Below, in pieces: positions 1 to 64,000 of a DNA stretch of 64,000 nt. The number at the start of each line of letters is the position of its first letter. Position 1 is the first letter of the stretch. Below the pieces are notes generated by a model that searched no databases, had not been told where the DNA came from, and saw nothing but the letters and a program-made list of their open reading frames with translations. The translations under genes were made by a program, and so were the position numbers. Location: NCBI GenBank assembly GCA_040357565.1, contig JBDODJ010000020.1; one strand, given 5' to 3'. The DNA is from Cercozoa sp. M6MM (Eukaryota; Protista; Endomyxa: Ascetosporea).

Positions 1-607
1 TGTGACTGGCCTTGGACTGACCTGCCTTGGACTGACCTGCCTTACCTTGACTGCTTTGACCTGACTGAGCCTGCTGGTCGGCATGACACACACCGCACAA
101 CTCCTGCACCAGGATATCGGCCACGTGCAGCGAGAGACCGCGATGAGCACTGCCTGAGTGCTGCAGCAGCACGCGCAACGACGCCTCGAACGGCGTCAGC
201 GCCGTCTCGGCCCACTGCACCTGCGCCAGCGCACGCAGCTGCTCGCGCAGCACGTAGCGCACCAGCGACATGAACTTGTCAACGCGGTAGTAGCCGATGC
301 CGTTCCACTCGCGCGCCATCGTCCGCGCGAACGCCGCAAAATACAGTGCGCGTCTCTTCGCGTCCAGTTCGTGCTGCAGAGCGGCCAGCTCGAGTGCCAG
401 GTGCTGCTGCACTGGCACCTGGTCCGAGTGCCACATGCAGTAGAACAGACCCTTCCACGCCTGCGCAAAGTATGCCGCCGATGTCTCCGCACTCGACGCC
501 AGCCACACACGCACTCGCTTCAGCGAACGCGCGCGCTGCTTCCGTTCCGTCGACGCCAGCAGGCGCGACAGCTGCAGCAGGCGCGTCTCTTCGGCTCCGT
601 CCGCCAT
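1..607 (-). CDS. RRP1: Ribosomal RNA processing protein 1 (Nop52 family), 5' part; runs off the window
   Basis: ATG at 607 opens MADGAEETRLLQLSRLLASTERKQRARSLKRV...AWKGLFYCMWHSDQVPVQQHLALEL...TMAREWNGIGYYRVDKFMSLVR. This matches the Nop52 signatures WKGLFYCMW.SD and REW.GID..R.DKF. Not in the ORF track. Probable repeat-filled intron below ~61. Confidence 0.9.
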   Translation of the reverse strand, partial: MADGAEETRLLQLSRLLASTERKQRARSLKRVRVWLASSAETSAAYFAQAWKGLFYCMWHSDQVPVQQHLALELAALQHELDAKRRALYFAAFARTMAREWNGIGYYRVDKFMSLVRYVLREQLRALAQVQWAETALTPFEASLRVLLQHSGSAHRGLSLHVADILVQELCGVCHADQQAQSGQSSQGKAGQSKAGQSKASH

Positions 608-1102
608 CTCTCTTTATTTTATTGCCGCCCGAGTTTCTCTCACCGGCACACACACTCACTGGCGCTGTCGGCACTACACTTTACGCGCGTCACGCACACT
701 CCACGGGCGCCGCACGGGCAGAGCCTCTTTTCGCGCTGCTTTATTTGCGCCCAGCGCTCCTCAATTTTCTAACGTCTACGCGAAATCAATCGTGTGCAGT
801 AGAGTTTCCGTACTTGCAAAGTTGGATCGCTGCTAAAGAAACCGCAAGTTGTGCCCAAATCAACGCAGATCAGCAAAGCTGCCACATCATTCAGAAACGT
901 TTTTGGGGAGCTGTAGCGCCATTTGCCAGCTTAGGAGACAATAGGGTGCTCTCCCAGTGGCGCTTACGCAACCTTGCGAGCACTTGCGAAAAACACGGGC
1001 GACTCGAAAAGTTGGTGTTTGTGCCAATATTATTGACCCCGCAGCCAACGGTAGTGGAAGAGGTGCGTGCGCCTCCTCCTCCAACAACAGCTCCCTTTCG
1101 GC

Positions 1103-4100
1103 ATGACAACGCTGACGGCAGCGCAGGCTGGAACCTTACGCTCATGTCCGCTCTCGGGTACTCGGTTGTATCATTTATTTCCTATCATTTATTTCCTATC
1201 ATTTATTTCCCAGTCATTATTTCTCAAGTCGTTGATGACAATTCACTCACTGTAGCCTCCGAAATGGAAGAGTACGCTCGATTCGTCGAACTTGACGACG
1301 AAACGAAGTCGCCAAAGCAACACGTGCGTTTTTTTGGGACACTGGTGAAACATCAAGCGTCTGTTTGATGTGATGTGCAGCGCGAGTTGCTCAAGGACCT
1401 GCTCCGAGGTCTCGGTGACATTGGCAAGGGCGATGATGGGCCCACACGGCGGCATAAGTGGAGTTGGGTGATTGAGAACATGCTAGTTCTGCCGTTGGTG
1501 CAGAATCCAACCTTAACGAAAACGCTGGTCTCAATTCGCAACTGGCAAACTGTACTCTTATCTTTTGACTTGCTGTGTAAAGAAATGTGTGTACGTTTAT
1601 ATTGCTACTATAGTCACTGGTTCGTCTAGTGTTTGCCTCGATGGACTTGCCGCTGGTGAGTGTGCCGAGAGATGCGGAGAAAGATAGCGACGACGAAAAC
1701 TTCGGCTTGCTGACCAAGAAGAGCTGCATCGGTCGCGAGGTGCAGGACCGGCAGAATTTTCGGCACGTGCGGCGCGTCATCAAGTCGCAGTCGCGCCTGT
1801 TCTCGCTGCTGATGGTGATCTTTACGCAGGTGCACTACTCGGTGTTCTGCAACACGCAGGAGCGCTTCTCGCTAACCGACATTCCCGAGAAGTTCCAGTT
1901 CACGGCGCCCAAGCAGAACGGCGGCACTTTCGACACTCTCGTACACAATATATTTTCGTACAAAATATATTTTGTCTCTAATCGTGGTTTCTGAAAGTAT
2001 CAGTTTTCTGAAAGTATCAGTTTCTGAAAGTATCAGTTTTGCTTGTGTAACGTTACAGCTGCGTTCGATGACGTCGCTGTTCTCGCAGACAGGCGGCTGG
2101 ACAACTCTGTCGGTGCCGATCGGGCGCCTGCTGCTGCTGTCCTTGTTGAGCAAAGTGTCGAAAAACTACCGCGAAATCTCTCGCGACTACAGGCTTCCGC
2201 ACGTGCGTTTTACTCTGCCATCCTTGACGGAATGTGTTGACCTTCGTTTTCCTTGGTTCGTTTGCAGTGGCAGAATCTGCTCTCACTGCTTGCAGTCGTG
2301 GAAAGCTTCATTCTGCATCGCGCTCGGTCGACGAAACTCTCGCTCACACGGGTTTCTTTTCATTCTTTTAAACTCAGTATTCTTGTCGATTCGATTCTTA
2401 TTTTTTAGTCGCTTCCGCGCGGCTCGTCGTCCTTCGACGATGCTGTGTCCACTCCGACACCCACAGTACTTCATGCGCTGTCTGCCCCAAGAGAAAAAGA
2501 AAGAAACCTGTGTGTTTCTGCAGAGACGCAAGTCGTTCTGGAGGAAAGAAGGCGACTCGTCCATTGATCCCATTGTTACTACGCAGTTTGGTACCGAACG
2601 CCTGACACTCTGGAAGAAACGCTAGAGAAACAGTTTTCTTTTTTTTTGCAGATTTACCGGCGAGCTCGACACCCAAAAAGAGCGCGAAGAAGAAGGCGCA
2701 AGTTGCTTCCGATCTTGGTAATAGCACACAACAAAATTGAGTCTTCCACTAACATCAAAATCCGCATTCGTCGCTGTCTGTAGACCCTTTGAACCGACGT
2801 GTGTTCCTTCGAATTGCGAGTGATTTAAATTGCACCGAAGGTTTGTTTTTTTTCCCGCACTTCGAAGCTGTGCCTTTCACACGCATGCATTGGCTCTCTT
2901 TCGATCGGTGCAGACTTGGCTCTCGTCCGATTGGTGCTGCGACTGCTTCAAAAAGAGCTCCGCGTTGATGGCATGTACGCACGGTTCGCAACGGTTCGGT
3001 TTTCCCTGCAAGTTTGCAGTTGCACACATGCAATTTACCTAAGTGTAGGTTAGCGAGGCTTCCGACAAGAAATTAAAAGCGTATTTTGCTTCAGAGTTTC
3101 TCAAGATTTTTGTTTTTGTTTTTGCTTTTGACCCGAGGTGGTGTGTGAAAAATAGAAAGGTGCGCCGACTGGACGAATTGCTGAATGCAGAGCGCGAGTT
3201 TTTCGAAGAGTTGCACCGGTTTCTAGCGAATGTGCTGGCGTCACGTTCGCTTTCGAGTAGGCTTTTTCTGCTCTCTGGCTTTTGGGGGGCGAGTCGAGTG
3301 ATATTGTTTTGTGTGTTTGCTCAGGTGACAAGCGTCGTGAGAAAGTGGGGCAGGCATTGGAGCAGATGGCGCTTGCCACTGCGCAGGTATAGCCTAACTG
3401 TCAGTTTGTGTGCATATCAAAATCTTGTTGGTTGGACAGAGAGCGGTTCTAAAGAAGCAGTCATCGGCAGGCCGCATGGCCACGATTAAAGGTAAGTCAC
3501 GCACCTCAATGTCGGCCGAAGTAAGCTCTGCCGTGCGCTTCCTTAAACGAGTAAGACACCAGTTCTCCTTGCTTAGTTTATTTTTACATCATTCTACTTT
3601 GAATTGTTGCTTGTTAGGTCGCACTGGCGTCGCTACGCGACAGGCGGCACGCTGAAAGTGTCGATGATGACCATGTACATCCATAAGTTTCTCGTACTAC
3701 TGTTGCTGTTGTATTTGTGTGTGTGTGTGTGTGATTGGTAGGGTCTTCATCGCGTACTGAGTCTCCAGTTACGTCTCATGCAGCAGCGACAGGAAGAAGC
3801 TGCTGCTGCAGAAGAAAGTGAGGAGGACAACTGGTGGACCGACCCACAGGTGGCCGACAACGTCTCCTTGTTCGCCTTTTGCCGCGTGCGCACGCGCAGC
3901 GACTCTGTCTCCGTACATTTATGTTTAGCAGTCTCCGCGCGGACAGAGGAATCAATGGAATGCAAAACAGAGTGGCGACGAACTGCTGCGCCGACAGCCA
4001 CGGCGGCCGCTGCGCGAAATTCGCCGGAGTGCCCGTCTTGAAGGGTAAACCCTTTGCCCTTTACCCCCCTCCCCCTTACTTCCCGCAGTGTGCTACGACA

Positions 4101-4339
4101 GCGACTGGCCAGCATGCCTGCCATGCGCACGCCCCTCAATGTACACACTGATAAGGATTAATGTATACAAGTATTAATGTATATAAGTATTAATGTATAC
4201 AAGTATTAATGTACTCTGATGTGCATATGAACAGAGAGCGAGTTTCGCCACCGACGTCGTCGACGTGAGTGTACAGCTGCCGCCCACGCGGTCGCGACTC
4301 GCCTCTGTGTGCGTTGTGCCCCTTCCTACCCCATGCATT

Positions 4340-4392
<53 letters not shown>

Positions 4393-4402
4393 NNNNNNNN
4401 NN

Positions 4403-4450
<48 letters not shown>

Positions 4451-4750
4451 ACGTTTGTATTTGTGTCCAGTATTGATCACGCCGAAGCAGTCGAAGTTCC
4501 GGAGAATCGCGGCCACTCGCGACAGCACCGGTCGCGACACCTGGTCGAGGAGGAGATCGCCGCTCTGCATGGTGCGCTTGAGTCGATATATACTGGATCT
4601 ATACATATGTATGTCTATGATATGTGCTGCCTATCGGTATGTGTGATGCAGCCTCGTCGACTGAGACGTCGCCAGTTCCGCCGCAGACGGCCATTGTGCT
4701 GCCGGCATCGGCGTCGCTGGACGGCGTGCCGTCGCTCGCGCTGCGTTAAC
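1103..4750 (+). CDS. Multi-exon hypothetical protein (largely helical), start uncertain
   Basis: Chain of GT-AG bounded coding-like exons (MEEYARFVELDD; RELLKDLLRGLG; FASMDLPLV...GGTFDTL; WQNLLSLLAVVESFILHR; KVRRLDELLNAEREFF; ...LDGVPSLALR*). No family recognised. Confidence 0.6.
4344..4449. repeat. (GT)n/(CA)n microsatellite with scaffold gap; similar tracts at ~35437-35544, ~44855-45052 and ~54143-54197
   Basis: Direct inspection; three of the four tracts contain N runs. Confidence 0.95.
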
Positions 4751-4928
4751 AACTGCAAACTACAGCAGCAACTTTCGCGACCCTATAATTCGTTTTGATT
4801 TACATTTACCATACAATAGAAGCGACTGGAACCAAACGCGGGAACGTTAGTTAGCTTCTTAATTCTATTCGAACTTTGTGTAGCACCATCGCAAGCGAAA
4901 GTAACGGAAGGCAAGAGAAGGAGGCTGG

Positions 4929-6762
4929 TCAGCTAGCGGAGAGATCCAGACGGCTCAGACAGGCGTCGAAAGCAGGCACCGACAGGAGCCACTCGTCCAT
5001 GTCGCGGCTGCAGAGAACCTCATTTTTACCCCCCCCCCGTGGTGGGGGCGCGGCCCGGCCCCCCCCCCCCGACTCTTGTTACCACTGAAGACGCAAAGCC
5101 GGCACGTCGTGCACCAGAGTGAGCGTGATGTCGCCATGTGTCGACGGTTGCCTCCATTGGAGATCCTCACCGTCGCAGGTGTCACTGACGGTTCGATCGC
5201 CCATGCGATCACTCATACGATCACTGATGCGATCAGTGTCGGAACTGATGCCGAACCGTGCCACAGCGTGACGGTGTAGTCGACGGTGGACCACGTGATG
5301 AACCGTCCGAGTCAGCACATGTGTAGCATCGCACCGTAGCCACCGTCGCCACAGCACCGTCAACTGATCGATCGTTTCACCGTCATGATCACTGACGGTT
5401 TGATCACTGACGGTTTGATCACTGACGGTTTGATCGGTGCGACGCAGTGTGACGTCGTCATAGGCGCGCGTGAAGCACAGCGACGCCTCGACTCCGGCAT
5501 CCGCGCGGAAGTGTAATGTCCGCGCGGACGCCTCCCACAGCGCCGTGAAGCGCTGCAGTGGCTCGCGCGTTCGCTAGTCAAACCAATTGGAGAGGGGGTG
5601 GGGGGGGGGTAAAACAGCCTACATTAATCGACATGACGAGGTCGAGGCCGCTCTGCGTCGACAGAAGCGCGGCCACCTGACGCAACAAGAGACGCCGCTG
5701 CTTGCGCCGCACCTGAGAGGGGTGGGGGGTGAAAGGGGTAAGGGGGGGGGTAAAACTACCTGCTGCAAAAGCTGCGAGGCATCGGTGCCGCTTTCTCTCG
5801 ACGGCGTCAGTGACACGCCATCCGGTGTCATGTGCAGTGCACAGATTCCCTCCTTCTGCGTGACACAGAAACAACAACAACAGAAATACAACAACAACAG
5901 AACAACAACAACAGAAATACAACAACAGAAATACAACAAAATAACAAGCGCACCGATGCTGTATCCGCGCGGAGATCGGCCACCAGGATGCTCGGCAACG
6001 ACACTCGGCCCACGCGGATGCCGCCCTGTTCTCGGCAAAAATAAAAAACAACAACAAAAACAACAACCTAAAAACAACAACAATTTCGTACCTCGCACAA
6101 ATGCCGCACGTCATGCGCTGCGCGCGCAAACTGATTCGCGCGTTTCTCAAGTTGCGTCCGCGCGGAAGCCAAAATGTCGGCGGCGCTGTCTGCGCGGACA
6201 GCATGGTTCGCGCGAACGGCGCGTCGCGTCGCTTGGCGCAGCGTTGTTGTGATCGCTTCGTCGTCCGCGCGGACGTCCGGCGGGCCTTCCTCGCGGATGA
6301 GCGCGCGAAGATCGGCGTCGGCACCTTGACGCCGGTGCATTCGCTGCAGTGACACGGCACCACCTGTCCAGTCAACAACAAAACAGCATTCGCATTTTCA
6401 TGCGTCCGCGCGGGAGCAGCCTGGATACCAGGACGCATCATGCGCGCAAGTTGGGCCAGCAGGTGCATGTCTTGATGTGCTTGAGACAGGTGCATCCGCG
6501 CGGAGGCACGGAGAGACTCGGCGGAGGAAGTCTGCGACCGCGCGGACGTGCTGACCGACTCGTCGCTGTCGTCGCTGTCGCGCTGCCGCTGGTGCTGACG
6601 GTAGCGACGGTCCACGGCCACGAAGAAACGCTCCAGCGGCGTCAACGCCGCAGGCAATGTCCGCGCGGATGGGTCAGCTGGAATCTCCTTGCACAGTTGC
6701 GCATCCAGCGACACTGACACATCTGACAGGTCGATCACACCGTCGGCATCGGCGTTTCTCAT
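4929..6762 (-). CDS. MED17: Mediator subunit 17-like
   Basis: The N-terminal DVSVSLDAQL...LERFFVAVDRR, then ARMHLSQAHQDMHLLAQL (cf. plant LQLAHQELSVIIDL) and AADILASARTQLEK (cf. metazoan AAQILLKGAERL) fall in the MED17 order. Spliced over about 6 exons; C-terminal end approximate. Confidence 0.5.
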
Positions 6763-7029
6763 TGCCGCTGCAAAAATATCTCAACACACATGTGCTAAAT
6801 CACAATTAGCGAATACCTAATGCACGATCCTCAACACCCGCACATGCGTGAGCAGCACGAGAGCCTTTTTGAGTGTACCGGACGTTGAGCAACTTAAGGC
6901 TGCACATGTACTATTGAGTCTTTGTTCGCTCAATCAAGTGTTAGAGAAGCGTTAGGCAACTTTAATGCAATAAGAATCACACGTAACACACAGAACGCGG
7001 GGCCAATAGGCCCAGGGAGACGCGTATAG

Positions 7030-8189
7030 CTACTCGAGTTTTTTCTGCAGTTTGGCCGGCTTGGACTTGCTGTCCTTGGGCTTGAAGTACAGGTCGTAGA
7101 AGAGCTTGGAGAACACGACGACGTAGTAGACGTACATGATGGCAGCGAACATGAGGATCGTCGAGTTGAACTCCGGGCACAGCATGTAGCGCTTGTACTG
7201 CACGAGGGGTACGCGTGGGTAGCACGGGGAAGGGGTTAAGGGGACAAAGGAGAAAGGTACGATGACGTAGGACATGGCAAACATCTGCGAAGTCTGCACG
7301 AAGGTGATGGACATGCGAATCGGCTTGGGGAAGCGCACGCCCATGGCACTCACGGCGTAGTACGTGTACATGATGCTGTGCACAAAGAGGTTGATGCAGG
7401 TGCCGTGCATGGCCACCGGGTCGGCCACGTAGCTCATATTCAGCAGGCCTTGTGCACACGTCAACACGTGGTGCGTCCAGTGCAGTGCAATGCTACCAGA
7501 GAGGGGGAGGTAAGGGGTAACGCAGGGGAGAGGGCGGGGTAAAACTACATCGGACGACGACGCAGTGCCAGGAAGACCGTGTCACCGAATTCCACGATTT
7601 TCGACACGTTGAACAGAAACATGGCCCAGCCGCGCGGATCGCTGCCAAGAGCGACGGCATCGTAGCACACGGCGTCGTAAGACTCGCCCCGGATTAGCCG
7701 GATCCACAGCGGCAGCAGCGACAGGAAAGCCAAAAACGAGCTGCGCAAAACGCCGCCTTAATGATCAAAAATCACTCAAGACCACAGAACCAGATCGTAC
7801 AAACTCGCGAGGCCAAAGTTCCACAGCACAAGCAGCGTCTTCATGAGCAACGAGTCCTTGGGTCTCTTTTCTGTGAAATCAATCGTACCAACCCAGACAA
7901 ATACCAAAAAAAAAAGACACTGCTGGAGCAAAATGGCAAACCAATACCACCTGCGGGCGGCATCGGGAAGATCTTGCGCAGCGTGAAAATCACCGGACAG
8001 TACAGCGCCAGCAGGGTCCATACGAGCGTCTTGTTGTCCTGCAGGACATGCGTATCTAGTCGTGTTTTTCACAGGCATTAACAGTCAATTTACGGTCACA
8101 AAGGCCTTGGCATCACGGTCGAACTCGTAGTTCTCGGGCGCCATCAGCAGGCGACTCGCGCCGTGCGAAACTTGCTCCAACAGCTCCAT
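7030..8189 (-). CDS. Fatty acid elongase (ELO/GNS1/SUR4 family)
   Basis: Spliced product has LWNFGLASFS, SKIVEFGDTVFLALRRRP, the HxxHH box (LHWTHH), NLFVHSIMYTYY, TFVQTSQM and a C-terminal KKLE* dilysine ER-retrieval signal. About 6 exons, ATG at 8189. Confidence 0.95.
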
Positions 8190-8555
8190 TGTGTCCTGCC
8201 CTCAAAAAAGCAAGGTGATCGCTTGACATTGGATCGATAGGCGCGATTTGTGTGACTTGGCCTGGGCGCTTGTCAAGTTTGCCCCACGCAAAGACCGAGT
8301 CACCGCCCAAGTCTGTACAGTGAGCATTACCTACTGAAGCGTGCGCGGCAAACAAGCTGCTGCGGCAAAAAACACGAGGCAGCTTCTTGTCAATCAGTGT
8401 TTTGTTAAAGGAGCGTCATGGTTGTCAAAGCGGCCTTAAATGAACCTTTTCAGAGCTAAGCACGATGTGGTACCACAGCAGTGCCAGTGCTTTTAGCGAT
8501 CGTCTTTTACGAGAGAACTGAAGCTTGTAACCAACTGGGGGGTGGCGATCACTTA

Positions 8556-11228
8556 TCAATCGGTATGGCAGTTCCGGCTGTCGGTGCTGCCACGTCCCGA
8601 TCGCGGCAATTCACCCGAGGAGCTGAAGCATTTGCTGCTACAGTACTAGTTGAAACACTCAAGTCCCATCGATATCCGCGCGGCTGGTCAGTGCATCGAT
8701 AGGTACGAATTAGAGCGGGAGACTGGCGCACTGCGGCCGCTCTTGTGCCGCCGGCAGGCCTCTTTCTCGGCGTCGCTGAGAGCGATCTCGCTGGCCAGCG
8801 CGTCGAACTGCGACGAGCGTAAGAAGGACATCCACTGCGCACGAAAGTTGAGTGGACTCGAAACTTGAGTTGAGTTGCTTTTCTACCTGATCGGACTGCA
8901 GAAGCCGCAAGATCTCGCGATGCGCCTCGTCAAAGAGAGCCGAGGTGACACCTTGCGCGTCGAGAGCGCACGTGACAGTGCCTTTGGCGAGCTCTTGCGC
9001 ACGGCGAGCATGCCCAGCTCGCGTCTGCTCGATCACCTCGGCGATCGCATCGAGCACGGCCGAGGAGAGATTCACGCGTCTCGCCGCCTTGGGCGCCACG
9101 TAGCGACGGAAGATCCGCGTGGCTGCGCGACTGCGTTTTTCCCGGGTCACACATGAGAAACGCTGACAGAAACGGCACAGTGAAATACCGCAACGCAGTG
9201 CCGTCGGATTCGTCGAGTGTTTTGAACTCGGCGACACTGCTCAAAAAGAAGATGAAAAAACACACAATTTCTTTTGCAAGAGAACGCCAAGAGAGTCAAA
9301 ACTCACTCGAGCACGAAATCGAGGTTCTCGCGCGCTGCGCGCGTCTCCAGAAACTCGCCGAAATGTCGCTGCAGTCGCTTGTTCATCTGCTGGCCAGGTT
9401 GAACGGCACTTTCGAAGGCACTGCGGAGACAAGGCAAGTTTCGAAATGCGTTGAATGAGAGACACGTCGATTTAAGAACTTACAGAGCAGCGAGAATGTT
9501 GTCAGAAGCAGAAGCGAATTCGAGTCCGAACGCATCGATCTCGGCCACAGAAAGCGCGTTGACCGTGGCGACTGGCGGGATGCCTTGCACCACTGCACAA
9601 AGATACACACACGACATTGAACGAAACAAACTCAGACACCTATAGGGCACGACCGGGTACCGCGGAGGCCAGCAGCATCTGGTTCAACCTCTCGAATGCC
9701 GAACTTTGCCATGTCGTCAAAGAAGTCGTCGTGCGCTAACTCACACATCGAAAATACACCGACACAATAACAGCAACAACAACTGAAAGTGCAAAATTAC
9801 TCGGAGTGTTCAACTGCTCAGCAGAAGACGAAACCGCTTCGGCAGCTCTGCACAGTTTCTCCATTACGTTATTTCCTTCGTTTGCAAAAAACAGAAATAC
9901 GCGCGCAAATTGTCGCGGAAGGTGCGCAGCGATTTCGCAAAGTTGCGCATGCGTGTATCTTCCGCCTGCTTGATTTCCTGCTCGAAAAACCAGTTCCAAC
10001 ATTCATTAAATAATCAAAGCAAAGTGATACCGTGATCAAGTTTGGCAGCGCAGTCAGGTGCAAATGAGCAATGGCGCCATTCGCCTCATCGATCGCTCTG
10101 TCATTGGCTATGCGCAAAATACACCTATGAAGGTTTACGAGGGGAATACAGAGACGTAGACTTACCCAAAGCAACATTGCGTGCACGCAAACGAATCTGT
10201 TCGCACTGGTGCACGGTGCGCGCAGTCTCTTGCCGCGTCGAGCGCACCGAAGTGTTGCCGCTGCTGTTGCTGCTGTTGGAGCGCCGCATCAGCAAGCTGC
10301 GCAAGCGTGCGTTTGCAAAAGCTGCTACGGCAGGTGTTGTGCCGCCAGTCTCGACTGCATCGCTACAGACCACTCGTTTCTCCTTTTCCTATGCGACAAA
10401 ATACACTTGCTTTCGTGAAAGTTTGCGATTCAAAAATCTGAACTGAAACTGTACAATTGCAGCTCGGCACTGTTCTACTGCTTTGAGTAGTTTCTGCGAC
10501 GATTTTTGAGCTTCCAGACGTCGCTTTTCGGAAACAGCAGCAGCGGTGAGTTGCGAACACTGAGTCAGCGCGTGCGCCACTTTAGCACGCAAGCGCGGCA
10601 ACGATCGCTGGCCTTCTGACAGTGAGCCCTGCAGCAACTGCAAAAAAATTGAAAGACGCGAAAACCTCCAAAAGTGTAAAAGGAGAAAAGGGCAAAAGGT
10701 ACAGTCGTGCAGTCCGAACCGGCGATACTCTTTGCTGAGCGCTCCATTGCACTCGCAATTGCGCGCGTCTGAATTTTGCATTTATTTCGACATACGCGCG
10801 GAAGGAAATGAAACTTTACCTGGCGGATCATTAACGTGATGGATTTGAATGCATTTGTTTCGCGGTACTCACGCGATAGGTTTCTGCAAAATCAAGAAAA
10901 AGATATTTCAGGACACACTAAACAGTCGAGGGATCGGACGTACGAATCCGACTGAAGTCTGACGCCGTAGTGGACACATGTCGCGTCCAGTTCTTTGGCG
11001 AACTGTTCTTGAAGTGCAGCAACTTTCGCAGTGAAATTGGCTGCTCGTTTCATTGTATACATTGTTTCCTCCTGTGGCAGGAACAACACAACACACTTGC
11101 ACTGATTGTCGTATTTTCAATGTTGACTGAGTTGAGCGAAATATTACCACCCGGCGCAACGCGGCCGACATGTCAGTGCCAACTGAAGGCACCTTGGCGA
11201 ACTCTGCCTGCGACAGTCCACGCTGCAT
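8556..11228 (-). CDS. F-BAR domain + RGS domain protein
   Basis: N-terminal exons AANFTAKVAALQEQFAKEL and LPNLITEIKQAEDTRMRNFAKSLRTF fit F-BAR helices. C-terminal exons FGEFLETRAARENLDFVLDVAEFK, AATRIFRRYVAPKAARRVNLSS, LFDEAHREILRLLQSDQWMSFLRS are RGS. Contiguous GT-AG chain; last exon approximate. Confidence 0.75.
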
Positions 11229-11303
11229 CTTTCGCTCGCCTACTTTTGTGTTGAAAGCACTGAGAAACGAAAACGACGCGAAAATGTGATTGGAAAGCAC
11301 ACA

Positions 11304-11829
11304 ATGTACCCAGGAAGCGATCAGGACTTTAAGCCTACAGCAGCACAGAAAACAGCAATAGAAGCACACTCTAGTGCAAGAGAAGTGGCGGAAATTATCG
11401 ACAAGCCCAAAAGGCATTTCGTTGATTTTCGCGTGCCGAAGTGCGAGTTTTGCCACCCAGGCACTGGAGCAATTTGGCGGCATTCTTGCCAAACTGCAAC
11501 TGACAGTACTTGAACTGCTTCATCAGTGTGCTCATACAGCATGGCGGGCACATCAAATCACGATCGATCACCGCTGTAAATTCGGTAAATTCGTCGAGAC
11601 AACCAACACGGTAAATTCGTCGAGACAACCAACACCTCATTCTCCAAGACTAATGCTCCGATACTTAGTTGGTGTTGGTTGTCTCGTGTTGGACGAACAG
11701 GGGGTGCAGACTGCCGGGACCGTGGTCGGAGTACTTGGACAGGAGGAGACTGCACGACCGCTTCGGAATCAGAACTGTTCTCGTATCGACCGTTGCGTCG
11801 GTTTGATTGATGCTAAACAGCTGAACTAA
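11304..11829 (+). CDS. Small hypothetical protein (CEFC motif)
   Basis: ATG 11304 MYPGSDQDFKP...VPKCEFCHP plus downstream AG/GT bounded segments; no homology recognised. Confidence 0.3.
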
Positions 11830-12051
11830 ATGTCGGAAGCCTAGTCAAAAGCAAGCCCAGTCCGGTCATTAGGGCGGAGATTCGATTCTGAAGCCGGCGA
11901 CCGACAGTCCGCGGGGAGGGTTTAAATTACAAAAGTAAAAGGGCAGTCCGACCGGACTGACGTGAGTCCAGTACGGTACGGTAACTTTGAGCTGCCCAGT
12001 GCAGGCGCAGTGAACCCATTATGTGTGCGCATGTGTGTGGTCTAGTGTGCC

Positions 12052-13861
12052 CTAGTCGTCGCCAGGCTGACGACGCTTCTTGGCGGTCTTGAACTTGTGG
12101 AACGTGCGCTCCTCCAGATCCTGTGGGGGGGGGGAGGGGTATGTAGATGTGGAGAGAGAGCAAAAGTGGAATGAGGGGCAGGTACCTGTCGCTGCATGTG
12201 CACTTGGCCGACTTTGCCACGCAGCTCGTCGAACGAGACGTTTTTGACCTTTTTCTGCTTGAGCTGCTTGGGCACACGACGCGCCGCGCGCTGCATCTCC
12301 TCTGTCATACATCAAAATATACAATGTCCAGTTATACATGTATAGGGGTCAATGGTACCGTCGGCACGATGCACGCGTCTCAGCGACAGGTCCATGCGGG
12401 GCTGCCATATATATATATATATATATACATATACAGATATATAAATATACATATATAACAAATAAATAAATAAATGAATATAATAAAGTACATAGATATA
12501 AATATATGAGTACGCCAATCTCCTCGAGTGCCACGGCAGGACCACTGGCGCCGTCCTCCTTCGTGTTGTACACCACGGCGTAGTGCCGCAGCAGCAGCTA
12601 AGTGGAGGGGGGGGGGGTAAAGAGGGGGGTAAAGAGGATGCACTCGATTACCTTCTTGCCCGGCAGTGCAGTGCAGACAACGACTCGCGTGACACCGGCC
12701 ACGTTGATCTTGTCGACCTCAGCACCTGGGTCGAGGGGGGGGGGGTAAAGGGGGTAAAGGGGGTAAAGGTTAAATGCACCTCGCAATAGATCAAGCATCA
12801 GCGAGCGCAGGGCGCGCATGTGCTCGTTGGTCTCAAAGTCACCTGAAGGGGGGACAACAGGGTAAATAGGGGTAAATAGGGAGTAAGAGAGAAGTAAATA
12901 CTAAGGGGGTTAAAGGGAGTGGAGTGAACTACCCTGGAACAGCACGGCCGGCTTGGAACCAACATGCGCCACGGCGTTTCGCGATGCGCCCAGCGATTGC
13001 GCCTGGGGGGGGGTATAAGGTATAAGGTAAGGGAGAAGGGTATAAGGGACAAGGTAAAATGGGAGGAGTAAAGGTAAAGAGAAGGTACAGAGCGGAAAGT
13101 GTCGGGATCGATCAGCAGCTCAAACATGTCGAGCACTTGGAAGTCGAACATGCGACCTACATAGGGGGGGGTAAAGAAGGGGGGTAAAAAGAAGGTTAAA
13201 TTGGGGGTAAACATACCCAAAGTCAACGCGTGCGGACGCTTCTTCGCATGTGCACCGAGGCTACACAGAATACACACTTAATCATCGCCATCGCAGACTT
13301 AAACACAAAAAAGATATACCAAAAGAGCGACGCATCGTGCTTTCGGCACATGCTTTCCAACCTGGCCTGTCCTTCCGACTCAAACGGCCGCACGTCGTTT
13401 CGACGCTGCAGCAGCATCTACACAGGAGGGTTAACAGGGTACAACAGCGTCAAGGGGGATTAACATCAATGTACGGCATCTGGCTTCTTGAGCATGAACA
13501 TGTCCTTCACCGCACTGAGTGATTTGACAGCCACACGTTAGTACAAACTACAGAATCGAACCAGAAAAGCACAAGAGAGAGCACTTTTGCACAATGTCCG
13601 AGGTCTTGTGTCCCTTTAACACGAGCGCGCGTTTCGTGTTCTCTTTCGTCTGCAGCAAAAACCAAAAATCATGATTACAGGCGATCAGGCCCACATTGAG
13701 TTTTACCAAAGGCGCACGCTGTTTGAGCGCACGCTTGGCGCGCCGGTTGGTTGCCTTGCTGCGCTCACACAAAAGTAGGTCAGATCACACAGGGAAATAA
13801 TAAAAAAAACACTGTAACGAGCATAGAGCGAGGAAATAGTGACTTACGACACGCGTTCCAT
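12052..13861 (-). CDS. RPF2: Ribosome production factor 2 (Brix domain)
   Basis: Spliced: RAKRALKQRAPLV-ENTKRALVLKGHKTS, MLKKP, RPFE, KHDASLF, AHAKKRPHALTLGRMFDFQVLDMFEL, GSKPAVLFQG, LEEIGPRMDLSLRR, KKVKNVSFDELRGKVGQVHMQRQDL. Confidence 0.95.
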
Positions 13862-13925
13862 TAAAGTAACCAATCGCTGGTACGGTCGCCACCCAAATTG
13901 CGCGTTGTCAGTCGATTTCGGCGCA

Positions 13926-13949
13926 CGGCTCTCTGGGCTCAGAGAGCCG
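13926..13949. promoter_or_regulatory. Perfect 10-bp inverted repeat at the centre of the RPF2/DDX51 divergent intergenic region
   Basis: CGGCTCTCTG-GGCT-CAGAGAGCCG, centred at ~13937.5; the midpoint of the two ATGs (13861 and 14016) is 13938.5. Regulatory role is inferred. Confidence 0.45.
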
Positions 13950-14015
13950 ATAATTTTCTGCTAATTATTGTTGCTTTCTTGACCAGCGAGTGTGCGTGGG
14001 CTGCGCCTTGTTACA

Positions 14016-14582
14016 ATGGCAGGTGTTTTCGAGGAGCATGCGCGGTTTCCGGGCGAGCGGGTACGCCAGAATAACAAATAATCAACAAGCTGTTGTTTAG
14101 ATGAGTATTGGTGCAGGTGATTCCGAACACGTCGTTGCCGGTAGATGCGCTGGCACTGGACGAGCGACTGCGCGCTGTTCTCAAGAACGACATGGGTATC
14201 CGCGAGTTCTTCCCGACCCAGGTATATCTTGATCGACATATATATATATATATATATATATTTATAATGTAATGGGTAGGCAAGAGTGGTCCCTGCAGTT
14301 CTCGCGGCGCACTGGTCGCAGCGAGACGTCTGTGTCTGCGGTACTCTCTTTTGTGGATCTGTGTGACCGTTTGTGTGTGACCTGTATCATAGCCCCGACT
14401 GGTGCCGGCAAGACACTGGGTATTATAACTATATTTTGATTCAGATATGTATATATATCTGTATATATATATGTATATAATCTATGGACGAATTAATGTA
14501 GGTTACGCACTTCCTGTGTGTCAACTTTTGAGTGACTCGGCGACACGTCGACTGCGGGCCCTCATTCTGGGTAGGGTTATCC

Positions 14583-14621
<39 letters not shown>

Positions 14622-15882
14622 GTCGGTATATATATATATATATATGCGCACACACATTAATATACGTTATAGTGCCGACAAAGGACCTCGTGGCACAGGT
14701 TACTGAAGTCGTCAAACCTCTGGCCAAACCGCTGGGACTGCGGTACCAATGTTACCCCCCCCGCCGGGGGGGGGCACGCCTTCCCCCCCCCCCCCCGAGC
14801 AGTGTAGGCTCAGCGACGGGCTCGCAGAGTTTCCTCGCCGAGCAACAACGCATTGTTGGTGACGTAGCAGCGTGTACTGTTCATTTTACCCTCCCTCTAC
14901 CCTTTCCTTTATCTTCCTTCTCTTTATCCCCTTCCCTTCGCCCTTTTTTATCCCTTACTGGCAGCACAAGGCGGCGCCTCCAAGGTCGACATCTTGGTGG
15001 CCACACCGGGCCGACTTATGGACCATCTGCACTCGACCCCGGGTATCATTCCATCATATATATATACATCATATATATACATATGTATGTATATATGCGT
15101 GTATATGCATGTATACATGTATATGTATGTATATGTAGGTTTCACACTGCAGCACCTGCGCATTCTCGTCGTTGATGAGGTTTGTTACCCCGTGGCTCTT
15201 TACCCTCCCGCCTTTACCTCTATGTGTATCTGGACAGGCCGATAGACTGCTGCAGCAGAGATTTCAGGATTTCACGTTTGAGCTGCGACGGCATTTGCAG
15301 ACGCAGCGACGTCCCTCTTTTGAGGTGTGTATATATTAATGTACGCATGTTTTATGTCTGTATCCATGTATATCTGTATTCACGTATGTAGTAAATGTTG
15401 GTACTGTTGTTGGTAGGGCGATACGTTGGACGCCGTGCGAAACTACCGACTCGGTGCTTCAGCACGCAAGGTAACTGTATTTACACCTTTGCACTTCCTC
15501 CCTAACCCCTTTAACCCCCTCTTTAACAGACAGAAAATGCGCCGTTTCACACGCTTTTGTTTTCGGCTACACTGACACGTGCGCTTCCTTAAGGTCACCA
15601 TAGTGGGAGTATAGAGGGGAGGAAGCGTGTGTTTGTGCTGCACAGGCGACCCGGCGATGTTGTCGCAGCTGCGACTGACGAATCCGCTGTTTTTCTCGTT
15701 CGGCGGAGGCGCCGACTTTGCGCTGCCTCCTGGACTGAAGGTAGTGAGTGTTGTGTTTTTTCCTCCTACTGTTTGTTTCGAGTCTCCCTTCCTTTTTTGT
15801 AGGCGGTGGAGGTCAGAGTATCTGCCGCTCAGAAGGCGCTCTACCTGGTCAGCTTTCTGCGCGTCATGTCGACCTCCAAGGT

Positions 15883-15947
<65 letters not shown>

Positions 15948-16752
15948 GTATATATATTATATATATACAGTATATTAGTATTATATCTTTTGATGCATAG
16001 GTTCTGGTATTTTGCTCCAACAACGAGAACGCGCACCGTTTGTCGCTGCTTCTGTCGGCCTTCTCGGCTGGTAGATCTGTTCTGTTGGGGAAGGGGTAAA
16101 AGGTAGGCTGACTCACCAGCAAAGTAGAGGGAGTGGCACTGCCGCCAGTGATGGAGTTCTCGGGCCAGGTCACTGCGGCACAGCGACGCGCCGCTCTCGA
16201 TCGATTCGCCAGCGATGGCGGCGTCCTTGTGGTGCCTTACCCCCTCCCTCCCATTACTCCTGTTTACCCCCCCCCCCAGGCCAGTGACGCTGCCGGTCGC
16301 GGTCTCGATGTTCCTTCGCTCGACGTCGTCGTCAACTACGACGCACCGCGGACTCCGTAGAACTTTCTTTTTTGTGGCTATAGGTTAGATCTGTACTTTG
16401 TGTCTGTCCGTTTGTACAGCGAGATCTTTGTGCATCGTGCTGGTCGTACTGCCCGTGCAGGCAACAAGGGCACTGTCTACACCTTTGGCGATGTACACCT
16501 TCTCTCTTTGAGTAGCCAAGCTTGCTCTTGATTTAGTACTGTTTGTGTGTGTGTGTGTGGCAGGCGCGACAACTCGCGAAAGTGTCGCGCTTTTCCGAAC
16601 AAATCGCGAACTTCAAAATTCGATCGTACTTTGTTTTTTGTTTTTGTTAGTTTTAAAAGTCTGTATTCTGACTATTTTTTTCACAGTGACAAGCAATTGT
16701 CGAAACAGCTCGCCGAATTGTCACAGGTACCCTTGATCACTCTGTCTCTCGA

Positions 16753-16790
<38 letters not shown>

Positions 16791-16941
16791 GTATATATCC
16801 TGTTGACAAACGGGTGTCTTGCAGGAATCGCAAGACGCACTCGGCCGCGCTCTGGAGCGAGCGAGCCGTGACGTTGCGGCTCCACCGCCAACGAAAAAGC
16901 GGAAAACTGCGACTGGCAATGACTCCAACAACTCAAACTGA
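14016..16941 (+). CDS. DDX51: DEAD-box RNA helicase DDX51/Dbp6
   Basis: About 21 exons give FFPTQ (Q motif), APTGAGKT, VPTKDL, DILVATPGRLMDHL, FTLQHLRILVVDEADRLL, LFSATLT-DP, ASDAAGRGLD, VVNYDAP and FVHRAGRTARAG. RDVCVCAPTG, PTKDL and DEADRLL-Q-FQ are typical of Dbp6. Confidence 0.92.
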
Positions 16942-17333
16942 TCACGCACTGCTATGCGCACGGCAGTATTCGTTTGATTGCAAAGACTTGGAACTCCAGT
17001 CGTCCGGGACACTGCGCACGCAAAGAAGCTGCCGTTTGTTGAGGAACTTTAAAGGCGAAGGGCAGAGAAACTACATGGCAGTTAGTTTCTTGGTCGGGTC
17101 AGGTCGGGTACTGTAGACTGCCTGAACTCCAGTACTAATTAACGTATTTGTAGCTTCCGTTCTTTCCTTTCTCTAGAACTCCTACGATTATAGGACTACT
17201 ACTATTATGTTCATGCCCGGTATTTTCCTACTCAGGAAGTCCTTAAGCGACAGACGTGCTCGGACGGTGAGACATGCTCGCTTGTCAGGGACTGGGGAGG
17301 GAAGAAGGGCAAGGCAGGCAGGGAAGACAACTC

Positions 17334-20300
17334 TTAGGCAGCATGTTCGCAGGCACCGTTGGACAGACAGCGTCCGGTGGGACCGCAGTGACTTTGCATA
17401 CTGCAACACATGCATCAATTATTACTGTAGAGTCGAACTGATTAGAGTCTACAGTGTGTGTACCTGCAGACACAGTGACCCGTGATGCCACAGCCGTCGT
17501 AGGACTGTACAATCACAGTCGAGTATTGTTATACTATCTATTGGAGTAGGTTTCACTAACTTATATATATCTATGTATATTATAAAACTGATAAACAAAC
17601 AAATAACTGTATTTTTGCATACATACGAATATACTATACATCATTCTAGGTCGGACAGTGCAGTAGACATGTACACACAGTACATAGTATGTGTACGTAT
17701 GGACAGGTACTACTAGTAAGTGTACCAAATCGAGAGTGTCGTCACGATGGGTCACGACAAAGTTGCGCACGAATTCGATGTTGAACAGTCCGCGCGGATC
17801 GCGAATCTGCCGCTCCCTGACCCAACGGAAACAAGGTTCATCCCCTCTCTAGACAGTACACATTACAGTGGTTGTTACGACTCGAATTGACTCGACTGAG
17901 GCGGTTGAAACTGCGACTTACCCGCCTGGGGGGGGGGGGGNNNNNNNNNNNNNNNNNNNNNNNNNNNNNNNNNNNNNNNNNNNNNNNNNNNNNNNNNNNN
18001 NNNNNNNNNNNNNNNNNNNNNNNNNNNNNNNNNNNNNNNNCCCTCCTCTTTATCCCTTACCACCCCCTTTACCCACCCTGAACCCCTTTACCCCCCCCCC
18101 CCCCTACCAAGGTGTCCTGCATGGCCTGTTCACGGGAGGCCAGTGTGTGCGACGGAATGTGAGTGGCGATCTCCAGCACCGCTCTCTATACGGTCAGAGT
18201 TTTACGGGCCTGTTTACCCCCCCGGTATACTACCCCCTACCTTGCCTCTGGTCGGTCCGAGCAGCGCCTTGCCAGGTGAGTTCATCAGTCGCACGTGCAG
18301 TGACACTCCATAAGAGGCCAGACTACAATGGTCCATTCGTACGGTACGTACAGTTGGACTGTACAGTTGTACAGTACAGTTGTACAGTACAGTGAGTGGT
18401 ACCAGGCACCGTCGAAACGGGAGAAACGCTGCCGCTCAAAGTCGACGAGAATGTCGCCGAGTCGATCCAGCGGCACCGACACGTCCAAATTCGTGTAGCG
18501 ACGCGACGCCGATGCCGTGCCGTTCTGTCCGCGCGGACGTAATCCTCCCCCTTGACCCCTTGGCCCCCTTAACTCAGACCTCAAGTGTAGAAAGGTACCA
18601 GGACAGTGTACTGGTAGCCACACGAGTTGAGATCGTCGCACAGCGAGGACATGCTGATGCGGTCGTAGTAACCCAAGGCAGGGAAACTCCCGGCACCGAA
18701 CAAGTAGGGCGACGTCAGCACCTGCGCCATGTAGGACGTCGTTGCTGCGGGGCAGGGGTAAGGGGGTAAACAGGGGGGTAAATAGGGGGGTAAACAGGGG
18801 GTAAAACCGCAAGACTGCGCCACGAAGGCCGCCGTGTCGTTTTGCGCGGCTACAATGGCATCGAACTGCTGCACCTCTGCCTGTCCAGTTGTACAGTCCA
18901 CTAGTACAGTCCACTAGTGCAGTCCACTAGTACAGTCCACTAGTACAGTCCACTAGTACAGTCCAGTTGTACAGTCCACTAGTACAGTACAGTTGTACAG
19001 TACAGTTGTACCTCTCGATCGGCGACACTCTGCGGTGCAAAGAAGTAGTTCACTGCCGTGAGATCGCTCAGCGTCTTGTTGCGACTGGCCACTGCAGTGC
19101 CGAGTTATACCCCCCTAGTTCCCTTTACCCCCCTATTTACCCCCTACCCTACCCTAAGCCCTACCAGCAGCGGCAGCCTCGCCAATCTTGTCGATGCAAA
19201 AAAGCACGAATTTGTGTTGTTCCGGGAACCAGTTGAACTGTCCGTTGGTACAGTCGGACTCGATCTAGTACACAGTTGTACAGACTCTGTCGTACTATGT
19301 GTACTACTGTATCGGATCAAGATCATTGTACCTGTTGAATCATACTGTCCAGCACTGTTGTCATTGTGTCGTTCGTGTACTCCAGTGTGTACCTGAGGGG
19401 GGAGGGGTTAGGGGGTAAACTAGGGGGCAAAACAGTTACGTTTGCGCAGTGGCGGCCTGTCGCCGTTCGATGCGCAGCGTCACCGATGTCAGCACGCCGA
19501 GTGCGCCAAAGTTAACGGCGTGCTTTGAGGCACTCTGCTTCTGGTAGGTCTGCAACTGTCCTCACACACACTGTATCGTTACAAGCTGTACTAGGACTCA
19601 GTTTGGGTACATTTCCAATGCCATCGACGACGTTGAAAGCAGTCACCAGATCAGCTACTGTCGCTGCCTCTTTCAGCACCTATTGATGCAGATAATACCG
19701 AATATTTATGGTACATTTGTATAGATATGGTAAGTGTATTATAAGTGTACACTGCCATGAGCGCCGGTAACAACTGCCCCACACCTGCACTCAGGTCATG
19801 TCAGTGTCCAGTAAAGTAGGTAGTAGATAGAGCAAGTGCTACGTCGACATGGCACTGAACATTGGACCGAACGGCAGCGAATAATTCGCCTGTCGCAGAA
19901 CTGCCAAAACCTGCGCAACACAAGCGTTTTTCCAGTACAACTGTACAAACGGACAGTTTTGCGTCACTGCCGTGTACTGTACTGTACCTGCGAAAGTGTA
20001 GTGCCGCAGCCTGCTGTCACCTCCATCGTTTCTGTGTTGATCTCGATCTGGCTCAAGTCTCCTGGGGGCAAGTTTTTATTTTACGTATGCTAACAGAACC
20101 CCCTAGAGTACTAAAGCAGGCCACAATACCGGCGGGAGCATCATTGGGCAGTCGAATCAGCCACTTCTCGTGCGTGTCCAGGCGACCCGGCAGTTGACTG
20201 TGAGTTCAGTTTTTAATAAAAAACAGCTGGACAAGCTCAAACTTTACGTACCGGTCTAAGGCATCCGGCTGCTCCGATGGGCACCACGAAAACGTCGGCG

Positions 20301-20797
20301 CCATGCCTTCATTTCCATTTAAAATCAGAAGCTACACCTTGTAAGATTGAGTTTCAACGCTGAGTTACCACGAGCCATCGCCGAGATTAAAGGCGCTCTT
20401 TCCTGTCGAGGTTGTTCATCCACTTCAGTTCGGGAAGCAGTTCTGGCAGCCACATAGAGACTAAATTACCATAGCGTAAGCTTCTTGGATGATAGCGATC
20501 ACATCTGAAACGTTGCTCGGCTTGTAGACTCGGTCAACTGCACCAAGGTGAAACGATCATAAATTAAAATTAAGTTAATAAACCCTGCAAAAGAAGAATG
20601 AATAATTCCTCAAGATAAATTTTACCCCGGCAAGAACTCCACTGACGCACGTAAGGGTGCACGACGGTATCGGTCATGTAAGCTACCGAGGCGACGACCA
20701 AAGCCTGTCCGACAAACCCCACCCGTTGAAGCTGTCCTCTTTGGGAGGCTGTTCCACCAAAACGCGTATGTACCAAGAAGACGAGTGCCGGTTGCAT
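17334..20797 (-). CDS. Secreted FAD-linked oxidase, L-gulonolactone oxidase/ALO family, plant GulLO-like
   Basis: Signal peptide MQPALVFLALVVAS; PCMH FAD motifs YKPSNVSDV, GSWH, IEINTETMEVTAGCGTTLSQV, GAVVTGAHGS, FGALGVLTSVTL; ALO C-terminus DPRGLF; Cys-rich tail DGCGITGHCVC-SHCGPTGRC. Spans the gap at 17941-18040. Confidence 0.85.
18891..19010. repeat. Intronic minisatellite (GTACAGTCCACTA)n
   Basis: About 6-7 tandem 13-bp units, degenerating into GTACAGTT, inside an intron of the oxidase gene. Confidence 0.9.
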
Positions 20798-21263
20798 GTT
20801 TCGACTGAAAAGGACCCTCGACTGTGAGTTCCTGTTGGGTCCCAGAAACAGAACAAAAAAAAAAACAATGCTTTGGTCCAACCTGGGACTGGCACACGCA
20901 AGTCACTAGGTCGCGTGCATCCTTACCTAGACTTAAGTGCGACTGCTGCGAATAGTGACCAAACTGAAGAAAGTCAAAACACGTGCGAAAAAGATCCACA
21001 GCCGCGAAAAAGAGCGAGCACGGTTTTGGGTCGCCCAGTGGTCAGTGAACGATCATTCAGTGTTGGTGACCGATCACAGGCCACTGTACAGTCGACCCAG
21101 TGGTCTCAGTGATTACTCGCGATCATCCAGTCGACTCACCCCGGACAGAACTGGGCGACAGCGTTCTGCACTTTCCGATACTAAGTTTACCCTCAAAGAT
21201 GTGCTCGTGCACTAAGTTACAACAGAAACTTAACAGCGGTGCAGACATCCTGTTCAGTTCAAT

Positions 21264-23707
21264 TCAACGCGGCATCGGCGAAGACGCGACTTCAGGCCAG
21301 CCCTCCGGCATCCAGATGCAACGCTCACTCGCCTCACTAGACTCAAACGTACAATGCCACCTGTATCATGAGTGCAGTACATATACCTGGCAACCGGGAA
21401 GTAGTGCTGCTGCATCATGCCGCTCACGGCGTCGCTGTCTTCGGCTGCTTTGTTCAGTTGGTAAATTTATATTCCTCGTTCTGGAATAAAGTGAAAAGAA
21501 ACTAAAGAAAGTTCTTACGATCGGTCTCTGTGTATTCGCTGTACTCGACAGTGTAGTGCAGGCGAACCTGTGTATGTTCAGTTCAGTCAAGACACACACT
21601 AAAAAGAGAAAAGCTAGGGTGAAACTGACACTCGGGAAACTCGGCAAATTCAGTGTGTACTGAGCGAGCCACGGCAAGCCCTGCATCGTCGTACTGTTCA
21701 TTAGTCAAGTAATGCATCAACACTGGAACACAGTCAAGCTGCAGCCTGCAGTTGAACTGAGTACAGATGGACGGAGCCAGAGAAGCGGTGGTCGAACGGC
21801 TCGTCGCTTTGCAGCAGCATCATCGAACTGATTCTACAAGTGTGTGGTTGCAGGTTTATCGTGGACTGCATTATCGCCGACCAAATGCTTCACTTACAAC
21901 GGATCATCGGCGTGCAGCTCACCGACACTGGCCTGGCGCCAGTCGGAAGCTGTGAAGGACCACTCGAACTCGGAGCACGTGTCGTCGTCGCCACATGGAG
22001 TATCACCTGGGAGTACAGTGTGTATTTACTGTGTTTCAATCGCAGGTCTGAGATTGGAGGCACCGACGTGATCAGCACGACGAGCAGCTTCACTGCAGAA
22101 GTTAAACTAAACAGAAGCACACATAAATACAGCTGCCTCAGTGGTAAAATTTCAGAATCAACCGGCAAGTCGCAAGGGTAACGCGGCAGACCTCGTTTGA
22201 GGTGGTAAGCCTGCATTAATACAGTAAACACACACACATTATTACTGCATTAATACAGAATAATAAATGTCTGTGTAAGTGCTACAGTACCGCAGGAGAA
22301 TGTTGTGCGAGTCCTTCAGTAAAAAACACACACATCGGGGCCACATTTATCCAGTTTTACTGTATCTCTCGACGGTTTAAATACTGCACTGTCGTCCATG
22401 AGCGTAGTCGGTTGTGAGAGCAACCACTCCAACACCACGCGACAGACACGTGTCCTTCAAAACACAGCCAGGTGCAACATGTACAGCACTGAGAACAAAG
22501 CTAATAAATACAGCAGACTGATAGGCGCAGATGTCGTTGACCTGCCCACAAAAAGTTCTGTTACACTAGAATTCCGCAAAGAGTGGAGTAAAACCATGTA
22601 GGTGCGGCGTGTCTGGTTTCGACTGTTCGGCGTGTCCCAATGGAGATCGGCGACGTACCTAAATGGAGGCAACTTCATTGCTTTAAACTGCAACAAGAAC
22701 TAAAAACAGATAGAACTGTACCACTGGTCACGAGTGCCCGCAACACGATCTTGATCGGAAGCGCGCATGGCAGTGTCCCAGTCGTAGCTGAGCGCATGTT
22801 TTGCTGGATTTAACTCAGCCATGAACTGCATGGAACGTAAGAGAATTTACGAATGCACGGCATTGAAGGTTACGTTGTTAAAACCGCGCATCACTGTGTC
22901 ACACAACGACATGTCGCCGTCGGCAGCTGCAGGTACAGGGGGCAAATTCAATTCATTCTCGCTCCTGAAAACTGAAAGTAAGCAAACTGACCGTCTTCAT
23001 CACACGTCTGAACAAACGTAAAATCTGGAAAATGCAGTATAGAGGTTTTTTGTTAGTTTGGTTGTACAATGTGCGTGTGCTCCTTGTACGACGCCACACT
23101 CGAGTACTCGGGCATCGATTGCGCCTGCCGATGGCCGTATTTTCAACAACAGTTTTTGTGCATATGACAAGGTGAACTTTCATTGAAGGTCCAAGGTACC
23201 GCAACTTGCACCGCTACAGCCAGGAGCAACCACATAGTAGCAAGAAACAGCTCTTAAAGTCAGTTGAGCAGACAAAAAGAATAGTGAAACGGAAAGTGAC
23301 GTGGCTGGCATGCCAGGATTGTTTGCTTGACCCTGCTGTCAGGATGGTTGGTAGTCGAATACAGACAATACTGTCTATAGTTAGAGACGTCAGCGCGCAC
23401 GGATCAGCAGATAGATATCCTTCGTGTTCATTGTTCCAAGGCATTAGTGTAGGTGACGAAGTTAGGTGTGCTTCCGATGCGACTTCTGGCTGCGCTGTTC
23501 GTTCTGTGTCTTGCGATTTCGGTTCGTTCCAGCCGCAGAAATCCTCACCTTAGTAAAACTGTCAGCTAACAGAGTTACTCTATGTTTTTGAGAGTGTAGA
23601 CCAAGGCCGAAGCAGTCAAAAAGGCCGAGAAGAGACCGTCGCTGTGGCGTCGTTTGCGCAATACTGTCACTGGCAGCAAGCGAGATGATGACAGTACTCA
23701 GCAGCAT
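21264..23707 (-). CDS. Secreted hypothetical protein, many short exons
   Basis: Signal-like MLLSTVIISLAASDS; GT-AG exons YVADLHWDTPNSRNQT, GDTPCGDDDTCSEFEWSF, GLPWLAQYTLNLP, VRLHYTVEY. No family recognised. Confidence 0.55.
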
Positions 23708-23775
23708 GTGCACGAGGTATACACCACCGCAACTTTATTGAGCTCTTTTCATACGAGAAGTCGTCGTTTGTTTAG

Positions 23776-25595
23776 ATGCGACTGGAGTACCCAGTTGCAG
23801 CAATTCCACTGTCTGTTCCAGGCAACATCTACACTGGAACCGAACTGGGCAAGGTGGCTTTCGACATTCAAACCGTCTTGTCGAGTGTGTTCACCGAATT
23901 GGGTACAGTACAACAGAAAACTAGAGAAACTAGTTGTCTGTGTATCGTATTGTATATTTCTGTCTCATGACTTAGATCCGACTGAAATTAATACACTCAA
24001 TCGCAACTGCGCCATGATCGGGTACAGTGCCGGTTTCGGATGCTATCGTTGCTAACTGGCAGTTTGGTCCGTCATATTGTTAACTGACAGGACTGGAGGC
24101 TTCGGTCAGGTAGTGCTGCCACTCGACGCACTGCCCGAGTGGCTATTGCTTCGACTGGTCAGTTTTGCTTTTGACCAAACTGAGTACAAAAACAAGTCTT
24201 GTAGAGCGTGCTGGAGACGCCAAATGTCGCACAAGAACAGCAGTAAGCTGTTTAACCTTCAAGCAAGTTAGTTTCTTACTCAGTTCTTGTTGTTGGCACC
24301 AGAGTGGTCGTCAAAATTATCACAAGCCAACGCAGTTTTGATCAAGAGTTGAGAGCATTGCAGTACATCATGCACCTTGGCAGTGGTAGATTACAGATGA
24401 AAACCCAACTGAACTGCAAAAAGCTGTATTTGAGACTTGAGAAGGCGACCCAGCAACGAACAATCTGCTGCCAGTGCTTGGAATGACACGTGGAAACGAG
24501 CCCGGATACCCGAGTGCCCTCGTGTATCCCTACCTTTCGGGAGGTTCGTGTACGTTGGTGTCTCTATCGTTCAAACAAAGCGGTCGTAGGGTGGAAGTTT
24601 CTTGCAGTGCACGATGCTTTGGCTTCTAATGCCAAGTTCTTCATTTCGCACGTCGGCCAACTCACCTTGCAGGTCAGTCAAAGCTGTGATTTGCGTCGAT
24701 CTGAATTGAATGACTAATTGCTACTGTGAAGGGCATTCGATTAATGCGTGAAATCACCCATGGGGTTATTGCACTGCACGCCAAGGGTCTCGTGCATCGC
24801 GACATCAAGGAAGCCAACGTGGTGCTGTCGCGAGATTTCTCAGACGCGCGACTGATCGACTACGGAGTGACTGTGCCGCAGGGCTCGTCCAACACTGTGG
24901 CCGGCGCATTCTCCTACTGGCCGCCCGAGTTGTTCCCCCGCTGGGAAGACGGGCAGCCGCACGCGTAAAATGAACTTTCTTTGACTGAGTCAGACAGTAT
25001 TCAGTTGTTTTTCCTGGAACTGGTTTAAAACTGAGTTTGTGTAGTGCACAAGTGACACAAGACGTGTATGCACTCGGAGTGGTCATGTACAACATTCTCG
25101 TTGGCGTTCCTGCTTCCTTCGGTTCGCCCGGGGCGTACGGTACGAAAATTGTATCCAGTATATACTAACTGAAACTAAACTGAAAGCAAGATTTGCGACC
25201 GGAATCCGATCGATTTTCAGACCAACTGAGCGTGTGGAAGACGGAAGGACGCCTCGAAGCGTTGGCGCCAGTCCTGCATCAGTTTGACACTGAAACACAG
25301 CGGGTGTTGACTCACATGTTGACACGTCAAGTGCACATCCGCGCGGAGCAGGCCGCAAATCACGTAGCTTTCTCCAAATTGCTTTTCGACTTTACTCACT
25401 CTGCTTTTGGGTAGTTCGAGATGGCTCGTGCATGGCTTGACAAATGCGAACAGCAACTGGTGCCCTTGTGTTCAGTTTCATTTGATTTGCGTACTGTGCT
25501 GTAAATTTATTACACATTGTGTTATTTTTGTGATGTTGAGGCAGCTGCAGCCACAGCAGGCGGAGGTCAGTTACTCTGTCTCGCAGGTACACTGA
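23776..25595 (+). CDS. Ser/Thr protein kinase
   Basis: GTGGFGQV, VVVK, ELRAL, LVHRDIKEANVVL, LIDYG, AGAFSYWPPE and DVYALGVVMYNILVG across spliced exons. Confidence 0.9.
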
Positions 25596-25986
25596 AGCAC
25601 CTCTGCCTGCTCGGTGTGTCCGGTAGTTGTTCAACTGTAGCCTCTCTCTTGTGACTCCTCCGATGATGATGTACAGTACTTTATTAAGTTGCTGTAACCA
25701 CTAGATATGCTGTATATTAGGTTTAACGCCTACGCTATATAGGAAGCTCCATCACCCACGAACAGCGACGCATTCTTTTTTTAAATTCACGGCTTTATAC
25801 TGAGAGGACTCACTGTCTTTGACTGGGAGGCAATGTACATTACCTAAACCAACCCAGTTCATTTGCAAGCCAGCGTTTTAACCAAAAGTGCTGCAGAAAC
25901 AGTTGGAGTATAAACAGCGTCGCAGAGCCGCGTCTAGAAAACTACTGTCCTTGACTGGAAGATTAAGTTTATGTAAATACTGTATC

Positions 25987-28900
25987 TCAGCGTCGATGGC
26001 GACGTTTAAGTCGCGAAAAGCGGTCCGAATGACTGCGATTTAGTGCTTCAAATGACTCGACAGAGTCGACGCTGCGACTGCTTTCAGAGAGACTTGAGAA
26101 CTCCTAAAAAACCAGAAATTGATACAGCTTCCTGTCACTTTGGCCACCACTTAAAAGTGAGAGATATGGGATACAATGGGTATCTTCGCAATATTGACTG
26201 CACTGCGCGAGCGTGATCTCGAGGGCCGACGTGAAAGCTTGCCAGCGCTGCTTCTGCTCCGTGTACTTTCAGAGAAGTAACTGGCGCTGTCGTCACTGCT
26301 ACTGTAGCTATCGCTGCTCCATGTGTCGGATGTATGCGTTGATGTGCTGTAACTGCGCCTTTCGCCTCCTATGTGTGAGCATCGTACACAGTACGGGTAG
26401 GGAAACCTCGCATGGGAGGGTACCTCCACGCTGGGAGTAACTGTGAGTGTCTTCGTCTCGGTGCGCGTCGCGCAAGCGTCTCACACGCACATTAGTGCCG
26501 TAGCGACGCTCAGGTGGTGGATCGATTGTTGGAACGGTGCTGTCCCGGTAGCTGGGAACACTGCCGCTGCAGCCACTCCCTGAAGCAGGTCGCAGAGACC
26601 GTACTTCCTTAAACTGAAACTGGAAGGAGAAGCTACCATGCGATTCTTCGAAAGAGGACACACTGCTCGATGGTGACTTGGGAGGAAGGACCTGATCGCC
26701 CGGTGCGATGCCCTGAAGGGCAACTTGTGACACGGTGCGTTTCTTGGTGCTTTCGCTCTTCTTTGACGCTGCACGTGTCGGAACCGATCGCGACGAACTC
26801 ACTTCAGGCGATCGAACACTCGGCGATTTTTCGCGCCGTTTCTTTTTCGACTTCTTGGCGCGCTCGGTCTTCTCTAGAAGCGACGCTGCCTTTTTCTCTG
26901 TTATCGGGAGGGTTAGTTCTACTCCACTCTAGACTAGAAGAAACTGGAGTACTTCTGCGATGCCCAAAAATGCCGCAGCAGCAGCACAGCAGGCAGAGTA
27001 GCAACACGACTCCACATGCTGCAGCGAGGTAAATTACATCCTTCTCCGTGTCGCGCCCGGTGTCGATTTCAATGTCTTCGCCGACGACAAAGTTCGTGTA
27101 CTCCGCTATCTACTCAAGGGAGTTGAGGACACTAATTTAATCGAAAAGATGCGGAGAAGCACACCGAGATAGCTTTGACCTCGCCGGTGAACTGCGAAGT
27201 GTCGCGTCGCGTTTCGATATCGTTTTTGATGGCATCACGCAGTATCTGCACCCCAACTGATAAGAAAAACGACTGACCCCAACTGAAAGAACAGAGCTGG
27301 CTACGTCAAGTTGCTTCGCTGCCGAAGCTCCCGTGACCGCGAGTGCATGCCACAGATTCGCCGGATCATCGCCTCCAGTCAGTTGGAACAGACGTCGGTC
27401 CTGGCACAGCGTCTGGTCTTGAGTTCGCAGCAGTGGCAGCGTGCGCAGTGTGCTTTCTCTGAATAAACAAAAATCCAACAGTCGCAGATCCGAATGAAAA
27501 TTGGTGGACGAGAGGGCGGAGAATGAAAAATACGGGAATGATTCTTGAGTTGCGCCCGCATTGGCAGCCGCTCTACGAATGCAGCTTTAGTTTACTTTTA
27601 CAGAGTACAGTTAGCAACAGCAGCTTACGCCAAGATCGATGTGCGAATGGTCGTCAGAACTGCGGCAAACTGGGCAGCAATTGCGCTGCCTTGTGCCTGT
27701 AGGGATTGGAGCATTGAGGAAAGTTGAAAGGAGTTGCAAGCTACCTGCAAAGTGCTGGAGGACAGGGCCAAGCATTCGCCCGGAGTGAAACCACCGCTTG
27801 GAAACTCTTGCTGCAGTTGCGAGTTAGTTCGCCGAATGCCGAGCAGTGCCAGTCTAAAGCAGTTGCAGCAGGTATTTACCAGATAGCTGATCCCAGTTAA
27901 AAGGACAGTTTAATACACCTGTCGCCTCGTGTCTCCGAGTAACACAACTGCTGCTGTAGGCAGAGACCACTTCGAGTTGCTGCATTTACACAAATGAATT
28001 GAGGCAGTCTTTGGTGAGGACTGAAGAAAGGTACCGTTCACAGTCGAGCCGCCGAAGGAAGTGCTTCCGGCAGCAGCTTCGCACGCGGCGAACTCGGTCG
28101 AAATTTCGCACGCTGCGTCGCCAGTCACTGCTTGTGTTCCACTGCATAGTTTCATCAGTTCTTTTCTTCAGTCATGATAATTTAAATGGAAACAAGAGTT
28201 TACGTTCTGGTGGTACACAGACGGCCTTCCCAACCAGTGTCGCAGCGACAAGTACCCGTGATGGTGCAGACGCCATTTCCTAGTATCAGAAAGACAAGTT
28301 GAAGGCTCAAGAAAGGAGAGAACGAGGTATGCATGCACACCGCTGCACTGGACTCCATCGGCATTGGCGGCATCGTTCACTCCGCATTCGACACTGCTCA
28401 AGACCACACCCGAAAGTAGCACTATTGTTCAGTTACAGTTTAGTTGACAATTACGTCTGCACTCCGAGAGCTTGATAGTCGAGCTGACAGTTCTCGCCTC
28501 CAAAGTTGCGTTTGCTGCAAAGAACAAAGCTTCTGACAGACTGTACTAGTTGCACACATCGTTTAGTACCAAAAACAACGGCCGTCGCCATCGCAACTGC
28601 CATCGAGGATACCGGCCGTGTTGATCGGACAAGGACATGGCATGCACGTTGTTGTTGTGTTCGATACTAACTCAGCCAGAATATATGCCGTCTAATACAC
28701 GATGCGTAAGGGGTGCTTACCTCGCGCAAAATACGTTGGTTTGCACGTGTCGCATCCAGGTAGCATTTGGCCTGGTAAGTTCCAACAAAGTCAAAAGGAA
28801 GCAAAGATAAAGGGCTCGTGTATTTACCTGTGCTGGTGCACTGGCAGACACGCAACGAAGGAGGGTTCTACTTGGAGGATTTTGTTTTAATTGATAAGCC

Positions 28901-30003
28901 AAACCGTACAGAAATTCGAGCAAGTGAAAACCGTTGGCAGGGCGACATCGCTTGGAGCGGGTGCACATTCCTAAACCACATCATCCTTTCACAACAGCAG
29001 CTTTGCTGTGATAGTTTTGTTTCAACTGTACAGTACCTGCCCTGCAGCCACGTCACACTGCGCGGAACTGTCGCAGAAGCGCAGATCAGACGTGTCGCAA
29101 CTGACTGTACTTTTTTGCGGTCAATGATTGCAAAGCAAATTGTTCTTGAAAGTGTACTGATGGAAGTCCAGGCTCGAACTGCCGTGTTGCAGGTGTACTC
29201 TCCAATGCCTCCTCCAGTACAGTTGACGACTCTCTAAAAATAGGGTATTTTATGTGTGTTACAGAGCAGGCTTCAGTATAAATTTCACAGTTGTGAATGG
29301 CCGTGGACTCAGCAAGGAAACTCCAACACCAGCAATGTTGCTATCACTCCTCAAGTCGGCCTGCGATATGCGTAAGCAACCAAGGAGTGACAGAGAAAGG
29401 TACATTCAGCTACATGTACCAACGGGCACTGCTGCGACGCGCAAGCACTGCCTGAGTAGCCGGCGAAACATCGACACCCGACGGGAGAGGCGCTGCAGCC
29501 TTAAAAAGTGAAGTATCTGTGTTAGTGTGTAAAAGCGAACTCACGCGTCACAAACGCCGCCTCCGTTGCACTGGTATCCTTGCTGAGCCAAGCAGACAAT
29601 ATGATCTGTAAAACGACCATCTACACCATTAAAACACCGCAGTTTACCGAATTCAACGGGCATGTCGTTGTGTCGACTTCTAAAGCTGTCCAGTTCTGAG
29701 CACACGTGTTGCCGCGAAACGGGTCACGGCACTGACAAAGCCCACTGTCGGGGTGACAACTGAAACCAGAAACATAATTTAAAACAGAGCAGTTTCTACT
29801 AACAATATATGGCAAAAACAAACTGATCATAAAAGTGAGGGTACACTCGAGTTGCAGGGTCTGGACCGCGTCCAAGAATGCAACTGCAGTTGAAACTGAC
29901 ACTCAGCATTTCAAACCCTTAGCGTCAGTACATTTAAACTCATAATCTCGAAGATTTCTCGTCCAATGAGAGTCCGAAAGCGACAAACTCCGAGCTCGAG
30001 CAT
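25987..30003 (-). CDS. Type I membrane protein with EGF-like Cys-rich ectodomain and Ser/Arg/Lys-rich tail; 5' end uncertain
   Basis: EGF-like exons CHPDSGLCQCRDPFRGNTC, QCNGGGVCD, GCRCFAGYSGSAC; TM VIYLAAACGVVLLLCLLCCCCGIF followed by basic HRRK; low-complexity tail ends RLKRRHRR*. Confidence 0.6.
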
Positions 30004-30393
30004 CTTTTTAATTCTCGGCCGAGCTACCACGACTGGGCGAATACTAAATTTTAAACAGGCAACTGACGGGAACTATTGAAAACGGGCCTGTGTTTCTCGT
30101 CGCTGGTCGCCTTAGCACAGACACTAACACGGTCCCTTGCAGTCTAATTGGTTTGATGCGTTTCCCACCCCGGAGGCATCAGTTTGTGAGTAAAAATATA
30201 CTGCGTGAACTACTAGTTCAGGGATGTGAGTGCCCGAGCGCGGGCTACGGTCGAGCAGATCTGAAGGTTGCGTCTTTTTAACTGACGTAACGGCAGCCTA
30301 GCAACGAAAACGGTCGGCCGTGCGTCGGCGTGGAAATCGGGTAGACGTCATTGTGACTCGGGTACTTGCAGGTACTTGCAGTGGCGCGAAAAT

Positions 30394-32210
30394 CTAAAGC
30401 GGTACGGCAGCGACCGGGATACGCAGCTGCTGGCCGTAGTGCTTCTGGCAGTAGGCACGATCCATGTCGCGCAGCTTGCGCAGCAACTCGGCGCCGTCGT
30501 CGGTCTGGTGCACGCCTGTGCAAGCAGCGTTAACGGTCGAAATGGACTCATCACAAAAGGCAGACAACTCACGCTCGTGCACGATGGCGCGACGCTTCTT
30601 GTAGCGCGTCTCCATCGGCATGTCCGAGTAGTCGATCGGCGTCCTACAGTAAGATAGTCAAGTCTCGTCTGGGTCAGACAATCAGTATAGTTTAGGATGA
30701 ACGCACAACGCCTGCGTCTCCTGGACGAAGGCCTTGACCAGACGGTCGGCCTCAGAGTCCTCGACGGCGAAGGGCATCTTCTTCACCGGCACAAAGGTCG
30801 GCTCCACCTGGCCCGTCTGTTCGAACTTGGCGTGCGCCTCTTCGAAGAGCCGCTTCGCGCGCTGCTGCGGCGACAGCGTCGTGTTGAAGGCGCGCTTCAT
30901 CTTCCACACCATCTGCACAGACATGGCACAGTCACACAGGGGTCTCAACACCCTCTGACCCTCAAGAAACTCTCATCTCGTACCTCCTCGTCCTTGGGAA
31001 TCGGCGCGATACCGACACGCTTCTCCTTGAAGAGGGGACCCTCCTTGGCCTCCTGTGCATTGACACAAACATGTCATTTTGTGTCCCTTCGATCGCAACC
31101 AACTAAGGCAACCTTCAGAATGCGGTCGGCTTCCTGTGACACGCACACACAAATTGTACTACTCTCCAGTTGGAACATTGACAGTATGGGCTACCTTCTT
31201 GGCAATCACAGGAGCACCCTGCTCAGGAAGACGCTTGGACTCCATGAACACCAGCAGATGCTTCACCAGACGGTGACGCATCTCCTGCACTCACATGTCC
31301 AAATACATCAGTCAGTCAGTCAGTCGGTCGTTCCAAAAAACAAGCAATATTCAACAACGTACCAGACCAGCAGGACCGAGATTCTTGGGCGGTTGATTCA
31401 GCAGGTACATGTCGAGGTTCTGTCCGGCCAAACATTGAAACGCAACACAAAAGGAGCAGCTGAAGAAAGTCAAAAATTACCTCAGCAAAACGAGAAAGCT
31501 CGCGAAGTGCCGTCGTCGAAATGAACCTGACAACCAACGCGTGAGAGCATTAAACACTTCACTGATGCATTTAAAGTACTTGATCGGCACTTCTTTGCCA
31601 AGAATTCGCGACCAGATCGAATGGTTGCGCGCTGCGAGAATCGAAATAACACATCCGCGCGGACAAGAAAAACCAAAAATACCAATTGTGGGGAACACAT
31701 CGCGTTTGTGGTGCTTGTCAGACCAAGTGCGCTTGCTCCACTTCGTGGTCTTGCGCTTACCGTGCATGAGACCCTTCTTCTCGACTATTGTATAAAACAA
31801 GCGATCAAAACAGCCCTGGCTAAAAGTTTGAAACTAAGGAAACTATCAAAATGTTACCACGAGTGCGAGCGTTGCGGCTGACTTTGCGCATCTGATCCGG
31901 CGTTTCGAGGTACATCTCTTGCAGTTGCAGAGCGTTCGGGAGCTGGAAGGCATTTGGCGAGAAGCCCACCACTGCATCATCAGAAATCATCTTTGTTTCC
32001 TTAGAACACACAAGGTCGTGTACCTTGACCACGCCAAGTCTGCTTGCCGCCAATCACAGCCGGCTGCAAGTGCAACACGAGCACCATCCAAGACAGAATG
32101 AGGCAGGCCCAAAGCACAAAACACATAAATCGTACTCTGGTGGTTTGCCGCGTTCGCCGCTTCGGCCGGTGCGGATAGAGAGCACGTGTGCGCGCCGCAA
32201 ATCTGCCCAT
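30394..32210 (-). CDS. MRPL28: Mitochondrial ribosomal protein bL28m with C-terminal extension
   Basis: Arg-rich presequence-like MGRFAARTRALY; KGLMHGK...KRDVFPTIARNHSIWSRILGKEVPIKFISTTALRELSRFAENLDMYLL follows the L28 pattern (GL.HG...W.PN...WS..L...T.ALR.I...GLD.YLL). Confidence 0.75.
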
Positions 32211-32296
32211 CTTTCACGTCACTCGTGCTAATCCCTCGCTCCAGCGGGCTGGGTGCGCCTGTGCGCAGCACTTTTTCTGGCTCACTGCACCGATAC

Positions 32297-35200
32297 ATGA
32301 GCCGATATCGCAAGTCGTTTATCAGTGGCGGTAGTGGGGTGCAGCTGAGTACTACTTCCGTGTACAATTAACCTTTGGTTTTTAATCGTGTCGAAGTTGT
32401 CAATCCGAGTTGTGACACCAGATATTTGGTGTCGGGCATGCAAACTGACCGAGCGCAGTATGCGACCAAGTGGCTCAAGGTGCACGCTTTCTTGCTGTTT
32501 GAGAGTTGGATAGCAATTTATTTTGTGCAGACGGAGCTACAGATGCTAGCGGCCGAGCAATGTGGCCACACAGATGTTGAAGTGCAGTTGCCGTTTGCGC
32601 AAGCTGTGCGTGCAGCCATGCTGATGCAAGGTCTGCCCACGAACGAGACGACACTGAGTGCAGAGACGCAAAAGTACTGGCCGCTGTTTGCTCAGCTGCT
32701 GCACTACTTCCGACAAGACCAGGCCAAGCGCGAGGCCACACTCGCTTGCAGTCGTAACTTTAATTGCTTGCTTTCAACTCTCTCGTTTTTGGATGAGCTC
32801 TGTTTTCTTTTCGAGTCAGAGCAGCCTCAGATGATCCAAGCACGTCGACACGGTTATCAATACGTTCAGCAGCAACTCTGGCTTCAGCAGCAGCAGCAGC
32901 AGCAGCAAACGCAGGATCAAACGCAGCAGAAGAAACGCTCCCAACACCAGGTCCGCGCGGATGCCGAAACAACAGAAAACGAGCCCAAACGACGGCGTGT
33001 TGTGCGACGCAAAGTTAAACAAACGCAGCAGAAGCAACCACAACAACAGGAACCTGCAGTGGGACAAGTCACTGTCGTTCAGGTGGCGACCCAAGACTCC
33101 GTCCGCGCGGATGCCGCTGAAGACGACAAGAACTTGCTGCCGTTGGGATCGGTTGACTTGTGGTCCGACTACGTGGTGACACACTCCAGCAACGAGCTTT
33201 TCACGCAGTCGTACCTTGACGCCTTTTGAATTCTTGAAAAAAAGTATCTTACTTTTTCATTCTTTGCAGAGTGACCGCGAAAACTGGAGTGCCCGTTCCG
33301 CGCTTTCATGGTTCCAAACGGTACGTACTGTGTTCTTAGATCCCTAGCGTTGATTAAACTGAGCTATTCATTTTGTTTAGACGACGCTGGCGCGAAAAGG
33401 CGCTTTCTGCTCTGGCCGACAGCGGTCAGGTACAGGAAAATACCAAAAAGGCACAACAACGTTCTTCAATTTGTGACTGGCAGGCCGACTGGGCTCAAGA
33501 CGATGTCTACGCCGAATGTGGTGTTCGTGTCGACGTTATGGCGGCTTGGCAGCAGCTTTTGGCAATTCGACACGTGCGGTCGCCGGAAGATGCGCGTGTG
33601 GAGGTGCTTTTGAGCTAAAACGAAAGAATTTGCATGTGATGTTCTTTTGTTCAACAAAATAGGAAGGAATAAAAGCAGTGCGCTCCCTGCTCGAGTCTCA
33701 ACCGGACGATATTGGCGTGGCACCACCAAAGCAAGTGAAACTTGTCGACTTTGAAAACGCGGAACTGCCATTTTTACGATCGGTAAATCTTTGCTCTTTC
33801 GGGTTAACTTTTCCTTCGTTCGTTGAAGCTTCGTTCGTTGAAGTTTTATTTTTTTCGCAGGCAGCCATGATGTTTGAACTTCGAAAGTTCGTTGCAACGG
33901 TATTCTTTGTGGTTGTTGCAACTAGTCAACTGACAGTGTTTTCCTTTTTTCAAGAACTTGCGCGGCTTCAACGAGGATTTGTCAGCGCCGAAACTCGCAA
34001 GATTCGCTCGTCGTCTTTGTAAACGTTTGCCAGGTGTGTTCTTCGCTTTCTCTTGCTTTGTTGTAGTTTACCGAATGTGTAGGTCCGCAACCGGGCGTAT
34101 TGGCGCGAGACAACCTGGAAGTGCTGCGATCTCACATGTACACTGTTTGTACTATTGAACAGAATGAAAATTGGGATTCTGCGCTTGTGTTGTTGCAGGT
34201 ACTATGTGACAGAAAAGAGTGACGGTTTGCGCTTTGTCTTGATGAAAGCTGGTGCCTTTGTGTATGAGTTAGTCGACGGATTTCTCTGCTTTCATTTTTT
34301 CTTTTTGAACTTAGATTTCGGCTGGGCGCTGATTTCGCGTCGTTTCGATTTCTTCACGTTCAACGTAGCAACGTTTTTTGTTTTCTTGGCATGTCTGTTC
34401 CAGTTTTGTTATTTCCTGCAGGTGGAAGATGGCGGATACAAATACGGCATTCCGGACACCACACCTGTATGGCTTTGTTGTTATCGCGCTTAAATACCAA
34501 ACTCAGGGTTCGTACAGGATGGCTGTTCGGCGCTGACGTTGCTGGACGGCGAGTTGCTGCGACACCCGGGTGCTCAAAGCTTATTTTCTTCGCTGCGTTT
34601 CGACAAACGCACGATTTGACAGAAAAGCGACACTTGCACACGTTTCTCGTCTACGATGCAGCAGTGTAGCTTTCACTTTGGGATGCGTTTAATTTGTCGG
34701 TGTGCTGATGTGGCTATTGTGGTTAGTGTGCTGGACCGGCATGTGCACCAGCTGCCGCTTTTTGAGCGACTTGAGCATGTACGCTAATTGATTGCTTTGT
34801 TTGTTTCGAGTGTGTGAATGTGTTTATCTGTAGGTGAAGCCTCTGGTGGAACAGTTCGAACGTGCTTTCAACAGTGGCGCCAATGTCGACGGCTTTCCGT
34901 TCCTGCTGAAACTGAAGCAGGTTTTCTTTCTCTTCTGTACCCTTGCGTTCTTTCCTTTACATCGATAATGCCTCAGATGTGGCCAGCGCCGAGGGTGGAG
35001 GAATGTTTGCGTCGCATCAAGCAAGTTCCGAACGCGCATTGGGTATTATTGTATCTTTCCCTGCCTCCTTGCCCTTTCACCTGCCTCCCGCAGAAATATC
35101 GCGATGCAAGTCGCTCAAACGGCAATGACGGTCTCGTTTTCACACGTGCCAATGCGCCCTATGTCGAGGTACCGCTTTGTTAGTTGCTTTTGTGTGCATT

Positions 35201-35427
35201 CAAAACTATAGAAAACAAATTTAGCGAATGACGAAAGCTTCTGCTCCGGCGCTCGTCAAGTACAAGCCTGCATCTTTGCAGACTGTACCTTACATATTGG
35301 TTTTGTGACGTTGCTTGATTAAACGGCTCTTTTCCTAGGTCGATGTGCGCGTGGTTGCGCCTTTTCTGCGCACCAACGATGATGACACTTTCTCTGTTGG
35401 TGCAATCTCGCTTTGTTTTTTCGCTTG

Positions 35428-35483
<56 letters not shown>

Positions 35484-35493
35484 NNNNNNNNNN

Positions 35494-35546
<53 letters not shown>

Positions 35547-36310
35547 TGTATGTATGTATGCATGCACAATACTGAACTGATCAGATCTCTGGGTGACCGG
35601 ACCCAACGAACAGGAGGTGCGTCTCACCACTGCTGTCGTGCCTGGTACACATTTCCTGCACAATGGACCGGTCGTATGGACTGCCCGATTGTACAGAGGA
35701 CAGTCTGGCCGGGCAACAGTGGCAAACTGTGCTGCAGCCCTTCCTCGCACGCGAGCGTACTTGTTGTTTGTTGTCGTGTGTTTGTTGATGCTGAACGCAT
35801 CCGCGCGGACAGACGAATCGGTCGAGAGCAAAGAAAGCGCCGACCCGCACCTCGACCTGCATGTAGTGTGTGTGTGTTTGTTTTTGTGTTGTGGGTACCC
35901 TCCCCCTTGTGTTGCACAGAGTGTGATTGTGGAAGTCTGCTTCGACGGCAGTCACTGGCGCCCGCTGCTCGCGCGTACGGACAAAAAGATGCCGAACTTT
36001 GTCGCTGTGGCCACGGACACTCTGGTAGACCGCTGTGGCTATGCCACCTGTCGCCCTTGTCTAGGAGATTGTTCCCTTCTGTTTTCCCAGATGGTGGCGG
36101 CGCAAAACCTCGCCGTGGACGAAGTCGTGCGTGCTGCCAAGGTGAGTCTCTCTGCGCTGACTAGAGAGTGTGGACAGATCAGCAGTACCATGTCGAGTGT
36201 ATGTACAGATGGGACTGACGCAGTGGAGCGTCAAGGAGCGAAGTCGCTGCGCTGGTGCCGAGGTCGCCGATCATCCCGACGATATCGCTGCTCGCGCTGT
36301 TCCTGTTTGA
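32297..36310 (+). CDS. mRNA capping guanylyltransferase with long unassigned N-terminal region
   Basis: Motif I YYVTEKSDG, III TLLDGEL, IIIa FLVYD, IV NDGLVF, V LVKYKP and VI RTDKKMPN. The GTase part lies at ~34000-36140. Joining of the 32297-33230 ORF to it is uncertain. Confidence 0.85.
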
Positions 36311-36542
36311 GCTCCCGTAGTGCTAGCGTACGTAGTGCAGACGTGGCAAGTCGTTTCTGCCTGATACTGTACGGTTTTACTCGCGTCAACTATCTTTTCA
36401 CGCCAGTTTCAGAGTTGCCCGAGCGTATCTTCAAAACTGCTGGCCAAACTGGCTCCATCCTGAACAGACTACGTCTACTGACTAACGCTCTCTTTTTGCA
36501 CTGCCAAGGCCTAAATCACTAAAGGCTATGTATGTATCCCTA

Positions 36543-38500
36543 TCAGGCAGCGTGCGCGAGCGCGAGCATGCTCTCGAGCATGAGGGCACTCTCGCCGAGC
36601 AGGTCGTGCGTCATAGTGCCGGCTAGTACAGTGTCGGGCCGTGCCACCAGTGTGAGTCGGCACAGCTGCGGCGACTGCGACACAGGCTGCACGAAGAGGG
36701 CGCCGGCCAGAGTGACGCACCGGTTGGACGGCGCGTGGTGCGGCAGTTCCACCGAGTGCCACACGATCGAGCCGCCTTGTTCTTCCTGTCCTTCTTGTAC
36801 CTGTGCCTGTCCATTTGGTCCATTTGGTCCACCTGGTCCATCTGGTCCAACTGATCCCTGTCCAGGCAGCCGCAGAGTCGACACGACAAGCACGTCCAGC
36901 TCGTTCTCAAAGTTGTCCAGTTTGTAGTGCAGCAGCACACTGCGCTGCGACAGCTTGCGTACCAGCTCGACCTGCTTGGGGTAGGGGGTAGGGGCAGGGG
37001 GTAGGTAGGGGTAGGTAGGGGTAGGTAGGGGTAGGTAGGGGGTAGGGGGTATAGGAAGGTCTACCTGACAGATCTTGGAGATGTGAGTCAAGGCACGCGA
37101 ACTCGCCGCCAGCGACAACACACGACTCGCCGAACGACATGGCGTTGTGCATTGTACCCTAGGGAGGGGGTAAGAGAGACTAAGGGACAGGGGGGGGGGT
37201 AAATACCTGATCGAGAAGTAAGGTCGCCGTTGGTCCGGTGGCAAGTAGTGCAACGACGCGTCTGACATCTGCAGTTCCTATGGGTGGGTAAGGGGTAGGG
37301 GTAGGGGGGTAGGGGTAGGGGGGTAGGGGTAGGGGGTAAGGGTAAGGGGTAGGGTAAGGGTAGGGGTAGGGTAGGGGGCAGAGGGGTAGAGGGTAAGGCG
37401 GATACCTCCAGTGCCTGCAGCGGCAGCGGCACCGAGGTGAAGTCGCCGTTCCTCAATTCGGCCAACTCGCGCGCCTCCTTATGCGCCTGTCGCTCCAGCG
37501 TGCCTAGTCTACCGGGGGGGGGTAAAGAGAGGGTAAAATGGGGGTAAAATGGGGGTGAAATGGGGTAAAATGGGGGTAAAATGGGGGGTAAAATGGGGGT
37601 AAAATGGGGGTAAAATGGGGGGGGGGGGTACAATATCTCTAAATAAATAAATGAATAAACAAATATATATAGAAATAAATAAATAAATGAATGTATGAAT
37701 GAATGAATTAATATATATATATATATGGAAAACATACATCTAAATAAATAAATAAATAGATATAATAATATATAATAAAAGTCGGGGTAAAATGGGGTTA
37801 AAATGTGGGCAAAATGGGGTTAAAATGTGGGCAAAATAGAGGGAAATTGGCGGGATAAAATGGGGGTAAGATGGGGGGGGGGGGTAAAGAGGGGGTATAA
37901 ACGCAGAGTACGACACATCGCGCGTCTCGCTGAGCACGCGTCGCAGCGAGGGTTCGTCGCCCCTGTCGTCAGCCACGTGCAGCCGCAGCACCGGCGCTCG
38001 CACTGCACTCGCCGACGCCGGCGACGAACTGCGCGCCTCTGCACCGCATTCATTCAAGATATACCCCTACATCTACATATAAATACCAAGAAATAAATAA
38101 ATCAATCAATCAATCAATCAATCAATATATAGATATGAAAACATCTATCTATATAAAAAGAATAAAAAATATATATACAAATATACATCTCTATAAGTAA
38201 ATAAATAAATAAATAAACAAATATATAAATATATATCTATAAAAATAAATAAATGAATGTATGAATGAATTAATTAATATATACATGGAAAACATACATC
38301 TAAATAAAGAAATAAACAAATATAATAATACATAATAAAATAAATAAGTAACAAATAAACAAACAAATAAATAAACAAATAAACAAATAAACAAACAAAT
38401 AAATAAATAAATAAACAAACAAACAAATAAACAAACAAATAAATAAATAAAACAAATAAATAAACAAACAAATAAATAAACAAACAAATAAATAAGCAAA

Positions 38501-38555
<55 letters not shown>

Positions 38556-39411
38556 ACAGGGGGGGGGTACGGTCGACGAGTCCCTCATGTTGGCGCACGC
38601 GCGACCAGTGCAGGAAGCGCTGCGCAGCCCACTGGTCGGGCACGATGTCGGCCAGGCCGCGCAGGTCGTGGCGATGGCGTCGCAGCAGTGCAGTCACGCG
38701 GAAGGCCGGCACGCGGTTGCCGCGGTCGCTGAGGATGTGCAGTCCGAGTCGCAGCTGTCTCAGCTGGCTCTGCGACAGCTGCAGCAGCACCTTGCGAAAG
38801 GCGCCGGCTTCCTTGTTGCGCTCGATGTCCAGCAGTCGCTCCAGCAGTCGCAGTGCCATCAGCGAGGCCGTCTTGCTGCGACCCAAGGCGCCACACACTT
38901 GCACCAGGCCTGGTAGCGCTTCCTCTGGGGGAGGGGATGGGGTACAAGGTAGGGGGTAATGGGTAGGGGTAATGGGGTACAAGGTAGGGGCTAACAGGGT
39001 ACAAGGTAGACACACCAACATCGCCATCCTCGCCAATGAGCAGCAGTTTCACAAAGCGATCGCTGAGTCGCGGCTTGGCTTCAAAGTACCAGTCGGCAAA
39101 CTGCTTCATCGCCTTGCACTAAGGGGCAAAGGAGGTAAGGGGCAAAGGGGTAAGGGGTAAGGGGTAAGGGGGGTAGAGGGGGTAGAGGGGTAAGGGGGAT
39201 AGAGGGGGTAAGGGGGTAAAGGGAGGTACAAACCTTGGAGTTGCCCTGCAGTGCAGTCAGCAGATTGACCACTTTGACTTCCGAGGCATGTCGCGCACTC
39301 ACGCGTTTCGCCTGCACAAAAAACATGTTGGTTTGGTCAAACTTAAGAAAGCTCATAAGGTACCACCAGGCCTACTGCACCTGACGATACTGTAGCGACC
39401 TGTCCTTCCTC

Positions 39412-39453
<42 letters not shown>

Positions 39454-40275
39454 TATATATATATATAATAAAATATATATTATATTATATATACATATAT
39501 ATATATAATAAAATATATATTATATTATATATACATATATATAATAAAATCTATAGTATACTGGATATATATACAGGTATCTACAGGTACAGATACTAGT
39601 AAAGCACCCTCATCAGTCTCTCCAGTGGCTACAGCGGCCGGCAACTGTTTCCGCAGCGCCGCCGGCACCGACAAAAAATCGATCAACGCCGCGTTGGAAC
39701 GCAGTGCACGCAGGCGACTAACGGGGGGGGGGGGGTAAAGTGGTTGAAGGGAGAGCGGGAGTAAAACACGGGAACACGGGGGACGAAAAGAGTATAAGGA
39801 AGGTTGAAAGCACCACAACTTGACGAGATACTCGTGCAGCTTTTTGGAGCGCGTTTCCACGAAATCCGGCGACAGATGGCCACGCAGTTTCTTGGGCGGA
39901 ATCGCCGGCAAGCCTGCACGACTCGGCAGGTCCTACAGGCAGCACCAATCAGTTCAAACATGGCTACAAACAGGATCAAAACGCACCTTGGCCAGCGTCT
40001 GGTGCAGCTGGTAGAAATCCGAGTAACGCTTGAAGAAACGCCACGTGTCACCGCCTCGCCATCCGGCCTCGATTTCGTACATCTAGATCCATACAGAGCC
40101 ACTTCAACTGAGAGAAAATTACACAGCTTTAATGTACAACAAAAGGACGGCTCGTGTGCTTGAGAATCATGCGATTGCAGGCGGTGAATTTCACCTATTC
40201 GGCATCACAATTATTGCCCTCCACAAAATCACATAAGGATCTCGATTGCACCTGCAGATTTTCTAGTTTAAGCAT
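36543..40275 (-). CDS. PX domain + helical region + START/SRPBCC-like C-terminal domain protein
   Basis: PX: VMYEIEAG-WRFFKRYSDFYQLHQTL-LPAIPPKK-SPDFVETRSKKLHEYL-LIDFL. The C-terminus VELVRKLSQRSVLLHY...SIVWHSVELP...GALFVQPVS-CRLTLVA is START-like (less certain). Confidence 0.75.
38060..38560. repeat. AT-rich (TAAA/CAAA)n intronic microsatellite
   Basis: About 500-bp AT-rich intron built largely of AAAT/AAAC units. Confidence 0.9.
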
Positions 40276-40435
40276 AGTGGACGGTTGTAATAATCATACG
40301 CACTGCTCCACACACAATTAGGACACCTGACTAAGGCGGCAGTTTTTCAAGAAACAACATTAAAGAAACCTGCTGTTTACACTTCGTATCGTGCGGACGC
40401 TGCAGCGACTCGATCAGACTGAAATCTGTGCAGCT

Positions 40436-41205
40436 ATGTCAGAAACGTCGCTTGTACGAGCAAATGAGAGGATACGAGATCTCGAGCGGCAGTTACGTGA
40501 GGTGGACTTGTTTTGGGTGCTAGCAGTCGCCAGTGACAATGGCTCTTTGTGATGCAGGCGCACAAGCAGTACGAAGAGTTGGCCGAAGACTACAGAATTC
40601 GCGGGCAGCTTCTGCTGAGAGCGCGAGAGCGACTGGGTCGTCCTGCTGCGAAACGTCGGTGTCTCGGTGGGAGAGAATTGTCACCAGCCAGGCCAGCAGA
40701 GGCTGAGCAGAAGGGGGAACACAAGGAGAGACCAGAGGAAGAGACAGAAGTTCCTGTCACCTTCTCGCTCGAGTTCGAGTTCGACAGCAGCGACCGCGAG
40801 AGCGATGGCGACACGAGACACACGACTGACCCGAGGCGACACGAGACACCCTCGGTGGTCGAGATCAGTGACAGCGACAGTGACTCCTGCGAGCAGTCAA
40901 AGCCTTCCGCGCGGAAACAGTCGAAAACTCCCGTACGGAAGCAGACAAGACCGGCAGCAAGCGTCCGCGCGGATGCTGACGCCTCGGCGGCCTGTAGGAT
41001 CTGCACGCGGCTGCGGCAGCTCGGTGTCGACCCGAGCGACGTCTGCAAGGTCTGCAATCGCCGCCGCAAACGCGCCGCTCGCTACGCGCTCGAGCAGGCC
41101 GCTCAGGACGCTTCGGCGGACACTGCGTTGGCTACGCCGAGGAGAAACGCTCCGCAGACACTCCGACACGCTGCCACACCCAGTCACTACTGGTCTATCG
41201 ACTAG
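40436..41205 (+). CDS. CtIP/Ctp1/Sae2-like DNA end-resection factor
   Basis: Two exons. N-terminal coiled coil (ERIRDLERQLRE-HKQYEELAEDY), disordered middle, CRIC, CKVCNRRR (RHR-equivalent) and terminal TPSHYWSID (cf. TPxxFWxxxF). Confidence 0.6.
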
Positions 41206-41335
41206 CCTCTGCTCTAATTACTGTCTTTTAACACCAATAAAGTGCATTACATTTCGCAACGTCAATTTACTCGTACCTCATTTTTGTTCCAGGAGCCAAG
41301 GAGTACCGGTTTTACTGCACCGTCTGCCTAAAAAC

Positions 41336-42495
41336 ATGAACGAGCACATCATGATCCGTGACTCAGAGTCAGTCTGTAGCATCAGAGAAGGATCACAACG
41401 TACTTTGCCTTTCATCGCCCTCTTGCCACGTTTTACACCTATCGCTGGAGGAGGCGTGGCGGACAGGTCACGTGGCACCCTCGGTGCTGCCTGTTCCCTC
41501 GTAAGATTCCAACTTATATCAAAAAAGAAAGGTCCTGCGGCTAATTCTGCCTCGATCGAACGGCAGTTCTCACCTAGATTTCGGTACAGTGTCCTGAGGC
41601 GAATAGACCTGCTCGCGTGTCGACTTTGTCATGTCGCTGCTCGCATGCGGACACGAATCGCTTCAGTGAGAGGCGTTCCGTACGTGGGTTTTGAGTTGCA
41701 CCAAAATGTCGTTTAGTATCGGCGGCAACTTACGACTGTCCTGGACGAAATGCGCCAGAACAACGTGATGGGCGTACGTTTTGGACCTTGCTTGTGTAAA
41801 TTTACTTTGTTGTCTGTTGGCCACTTTGCAGTCCATGGTCAACAGATTTGATGGTGCGGCTACTTGCCTCTCGAAGTATGTTCTTTTCCTTTGGATTCGC
41901 TGTTTTTAAGGTATGTTTTCATTCGTCCCTTCCGACACAGAGAAACACAGGAGAAACACCTGGAGCCCCGAGAGCCGCCATCAAGAAGCCGAATTAGCAG
42001 ATGGTAGACTTCCTGCGCCAGCAGCCGCAGCTGCTAACATCTCTGGTGCGGGAACTGCTACTCAAGTTGCCGCAGCTAGTCAGTTTTAGTTTACTCGTCG
42101 ACACAATTTAAAACAAAATTGATCGAGTTTGATCACAACCCGTCGCGAAACATCACCACCCTCTGGTCTGGGCAACTCCCGCACGTGACTTTTCACATGC
42201 TACAATGGTCAAGTACATTGCCTTGCTCTACCCTTGCTCCCTACCCTTTTCCTCCCTGTGTTGTGGTACAGGTGCCATCGGCGGCACAGGAACTCTGTCT
42301 TGATGACGACCGACTCTTCATTTCATCTGGGGGCAACTTTATCATTATCTCTCATTCATAGCGTGAGTCAGCGCAGCTTCTGCACCGCCCTGAATGCACG
42401 CGCAGCAGAAAGTCGATGACGGAGGTACTCGAAGATTTGACGCTGTTTCGCTTGCGTCATCCGATACCGATAATGGGTTGGATTCAGGATCAATG
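41336..42495 (+). CDS. Multi-exon hypothetical protein; boundaries uncertain
   Basis: GT-AG bounded segments YRRQLTTVLDEMRQNNVMG, MVDFLRQQPQLLTSLVRELL, IEFDHNPSRNITTLW. Confidence 0.4.
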
Positions 42496-42583
42496 AGTCT
42501 TGACAAATACGACAAGACGCTTTTCGTCGAGGCTTCGCACCGACTGTGGCTGGTGTTGACAAGGGTCTCGATTGTCGGGCGCA

Positions 42584-44213
42584 ATGCTGTCACCTCCGCG
42601 CGGAAGGCAGCTCGGCTCACTGGGTTTCATGCTGGCCGTGGTGTGCCTGCTGGCCGTGTATGTTGTTTTACCCACACGCCAAGGAGTTTTAAGTGACCTG
42701 ACTCCGTTCCAAGGTGAAATAAAACAAGACAGTTCATATGGCTGAGTGAGTTTACTTTTGTAAGTTTTAGATCATGGTCAGCCGAGACGGAGTGCGACAC
42801 AGTTGGATGATACAGTTAAGAAACAGAAAGCCACTGTGCGCTATGTGTCCTCTATTGCGCCCGATGCTTTTGAGGTAGATTTATTGTTCCCTGTTTACCC
42901 CTGTTTAGCCATGTTCCATCCCCCAGAGCGAATTCAAAGACGTGATGGAGGCCGTGAGTGTGACGCCGTCGCTCTGCATTGACGAGGTCTGGACGGGCTT
43001 GCGCTCGCTGCGCAAGCTCGACGATGTTCGTATTCACGCGGACCACACGTCGCGCGTAGCTCCCCCCCCCCCCCCCGTGTACCCCCTACCACTTTACCCC
43101 CCCCCCCCCCCCNNNNNNNNNNNNNNNNNNNNNNNNNNNNNNNNNNNNNNNNNNNNNNNNNNNNNNNNNNNNNNNNNNNNNNNNNNNNNNNNNNNNNNNN
43201 NNNNNNNNNNNNCACAGTCCATTTGGACACACAATGGGGACCATCTGGACAGAATGTGGGTCCACTTGTACCAGATGCGACTCGCGGAACCAGTCGACGC
43301 AGCGTTGGGAACATGTCGGTACTGCGGGGGGGGGGGGGGGGAACAAGGGGGGTAAAGGTTGTGTGTATGGGGGGGCGGGAGGGTTAAACCTCCTGGTGAG
43401 AGGCAACTCTCGCGCAGCTAGATCGCGGTCAAAATGAGTCACTTCGACTCGCGTCGCATTCGCAAACACCATGGTGTCGTTCACCTAGACGTGCCTACTT
43501 ATCTCCATACACTCCCCTGTACCCGCTGTAGTACCAGCACAATGTCCTGTCTCTGCAAGAGCTCTTCGATAGCGCTGTCGTCGGCATCTGGGGGGGGGGG
43601 GGGGTAGAGGATAAGGGAAGCCAGAGAAGCGGTAAAAAGAGGGGTAAAGGTACACAAGAGGCCGGGCACACCGGCCAGTTTGAGCGACTCGGCCCACCGA
43701 ACGGTACCTTGCAGAAACACCAGCAACTCCTTCGGCGAGGACTACATTATACTCCCCTTTTACCTCCCCCCCCCCAAAACCCCCCTAGCACGATCTGCTG
43801 CACGTCAATGATCTGCGTAGTTCCATCCCATGTTTACCTCTTCCCCTTCCTGTTGTATCTCCCTGTTTAGTCCCTTTATCCCCCTGTTGTGTAGGCTACG
43901 CAGTGGTCGCACAAGCGACGAGGAAAGACGGTTTTTTGGAGAAACGCGGATACCGCTATGCGATGCTCATGGATGCTGGTGGGGGGCCCCCCCCCCCCCG
44001 TTACCTTTTATTTACCCCCTGCCCCTTGCAGCGGACGCGCGGCTGAGCAGCAACCCGTTCATAGCGATTCGCGCGGCCGAGAGGAGTCTGTCGGTGCTGC
44101 CGCTGTTCGTGGGCTACGAGGCCAATGCCGACATCACGGGTCAGTGGATGGAAGAGCGTTTCAGTGGTTTTACCCCCCTTGTTTACCCCCAGATTGGGCG
44201 CGCCGGTCACCCG

Positions 44214-44245
<32 letters not shown>

Positions 44246-44799
44246 ACTTTACCCTCCCTCAGAGTGTTTCCCAACACGCAAGCGGCCAAGCTGGATGTCG
44301 AGTCCGCGCGGACAGCTGGCGCTGTACAACGCCGGCGTCGTCGGCGGCAGTGTCGGCTCCATGCATGCCTTCGCAGAGGCAGTGACTGAGTTCTTCCCGT
44401 GCGTGTTGAGTCAGTTCGGTGACAGTGACACACGGCGCAGCCAGCTGCGACTGTAATTTTACCCCTCCCCCATCTGAGCCCCCATCCCACCTCCATCCTA
44501 CCTACCCCATCTTAGCTCCCTCACCCCCCTAGAGAGCCTACGCGTTCCTGCGACATGATAGCCGCCAACGTGCTGGTGAGCTCGATTCGAAAGTCGCCGA
44601 CACTTGCTTTCGACGTCACTGACGGCGCTCTCGGTGGTACACTATGGACTGCTCACGTTTTCTTTTTTAAATTAGGGAGTGCTGGGTCATTTTAGTCGAG
44701 TCGTCCGACAAGAATGACTGCGCCGTGTATGCAGGCTCGCCGTTCGTGTCGCGCTTTAGGTACGCCGATCGCTGTGGGGCCATTGTGTTCCACAAGTGA
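42584..44799 (+). CDS. Type II membrane glycosyltransferase-like protein; block 43213-~43745 lies on the opposite strand
   Basis: Anchor MLSPPRGRQLGSLGFMLAVVCLLAV; HVNDLRY, MLMDAAD-NPF, LFVGYE, WMEERF-EC, LYNAGVVGG, CDMIAANV, GSPFVSRF and VFHK* give a GT-A-like DxxD/NAG/DM pattern. Confidence 0.6.
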
Positions 44800-44854
44800 C
44801 TCGTCTCTGTAACATTTGCCTACTTCTGCCGGCACACTAATTCTTCCTATGCAT

Positions 44855-44901
<47 letters not shown>

Positions 44902-45001
44902 NNNNNNNNNNNNNNNNNNNNNNNNNNNNNNNNNNNNNNNNNNNNNNNNNNNNNNNNNNNNNNNNNNNNNNNNNNNNNNNNNNNNNNNNNNNNNNNNNNN
45001 N

Positions 45002-45055
<54 letters not shown>

Positions 45056-45477
45056 GTGCACAGTGTGTCCAGTTTTAGTACCGAAAAACCCCGCCACACC
45101 GGCATCGACTCTTCTGACGTGACGCACGAAGACCTCACCTGTTGCCTACTGTCCGTCAACCACAGAGTGGGTCAAGCGGTCGACACAGGACGCCAGCAAG
45201 ACCGTCAACACCAACATAAGATAGCAGGTTTTATTAGAGGCATAGTGCCTAAGTTACTATCAGTGTTGGAACGATAAAATAAGCGCGATCGGCCTGCTGA
45301 CCGTGATACATCCATGTAAAATAACACTCCCCAAATTGACGTGCCAGAGTGCCCGGCCGACACTGCACCGTACTGTCTCACAGCAACGGCTCGATGAAGA
45401 ATCAACTGTTGGCGATACACAAGCTGCTGGTAAGCGAGCAATGATCGAGTCGATGGCCGACACAGCGTATGCGGTCG

Positions 45478-46735
45478 TCAGGGCTGCTTGAACTTGCGCG
45501 TGAAGTAGCCGCGCAGTCGCAGCAGTCGGTGCAGCGTTTGTCTGTAGTGTCGCTGGCACATGTCGCGCGTCGTGTGCCGCAGACGGCGCCAGTGAACGCA
45601 CGTGCCAAGCACAAAGGCCAGGCAGGAGAAGGCGCCGATGGCGACGGTGTTGAGACAGAGCGTGAGTGCCGGTGAGGAAGACAGGTCGCTGTCGGTGCTA
45701 CTGTCGTGATTGTAGCCAGCAGCTGAGACTAGTGAGTGCAGCAGCAGCACGAGCGACAGCAGCAGCACGAGACTGCCGCACTGCCAGGACAGCGACGAGC
45801 GTGTGCCGAGCGACAGCACACTCAGTGTCAGCAGCAGGCTCGGCACCACAGGCGATACGGCCGACACCACCAGCGGCAGCACGGCCTCGCCTTCGAACGC
45901 ATCGGCTGCCTTGTCGCCTTGCCGACCGCCCAGCAGACCGCAGTCGCCTGTGCTTCCACAAACACACTCATGCAAAGGTAGATACTAATACATGCACACT
46001 ACACTGGTGTCAGAAGGAAGACAGGAACGTACCGACACGACGCAGCAGTGCGCGTGTCTGCGACAGGTCCACCAGCACTCGCGTCTAACGTATATATAGT
46101 GTATATATATATGTATATATGTATATATACAATGTGTGTATATAATGTATATATACAGTGTGTGTATAATATGTATATATACAGTGTAATATACATATTG
46201 TAAACATATATAGTGTATACACATATATACATATATATAGTGTATATGTGTACATATAGTATGTATACATCGATATAGTGCATATATAGTATGTATATAT
46301 AAGGACGTATATAAGGACGGAGACACCTCGGCCTCGTGCAGCAGTCGTTGGACCAGTGCGTCTGGCCAGAGAAACAGCACCGTCGCCAGCAGTACCTGCA
46401 GTGGAACCCAGTACCACAAGGTAGTACCACAGACAGTCTTGTCTGGCTAGATTGCAATACATAGGCAACGGCGACAAAGACACGCGTCAACAAAATCGCG
46501 TGTTTCTGCGGCAGTTTGTCCGGCACCGTTTCGTCTCGCCTCTGTCCAGAGAAAGCACTTAACCCCCCTCCTCCCTCTTCTCTCTGACAAACGTACCCTC
46601 GGGGCTGCCGGTGATGGCGTCATTTTCGCCGGCACATGTCGAATCAGTGGCTACACATTACATACACATGGCTATACAGATACGCTCGCGTCCATATGTA
46701 CCGTGCGAGGTGTGATCGGTGGACTCATTGGCTAT
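45478..46735 (-). CDS. Multi-pass membrane hypothetical protein
   Basis: Spliced exons with ~4 hydrophobic stretches (ILLTRVFVAVAY-VLLATVLFLW; SLLLTLSVLSL; SLVLLLSLVLLL; TVAIGAFSCLAFVL). Start approximate. Confidence 0.55.
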
Positions 46736-47151
46736 GAAAGTCCCCTTTAATTAAAATACTGAGAGGTCCAAAAGTTAGATCGTACCGATTTCGGAGTGCC
46801 CGGCAGCCACTGTCGCAGTGTCGATACAGTCTTTTTTACCTGTAGCCACATGCTCAGAAATAAAGACTCGTTTGCTTAAGGAAGCGACAGGGCAGACTAC
46901 AGTCTTTTTGAGTTGTCTCATGGGCGTCTGAGTACCTGACACTGAAGCAGGAAGTAACTGGAGTACAAGGACAGATGGGTACAGTTAATTCAGGCTGTAC
47001 CCGAGTCAGTGTCAAAGTCGATACTGTCCGCATCGAGATGCATCACTGTCTGCGTAGTGTCGCCTTCGAACGACGACAGTGGAACCGTCGTTCTGTGTTT
47101 CAAAGTACTTTTTATCACTGTACAGTTCAAAAGAAAAACCTATCAGTTGTT

Positions 47152-50140
47152 CTACCGAGTGCTTGAAGCAGCCCGCTCGGCGGCAGTGAGGTACTGCTGT
47201 GTCACATCCGCCTCGTCCTCGCTGTCATCATCAAAGTCGCTCGCCTGTTCAAACACACACAAAACAAAAAAATCAATTTGCAAAAACTCTCAAGACACAA
47301 AACACGAAACACCAAAGAAAAAGAGCCTACGTGGGCTTGCACGAGCGCACGCAACACCTGGGCACTGCTCACGGCGTCTGTGGCCACATCTCGCACGAAC
47401 GGGTGCTCCAGCAGTTTATCGATCGTCGCTCGGTCCTTGGGCTCGCGTTGCACGCACCGACCCACCTGGAGCCCAGTCGTATCAACACACTCCACCAGGT
47501 GCTCTAATGAGTAGTTTACGAAATCACGGAAGTCGGACGACCACCTGGAGCCCTGTAAGCACATTTCCTTGTACACTCAGTTTGAAGGCAAAGCTTAGCG
47601 GCTCAATACCTCCAGTTTTGGCACCGGCGTTCGTGGATTACTGACGGCCCTGACCTGTCTCAGCACGTGTGAGTGCACACTGGGTCCCAACAAAGCACAC
47701 TACCAGGCCAGCGAAACTCTTGTCCGAGTGGGGCGGCTTGCCCTGTAACAGCAACATAAAAAAATGCAAAAGGTGAAAGCTGAGTTGAGTGTACGCCGGC
47801 CATTTCGAGTGCAGTGATGCCGAGCGACCTGTGTTTCAGCAAAACAACACGCACATACGCAACACAACGACCATGCAAACAACCATGCAAACAAGCGGCA
47901 CCACACATCGCTCGCGTAGCTCGCCGGCTGCTTGCGCGTGAGCACCTCCGGCGCCATCCACAGTGGCGATCCCGCGAATCCTGAGTCATTCACATCAAGC
48001 GGTACAAGTGAACCGTACAATTGTACCGGCCCTGTACAAACGGACCAATAGTCATATCCGATAACATAAACTGTACCACCCGACTGAGCCGCAATTTGAT
48101 TTCTTTCTGCCACTGAGCAGGGAGGGGTATGTGAACATTAACAGGCGATAGAAGGGGCCAAGTAGAAGGGGCCAAAGGATCAAGGGGGTAGAAGGGGAGG
48201 GGTCAAGGAGTCAAGGGGGTCAAGGGTAAAGGGGGGGTAAACATACCGTTGGCGACGGTGAGCACCGTATTTTGCAACTGTCGCGCGATGCCAAAATCCG
48301 CGAGTTTCACGAGGCCCTGTTGCGAGATGAGAATGTTCGCCGCCTTAATGTCTTGGTGTACCTACAATGCGCGCGAGTACAACAATGCGTCCATTTGTAC
48401 ATACACACACTCTCTCTGCAACTGTGTGTGGAGGTACGAGACACTGCTTGTGCATCGACGCCAGTGCACGCACACACGCTGCCACGACCTGTCAAAACAA
48501 CATACGCATATGCGTGTGTATATATGTGGCTACAGGGGCGGCTACAACACGTACCACGCGAATCTCGGCCTCCTGCATCGGCCGTTTGTCCAACTGATCG
48601 CGAAGTGAACCGCCGCTCACCTAAACAGAAAACAGAAACATAAAACACGAACAGACACGCACGTGTGTGCGAGAGAAAGTACGAGATCCATGAGAATCCA
48701 CAAGCGCTGCCGTCGGTCAGGTCCAGCACAGCCTGTAAGACATTGTTTAAGGGGGTGCAACTGAAACTGGTGCTGTACCGTAGTATCGAACGACGTGCTC
48801 GTGCTGCACCTTGCGCAGGATTTCGACCTCCTTGCGAATCTCGCTCAGCGCGTCAGAGTCGCCACTGTCCTGCTCCGCATGAAACCTCTCTCGAGAAACA
48901 GCAACAACAATAGCACAAACGCACATCAGTCGGAATCAGCTTGGCTGCCAGTTCGAAACCACCCTGCAGTTTTTCAAACACGCTTTCTGACCTAAAGAAA
49001 CGCTGAAGAAACGCTGTTGGTGATAAAGCTGCACCTGACGCGAGACAATGCGATGTACGACGCCGAACGCACCTAAAAGTTCAGTGTGGAGTCAGGCTTG
49101 CGGACTGATTAGTCGAAAACTACCCTCGCCGAGTTTTTCCTTGATTTCAAAAACACTTTCGATGTCGTCGACGTGCCATTCCTGTTTCCAGAAAAGAACT
49201 CCACCAATACACGGTGAAAGCAAAGTTTGTACCAAGTCGGCATTGACATGTGTCACGTGTCGCACCGAAGCAGGTGACGTGATCGCCTGAATGCCAAAAA
49301 TACATTCAGTTTGGGTTCTATAAACTAACAAGGGAAGAAAAGTCACATTTCGTGCGCGTGCAAGTCGCAGGAAACGCAGTGCGGCCATCCATTGTTCCTT
49401 TAGCACAAGCAAAACAAAAGTACGGTCGAAGAGTCTAGAAGAAAGTAAGATGCGGTACAATGTTGGCGTTGGAATCATCGGTTTCGAGAAATTCGACCAC
49501 TTTGGCCGCCACGTGCAGCGCGAGGCCTTTCCGTTCTGCAAAGGCACAACTTACCACTCAATCAATTAAAGCGAAAGCTTGATTCTTTGGAACGCTTACC
49601 ACCAGTTGAGAAGGTTGAAACACGGTCTATATTCGAGACTGGAATTCTCTTGACTTGTCGACTCGCCCTGCGGATCACTGTGCCTGCACGACCGCGAGTC
49701 TCCTGCAGATGGCACATATGGTTCAATCTGCAGAGATTGAGATGTTTAAAAACACTTGCCATGTCAAGACGCGATGAAACAACCGTGCCAGTGTCGGTAA
49801 TTGCTGGTGCACACCAGCACAAGTGTTGCATGTCCTACAATGTGCACTGTAAAACTACGCTGCCTTCTCCTGGGTTTTAAGTACCTTCTCGGCAAACAGC
49901 AGTCGCGCATGGAACCTGAAAAAGCAAGTTAGCTTCACAGGAAACAAAAGGAAAAGCGGAGACTTACTTGTTCTTGTTGCCAGCCTTCTTGAGAAAAACG
50001 CCACCTTGCACCAGCAGACGATGGTATCCGGCCTGCGCAGCGAGCGATCACAAGCAAAACGACAGAAAGTCACATCGCTGTACCTCTTTGTCTGCCTGCT
50101 CGCGTCGTTTGCGCTCAATCTCTTCGCGCGTGAGCGTCAT
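47152..50140 (-). CDS. STE20-family protein kinase with N-terminal PH-like domain
   Basis: Kinase: [97 protein letters not shown]-like: GGVFLKKAG...LCW...EQWMAALR. Confidence 0.9.
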
Positions 50141-50459
50141 CTTGACACCACCGCGCGGAAGAGCAGCTTCGGGTGGTCAGATGAAAAAGGCGGTGCAAAT
50201 TGCCCGAATCTCCTGGCAGAGACGTGCAAGGAGACTTTAGAGTCAACTCAGGGCCACGAAACGCAGTTTTCGATGCGCTGCACAAGTTGATGACGTCTGG
50301 AAGCTAAGAGCGAAGGGCTGTGCACAGTTTCGTTAAGGGGGTTTTGATGAGCTAAAATCGGTTTATTTCGCGCCGGGGTGCACTAGAGATGAGCCTAAGT
50401 TTTGTTTAACCTCCTGTCAGTAATGTTTTAGTGGATTCCCGTCAGGAATACCGGCAGGT

Positions 50460-52089
50460 TTACGAAGGGCGTTTGATACGATAGGTGGTCGGTGATGTCG
50501 TCGAGAGGATCGGGCCTTCGTGCCATTCCGTTGCCGAAAACGACGTCATCTGTCGCCAGCAGTTGGTCCTGTAGAACACAGAATCCGTGTTAGATTTGTG
50601 CGATGAAAAGAAACAATTTTGCGATGATGGGAAACTAGATTTTTGCGCGGATAAGAAACCGTACGGCTGCATCGGCGTCGTAGAGGAGAAGTTGCACCGA
50701 GTGAGCCAGACGGAGCAGCTGCGTGTTGCACTGCACCAGCTCGCGCGTCACGATGCACGGCACTGAAATAAGTCCCCAATAGAAATAAATACTACTAGGT
50801 TAAATCAAACCATCCGCGGCCTCGTTCGGAGGTACAATTACTGCCTATGACTCGGCAGGCCATGTGGTTTGGTTTGACGGTATAGACAACACATATAAGT
50901 TATACACATGACAGCGACCTTTTCTGAGTACCTCAGTTCGCCGCAGAGGAATGCGTCGCGTGATGCGTTTCCAAGGGCACCATGATGCACTAGTGGGTTC
51001 GTGTGGCTACACAACACAGTCAGTGTCAAGATATGTTCGTTCATCAGGCCCCGCAGACATGGCACCTTGGCAGCAGAAAAGTGACGCAGCACACGCACTT
51101 GCACCAAGAGTTTCAGTAAAGACGTGTTGTGTACGCGTGCCTTTTATGACCAGCACACATGCTAGCCGCAATATTCATCGAAAGGCAGCGAGTACCACAA
51201 GCGAACTGCAAGGAGCGCGAATTAGAGACCATACGACGTGTCGACGACTTGGTGGCAAAGTCGACAGCGGGTGCAGCAGCGACCAGTGCAGACGCACCTC
51301 ACGCTGGTTTTGTTTGATTGGCAGGTCCGCTGAGTCGCCGCCAGGTGGACCGATTGGTGTGTGGCTCGATATGCGGTACTTGACGCCATCGTCCTGCAAG
51401 GTCATAGACATACATTTTAGCGAGTGCGGGCACTTGAGTCTCAAACTCACCAGAACAACCGCATCAACAACAAGGAGGTAGGACACTTGGACAAAGTAAA
51501 TGCTGTCTCGGTCACCGTGGTCATCGGCAAGCTCAGCGTCAAATCGTTGCTGCTGTAGCGAGAGGCGCAGCGGCTTTGGGTACTTGTTCCAGTCGATGTG
51601 TGTCTGCGTGCAGGAAACTTCGGGCTTCACCTCCGTACAGTATTAGTCTTGTACGTGAACAAAACACTGATCAGTACAGTGAGAGTGAAGTCAATGCAGT
51701 AGACTCCACTAGAATTCCCCGAGGCAGTATCGATAGCACTATCACCATCGGAAGTATGCAGCGCGATAGCTTTGTCAATCACCAGCGCCTCCGATATTGA
51801 CATGAGTGGCGTGCGCAATGACCTCTGTTTTGTCGTCAAACTCACTCGTTGTAAGTTATTTTTGTAGTATAATGTATAGGGGCATCGGTAGTCTTTTTAT
51901 ACATTCAGGCTGTGGTACCGCAGTTGCGCCAGATCTGGTTCGTGGCACACGCGCTTGCAGCAGCCCCTGTCGCGTCGCTGCTGCGCTCAGAGTGCATCCA
52001 TACTGTGTTTCATATACTTGAGCAGTGGACAATACTGACATGTAGCAGCTTTTGCTCCTTTCTGCCCTCTGTTTCACAACGGCAAGCAT
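50460..52089 (-). CDS. Multi-exon hypothetical protein
   Basis: GT-AG bounded coding-like segments (HIDWNKYPKPLRL; DDGVKYRISSH; HGALGNASRDAFLCGEL); no family recognised. Confidence 0.45.
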
Positions 52090-52517
52090 TCGGCTTCCAA
52101 GTAGAGAAAGCTAGTGCAGTACTTCGAAAAATTTAAGTACCTACCCCGCGAAAAATGACTCTTAGGTTCTGTTCTATGGTTTGCACCGTCAGTGACAGCT
52201 TCGTCATGCTCGGAAGGGCGTGGAAAGCAAGCTGCATCAATTGGCAATAATCACTCCCCTGGGACCTCCGTTCGGTGTTTTGAAAATCGAAGAGAAACTC
52301 CCTCAGTCTTCATAAAAGTAAATTCCATGCTTTAAAAGTGTTCGATTTGCTCTAAAATAATGCTGTTCTTGCCTTCGAATCGCAATCGCACCTTTAACAA
52401 CAAATGTCGGTGATTTCGTTTTTCGCATTCTACTGTGTGCAATTAATATTGTAAGACATATCGATTGCTAGCTGTGCCAGACTGGTAGTAGCACGCGCGT
52501 GAGCACGTTAAGACATC

Positions 52518-52828
52518 ATGGGCAAGGAATCAGGATGCGATCGCGAAGAGCAGTTCGAGGGTGTTTCTCTGTATCATGATATGGACTGTCTCGGGAAAAC
52601 CGGTGTTACCGACACAGACCGACTAATGGGCGGCACCTGCGGCAAGGAGTACCAGCGAATGAAGAAGTGTCTGGACGAGCACGACCGGTATTGTTTGCGT
52701 CCCTATTACTGACGTACCCAACTGCTCTGTGCAGAAGCTGGAGCATTTGCCAGGAGTACGTGCTCGCCGTTAAGATGTGCCACGAAAAGAAGAATCAGCG
52801 GCAGTCGCAGCCTAGTGAGTCGTCATAA
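52518..52828 (+). CDS. Twin CX9C mitochondrial IMS protein, COA4/Cmc3-like
   Basis: Three exons: MGKESGCDREEQFEDRLMGGT-C(X9)C-LDEHDRSWSI-C(X9)C-HEKK; the W before the third Cys is as in COA4. Confidence 0.8.
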
Positions 52829-53051
52829 AACGACAGTCAAAGTTTCTGGTTCTACTTTCTGTTAAGTCAATTAGTTAAAAAGAACCGGAAACTTCGCGTT
52901 CGGGCTTTCGCCGATATTAGCGCATCCTGGCAACAAAAGATGCGAAGTCAGTCACCGATTCCTTAACCTCTGAAAGTACTGGAAATCCGACTGTCGCTTT
53001 TGCCCTAATTTGACAGCCGTGGCAGTTCCGAGACGAGTGTGTGTAGGCATC

Positions 53052-53695
53052 ATGCGGTTAAAGAGGCTTTTTGTGGCTATGGTGTGCCTACAACCAGCTG
53101 TCACGGTGGCAACATCAAGTAACAAACCTGGAGTTCGACTTCTCAAAACAGGTTTCTTCTCTCAGTTTGCTCTCGATACTTCCAGTTAAGCGTTGTATTC
53201 GGAAACCAGCAACTTCAGACTCAGCTCCGCAACACCCTCCGTCAAAGTAGTGCTGTTTTGTCTACTTCGAGGGGCTGTCGTTGGCTTTGATAGGTTTCAG
53301 CCCGACTTGATAGGCAGCAGTGGCGTACCCCGTTGGAGCTGTTGCGATCGCTCATTCGAAACCTTAGTAAGACTGCCTTTTCTCGCTCAAGTAAGTTGAC
53401 TGAAATTAACTTGAGTGGGTCTTTTGGCAGAAAAGAAAGAGCAGGTCCCTCGAGCTCAAGAACACCCACCAATGTTGAACCCGTCGGAAGTGTGCAGTGA
53501 GTTTCACTCTTTCCTTTCAGTACCCCTACCTAGTGTACCTCTGATTTTGTATTCGATACTTTTGATTCAGGAGTGATGGACTGGGAGGCACTCCAGGAAC
53601 CCGAACTTCAGGCTTTGTGCAACATGACGCATTTCGTCGGTGAGTCGTGTCCCGTGTGTTACCAGGCGCACCGGACTTCCGGGTACCTGCAGTGA
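53052..53695 (+). CDS. Small hypothetical protein
   Basis: MRLKRLFVAM... with last exon GVMDWEALQEPELQALCNMTHFVGESCPVCYQ*; internal splicing unresolved. Confidence 0.3.
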
Positions 53696-53935
53696 GCGCC
53701 CGGTCCAGCTGTCTCTAACTAGTGCAGTGCAGTACTAAGTTTAACGTAAATTGAGTCACCGCACATCTTGTCGCAGCTGCGACTTCGTGCTTAGTTTAGT
53801 GTTTCCCATGTTGAATGTTACAGTAGTACCCTAGTTGTACGATGCTCCGTGACTTAGCAAGCCCGAGCCGAGCGGAGTTGCCGCGCATGGTTCGAATTCT
53901 AGCTGCAAGACCTGGTCAATGCCGGGGCCAACGGG

Positions 53936-54136
53936 TCACTCCGCGGCGTCTCGTGTGATCGGCGGCTGCTCAGGAACTTCACGCGGAGAGTCGAGCGTGT
54001 CTTCAGATTCCGCTTCCTCCGACTCTTCCATCTCCTCGCCAAAATCGTAATCACACGATTCCAACGAGAGCTCCGGCACGAATCGAACCCGCGCTGTTGT
54101 GTTTAAGTTAGTTTTCCACACACACCCACGTGCACC

Positions 54137-54199
<63 letters not shown>

Positions 54200-55500
54200 A
54201 CACACGCACCCACAAATTAAATTTCACAGATCCGAGCCCCGGTAATTTAAAGTAAGTTTACCCTCCTTGTCAATAGCCTTGTTCACCTGATTGCGCACCG
54301 GTAGAAGCCACACCTCGCCACCGCCAAAATCCAGCCAGGCTTGTACGCACCGAGTTGTTTGGTATCCTTGAGCCCCCAGTGGGTTTGGCCGTGTGGTTGT
54401 TCGCGAACTAAAAACGATTAAATTTACCCTAAATTTAGGTAATATCTCAGACACTGATCATGCACTCGCTTGAATAAACACCTGGGAGTTTACCTTTGCC
54501 CATTGCTTCGGTCACTGCTTGATCGATCAAGACGTGCACCGCCTGTCTCAGTCGTTCGACTGGGTTCCATTCAGTGACAACAGCGAATCAGTGGTTTCAG
54601 GGGACAACATAAGTTTACACACGCGTCGTTGCACTTCAGCTTGGAATTGCGGCGAGAAGCAGGTCGGAGGGAACTGTATTCCAAGACTTGCGCCCAAGCC
54701 CTTGGTGCGAGCGACGTCCCAAGGTGGCGTCACAAGGCCGTGGGTTCGAAGTTCCTGGTAGTAAATTTATGACTCCACGGCCTCGTTCATGACGTACTCT
54801 TCGACACCTTCGAGTGGAAGTGGCGGCGAAAGTGGCATGTAAAGCACCCAGCGAAGGTAGTCTAATCATGATTGGGTGACACAAGTACCCTTGCACAACA
54901 GCGCCTGGAGATTCGGTTGGTACCAGCGTTTCGTAGATACTCTTGCTCGAAAGTCGAGTCAGAAGCGAGCCCTAGGGCTTCGTCACGCCAGGTAGAGACG
55001 ATGTTCCAATCTTCAATGCCTAGACGCAGAGCGGACACAACACCCGGTTCGTTCAGTTGCACTGTTCAATTCACCGTATCGTAGAACTAGAGCACTGAGC
55101 AAGTGCAAGGTGGATCGTTACTGGCACCCATGTCGACCGCAGTCTGCAGAGCAGCAGGGCGCAGCATTTGCCGGATTTTCGCTTCTGCTTTTTAATCGAA
55201 AACCGAAACGCATATGAATCAAAGCAGCCGCAAGGAAGAGAAAATGACCAGTACCGGCGCGCATGTTGAGGGATTGCTCCTCTGGTAAGGCGGTAAAACT
55301 ACGACCTTCCACGAGTATCTTCTGGACATGGTCACGAAGAGCAGGGTCTTGAATGAGAGCGACTTGGTCCTCCCACACCCACATTGCCTGCACGTAGGCA
55401 CACGCGGACAGCATAAGACAAAAGAAGCGAGGCCAGCTCGACACTCGGACTCGAATGTGCATGGTATGTCTTTGGTAAATTTAGGCAAGATTCCGCTTTT
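53936..55500 (-). CDS. Multi-exon hypothetical protein with acidic C-terminus; start uncertain
   Basis: Exons AMWVWEDQVALIQDP, VVSALRLGIEDWN, VQAWLDFGGGEVW, DFGEEMEESEEAE. Confidence 0.45.
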
Positions 55501-55776
55501 CTGCAGGGTCGGAGGGGTAAAGAAAAACTGAAAGCAGGGAGTCTCAGCTCACACACGCCCTACGCACCCTACCGAAGGCCCAATTTCCTTAGTATACAAC
55601 ACAATGCCGAGACTGAAAACAGAGTCGGTTTACGCTGGAGTTTTGAATGGACCGGTGGTGTTTAACATGCACATGCAAACATAAAACTGCAGTCTTCTAG
55701 AGTGTTCGACATTTTGAGCAGAGTGACACGAACGAACTAATTTAACTACTAGCTAAACCTGGTAATCTTGGTCGAC

Positions 55777-56585
55777 TCATGATTGATTCGGCCGGCGGGG
55801 CTCGAAGGCGCCGAGAGCGTCGTTGAGTCGCTCGAACTGTCGCTGTGCACAGCGCGTTCGCATTCGCGTCTCGAGCATAAGCTGACTCGCCTGTGCAGTC
55901 CAGAGCAGACAGTCACCAATCAACAGAGTACCTTAGGCACACAAGGAACAAAGCAGGAGACTGACAGCGGACAGAAGTCGAGCGGCGCGGTGCACGTCAG
56001 CCGCGCGGTTTCGCGCGCGTTCTTGCTTCGCTTTCGACTGCGCCGACTGGTGTGCTATCCGCTGCACTCTGCAGGACTCACACGGAGAGACTGAGTACAG
56101 CAAAGAAGAAAGACAAGAGTTACGTGTGCTCGAGGATGGCTTGGTTCTCTTCCGACTGCTGTCGCAGCAGTGTGTAGTGTTGCCTCACGTCTGCATATCA
56201 TGCACATATACATATACATATATATATATATATAACTTATATATATATATATATATACATATATATAACTTTTTTATATAGATGTAATATGTACATGGAT
56301 ATACCAAGCAAGAGTTGCGTCAGTTCGTCGGAAAATGCGGCTCGATCGTTTCGCAGCGTTTCCGACGGCAGCTTGTGCGAAAGCGACTCGAACACGCGTA
56401 GTTGCTCCAGTCGCCCCAAGAGCTCCGGGTCGCCCTGCTTTTTGACCTCTTTCCTTCGCGTCTTCAGTGTCACTGGCCGGTTCTACAGAAGTGCAAAAAC
56501 TTCCCTCTCATTATTAGAACGGGCTGCATACCGTGCTCGGCGTCTTGGCGGCCTCTCGTGTGGCACGCGACTCCTCAGCGCCCAT
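55777..56585 (-). CDS. BORCS5: BORC subunit 5 (myrlysin)-like
   Basis: Myristoylation-type MGAEES; DPELLGRLEQLRVFESL (cf. DPDVIKLQEIPTFQPL); VRQHYTLLRQQSEENQAILEHL coiled coil; ends FERLNDAL..FEP. About 5 exons. Confidence 0.65.
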
Positions 56586-56878
56586 GCCGAAACTTGCAAA
56601 GCGAAAACGAAAGTGGCGATGCTGCTGGCAGATCGCTCCTAATCCCTTATGCCACTTACACTAAATGAGCAGTTATGGACACACGTGTGCTCAGCTCTTT
56701 GGTGCCGGAAAGCACAGCACGGTTTGGTATTTTTTGATACATCGTGCTCATTTTCTTTGGTGCCACTTACACTAAATGGATCTAGCCCTCAGATTGACGC
56801 GATCACTAAAACGTAAGCTCGGCAACGATAGGTGTGCTAAATGAGCGCATCGAGAACAAACCGGGTCGCCGCTGTGAT

Positions 56879-56952
56879 TCAGTCATCCTCGTCATCAAGC
56901 GGGAGCGACTCCATGAGACCGCGTCGTACGAGAGCTTGCTCGATGCGACTGC

Positions 56953-56988
<36 letters not shown>

Positions 56989-57379
56989 ATGCACGGAACA
57001 ACGCACATCCCGGACAGAGCGACTAGTACCGTATCCTGCTCATGATATCGTTCAGTCGCTGTCTGGTCTTGTTGATCTGGAAACAAGCAAAGCAGTATCC
57101 GCGCGGACGGAGCAAAACTCACAAAAGACAGGAAGAAACGCTTTTTCTTACCTTCTTGGCATTTAGCAGAAGCTCTTGCTGAAGTTCCGCGCGTCGTTGC
57201 TCGCCGTCCTGAAGGAAGCTCTCGACGGTACTCGCGGCTTCCTTAAGATTTCGCACTCTGTCACAAAAAGCGCAGTTTGCACAATCTCTTCACTCTCCTG
57301 CCAAGAGAATGCGTTACATGTCATCTTGAATTTCGGCTGCGTCACCCAACTCGTCGGTAAATCGACGAGGCAAGCTCAT
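56879..57379 (-). CDS. KXD1: KxDL motif protein / BORC subunit 4-like
   Basis: Four exons, ~94 aa. ELGDAAEIQ...ESF...QR...RQRLNDIMSRIRRIEQALVR aligns without gaps to the remembered KXD1 core (Q, F, R, L, I, RIR and L conserved). The KxDL motif is degenerate (RQRL). Confidence 0.65.
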
Positions 57380-57634
57380 CCAAGGTCAAGGCCACGATGT
57401 GACTGCAAACCATACACAAAAGTAATCGATCTTGCTGTCGTTCTGGACTACGAACGCATGTACGAACCCGCCATCAGTCTAACAACAACATACACACAAC
57501 GTTGCACTTGTTAATCGTTCTCCAACGGCCAACTTTGATGAGCTTCAGCCCCGGAGTGACGACCTGTTGCGCCAATTAAAAAAAACTAAAATTTCTTGGA
57601 AACGCTCTGGAATCGCTTTCATACGCCACCAAAC

Positions 57635-58319
57635 ATGCCGGTACGCTTGCCTGTAGATGATTCCTGCGCTGGCCTGCCCTAGCCGCGAATTTTCGCGTTT
57701 CGGTCATTCTGTGCCGCCTGGGCCCCTGTGGCGTCACTGCGCTGTGTGAGCTTGCCTGCGGCACGCACGGAGCGCTGCAAGACCAGTTTTGTCTGTTCCG
57801 CGGGCGTTCTTGTGGCGTTCCTTGCGTGCTGCTGGCGCGTGTGTGGGCTGCACGCTCCAGTGTTGTGTTTCAGCACGCGTTTCCCGCTGTCTGGCGCTTG
57901 TGGGTGTGATTTTGGTGTATTGGGCTGTTTTGTGGCTGGGCGCGTTTTGTTTGGTGTGTCAGTGTGTCCCAGTGTGTTACGTTTTGATTTGTGTGTGCAT
58001 GGCAGGTTCGTGATCTGCTGCACCCCGATCCCCAGGAGGAGCTCCGCAAGCACAAGCTGAAGCGCCTGGTTCAGTCGCCGAACTCGTTCTTCATGCTCGT
58101 GAAGTGCCCGAACTGCGCTCAGCTGTGAGTTGTCTCCCCAGTCGAAATCGAAAGCAAGGCGGCGGTGTTTACGGTGTGTGTTGCTTGTGCAGCTCGACGG
58201 TGTACTCGCACTCGCAGACCGTCGTGTTCTGCGCCGCCTGCGCCACGAAGCTGTGCACGCCCACCGGTGGCCGTGCCCGCATGAGCGAGGGCTGCAAGTG
58301 GATGCCGGTGTCGCACTAA
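57635..58319 (+). CDS. RPS27: 40S ribosomal protein S27 (eS27)
   Basis: Exon 1 ATGCCG (57635-57640), intron 57641-58005, then [30 protein letters not shown], intron, [29 protein letters not shown]. Confidence 0.97.
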
Positions 58320-58936
58320 GCGCGCCACGCATGTGTCTTCTGCGTGTGCGCGTGAGTGCCCGTGGTCTCCTTCGTTGCCGCCGCCGTGCGTGATTATTCC
58401 GCCGACTGTGCCTTCGATCCGATGGGACGCATGCGTGCACCGCCTCACGTCGACGACACACGTTTCACAACAAAAATAAACACTCCCCACGTCTTCGTTA
58501 GTTTTGGTGGAACTAATGCAGTTTGCGTTTCCTGTATCATGAAAGTACTTTGTACTTTACTACGATAGTTTAGTCGAGTCCTTTCAAGAGCCAAGAATAG
58601 ATAGTCTCGGTGATCGATCGATATTCTGTCACAATCGACTGTGGAAATAGTCGCTCACGCCGATCGACCGGTATAGCACTCGTAAAATCGTGTGTGGGCG
58701 TTTAGAAGACTGAAGGGCGCTGGCCCAATTGATTTCGAAAAAGATTATCAACTGGTGTCCGTCTCGCGTCCTGGAGCTGCAGCAGCGTGTGCTAAGACGT
58801 GCTAGCAGCCGTGTGAGACTTGTATCACAGTAGCAACGACAATTGAGACACAGTGCAACTCGAAAGTGTGTGCCGTGTTGAGTGTTGGATTGAGTGACCC
58901 ACGCCCTGAGCCAGAGTTGCGGAAGGAAGACATCGG

Positions 58937-61900
58937 ATGGGCGGCGAGGTCAAGCCTGATGACCGGCGCTTCGTGGGCAAAGTGCTCGGCAAGCAGCAGA
59001 CGCCGCGTTTCTTTGAATGGTAGTCTGCCCCCTCCTCCCGTCTCAGTGTTGATTCGATGTGCATGTATGTGTTGTCTGACTGCACAGGTGCATGTGTTCC
59101 TACGGCGGTGCCAAGAACGAGCGCGCCAAGAAAGAGCGAATTCTGGTAGGCTTGTGTGTGTACTCTGCCTTTAGTATGTCACAACCCATGCTATTTGCAC
59201 ACAGGTCATCAGCGACCTTCGCGTACTCGTGATTAGCAAGCGCAAACTCAGCGGGTACGCACTGGCTACGCTGTTTTGACTTGAGTCTATCTGTACTGAA
59301 GTACATTTGTACCTGAGTACATTGGTATCTGAGTACATTGGTACCTGGGTACACTTGTACAGACTGTCTGTTCGCGAGTCGCACCCAGTATCGGCACTGC
59401 GCATCTTCAAGATCGACGAGGCTCCTATGTCAACCAAGAAGAGTAGCTCTCCTGACTGGGGAGGGGGGTAAAGGGGGGGGGGGGTAAGCCTTTGCCTCTG
59501 CGTAGAGAACGCGTCGTCGGTGCAAGCCACCATGGTGTTCGGACAGGCAGACGAGCTGCTTTCGGTACTTGGTTCTCACCCCCTTCACCCATCCTCCTTC
59601 ACTCATGACATGTGGACAGGTGGCATGTGAGAAAGACATGGCTTCTCGCATCGCCTGTGCTTTGGTAGCTTGTTTACTCCCTCCGTTGCCCTTCCTTCTT
59701 GTTACCTTCATGCTATTCCCCCATGCCCTATGTTATTCCCCCATGCCCTATGTTATTCCCCATGCCCCTCTGCTATTCCCCATGATATTTTCCACGTTAT
59801 TCCCGGATGTACAACAGATGAAGTCGAGTGCACTGGCGACGGCACTGTGGCCCGTCGACAAACGGCCGTGTTTCGCACTTGACGAGGTTGCTTGTTTCTT
59901 TATCCCCCTTTGCCCCCCGTTTATTCCCTTTGTATCCTCTTGTCACCCTCTCCACTCAGGAGTACCTGACTGGCTACATCGAAACACCGATCGGCCCGCG
60001 GACAGCTCTGGCACACGCCTACGATTGTGTACAATTGGACCGACCTGTTGTACAAACGGACAAGGTGACAGAGTAGCCACTGTTGTTATTGTTGCGTAGG
60101 CGTGCGACGCTTTGGGCGTAGCGTCCAAGGAGACCATTCGCGCGGAACTGCAGGGCGATGAGGACCCAGTGCAGGGTGCGCAGACCCGTCGGCGTCCACG
60201 CGGACAGACGCTTGACCTGCGACGTGCCATTCTCGGCGCTGACGACGAGCAGAACGGCATCGACATCGACAGCGCCGCCGACAGCGGCAGCACCGACGCC
60301 GTCGACGACAATGCTCGCAGCGACACCGACAAAAGCAGCAACACCGAGGTAGAGATCTTGTCTTTTCTGCCTTCTCTGCCTTCCCTGCCTTCTCTGCCTT
60401 CCCTGCCTTCTCTGCCGTCCGAGTGATCTGTTTGTCCCTTCTTCTGCTTACAGGGCGAAGCAGCGACGGCAACAGCACCGGTGTGCTCGATTCCGACCGT
60501 TGAGTTGTGCAACCACCTGCGTGCACTCTTGCCGGCACTTCACTACTCCAATGTACACTTTGCTCTGCCGTGAGTTGAGTTGACTTAAGTTGACTTGAGT
60601 TGACTTGAGTTGACTTGAGTTGCTTTGCGTTGGCAGGTTTATAACGGCATCGAAGTCAAATCACTCCCAATCGGTACAGTCTGCTCTGTGATGCCTCCAT
60701 GTCTCTTTTAGATACCTCCGATGCTCAGGCGACGAAGGTCTCGCTCTACTTTCGCAGTTCCTTCGCGATCGAGAGTCCGCGCGGAAGCCGGTGTGTTTTG
60801 GCCCGTGTTTTACGATTTCAGTGTTTTAAATTAACTTTGACGTATTAGGTGCGTGTGCTGCGACTCGTCGATGTACGAGCGGGCAAGCAAGGCTTCTCTA
60901 CATTGTTTCAAGCACTTACCGAGGTGCACCAGAGGTACCTTCCGTTCTTGCTTTTTGTTTTTGTGAATGAATGAATTGGTGTGCTTCCGCAGCGAAAGTA
61001 GCGGCCTCAGTCTGCAGGAACTTGATCTCTCAGAAAACGCGCTCGCTGTGAGCCTGGACTTCTCGTTTTTGCGATTCATGCGCTTGCGGTACTTTTCGGG
61101 AGGCTCAAGTGTCCTAGTTTGTCCAGCAGATGGCTCACTTTCTTACAGACACCTACGATTGCGTCGGTGCGATTTGACGTCGTCCAAAGCAACGGCGCCC
61201 ATTCTGCGTGAGTCATTTTGTGTTCTAAAGCTCTTACAGGAGTTTCTGACTGTAGAATCACTCGTGGAGACGCACGAGACACGTCAGGTACTCCAGTTAT
61301 TTCAAACTCCGTATAACACCCAGTTTAACCGAATAACCCTCACAGGCGCTCGTGTCGCTCGATCTGTCGTACAACAGCATCAAACGCAAGTCATCACATG
61401 TGGTAGTACTCAGTTTCGAGTAGTACTCAGTTTCACTGTTTAACAAAGGTTATGTGTTTGTATTTTGAACGTTTTTCGACCTCTTGGTTAGGTGGCCGAA
61501 TTCTTGGAGAAGTTGAGTGATTCGCACGACACACGACTGCGTTTCTTGTCGCTTGCACACACAGTACCTGTTCTCACATACACTGTACGACTTAAGAAAC
61601 GACAAATTAACTCGACAGGGCTGTGATCTGCAAGCTGTGCTTTCTTCGCTCCATGCGTCGCGTTTCCTCCGAACACGAGTGCTGCGTGCGCTTTCGTTGA
61701 GAGGGTAAACTCTCTCTTTCTTCGTGTGCCCACGCAGACCTGCACTCATTTAAATGAGCAGATGCAAGATGTCAGACGGTGCAGCAGCCATCTTGGCGCG
61801 CATCATCGCAACGACATTCTCATTGTGCGTCAGTCAATATTGAAAATTGTTTTGGAAGAAACGCTGTCTCGTGGATGGACTCGTTTTGTTTCCAGGTGTC

Positions 61901-64000
61901 ACGTCGATGTGGCTGCGTGCGGACTTACAAAACGACAGTTGGCGGCGATTCTGGCTTCTGTGACGCGAAACACTGCCGTATCTCTTGCGTTTTTTTCTTG
62001 CTTTTGGATTTTGAGTCATCGCGATTAATTCGAAATTGCAGGCGCAGCAAGGACACGTGCGATTCTCGCTAGATCTGTCACACAACAACGTATACTGTCC
62101 CACTTTGCGTTTTGAGTCTGATCTAAACGTTTATTTTGCAGTGTGGCGACGTTTTGGCTTCCGCTGTTTCTTTCGCTGTCCGTGGTACGAACCAACTTGT
62201 TCATACAAAGTAAAAGTTCAAATGACTGAAAAAATCTCTGTTTGTAGCGAAAGACGACAGCGTGTTGCTTCCGCTGCCAAGTGCAGATGCTGTGGCCTCC
62301 GAGTCCGTCTCGACTGTTGGTACGACTGAGTGGGCTTTTTCTGGCTTGTTCTGGTCGGGAGTTTGTATCGTGATTTGTCCGAATAGACGAAGAGGAAGAG
62401 GACGATCAGTCGAACAGTTTGCGCAACAGCGCGGTTTCGCTGTCTGCTCAGGTGCTTTCGTTTATTCTCGATGAGAGTTTAATTTTGGCGAATTTTGGTA
62501 TTGTGGAAAAACGCTGCAGTCGGCGGACAGTGGCGGTCAAGTGACGCACGATCTCGGCGCACTGCGATCGCTGGACCTGTCGCACAACGCGATGAGCACC
62601 GAGTCGTGGATTGCGCTGTGCGATCAGTTGCGGTGCGCCAAGAAGCTTGAGGTGCTTTACCCTCTTCATACCCTCATACCATCATACCATCATACCCTCA
62701 TACCATCATACCTCATACCCCGTACCTCATACCTCATACCCTGCTTTTCTCCTTCTTCTTTCCTCTTGCTTGTTACCTCCTACACTCTCTGACTTTATGT
62801 TACCCCTCCAGGCACTGGACATGTCAGCTTGCGTGCGACCTGGTCGACGCGAGCGGCGCGACGGCGCTGTGCTTGGCGTCTCTGTGGCTGGTAGTTTTAC
62901 CCCCCCCTTTACCCCCCCTACTCCTTAAACTTCCTGTGTTTGAGCAGCCGTGGTGCACTCGCTGCCATCGCTGAAGCGACTTGTTTTGGATGGTGAGCAT
63001 ATATATACATATATATATATATATATAATATTGGCGTTTCTCTAAGCGTGGCGTTTCTCCTGTGGAGAAACGACAAAACTGCGAGAAACAACATCACGTG
63101 TGTGTGTGTGTGTGTGCAGCTGACCCGTCGCAGAACGCAACCGCTTTGTCCGACTGTTTGGTACACCTCCTGTCTCTGCCTTATTATACCTGTCTCTCTC
63201 AATTATACCTGTCTCTCCCTTAATATAACCTACCTCTTTCTTAATTTAACCTACCTCTTTCTTAATTTAACCTACCTCTTCCTTAATTAAGCATATCTCT
63301 TCCTTAATTACCTCTTCCTTAATTAATTCTGTTTCAGATGCCGCTGCTTGAGAGTCTGCAGCGCAACCGCTCGCTGCGCGTGCTGTCGGTAGTTTTGCAA
63401 CCTTTACCTTTTCACCCCCCTACCTTCCTGTATGACTGTGTAGGTACGTCACCACCGACTGTCGGACACGTGTCTCGCTGCGTTGGCACGTGCGCTCGGC
63501 ACCGATCTGCAAGATGGCGGTAGTTTAACCCCCCCCCACTTTACTCTTACCCTCTTACCCCCCTGTTTGCATAGCTTCGTCACCTGCTGCTGCTTCGTAA
63601 TTTGTCGAGTTTACCCCCCCCCCCTCCAACCTCTTTTACCTCCCTAACGCAGAGTGACGAACAATCGCAGTTTGCGCATTCTGTTTTGGGACGATGCGCA
63701 TGTACTTTTTGGACTGCTTTACTCTTTACCCCCCCCCCGTCTTACCCCCTCTTACCCCCTCCTGTGCAGCCTGCGTACACATTGGACGCGTTTTTGTCGC
63801 TGAAAAACGCCTTGTGTCGCAACAACGTGCTTTGCGGTACGTTTCTTATGTTGTCTTGTTGTTGTTTTTGCTGCTGTTGTTGTTTTCTGAGGAGAAACGC
63901 TTCGTATGTGTGTAGGCACGATTCCGGTGCGTAGTCTGCGCCGACTGGCGGCCAAGCTGGGTACCACTTGTTTATTTGGAATGTGGGGGGGGGGGGGGGG
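58937..64000 (+). CDS. CARMIL/LRRC16-like protein (PH-like N-terminus + RNI-type LRRs); runs off the window
   Basis: KERILVISDLRVLVISKRK (CARMIL PH-like), HLRALLPALHYSN, and repeated LRRs: LQELDLSEN, LVSLDLSYN, SLDLSHN, LRSLDLSHN, LLESLQRNRSLRVL. Confidence 0.65.

Follow-up and report, generated by a model that had tools for sequence, protein, structure and literature searches.

In the 64,000-nt window analysed here, from Cercozoa sp. M6MM (now Lemnamoeba sinaloensis, a marine amoeba of the Rhizaria), the 10-bp palindrome TCCGCGCGGA is present in exactly 21 exact copies, all at the positions given by an earlier note on this DNA, which had claimed at least that number. The copies are listed with the strand of the predicted exon or gene, the peptide encoded and the codon phase.

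3934..3943: exact copy, S-A-R-T, phase 0, in predicted exon 3778-4026 (+)
5500..6669 (-): hotspot of seven exact and four one-mismatch copies (6189, 6288, 6405, 6537) in 1.2 kb
5500..5509: exact copy, F-R-A-D, phase 1, in exon 5085-5573 (-) of a MED17-like gene (NCBI protein P0001)
5519..5528: exact copy, S-A-R-T, phase 0, in the MED17-like exon 5085-5573 (-), 9 nt from the copy at 5500..5509
5964..5973: exact copy, L-R-A-D, phase 1, in exon 5954-6025 (-) of the MED17-like gene
6157..6166: exact copy, S-A-R-T, phase 0, in exon 6092-6361 (-) of the MED17-like gene
6264..6273: exact copy, V-R-A-D, phase 1, in exon 6092-6361 (-) of the MED17-like gene
6495..6504: exact copy, S-A-R-M, phase 0, in exon 6427-6762 (-) of the MED17-like gene
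6660..6669: exact copy, S-A-R-T, phase 0, in exon 6427-6762 (-) of the MED17-like gene
17789..17798: exact copy, D-P-R-G, phase 2, in predicted exon 17726-17816 (-)
18528..18537: exact intronic copy, 3 nt upstream of the CAG acceptor of the predicted intron 18525-18598 (-; 74 nt)
25338..25347: exact copy outside every predicted gene
31654..31663: exact copy, C-P-R-G, phase 2, in predicted exon 31582-31782 (-), earlier called an intron
32952..32961: exact copy, V-R-A-D, phase 1, in predicted exon 32438-33208 (+)
33102..33111: exact copy, V-R-A-D, phase 1, in predicted exon 32438-33208 (+)
35800..35809: exact copy, S-A-R-T, phase 0, in predicted exon 35587-35862 (+)
40906..40915: exact copy, S-A-R-K, phase 0, in predicted single-exon gene 40552-41205 (+)
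40964..40973: exact copy, V-R-A-D, phase 1, in gene 40552-41205 (+), 48 nt from the copy at 40906..40915
42595..42604: exact copy outside predicted genes, ~350 nt upstream of predicted gene 42945-44799 (+)
44303..44312: exact copy, S-P-R-G, phase 2, in predicted exon 44265-44450 (+)
57098..57107: exact copy outside predicted genes, earlier called an intron
60776..60785: exact copy between predicted genes 58937-60573 and 62592-63934

These sites comprise eight predicted genes and four sites outside predicted genes, so that the earlier figure of about 11 genes was roughly right. The MED17-like hotspot gene is rich in Arg, Ala, Asp and Ser and little conserved, and no Pfam family matched it. Of three sites previously assigned to introns, that at 18528 does fall within a predicted intron, whereas 31654 lies in a predicted exon and 57098 outside predicted genes. 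The predicted intron 18525-18598 has an in-frame stop after its donor; homology gave no support for it.

The palindrome was counted across the 23.6 Mb assembly of the nuclear genome, where it occurs in 2,239 exact copies, or 1 per 10.5 kb. A codon-aware 3-periodic Markov model predicts ~21 copies and the reversed word occurs 33 times; the excess is roughly 100-fold. Dinucleotide shuffles of the window never gave more than one copy, with a mean of 0.08. An unbiased 264-kb sample (the window plus positions 1-200000 of contig C1) contained 34 copies, compared with 0.27 per strand under an order-4 Markov model, and predicted CDSs in the sample held 23 copies compared with 0.37 after codon shuffling. 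The earlier note had proposed these Markov and codon-shuffled backgrounds as a check and had asked whether other CG-rich 10-mers might be equally frequent; the observed/expected ratio was far above 1 against both, and among non-SSR 10-bp palindromes in the sample TCCGCGCGGA was the sole outlier, with a runner-up of six copies. It is also the most frequent of all 10-mers in predicted exons. The draft was assembled from short reads and contains many gaps. All copies lie at least 143 nt from assembly gaps, so gap continuity is irrelevant to the count. These counts confirm that TCCGCGCGGA is a genuine palindrome iterated at the DNA level throughout the nuclear genome; it goes unmentioned in the 2026 genome paper of L. 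sinaloensis.

Codon phases among 36 exonic sites were 12/14/10, which bears out the claim that all three frames are used. SAR peptides were spelled TCC-GCG-CGG in 9 of 24 cases (0.1 expected), and the TCCGCGCGGA codons were used for 10 of 19 hRA[DE] peptides (0.8 expected) and 5 of 14 PRG peptides (0.07 expected). Within fixed peptides these codons were over-used 12- to 160-fold, and TCC, CGG and GGA are minor codons. The hRA[DE] and PRG peptides themselves were about twice as frequent as under amino-acid shuffling (19 vs 7.6 and 14 vs 7.2, respectively).

Genomic compartments were assigned with a self-trained gene finder, which labelled 57 % of the DNA as genic compared with 84 % in the genome paper. 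In the 264-kb sample, predicted exons held 23 copies (0.15-0.37 expected), predicted introns two (0.008 expected) and unassigned DNA nine (0.10 expected), the last two numbers being small and both dependent on the gene finder. The gain was alike in the three compartments, at roughly 100-fold. Predicted exons held 36 of 50 classified copies (72 %), and this exon excess vanished once GC and CpG content were modelled. Positions were uniform along predicted gene bodies, with no promoter or 5' bias; the flanks were neither AT-rich nor skewed, with no flank of the nucleosome-free type. Some copies lie in apparently non-coding spacers that bear SSRs or C-runs or are T-rich. The statement that neither a protein motif nor codon bias explains the sites is upheld by the codon shuffling, the minor codons and the use of all phases. 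The pattern shows a DNA-level force that overrides codon choice and alters protein sequences in a eukaryote.

Homologue alignments of an NFS1 exon and of a KDSR/TSC10 exon were ungapped over the TCCGCGCGGA site, which fell at variable residues in both. At these two testable sites the alignments show an apparent origin by point substitution, not insertion. The flanks are weakly symmetric (G-Y-G, core, C-R-C) and otherwise share no sequence; the 12-mer GTCCGCGCGGAC accounts for 17 % of copies compared with 6 % under random flanks. The earlier view that this is not a transposon agrees with the unrelated flanks and the two ungapped alignments. A mobile element or MITE was considered and rejected, there being no shared body, TIRs, TSD or indel relative to homologues.

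The 30 one-mismatch words combined numbered 33 in the 264-kb sample, compared with 34 exact copies. Genome-wide there were 2,848 one-mismatch variants where 728-887 were expected (~4-fold, an excess of ~2,100), and a first mismatch is penalised far more heavily than a second. Their profile is uneven, favouring the outer positions and C7-to-T; the most enriched variant is CpG-to-TpG at C7 only (~485 copies vs ~41 expected), and comparable decay was not seen at the other two CpGs of the palindrome. This profile accords with graded recognition as well as with decay. Copies form homotypic clusters, with 121 pairs within 60 nt compared with ~13 expected. Genes of 8-residue repeats carry 12-15 copies per 0.5 kb, and motif-less repeats in these genes spell the identical hRAE peptide with different codons; such redundant arrays argue for an independent pressure on each site, not a need for spaced sites. 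On contig C1 the large-scale spacing was Poisson-like and irregular (gaps computed by hand).

Candidate proteins were sought in a six-frame search, for which multi-exon NFS1, recovered exon by exon, served as positive control. No cytosine-5 methylase (PF00145) or N4/N6 methylase (PF01555) was found in this search, whose sensitivity is limited by short exons, and no Vsr. CpG observed/expected was 1.06, i.e. not depleted. Methylase-coupled repair, one of the activities put forward earlier, is therefore unsupported. A Zn2Cys6 reader, also put forward, had no match in the six-frame search, with the control for this family (Zn_clus) likewise matching nowhere. An E2F_TDP domain gene is present at G000:C21:49403-49570. 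As a whole the earlier interpretation stands in its analogy to HIP1 and uptake sequences and in setting aside transposons and codon bias, but not in the specific mechanisms it offered.

We infer that a DNA-binding protein reads TCCGCGCGGA. Our preferred, unproven reading is a context-blind, site-specific fixation bias (molecular drive) acting via a dimeric protein, to which we give a probability of about one-half. Near-cognate sequences appear to be turned into TCCGCGCGGA by point substitution in any frame, against codon preference and in any compartment. The 10-bp core with its symmetric flanks (~14-16 bp, G-Y-G, core, C-R-C) would be read by a homodimer, a sequence-specific DNA-binding or DNA-processing protein, and recognition would slightly and uniformly favour the transmission or fixation of each motif-creating change, with a scaled coefficient of ~3.4-5.5. 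Repair or gene conversion biased towards the allele carrying TCCGCGCGGA is a plausible route. Later decay by ordinary mutation would leave the ~2,100 excess one-mismatch relatives, and the proteome would bear the cost as extra S-A-R, (F/L/I/V)-R-A-(D/E) and P-R-G peptides, which would lie mainly where conservation is weak. The fuller version, a eukaryotic molecular drive in which a dimeric nuclear protein biases repair, gene conversion or transmission towards DNA with its own site, is put forward only tentatively. We know of no biased-repair enzyme of this specificity in eukaryotes. Counted against drive is the report that L. sinaloensis was haploid at harvest (PMC13746701), which bears on the opportunity for allelic conversion.

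The main rival to drive, which we regard as unlikely, is that natural selection maintains each copy as a binding site of some abundant protein (a chromatin, architectural or transcription factor, or one acting at replication origins), such as an E2F/DP-type factor or a CGCG-box reader. Homodimers typically read such symmetrically flanked 10-bp palindromes, E2F/DP proteins bind a CGCGCG core and the E2F_TDP gene exists; the homotypic clusters, a mean spacing of ~10 kb (on the order of replicon size) and a graded one-mismatch profile resembling a binding-energy profile also fit. However, the T-rich flank of E2F sites is missing, and the copies are uniform along genes, without promoter or 5' bias or AT-rich or nucleosome-free flanks. 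Nor would selected sites predict a similar gain in exons (all phases), introns and other DNA, functionally redundant 12-15-copy arrays inside coding repeats, or Poisson-like spacing on C1, and a first mismatch costlier than the second is the reverse of what a saturating binding landscape would give. At equilibrium the copy numbers expected from drive and from weak selection across the genome are equal, so the two are not separable here.

The remaining explanations are each improbable. In a HIP1-type methylase ratchet, the model of Elhai (2015) for cyanobacterial HIPs (PMC4390886), sites are marked by an orphan methyltransferase, and near-misses become sites through methyl-directed mismatch repair or T:G repair. 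The C7 CpG-to-TpG variant could mark a site-specific 5-methylcytosine, but the undepleted CpG, the other two CpGs and a search that recovered NFS1 without PF00145, PF01555 or Vsr make such a ratchet improbable. Slightly more doubtful still is an RNA element, with UCCGCGCGGA in mature mRNA as a binding or modification site: it would account for the 72 % exonic copies, and a palindrome is present in the transcript from either strand, but the exon excess is lost once GC and CpG are modelled, copies occur in predicted introns and non-coding-looking spacers, and the symmetric flanks indicate duplex DNA. Palindromes are typical of transposon ends, and a gap-rich draft invites suspicion of an assembly or library artefact; yet a mobile-element footprint or core (MITE, RPE-like in-frame palindromic insert or excision scar) or an artefact is very improbable, given flanks sharing ~3 weakly preferred bases and nothing more, homologue alignments ungapped over sites, one annotated CDS that holds seven copies when each 10-bp insert would shift the frame, and copies not adjacent to gaps. 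The idea that the copies are a side effect of composition, of codon pairs or of a common peptide motif is refuted at the level tested: preferred h-R-A-D/E codons do approach TCCGCGCGGA and Arg/Ala-rich repeat proteins carry many copies, but codon shuffling and the 3-periodic Markov model fall far short of the counts, codon over-use in fixed peptides extends to minor codons, and all phases and non-coding DNA are affected.

To our knowledge, iterated oligonucleotides (HIP1, USS/DUS, Chi) have so far been a bacterial phenomenon, and a clear-cut example in a eukaryote would mean that natural transformation is not required for such signals, nor apparently is a methylase. If drive is the cause, TCCGCGCGGA would be a 'self' signal like HIP, USS or Chi that operates with no transformation and, it seems, no DNA methylation, and that invades genes at a measurable proteome cost. 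Drive versus selection is directly testable because L. sinaloensis is culturable and reported haploid, with a 27 Mb genome on six chromosomes and published HiFi data. The palindrome is also usable as a compact species marker and should be kept in mind by gene annotators as a source of recurrent peptides.

Among known systems, Rickettsia palindromic elements and fungal mitochondrial GC-cluster palindromes are, like TCCGCGCGGA, tolerated in protein-coding genes; these selfish DNAs are 30-150-bp mobile inserts, whereas TCCGCGCGGA is a 10-bp word that appears to arise by substitution. The yeast PDRE (TCCGCGGA), the Zn2Cys6 site of Pdr1/Pdr3, and the vertebrate CGCG element (TCTCGCGAGA) of BANP/ZBTB33 are palindromic TCCG...CGGA or TC..CGCG..GA sites bound by dimers, but they are promoter elements of modest copy number and TCCGCGCGGA has no promoter bias. 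E2F/DP sites (TTTSGCGC) share the CGCGCG-type core, and L. sinaloensis has an E2F_TDP gene; TCCGCGCGGA differs in its lack of a T-rich flank and of promoter location and in its ~100-fold genome-wide enrichment. A promoter transcription-factor site is not supported by the location of the copies, which were uniform along genes and 72 % exonic instead of clustering around transcription starts or between genes.

TCCGCGCGGA most closely resembles HIP1 and the uptake sequences, iterated words described to date only in bacteria, and can be viewed as their counterpart in a eukaryote. As description, the analogy drawn in the earlier note is borne out by the ~100-fold excess, frame independence, rare codons, substitution origin and approximately doubled peptides. 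We know of no natural-transformation route for an amoeba and of no eukaryotic equivalent of the uptake receptor. The USS of Pasteurellaceae and DUS of Neisseria are not palindromes and act through natural transformation, by a molecular drive exerted by a sequence-specific protein of the kind inferred for TCCGCGCGGA. They approximately double the tripeptides they encode and prefer poorly conserved genes and residues (PMC2817400); thousands of copies, a tripeptide imprint and a preference for weakly conserved genes or residues are common to both. The mechanism of HIP1 (GCGATCGC) is itself unsettled, its cause having been open for 30 years. HIP-type sequences are characterised by a cognate orphan methyltransferase that recognises the core, whereas the six-frame search, limited in sensitivity by short exons, gave no PF00145 or PF01555 match for TCCGCGCGGA, which also differs in its host (the nuclear genome of a rhizarian amoeba, not a cyanobacterium), its length of 10 bp with a CGCGCG core and its density (~1 per 10.5 kb vs ~1 per kb). 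According to Robinson (1997; cited in PMC4390886), HIP1 spreads through nucleotide substitution. Both are short, perfect palindromes, vastly over-represented and dispersed in all frames of coding DNA and in non-coding DNA, and both appear to spread by substitution, with one-off variants deviating most at the outer positions.

All 21 copies of the palindrome TCCGCGCGGA claimed for the window were found, with identical coordinates, compared with a mean of 0.08 and a maximum of one in dinucleotide-preserving shuffles. The window corresponds to C20:69315-133314 of the Cercozoa sp. M6MM assembly (23.6 Mb, 2,235 contigs), in which TCCGCGCGGA occurred 2,239 times and the reversed word (the same letters reversed without complementing, as control) 33 times. 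An unbiased 264 kb sample, comprising the window and C1:1-200000 of the same assembly, contained 34 copies against an expectation of 0.2-0.3 per strand (Markov orders 1 to 4); here the word ranked third overall among non-SSR 10-mers, and it was the top-ranked 10-mer of predicted exons. Comparison of all 1,024 10-bp palindromes left TCCGCGCGGA as the sole non-repeat outlier (34 copies; runner-up six), and a general palindrome-perfecting mutation was ruled out because this word alone stood out. Every window copy lay at least 143 nt from the nearest assembly gap, so doubtful continuity across gaps leaves the finding untouched; gene models spanning gaps were not relied upon. The feature is real, strong and new to the literature. 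Literature searches revealed no work treating this 10-mer as a genomic element, its occurrences in 27 papers all being incidental (primers, hTERT promoter), and no highly iterated palindrome (HIP) described from any eukaryote.

In October 2026 strain M6MM received the name Lemnamoeba sinaloensis (Rhizaria, Apofilosa); its reported genome of 27 Mb has 8,704 genes, is 84 % genic, averages 13 introns per gene and carries very numerous AC repeats; cells were haploid at harvest, and the words palindrome and methylation are absent from the genome paper (PMC13746701). A metagenome scan for motif pairs, aimed at relatives with a dispersed word, gave nothing but bacterial contigs of high GC and satellites with the word present by chance in their unit; the sole dispersed-looking contig (L136) had no match in the M6MM assembly. 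The satellites or tandem repeats (loci L094, L041, L113, L125/L133/L058, L042, L116 and L080) had units of 27-60 bp that include TCCGCGCGGA, some at just 40-50 % GC. The environmental contigs that carry them are unrelated, have no match in the assembly and do not represent the dispersed phenomenon.

The TCCGCGCGGA peak was sharp: within the 264 kb, 34 exact copies compared with 33 for all 30 one-mismatch words summed. Genome-wide counts are given below.

Exact and one-mismatch words in the assembly (both orientations summed; control, reversed word)
Exact word: 2,239 observed, control 33
Variants at positions 1/10: 769 observed, control 204
Variants at positions 2/9: 570 observed, control 242
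Variants at positions 3/8: 438 observed, control 210
Variants at positions 4/7: 783 observed, control 137
Variants at positions 5/6: 288 observed, control 94

A codon-aware model built for this work put the expectation at about 21 for the exact word and at 96-193 for the variants of each position pair. Since this expectation and the reversed-word controls agree, enrichment was estimated at about 100-fold for the exact word and about 4-fold for one-mismatch words. Two-mismatch words were at expectation in the window, where 60 words had up to two mismatches, compared with 29 in shuffles. Flanks were unrelated except for a weak symmetric preference (G-Y-G 5' of the core, C-R-C 3'), with GTCCGCGCGGAC making up 17 % of copies vs 6 % under random flanks; given this symmetry, recognition seems to extend over about 14-16 bp with two-fold symmetry. 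The most enriched one-mismatch variant was TCCGCGTGGA (= TCCACGCGGA), at about 485 copies (estimated from 62 of the first 100 matches listed) vs about 41 expected, or about 12-fold. It represents a CpG-to-TpG change at C7 only, the equivalent change at C5 and C3 being far less enriched, and could reflect either a cytosine modified specifically at this site or a T being tolerated there.

Window 60195: copy of TCCGCGTGGA, one-mismatch relative of TCCGCGCGGA

Genes were called with a self-training spliced HMM written for this work, which converged on G|GTA(C) donors followed by a T-rich run, YAG acceptors and pyrimidine-rich introns of median 63 nt. In its self-trained statistics (window and C1 sample), introns had 45 % GC and very low CpG (23 per kb vs 104 per kb in exons). 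For the MED17-like gene the HMM matched the exon structure annotated at NCBI; it also placed an NFS1 exon at 39727-40098 (39727-40107 by Pfam) and gave Pfam domains in the predicted frame in seven of 20 random predicted exons. It labelled just 57 % of the DNA as genic, and 'unassigned' therefore includes missed genes. Exons were searched singly against databases and joined only in scripts for codon statistics. A 394-codon open frame at 5578-6762 (-), whose 394-aa product had a single database relative, a Cercozoa sp. M6MM protein at NCBI, crosses four short introns of the MED17-like gene that were both annotated and independently predicted; at several other motif sites two to three frames were open for more than 100 codons, on both strands.

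The G-run/TAA motif GGGGGTAAA, called telomere-like but 'also within contigs' in the genome paper (PMC13746701), had 117 of its 124 copies in predicted introns, 105 of the 117 antisense by the gene finder, so that the pre-mRNA has C-run/TTTA repeats. It may be a polypyrimidine/branch-type intron signal or an introner-like family.

Window 5605, 5746, 12613-12759, 13167-13203, 18762-18774 and throughout: GGGGGTAAA copies
C1:1-200000: GGGGGTAAA copies

Fifty copies of TCCGCGCGGA were classified by the HMM as exonic (36), intronic (2) or unassigned (12). The exonic copies fell in codon phases 12/14/10, bearing out the earlier note's claim that all three coding frames are used, and copies were spread evenly along predicted genes. 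Homology support was sought for the intron at 18528 and none was found.

Copies by compartment in the unbiased 264 kb (this work's own gene finder)
Exons: 23 observed, expectation between 0.15 (Markov model) and 0.37 (shuffled codons)
Introns: 2 observed, expected 0.008
Unassigned: 9 observed, expected 0.10

The apparent exon preference was due to the GC (59 %) and CpG content of exons, and the gain over local composition was about 100-fold in every compartment. Neither an AT-rich flank nor a skew switch was seen around sites. An exonic splicing enhancer was rejected, as exon ends were avoided (6 % of copies within 15 nt vs 21 % at random).

Codon choice in predicted proteins, for the three peptides read from TCCGCGCGGA, showed that the signal lies at the nucleotide level.

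Motif codons among occurrences of each peptide
S-A-R: TCC-GCG-CGG in 9/24, expected 0.1 from codon usage
(F/L/I/V)-R-A-(D/E): motif codons in 10/19, expected 0.8 from codon usage
P-R-G: motif codons in 5/14, expected 0.07 from codon usage

The motif uses minor codons (TCC, 13 % of Ser; CGG, 11 % of Arg; GGA, 14 % of Gly), and the peptides occurred at about twice the amino-acid-shuffle level, with 19 vs 7.6 for (F/L/I/V)-R-A-(D/E) and 14 vs 7.2 for P-R-G. Scaled advantages derived from these frequencies were 3.4-5.0 in the three frames and 4.5-5.5 in non-coding DNA; given their similarity, the pressure is roughly uniform.

Sites originate through substitution. The NFS1 exon (L004:9727-9999) aligned with human NFS1 over 91 residues ungapped, with I-R-A-E at the site and I-M-K-S in the human protein, and the KDSR/TSC10 exon (L014:1137-1448) aligned over 92 residues ungapped, with its site (S-A-R-T) in a variable stretch. 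One annotated CDS holds seven in-frame copies. Motif-bearing exons tended to be less conserved (P about 0.06), with Pfam matches in 0/10 and PDB matches in 0/3, compared with Pfam matches in 7/20 random motif-free exons.

Neighbouring copies 1-60 nt apart numbered 121 pairs genome-wide vs about 13 expected, many of them in two coding arrays.

C364:1925-2498: array of about 15 exact copies, spacings multiples of 12 nt
C64:32793-33291: array of about 12 exact copies, spacings multiples of 3 nt

Both arrays encode in frame 8-residue repeats h-R-A-E-x-x-x-x (h = F/L/I/V), in which the 10-mer is exact and the spacers have diverged; array repeats without the motif write V-R-A-E as GTG-CGT-GCC-GAG. 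The window's own hotspot, the MED17-like gene (seven exact and four one-mismatch copies in 1.2 kb), is rich in R-A-D and S-A-R as the arrays are in h-R-A-E. The hotspots thus resemble regions that offer numerous near-cognate sequences under weak constraint. Where a function requires spaced sites, such arrays are redundant.

The pressure is sequence-specific, blind to frame and compartment, and acts on the DNA sequence via point substitutions. The methylase-coupled route proposed earlier found no support: six-frame genome searches gave no match to cytosine-5 methylases (PF00145), N4/N6 methylases (PF01555) or Vsr (PF03852), and CpG observed/expected was 1.06. The same six-frame method recovered the multi-exon NFS1 as a positive control. 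Profile searches of the genome with PF04471 (Mrr-type) and PF00172 (Zn2Cys6) also gave no match. We infer a homodimeric protein as the reader of the site, as we do the nature of the pressure, for which a fixation bias (molecular drive) is favoured because the pressure is uniform across contexts and opposes codon and amino-acid preferences, redundant arrays get built, large-scale spacing on C1 is Poisson-like rather than regular, and the landscape is convex, the first mismatch being far costlier than the second. Repair or conversion biased towards the site-bearing allele would be one such route.

The main rival is weak genome-wide selection for protein binding, for which the same equilibrium as under drive is predicted. 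One-mismatch copies were in excess by about 2,100, or about 140 per variant class, where simple birth with neutral decay predicts about 150, and transitions exceeded transversions about 1.7-fold among them. Ordinary mutation would erode sites that have no individual protection, and the excess and transition bias fit such decay. This fit does not settle the matter, since variation is greater at outer than at inner positions, which a recognition profile would also predict. The analogy with cyanobacterial HIP1 drawn in the earlier note is apt at the descriptive level, and the doubling of the peptides encoded by TCCGCGCGGA is the same as that reported for uptake sequences, whose encoded peptides are likewise doubled (Findlay and Redfield, PMC2817400).
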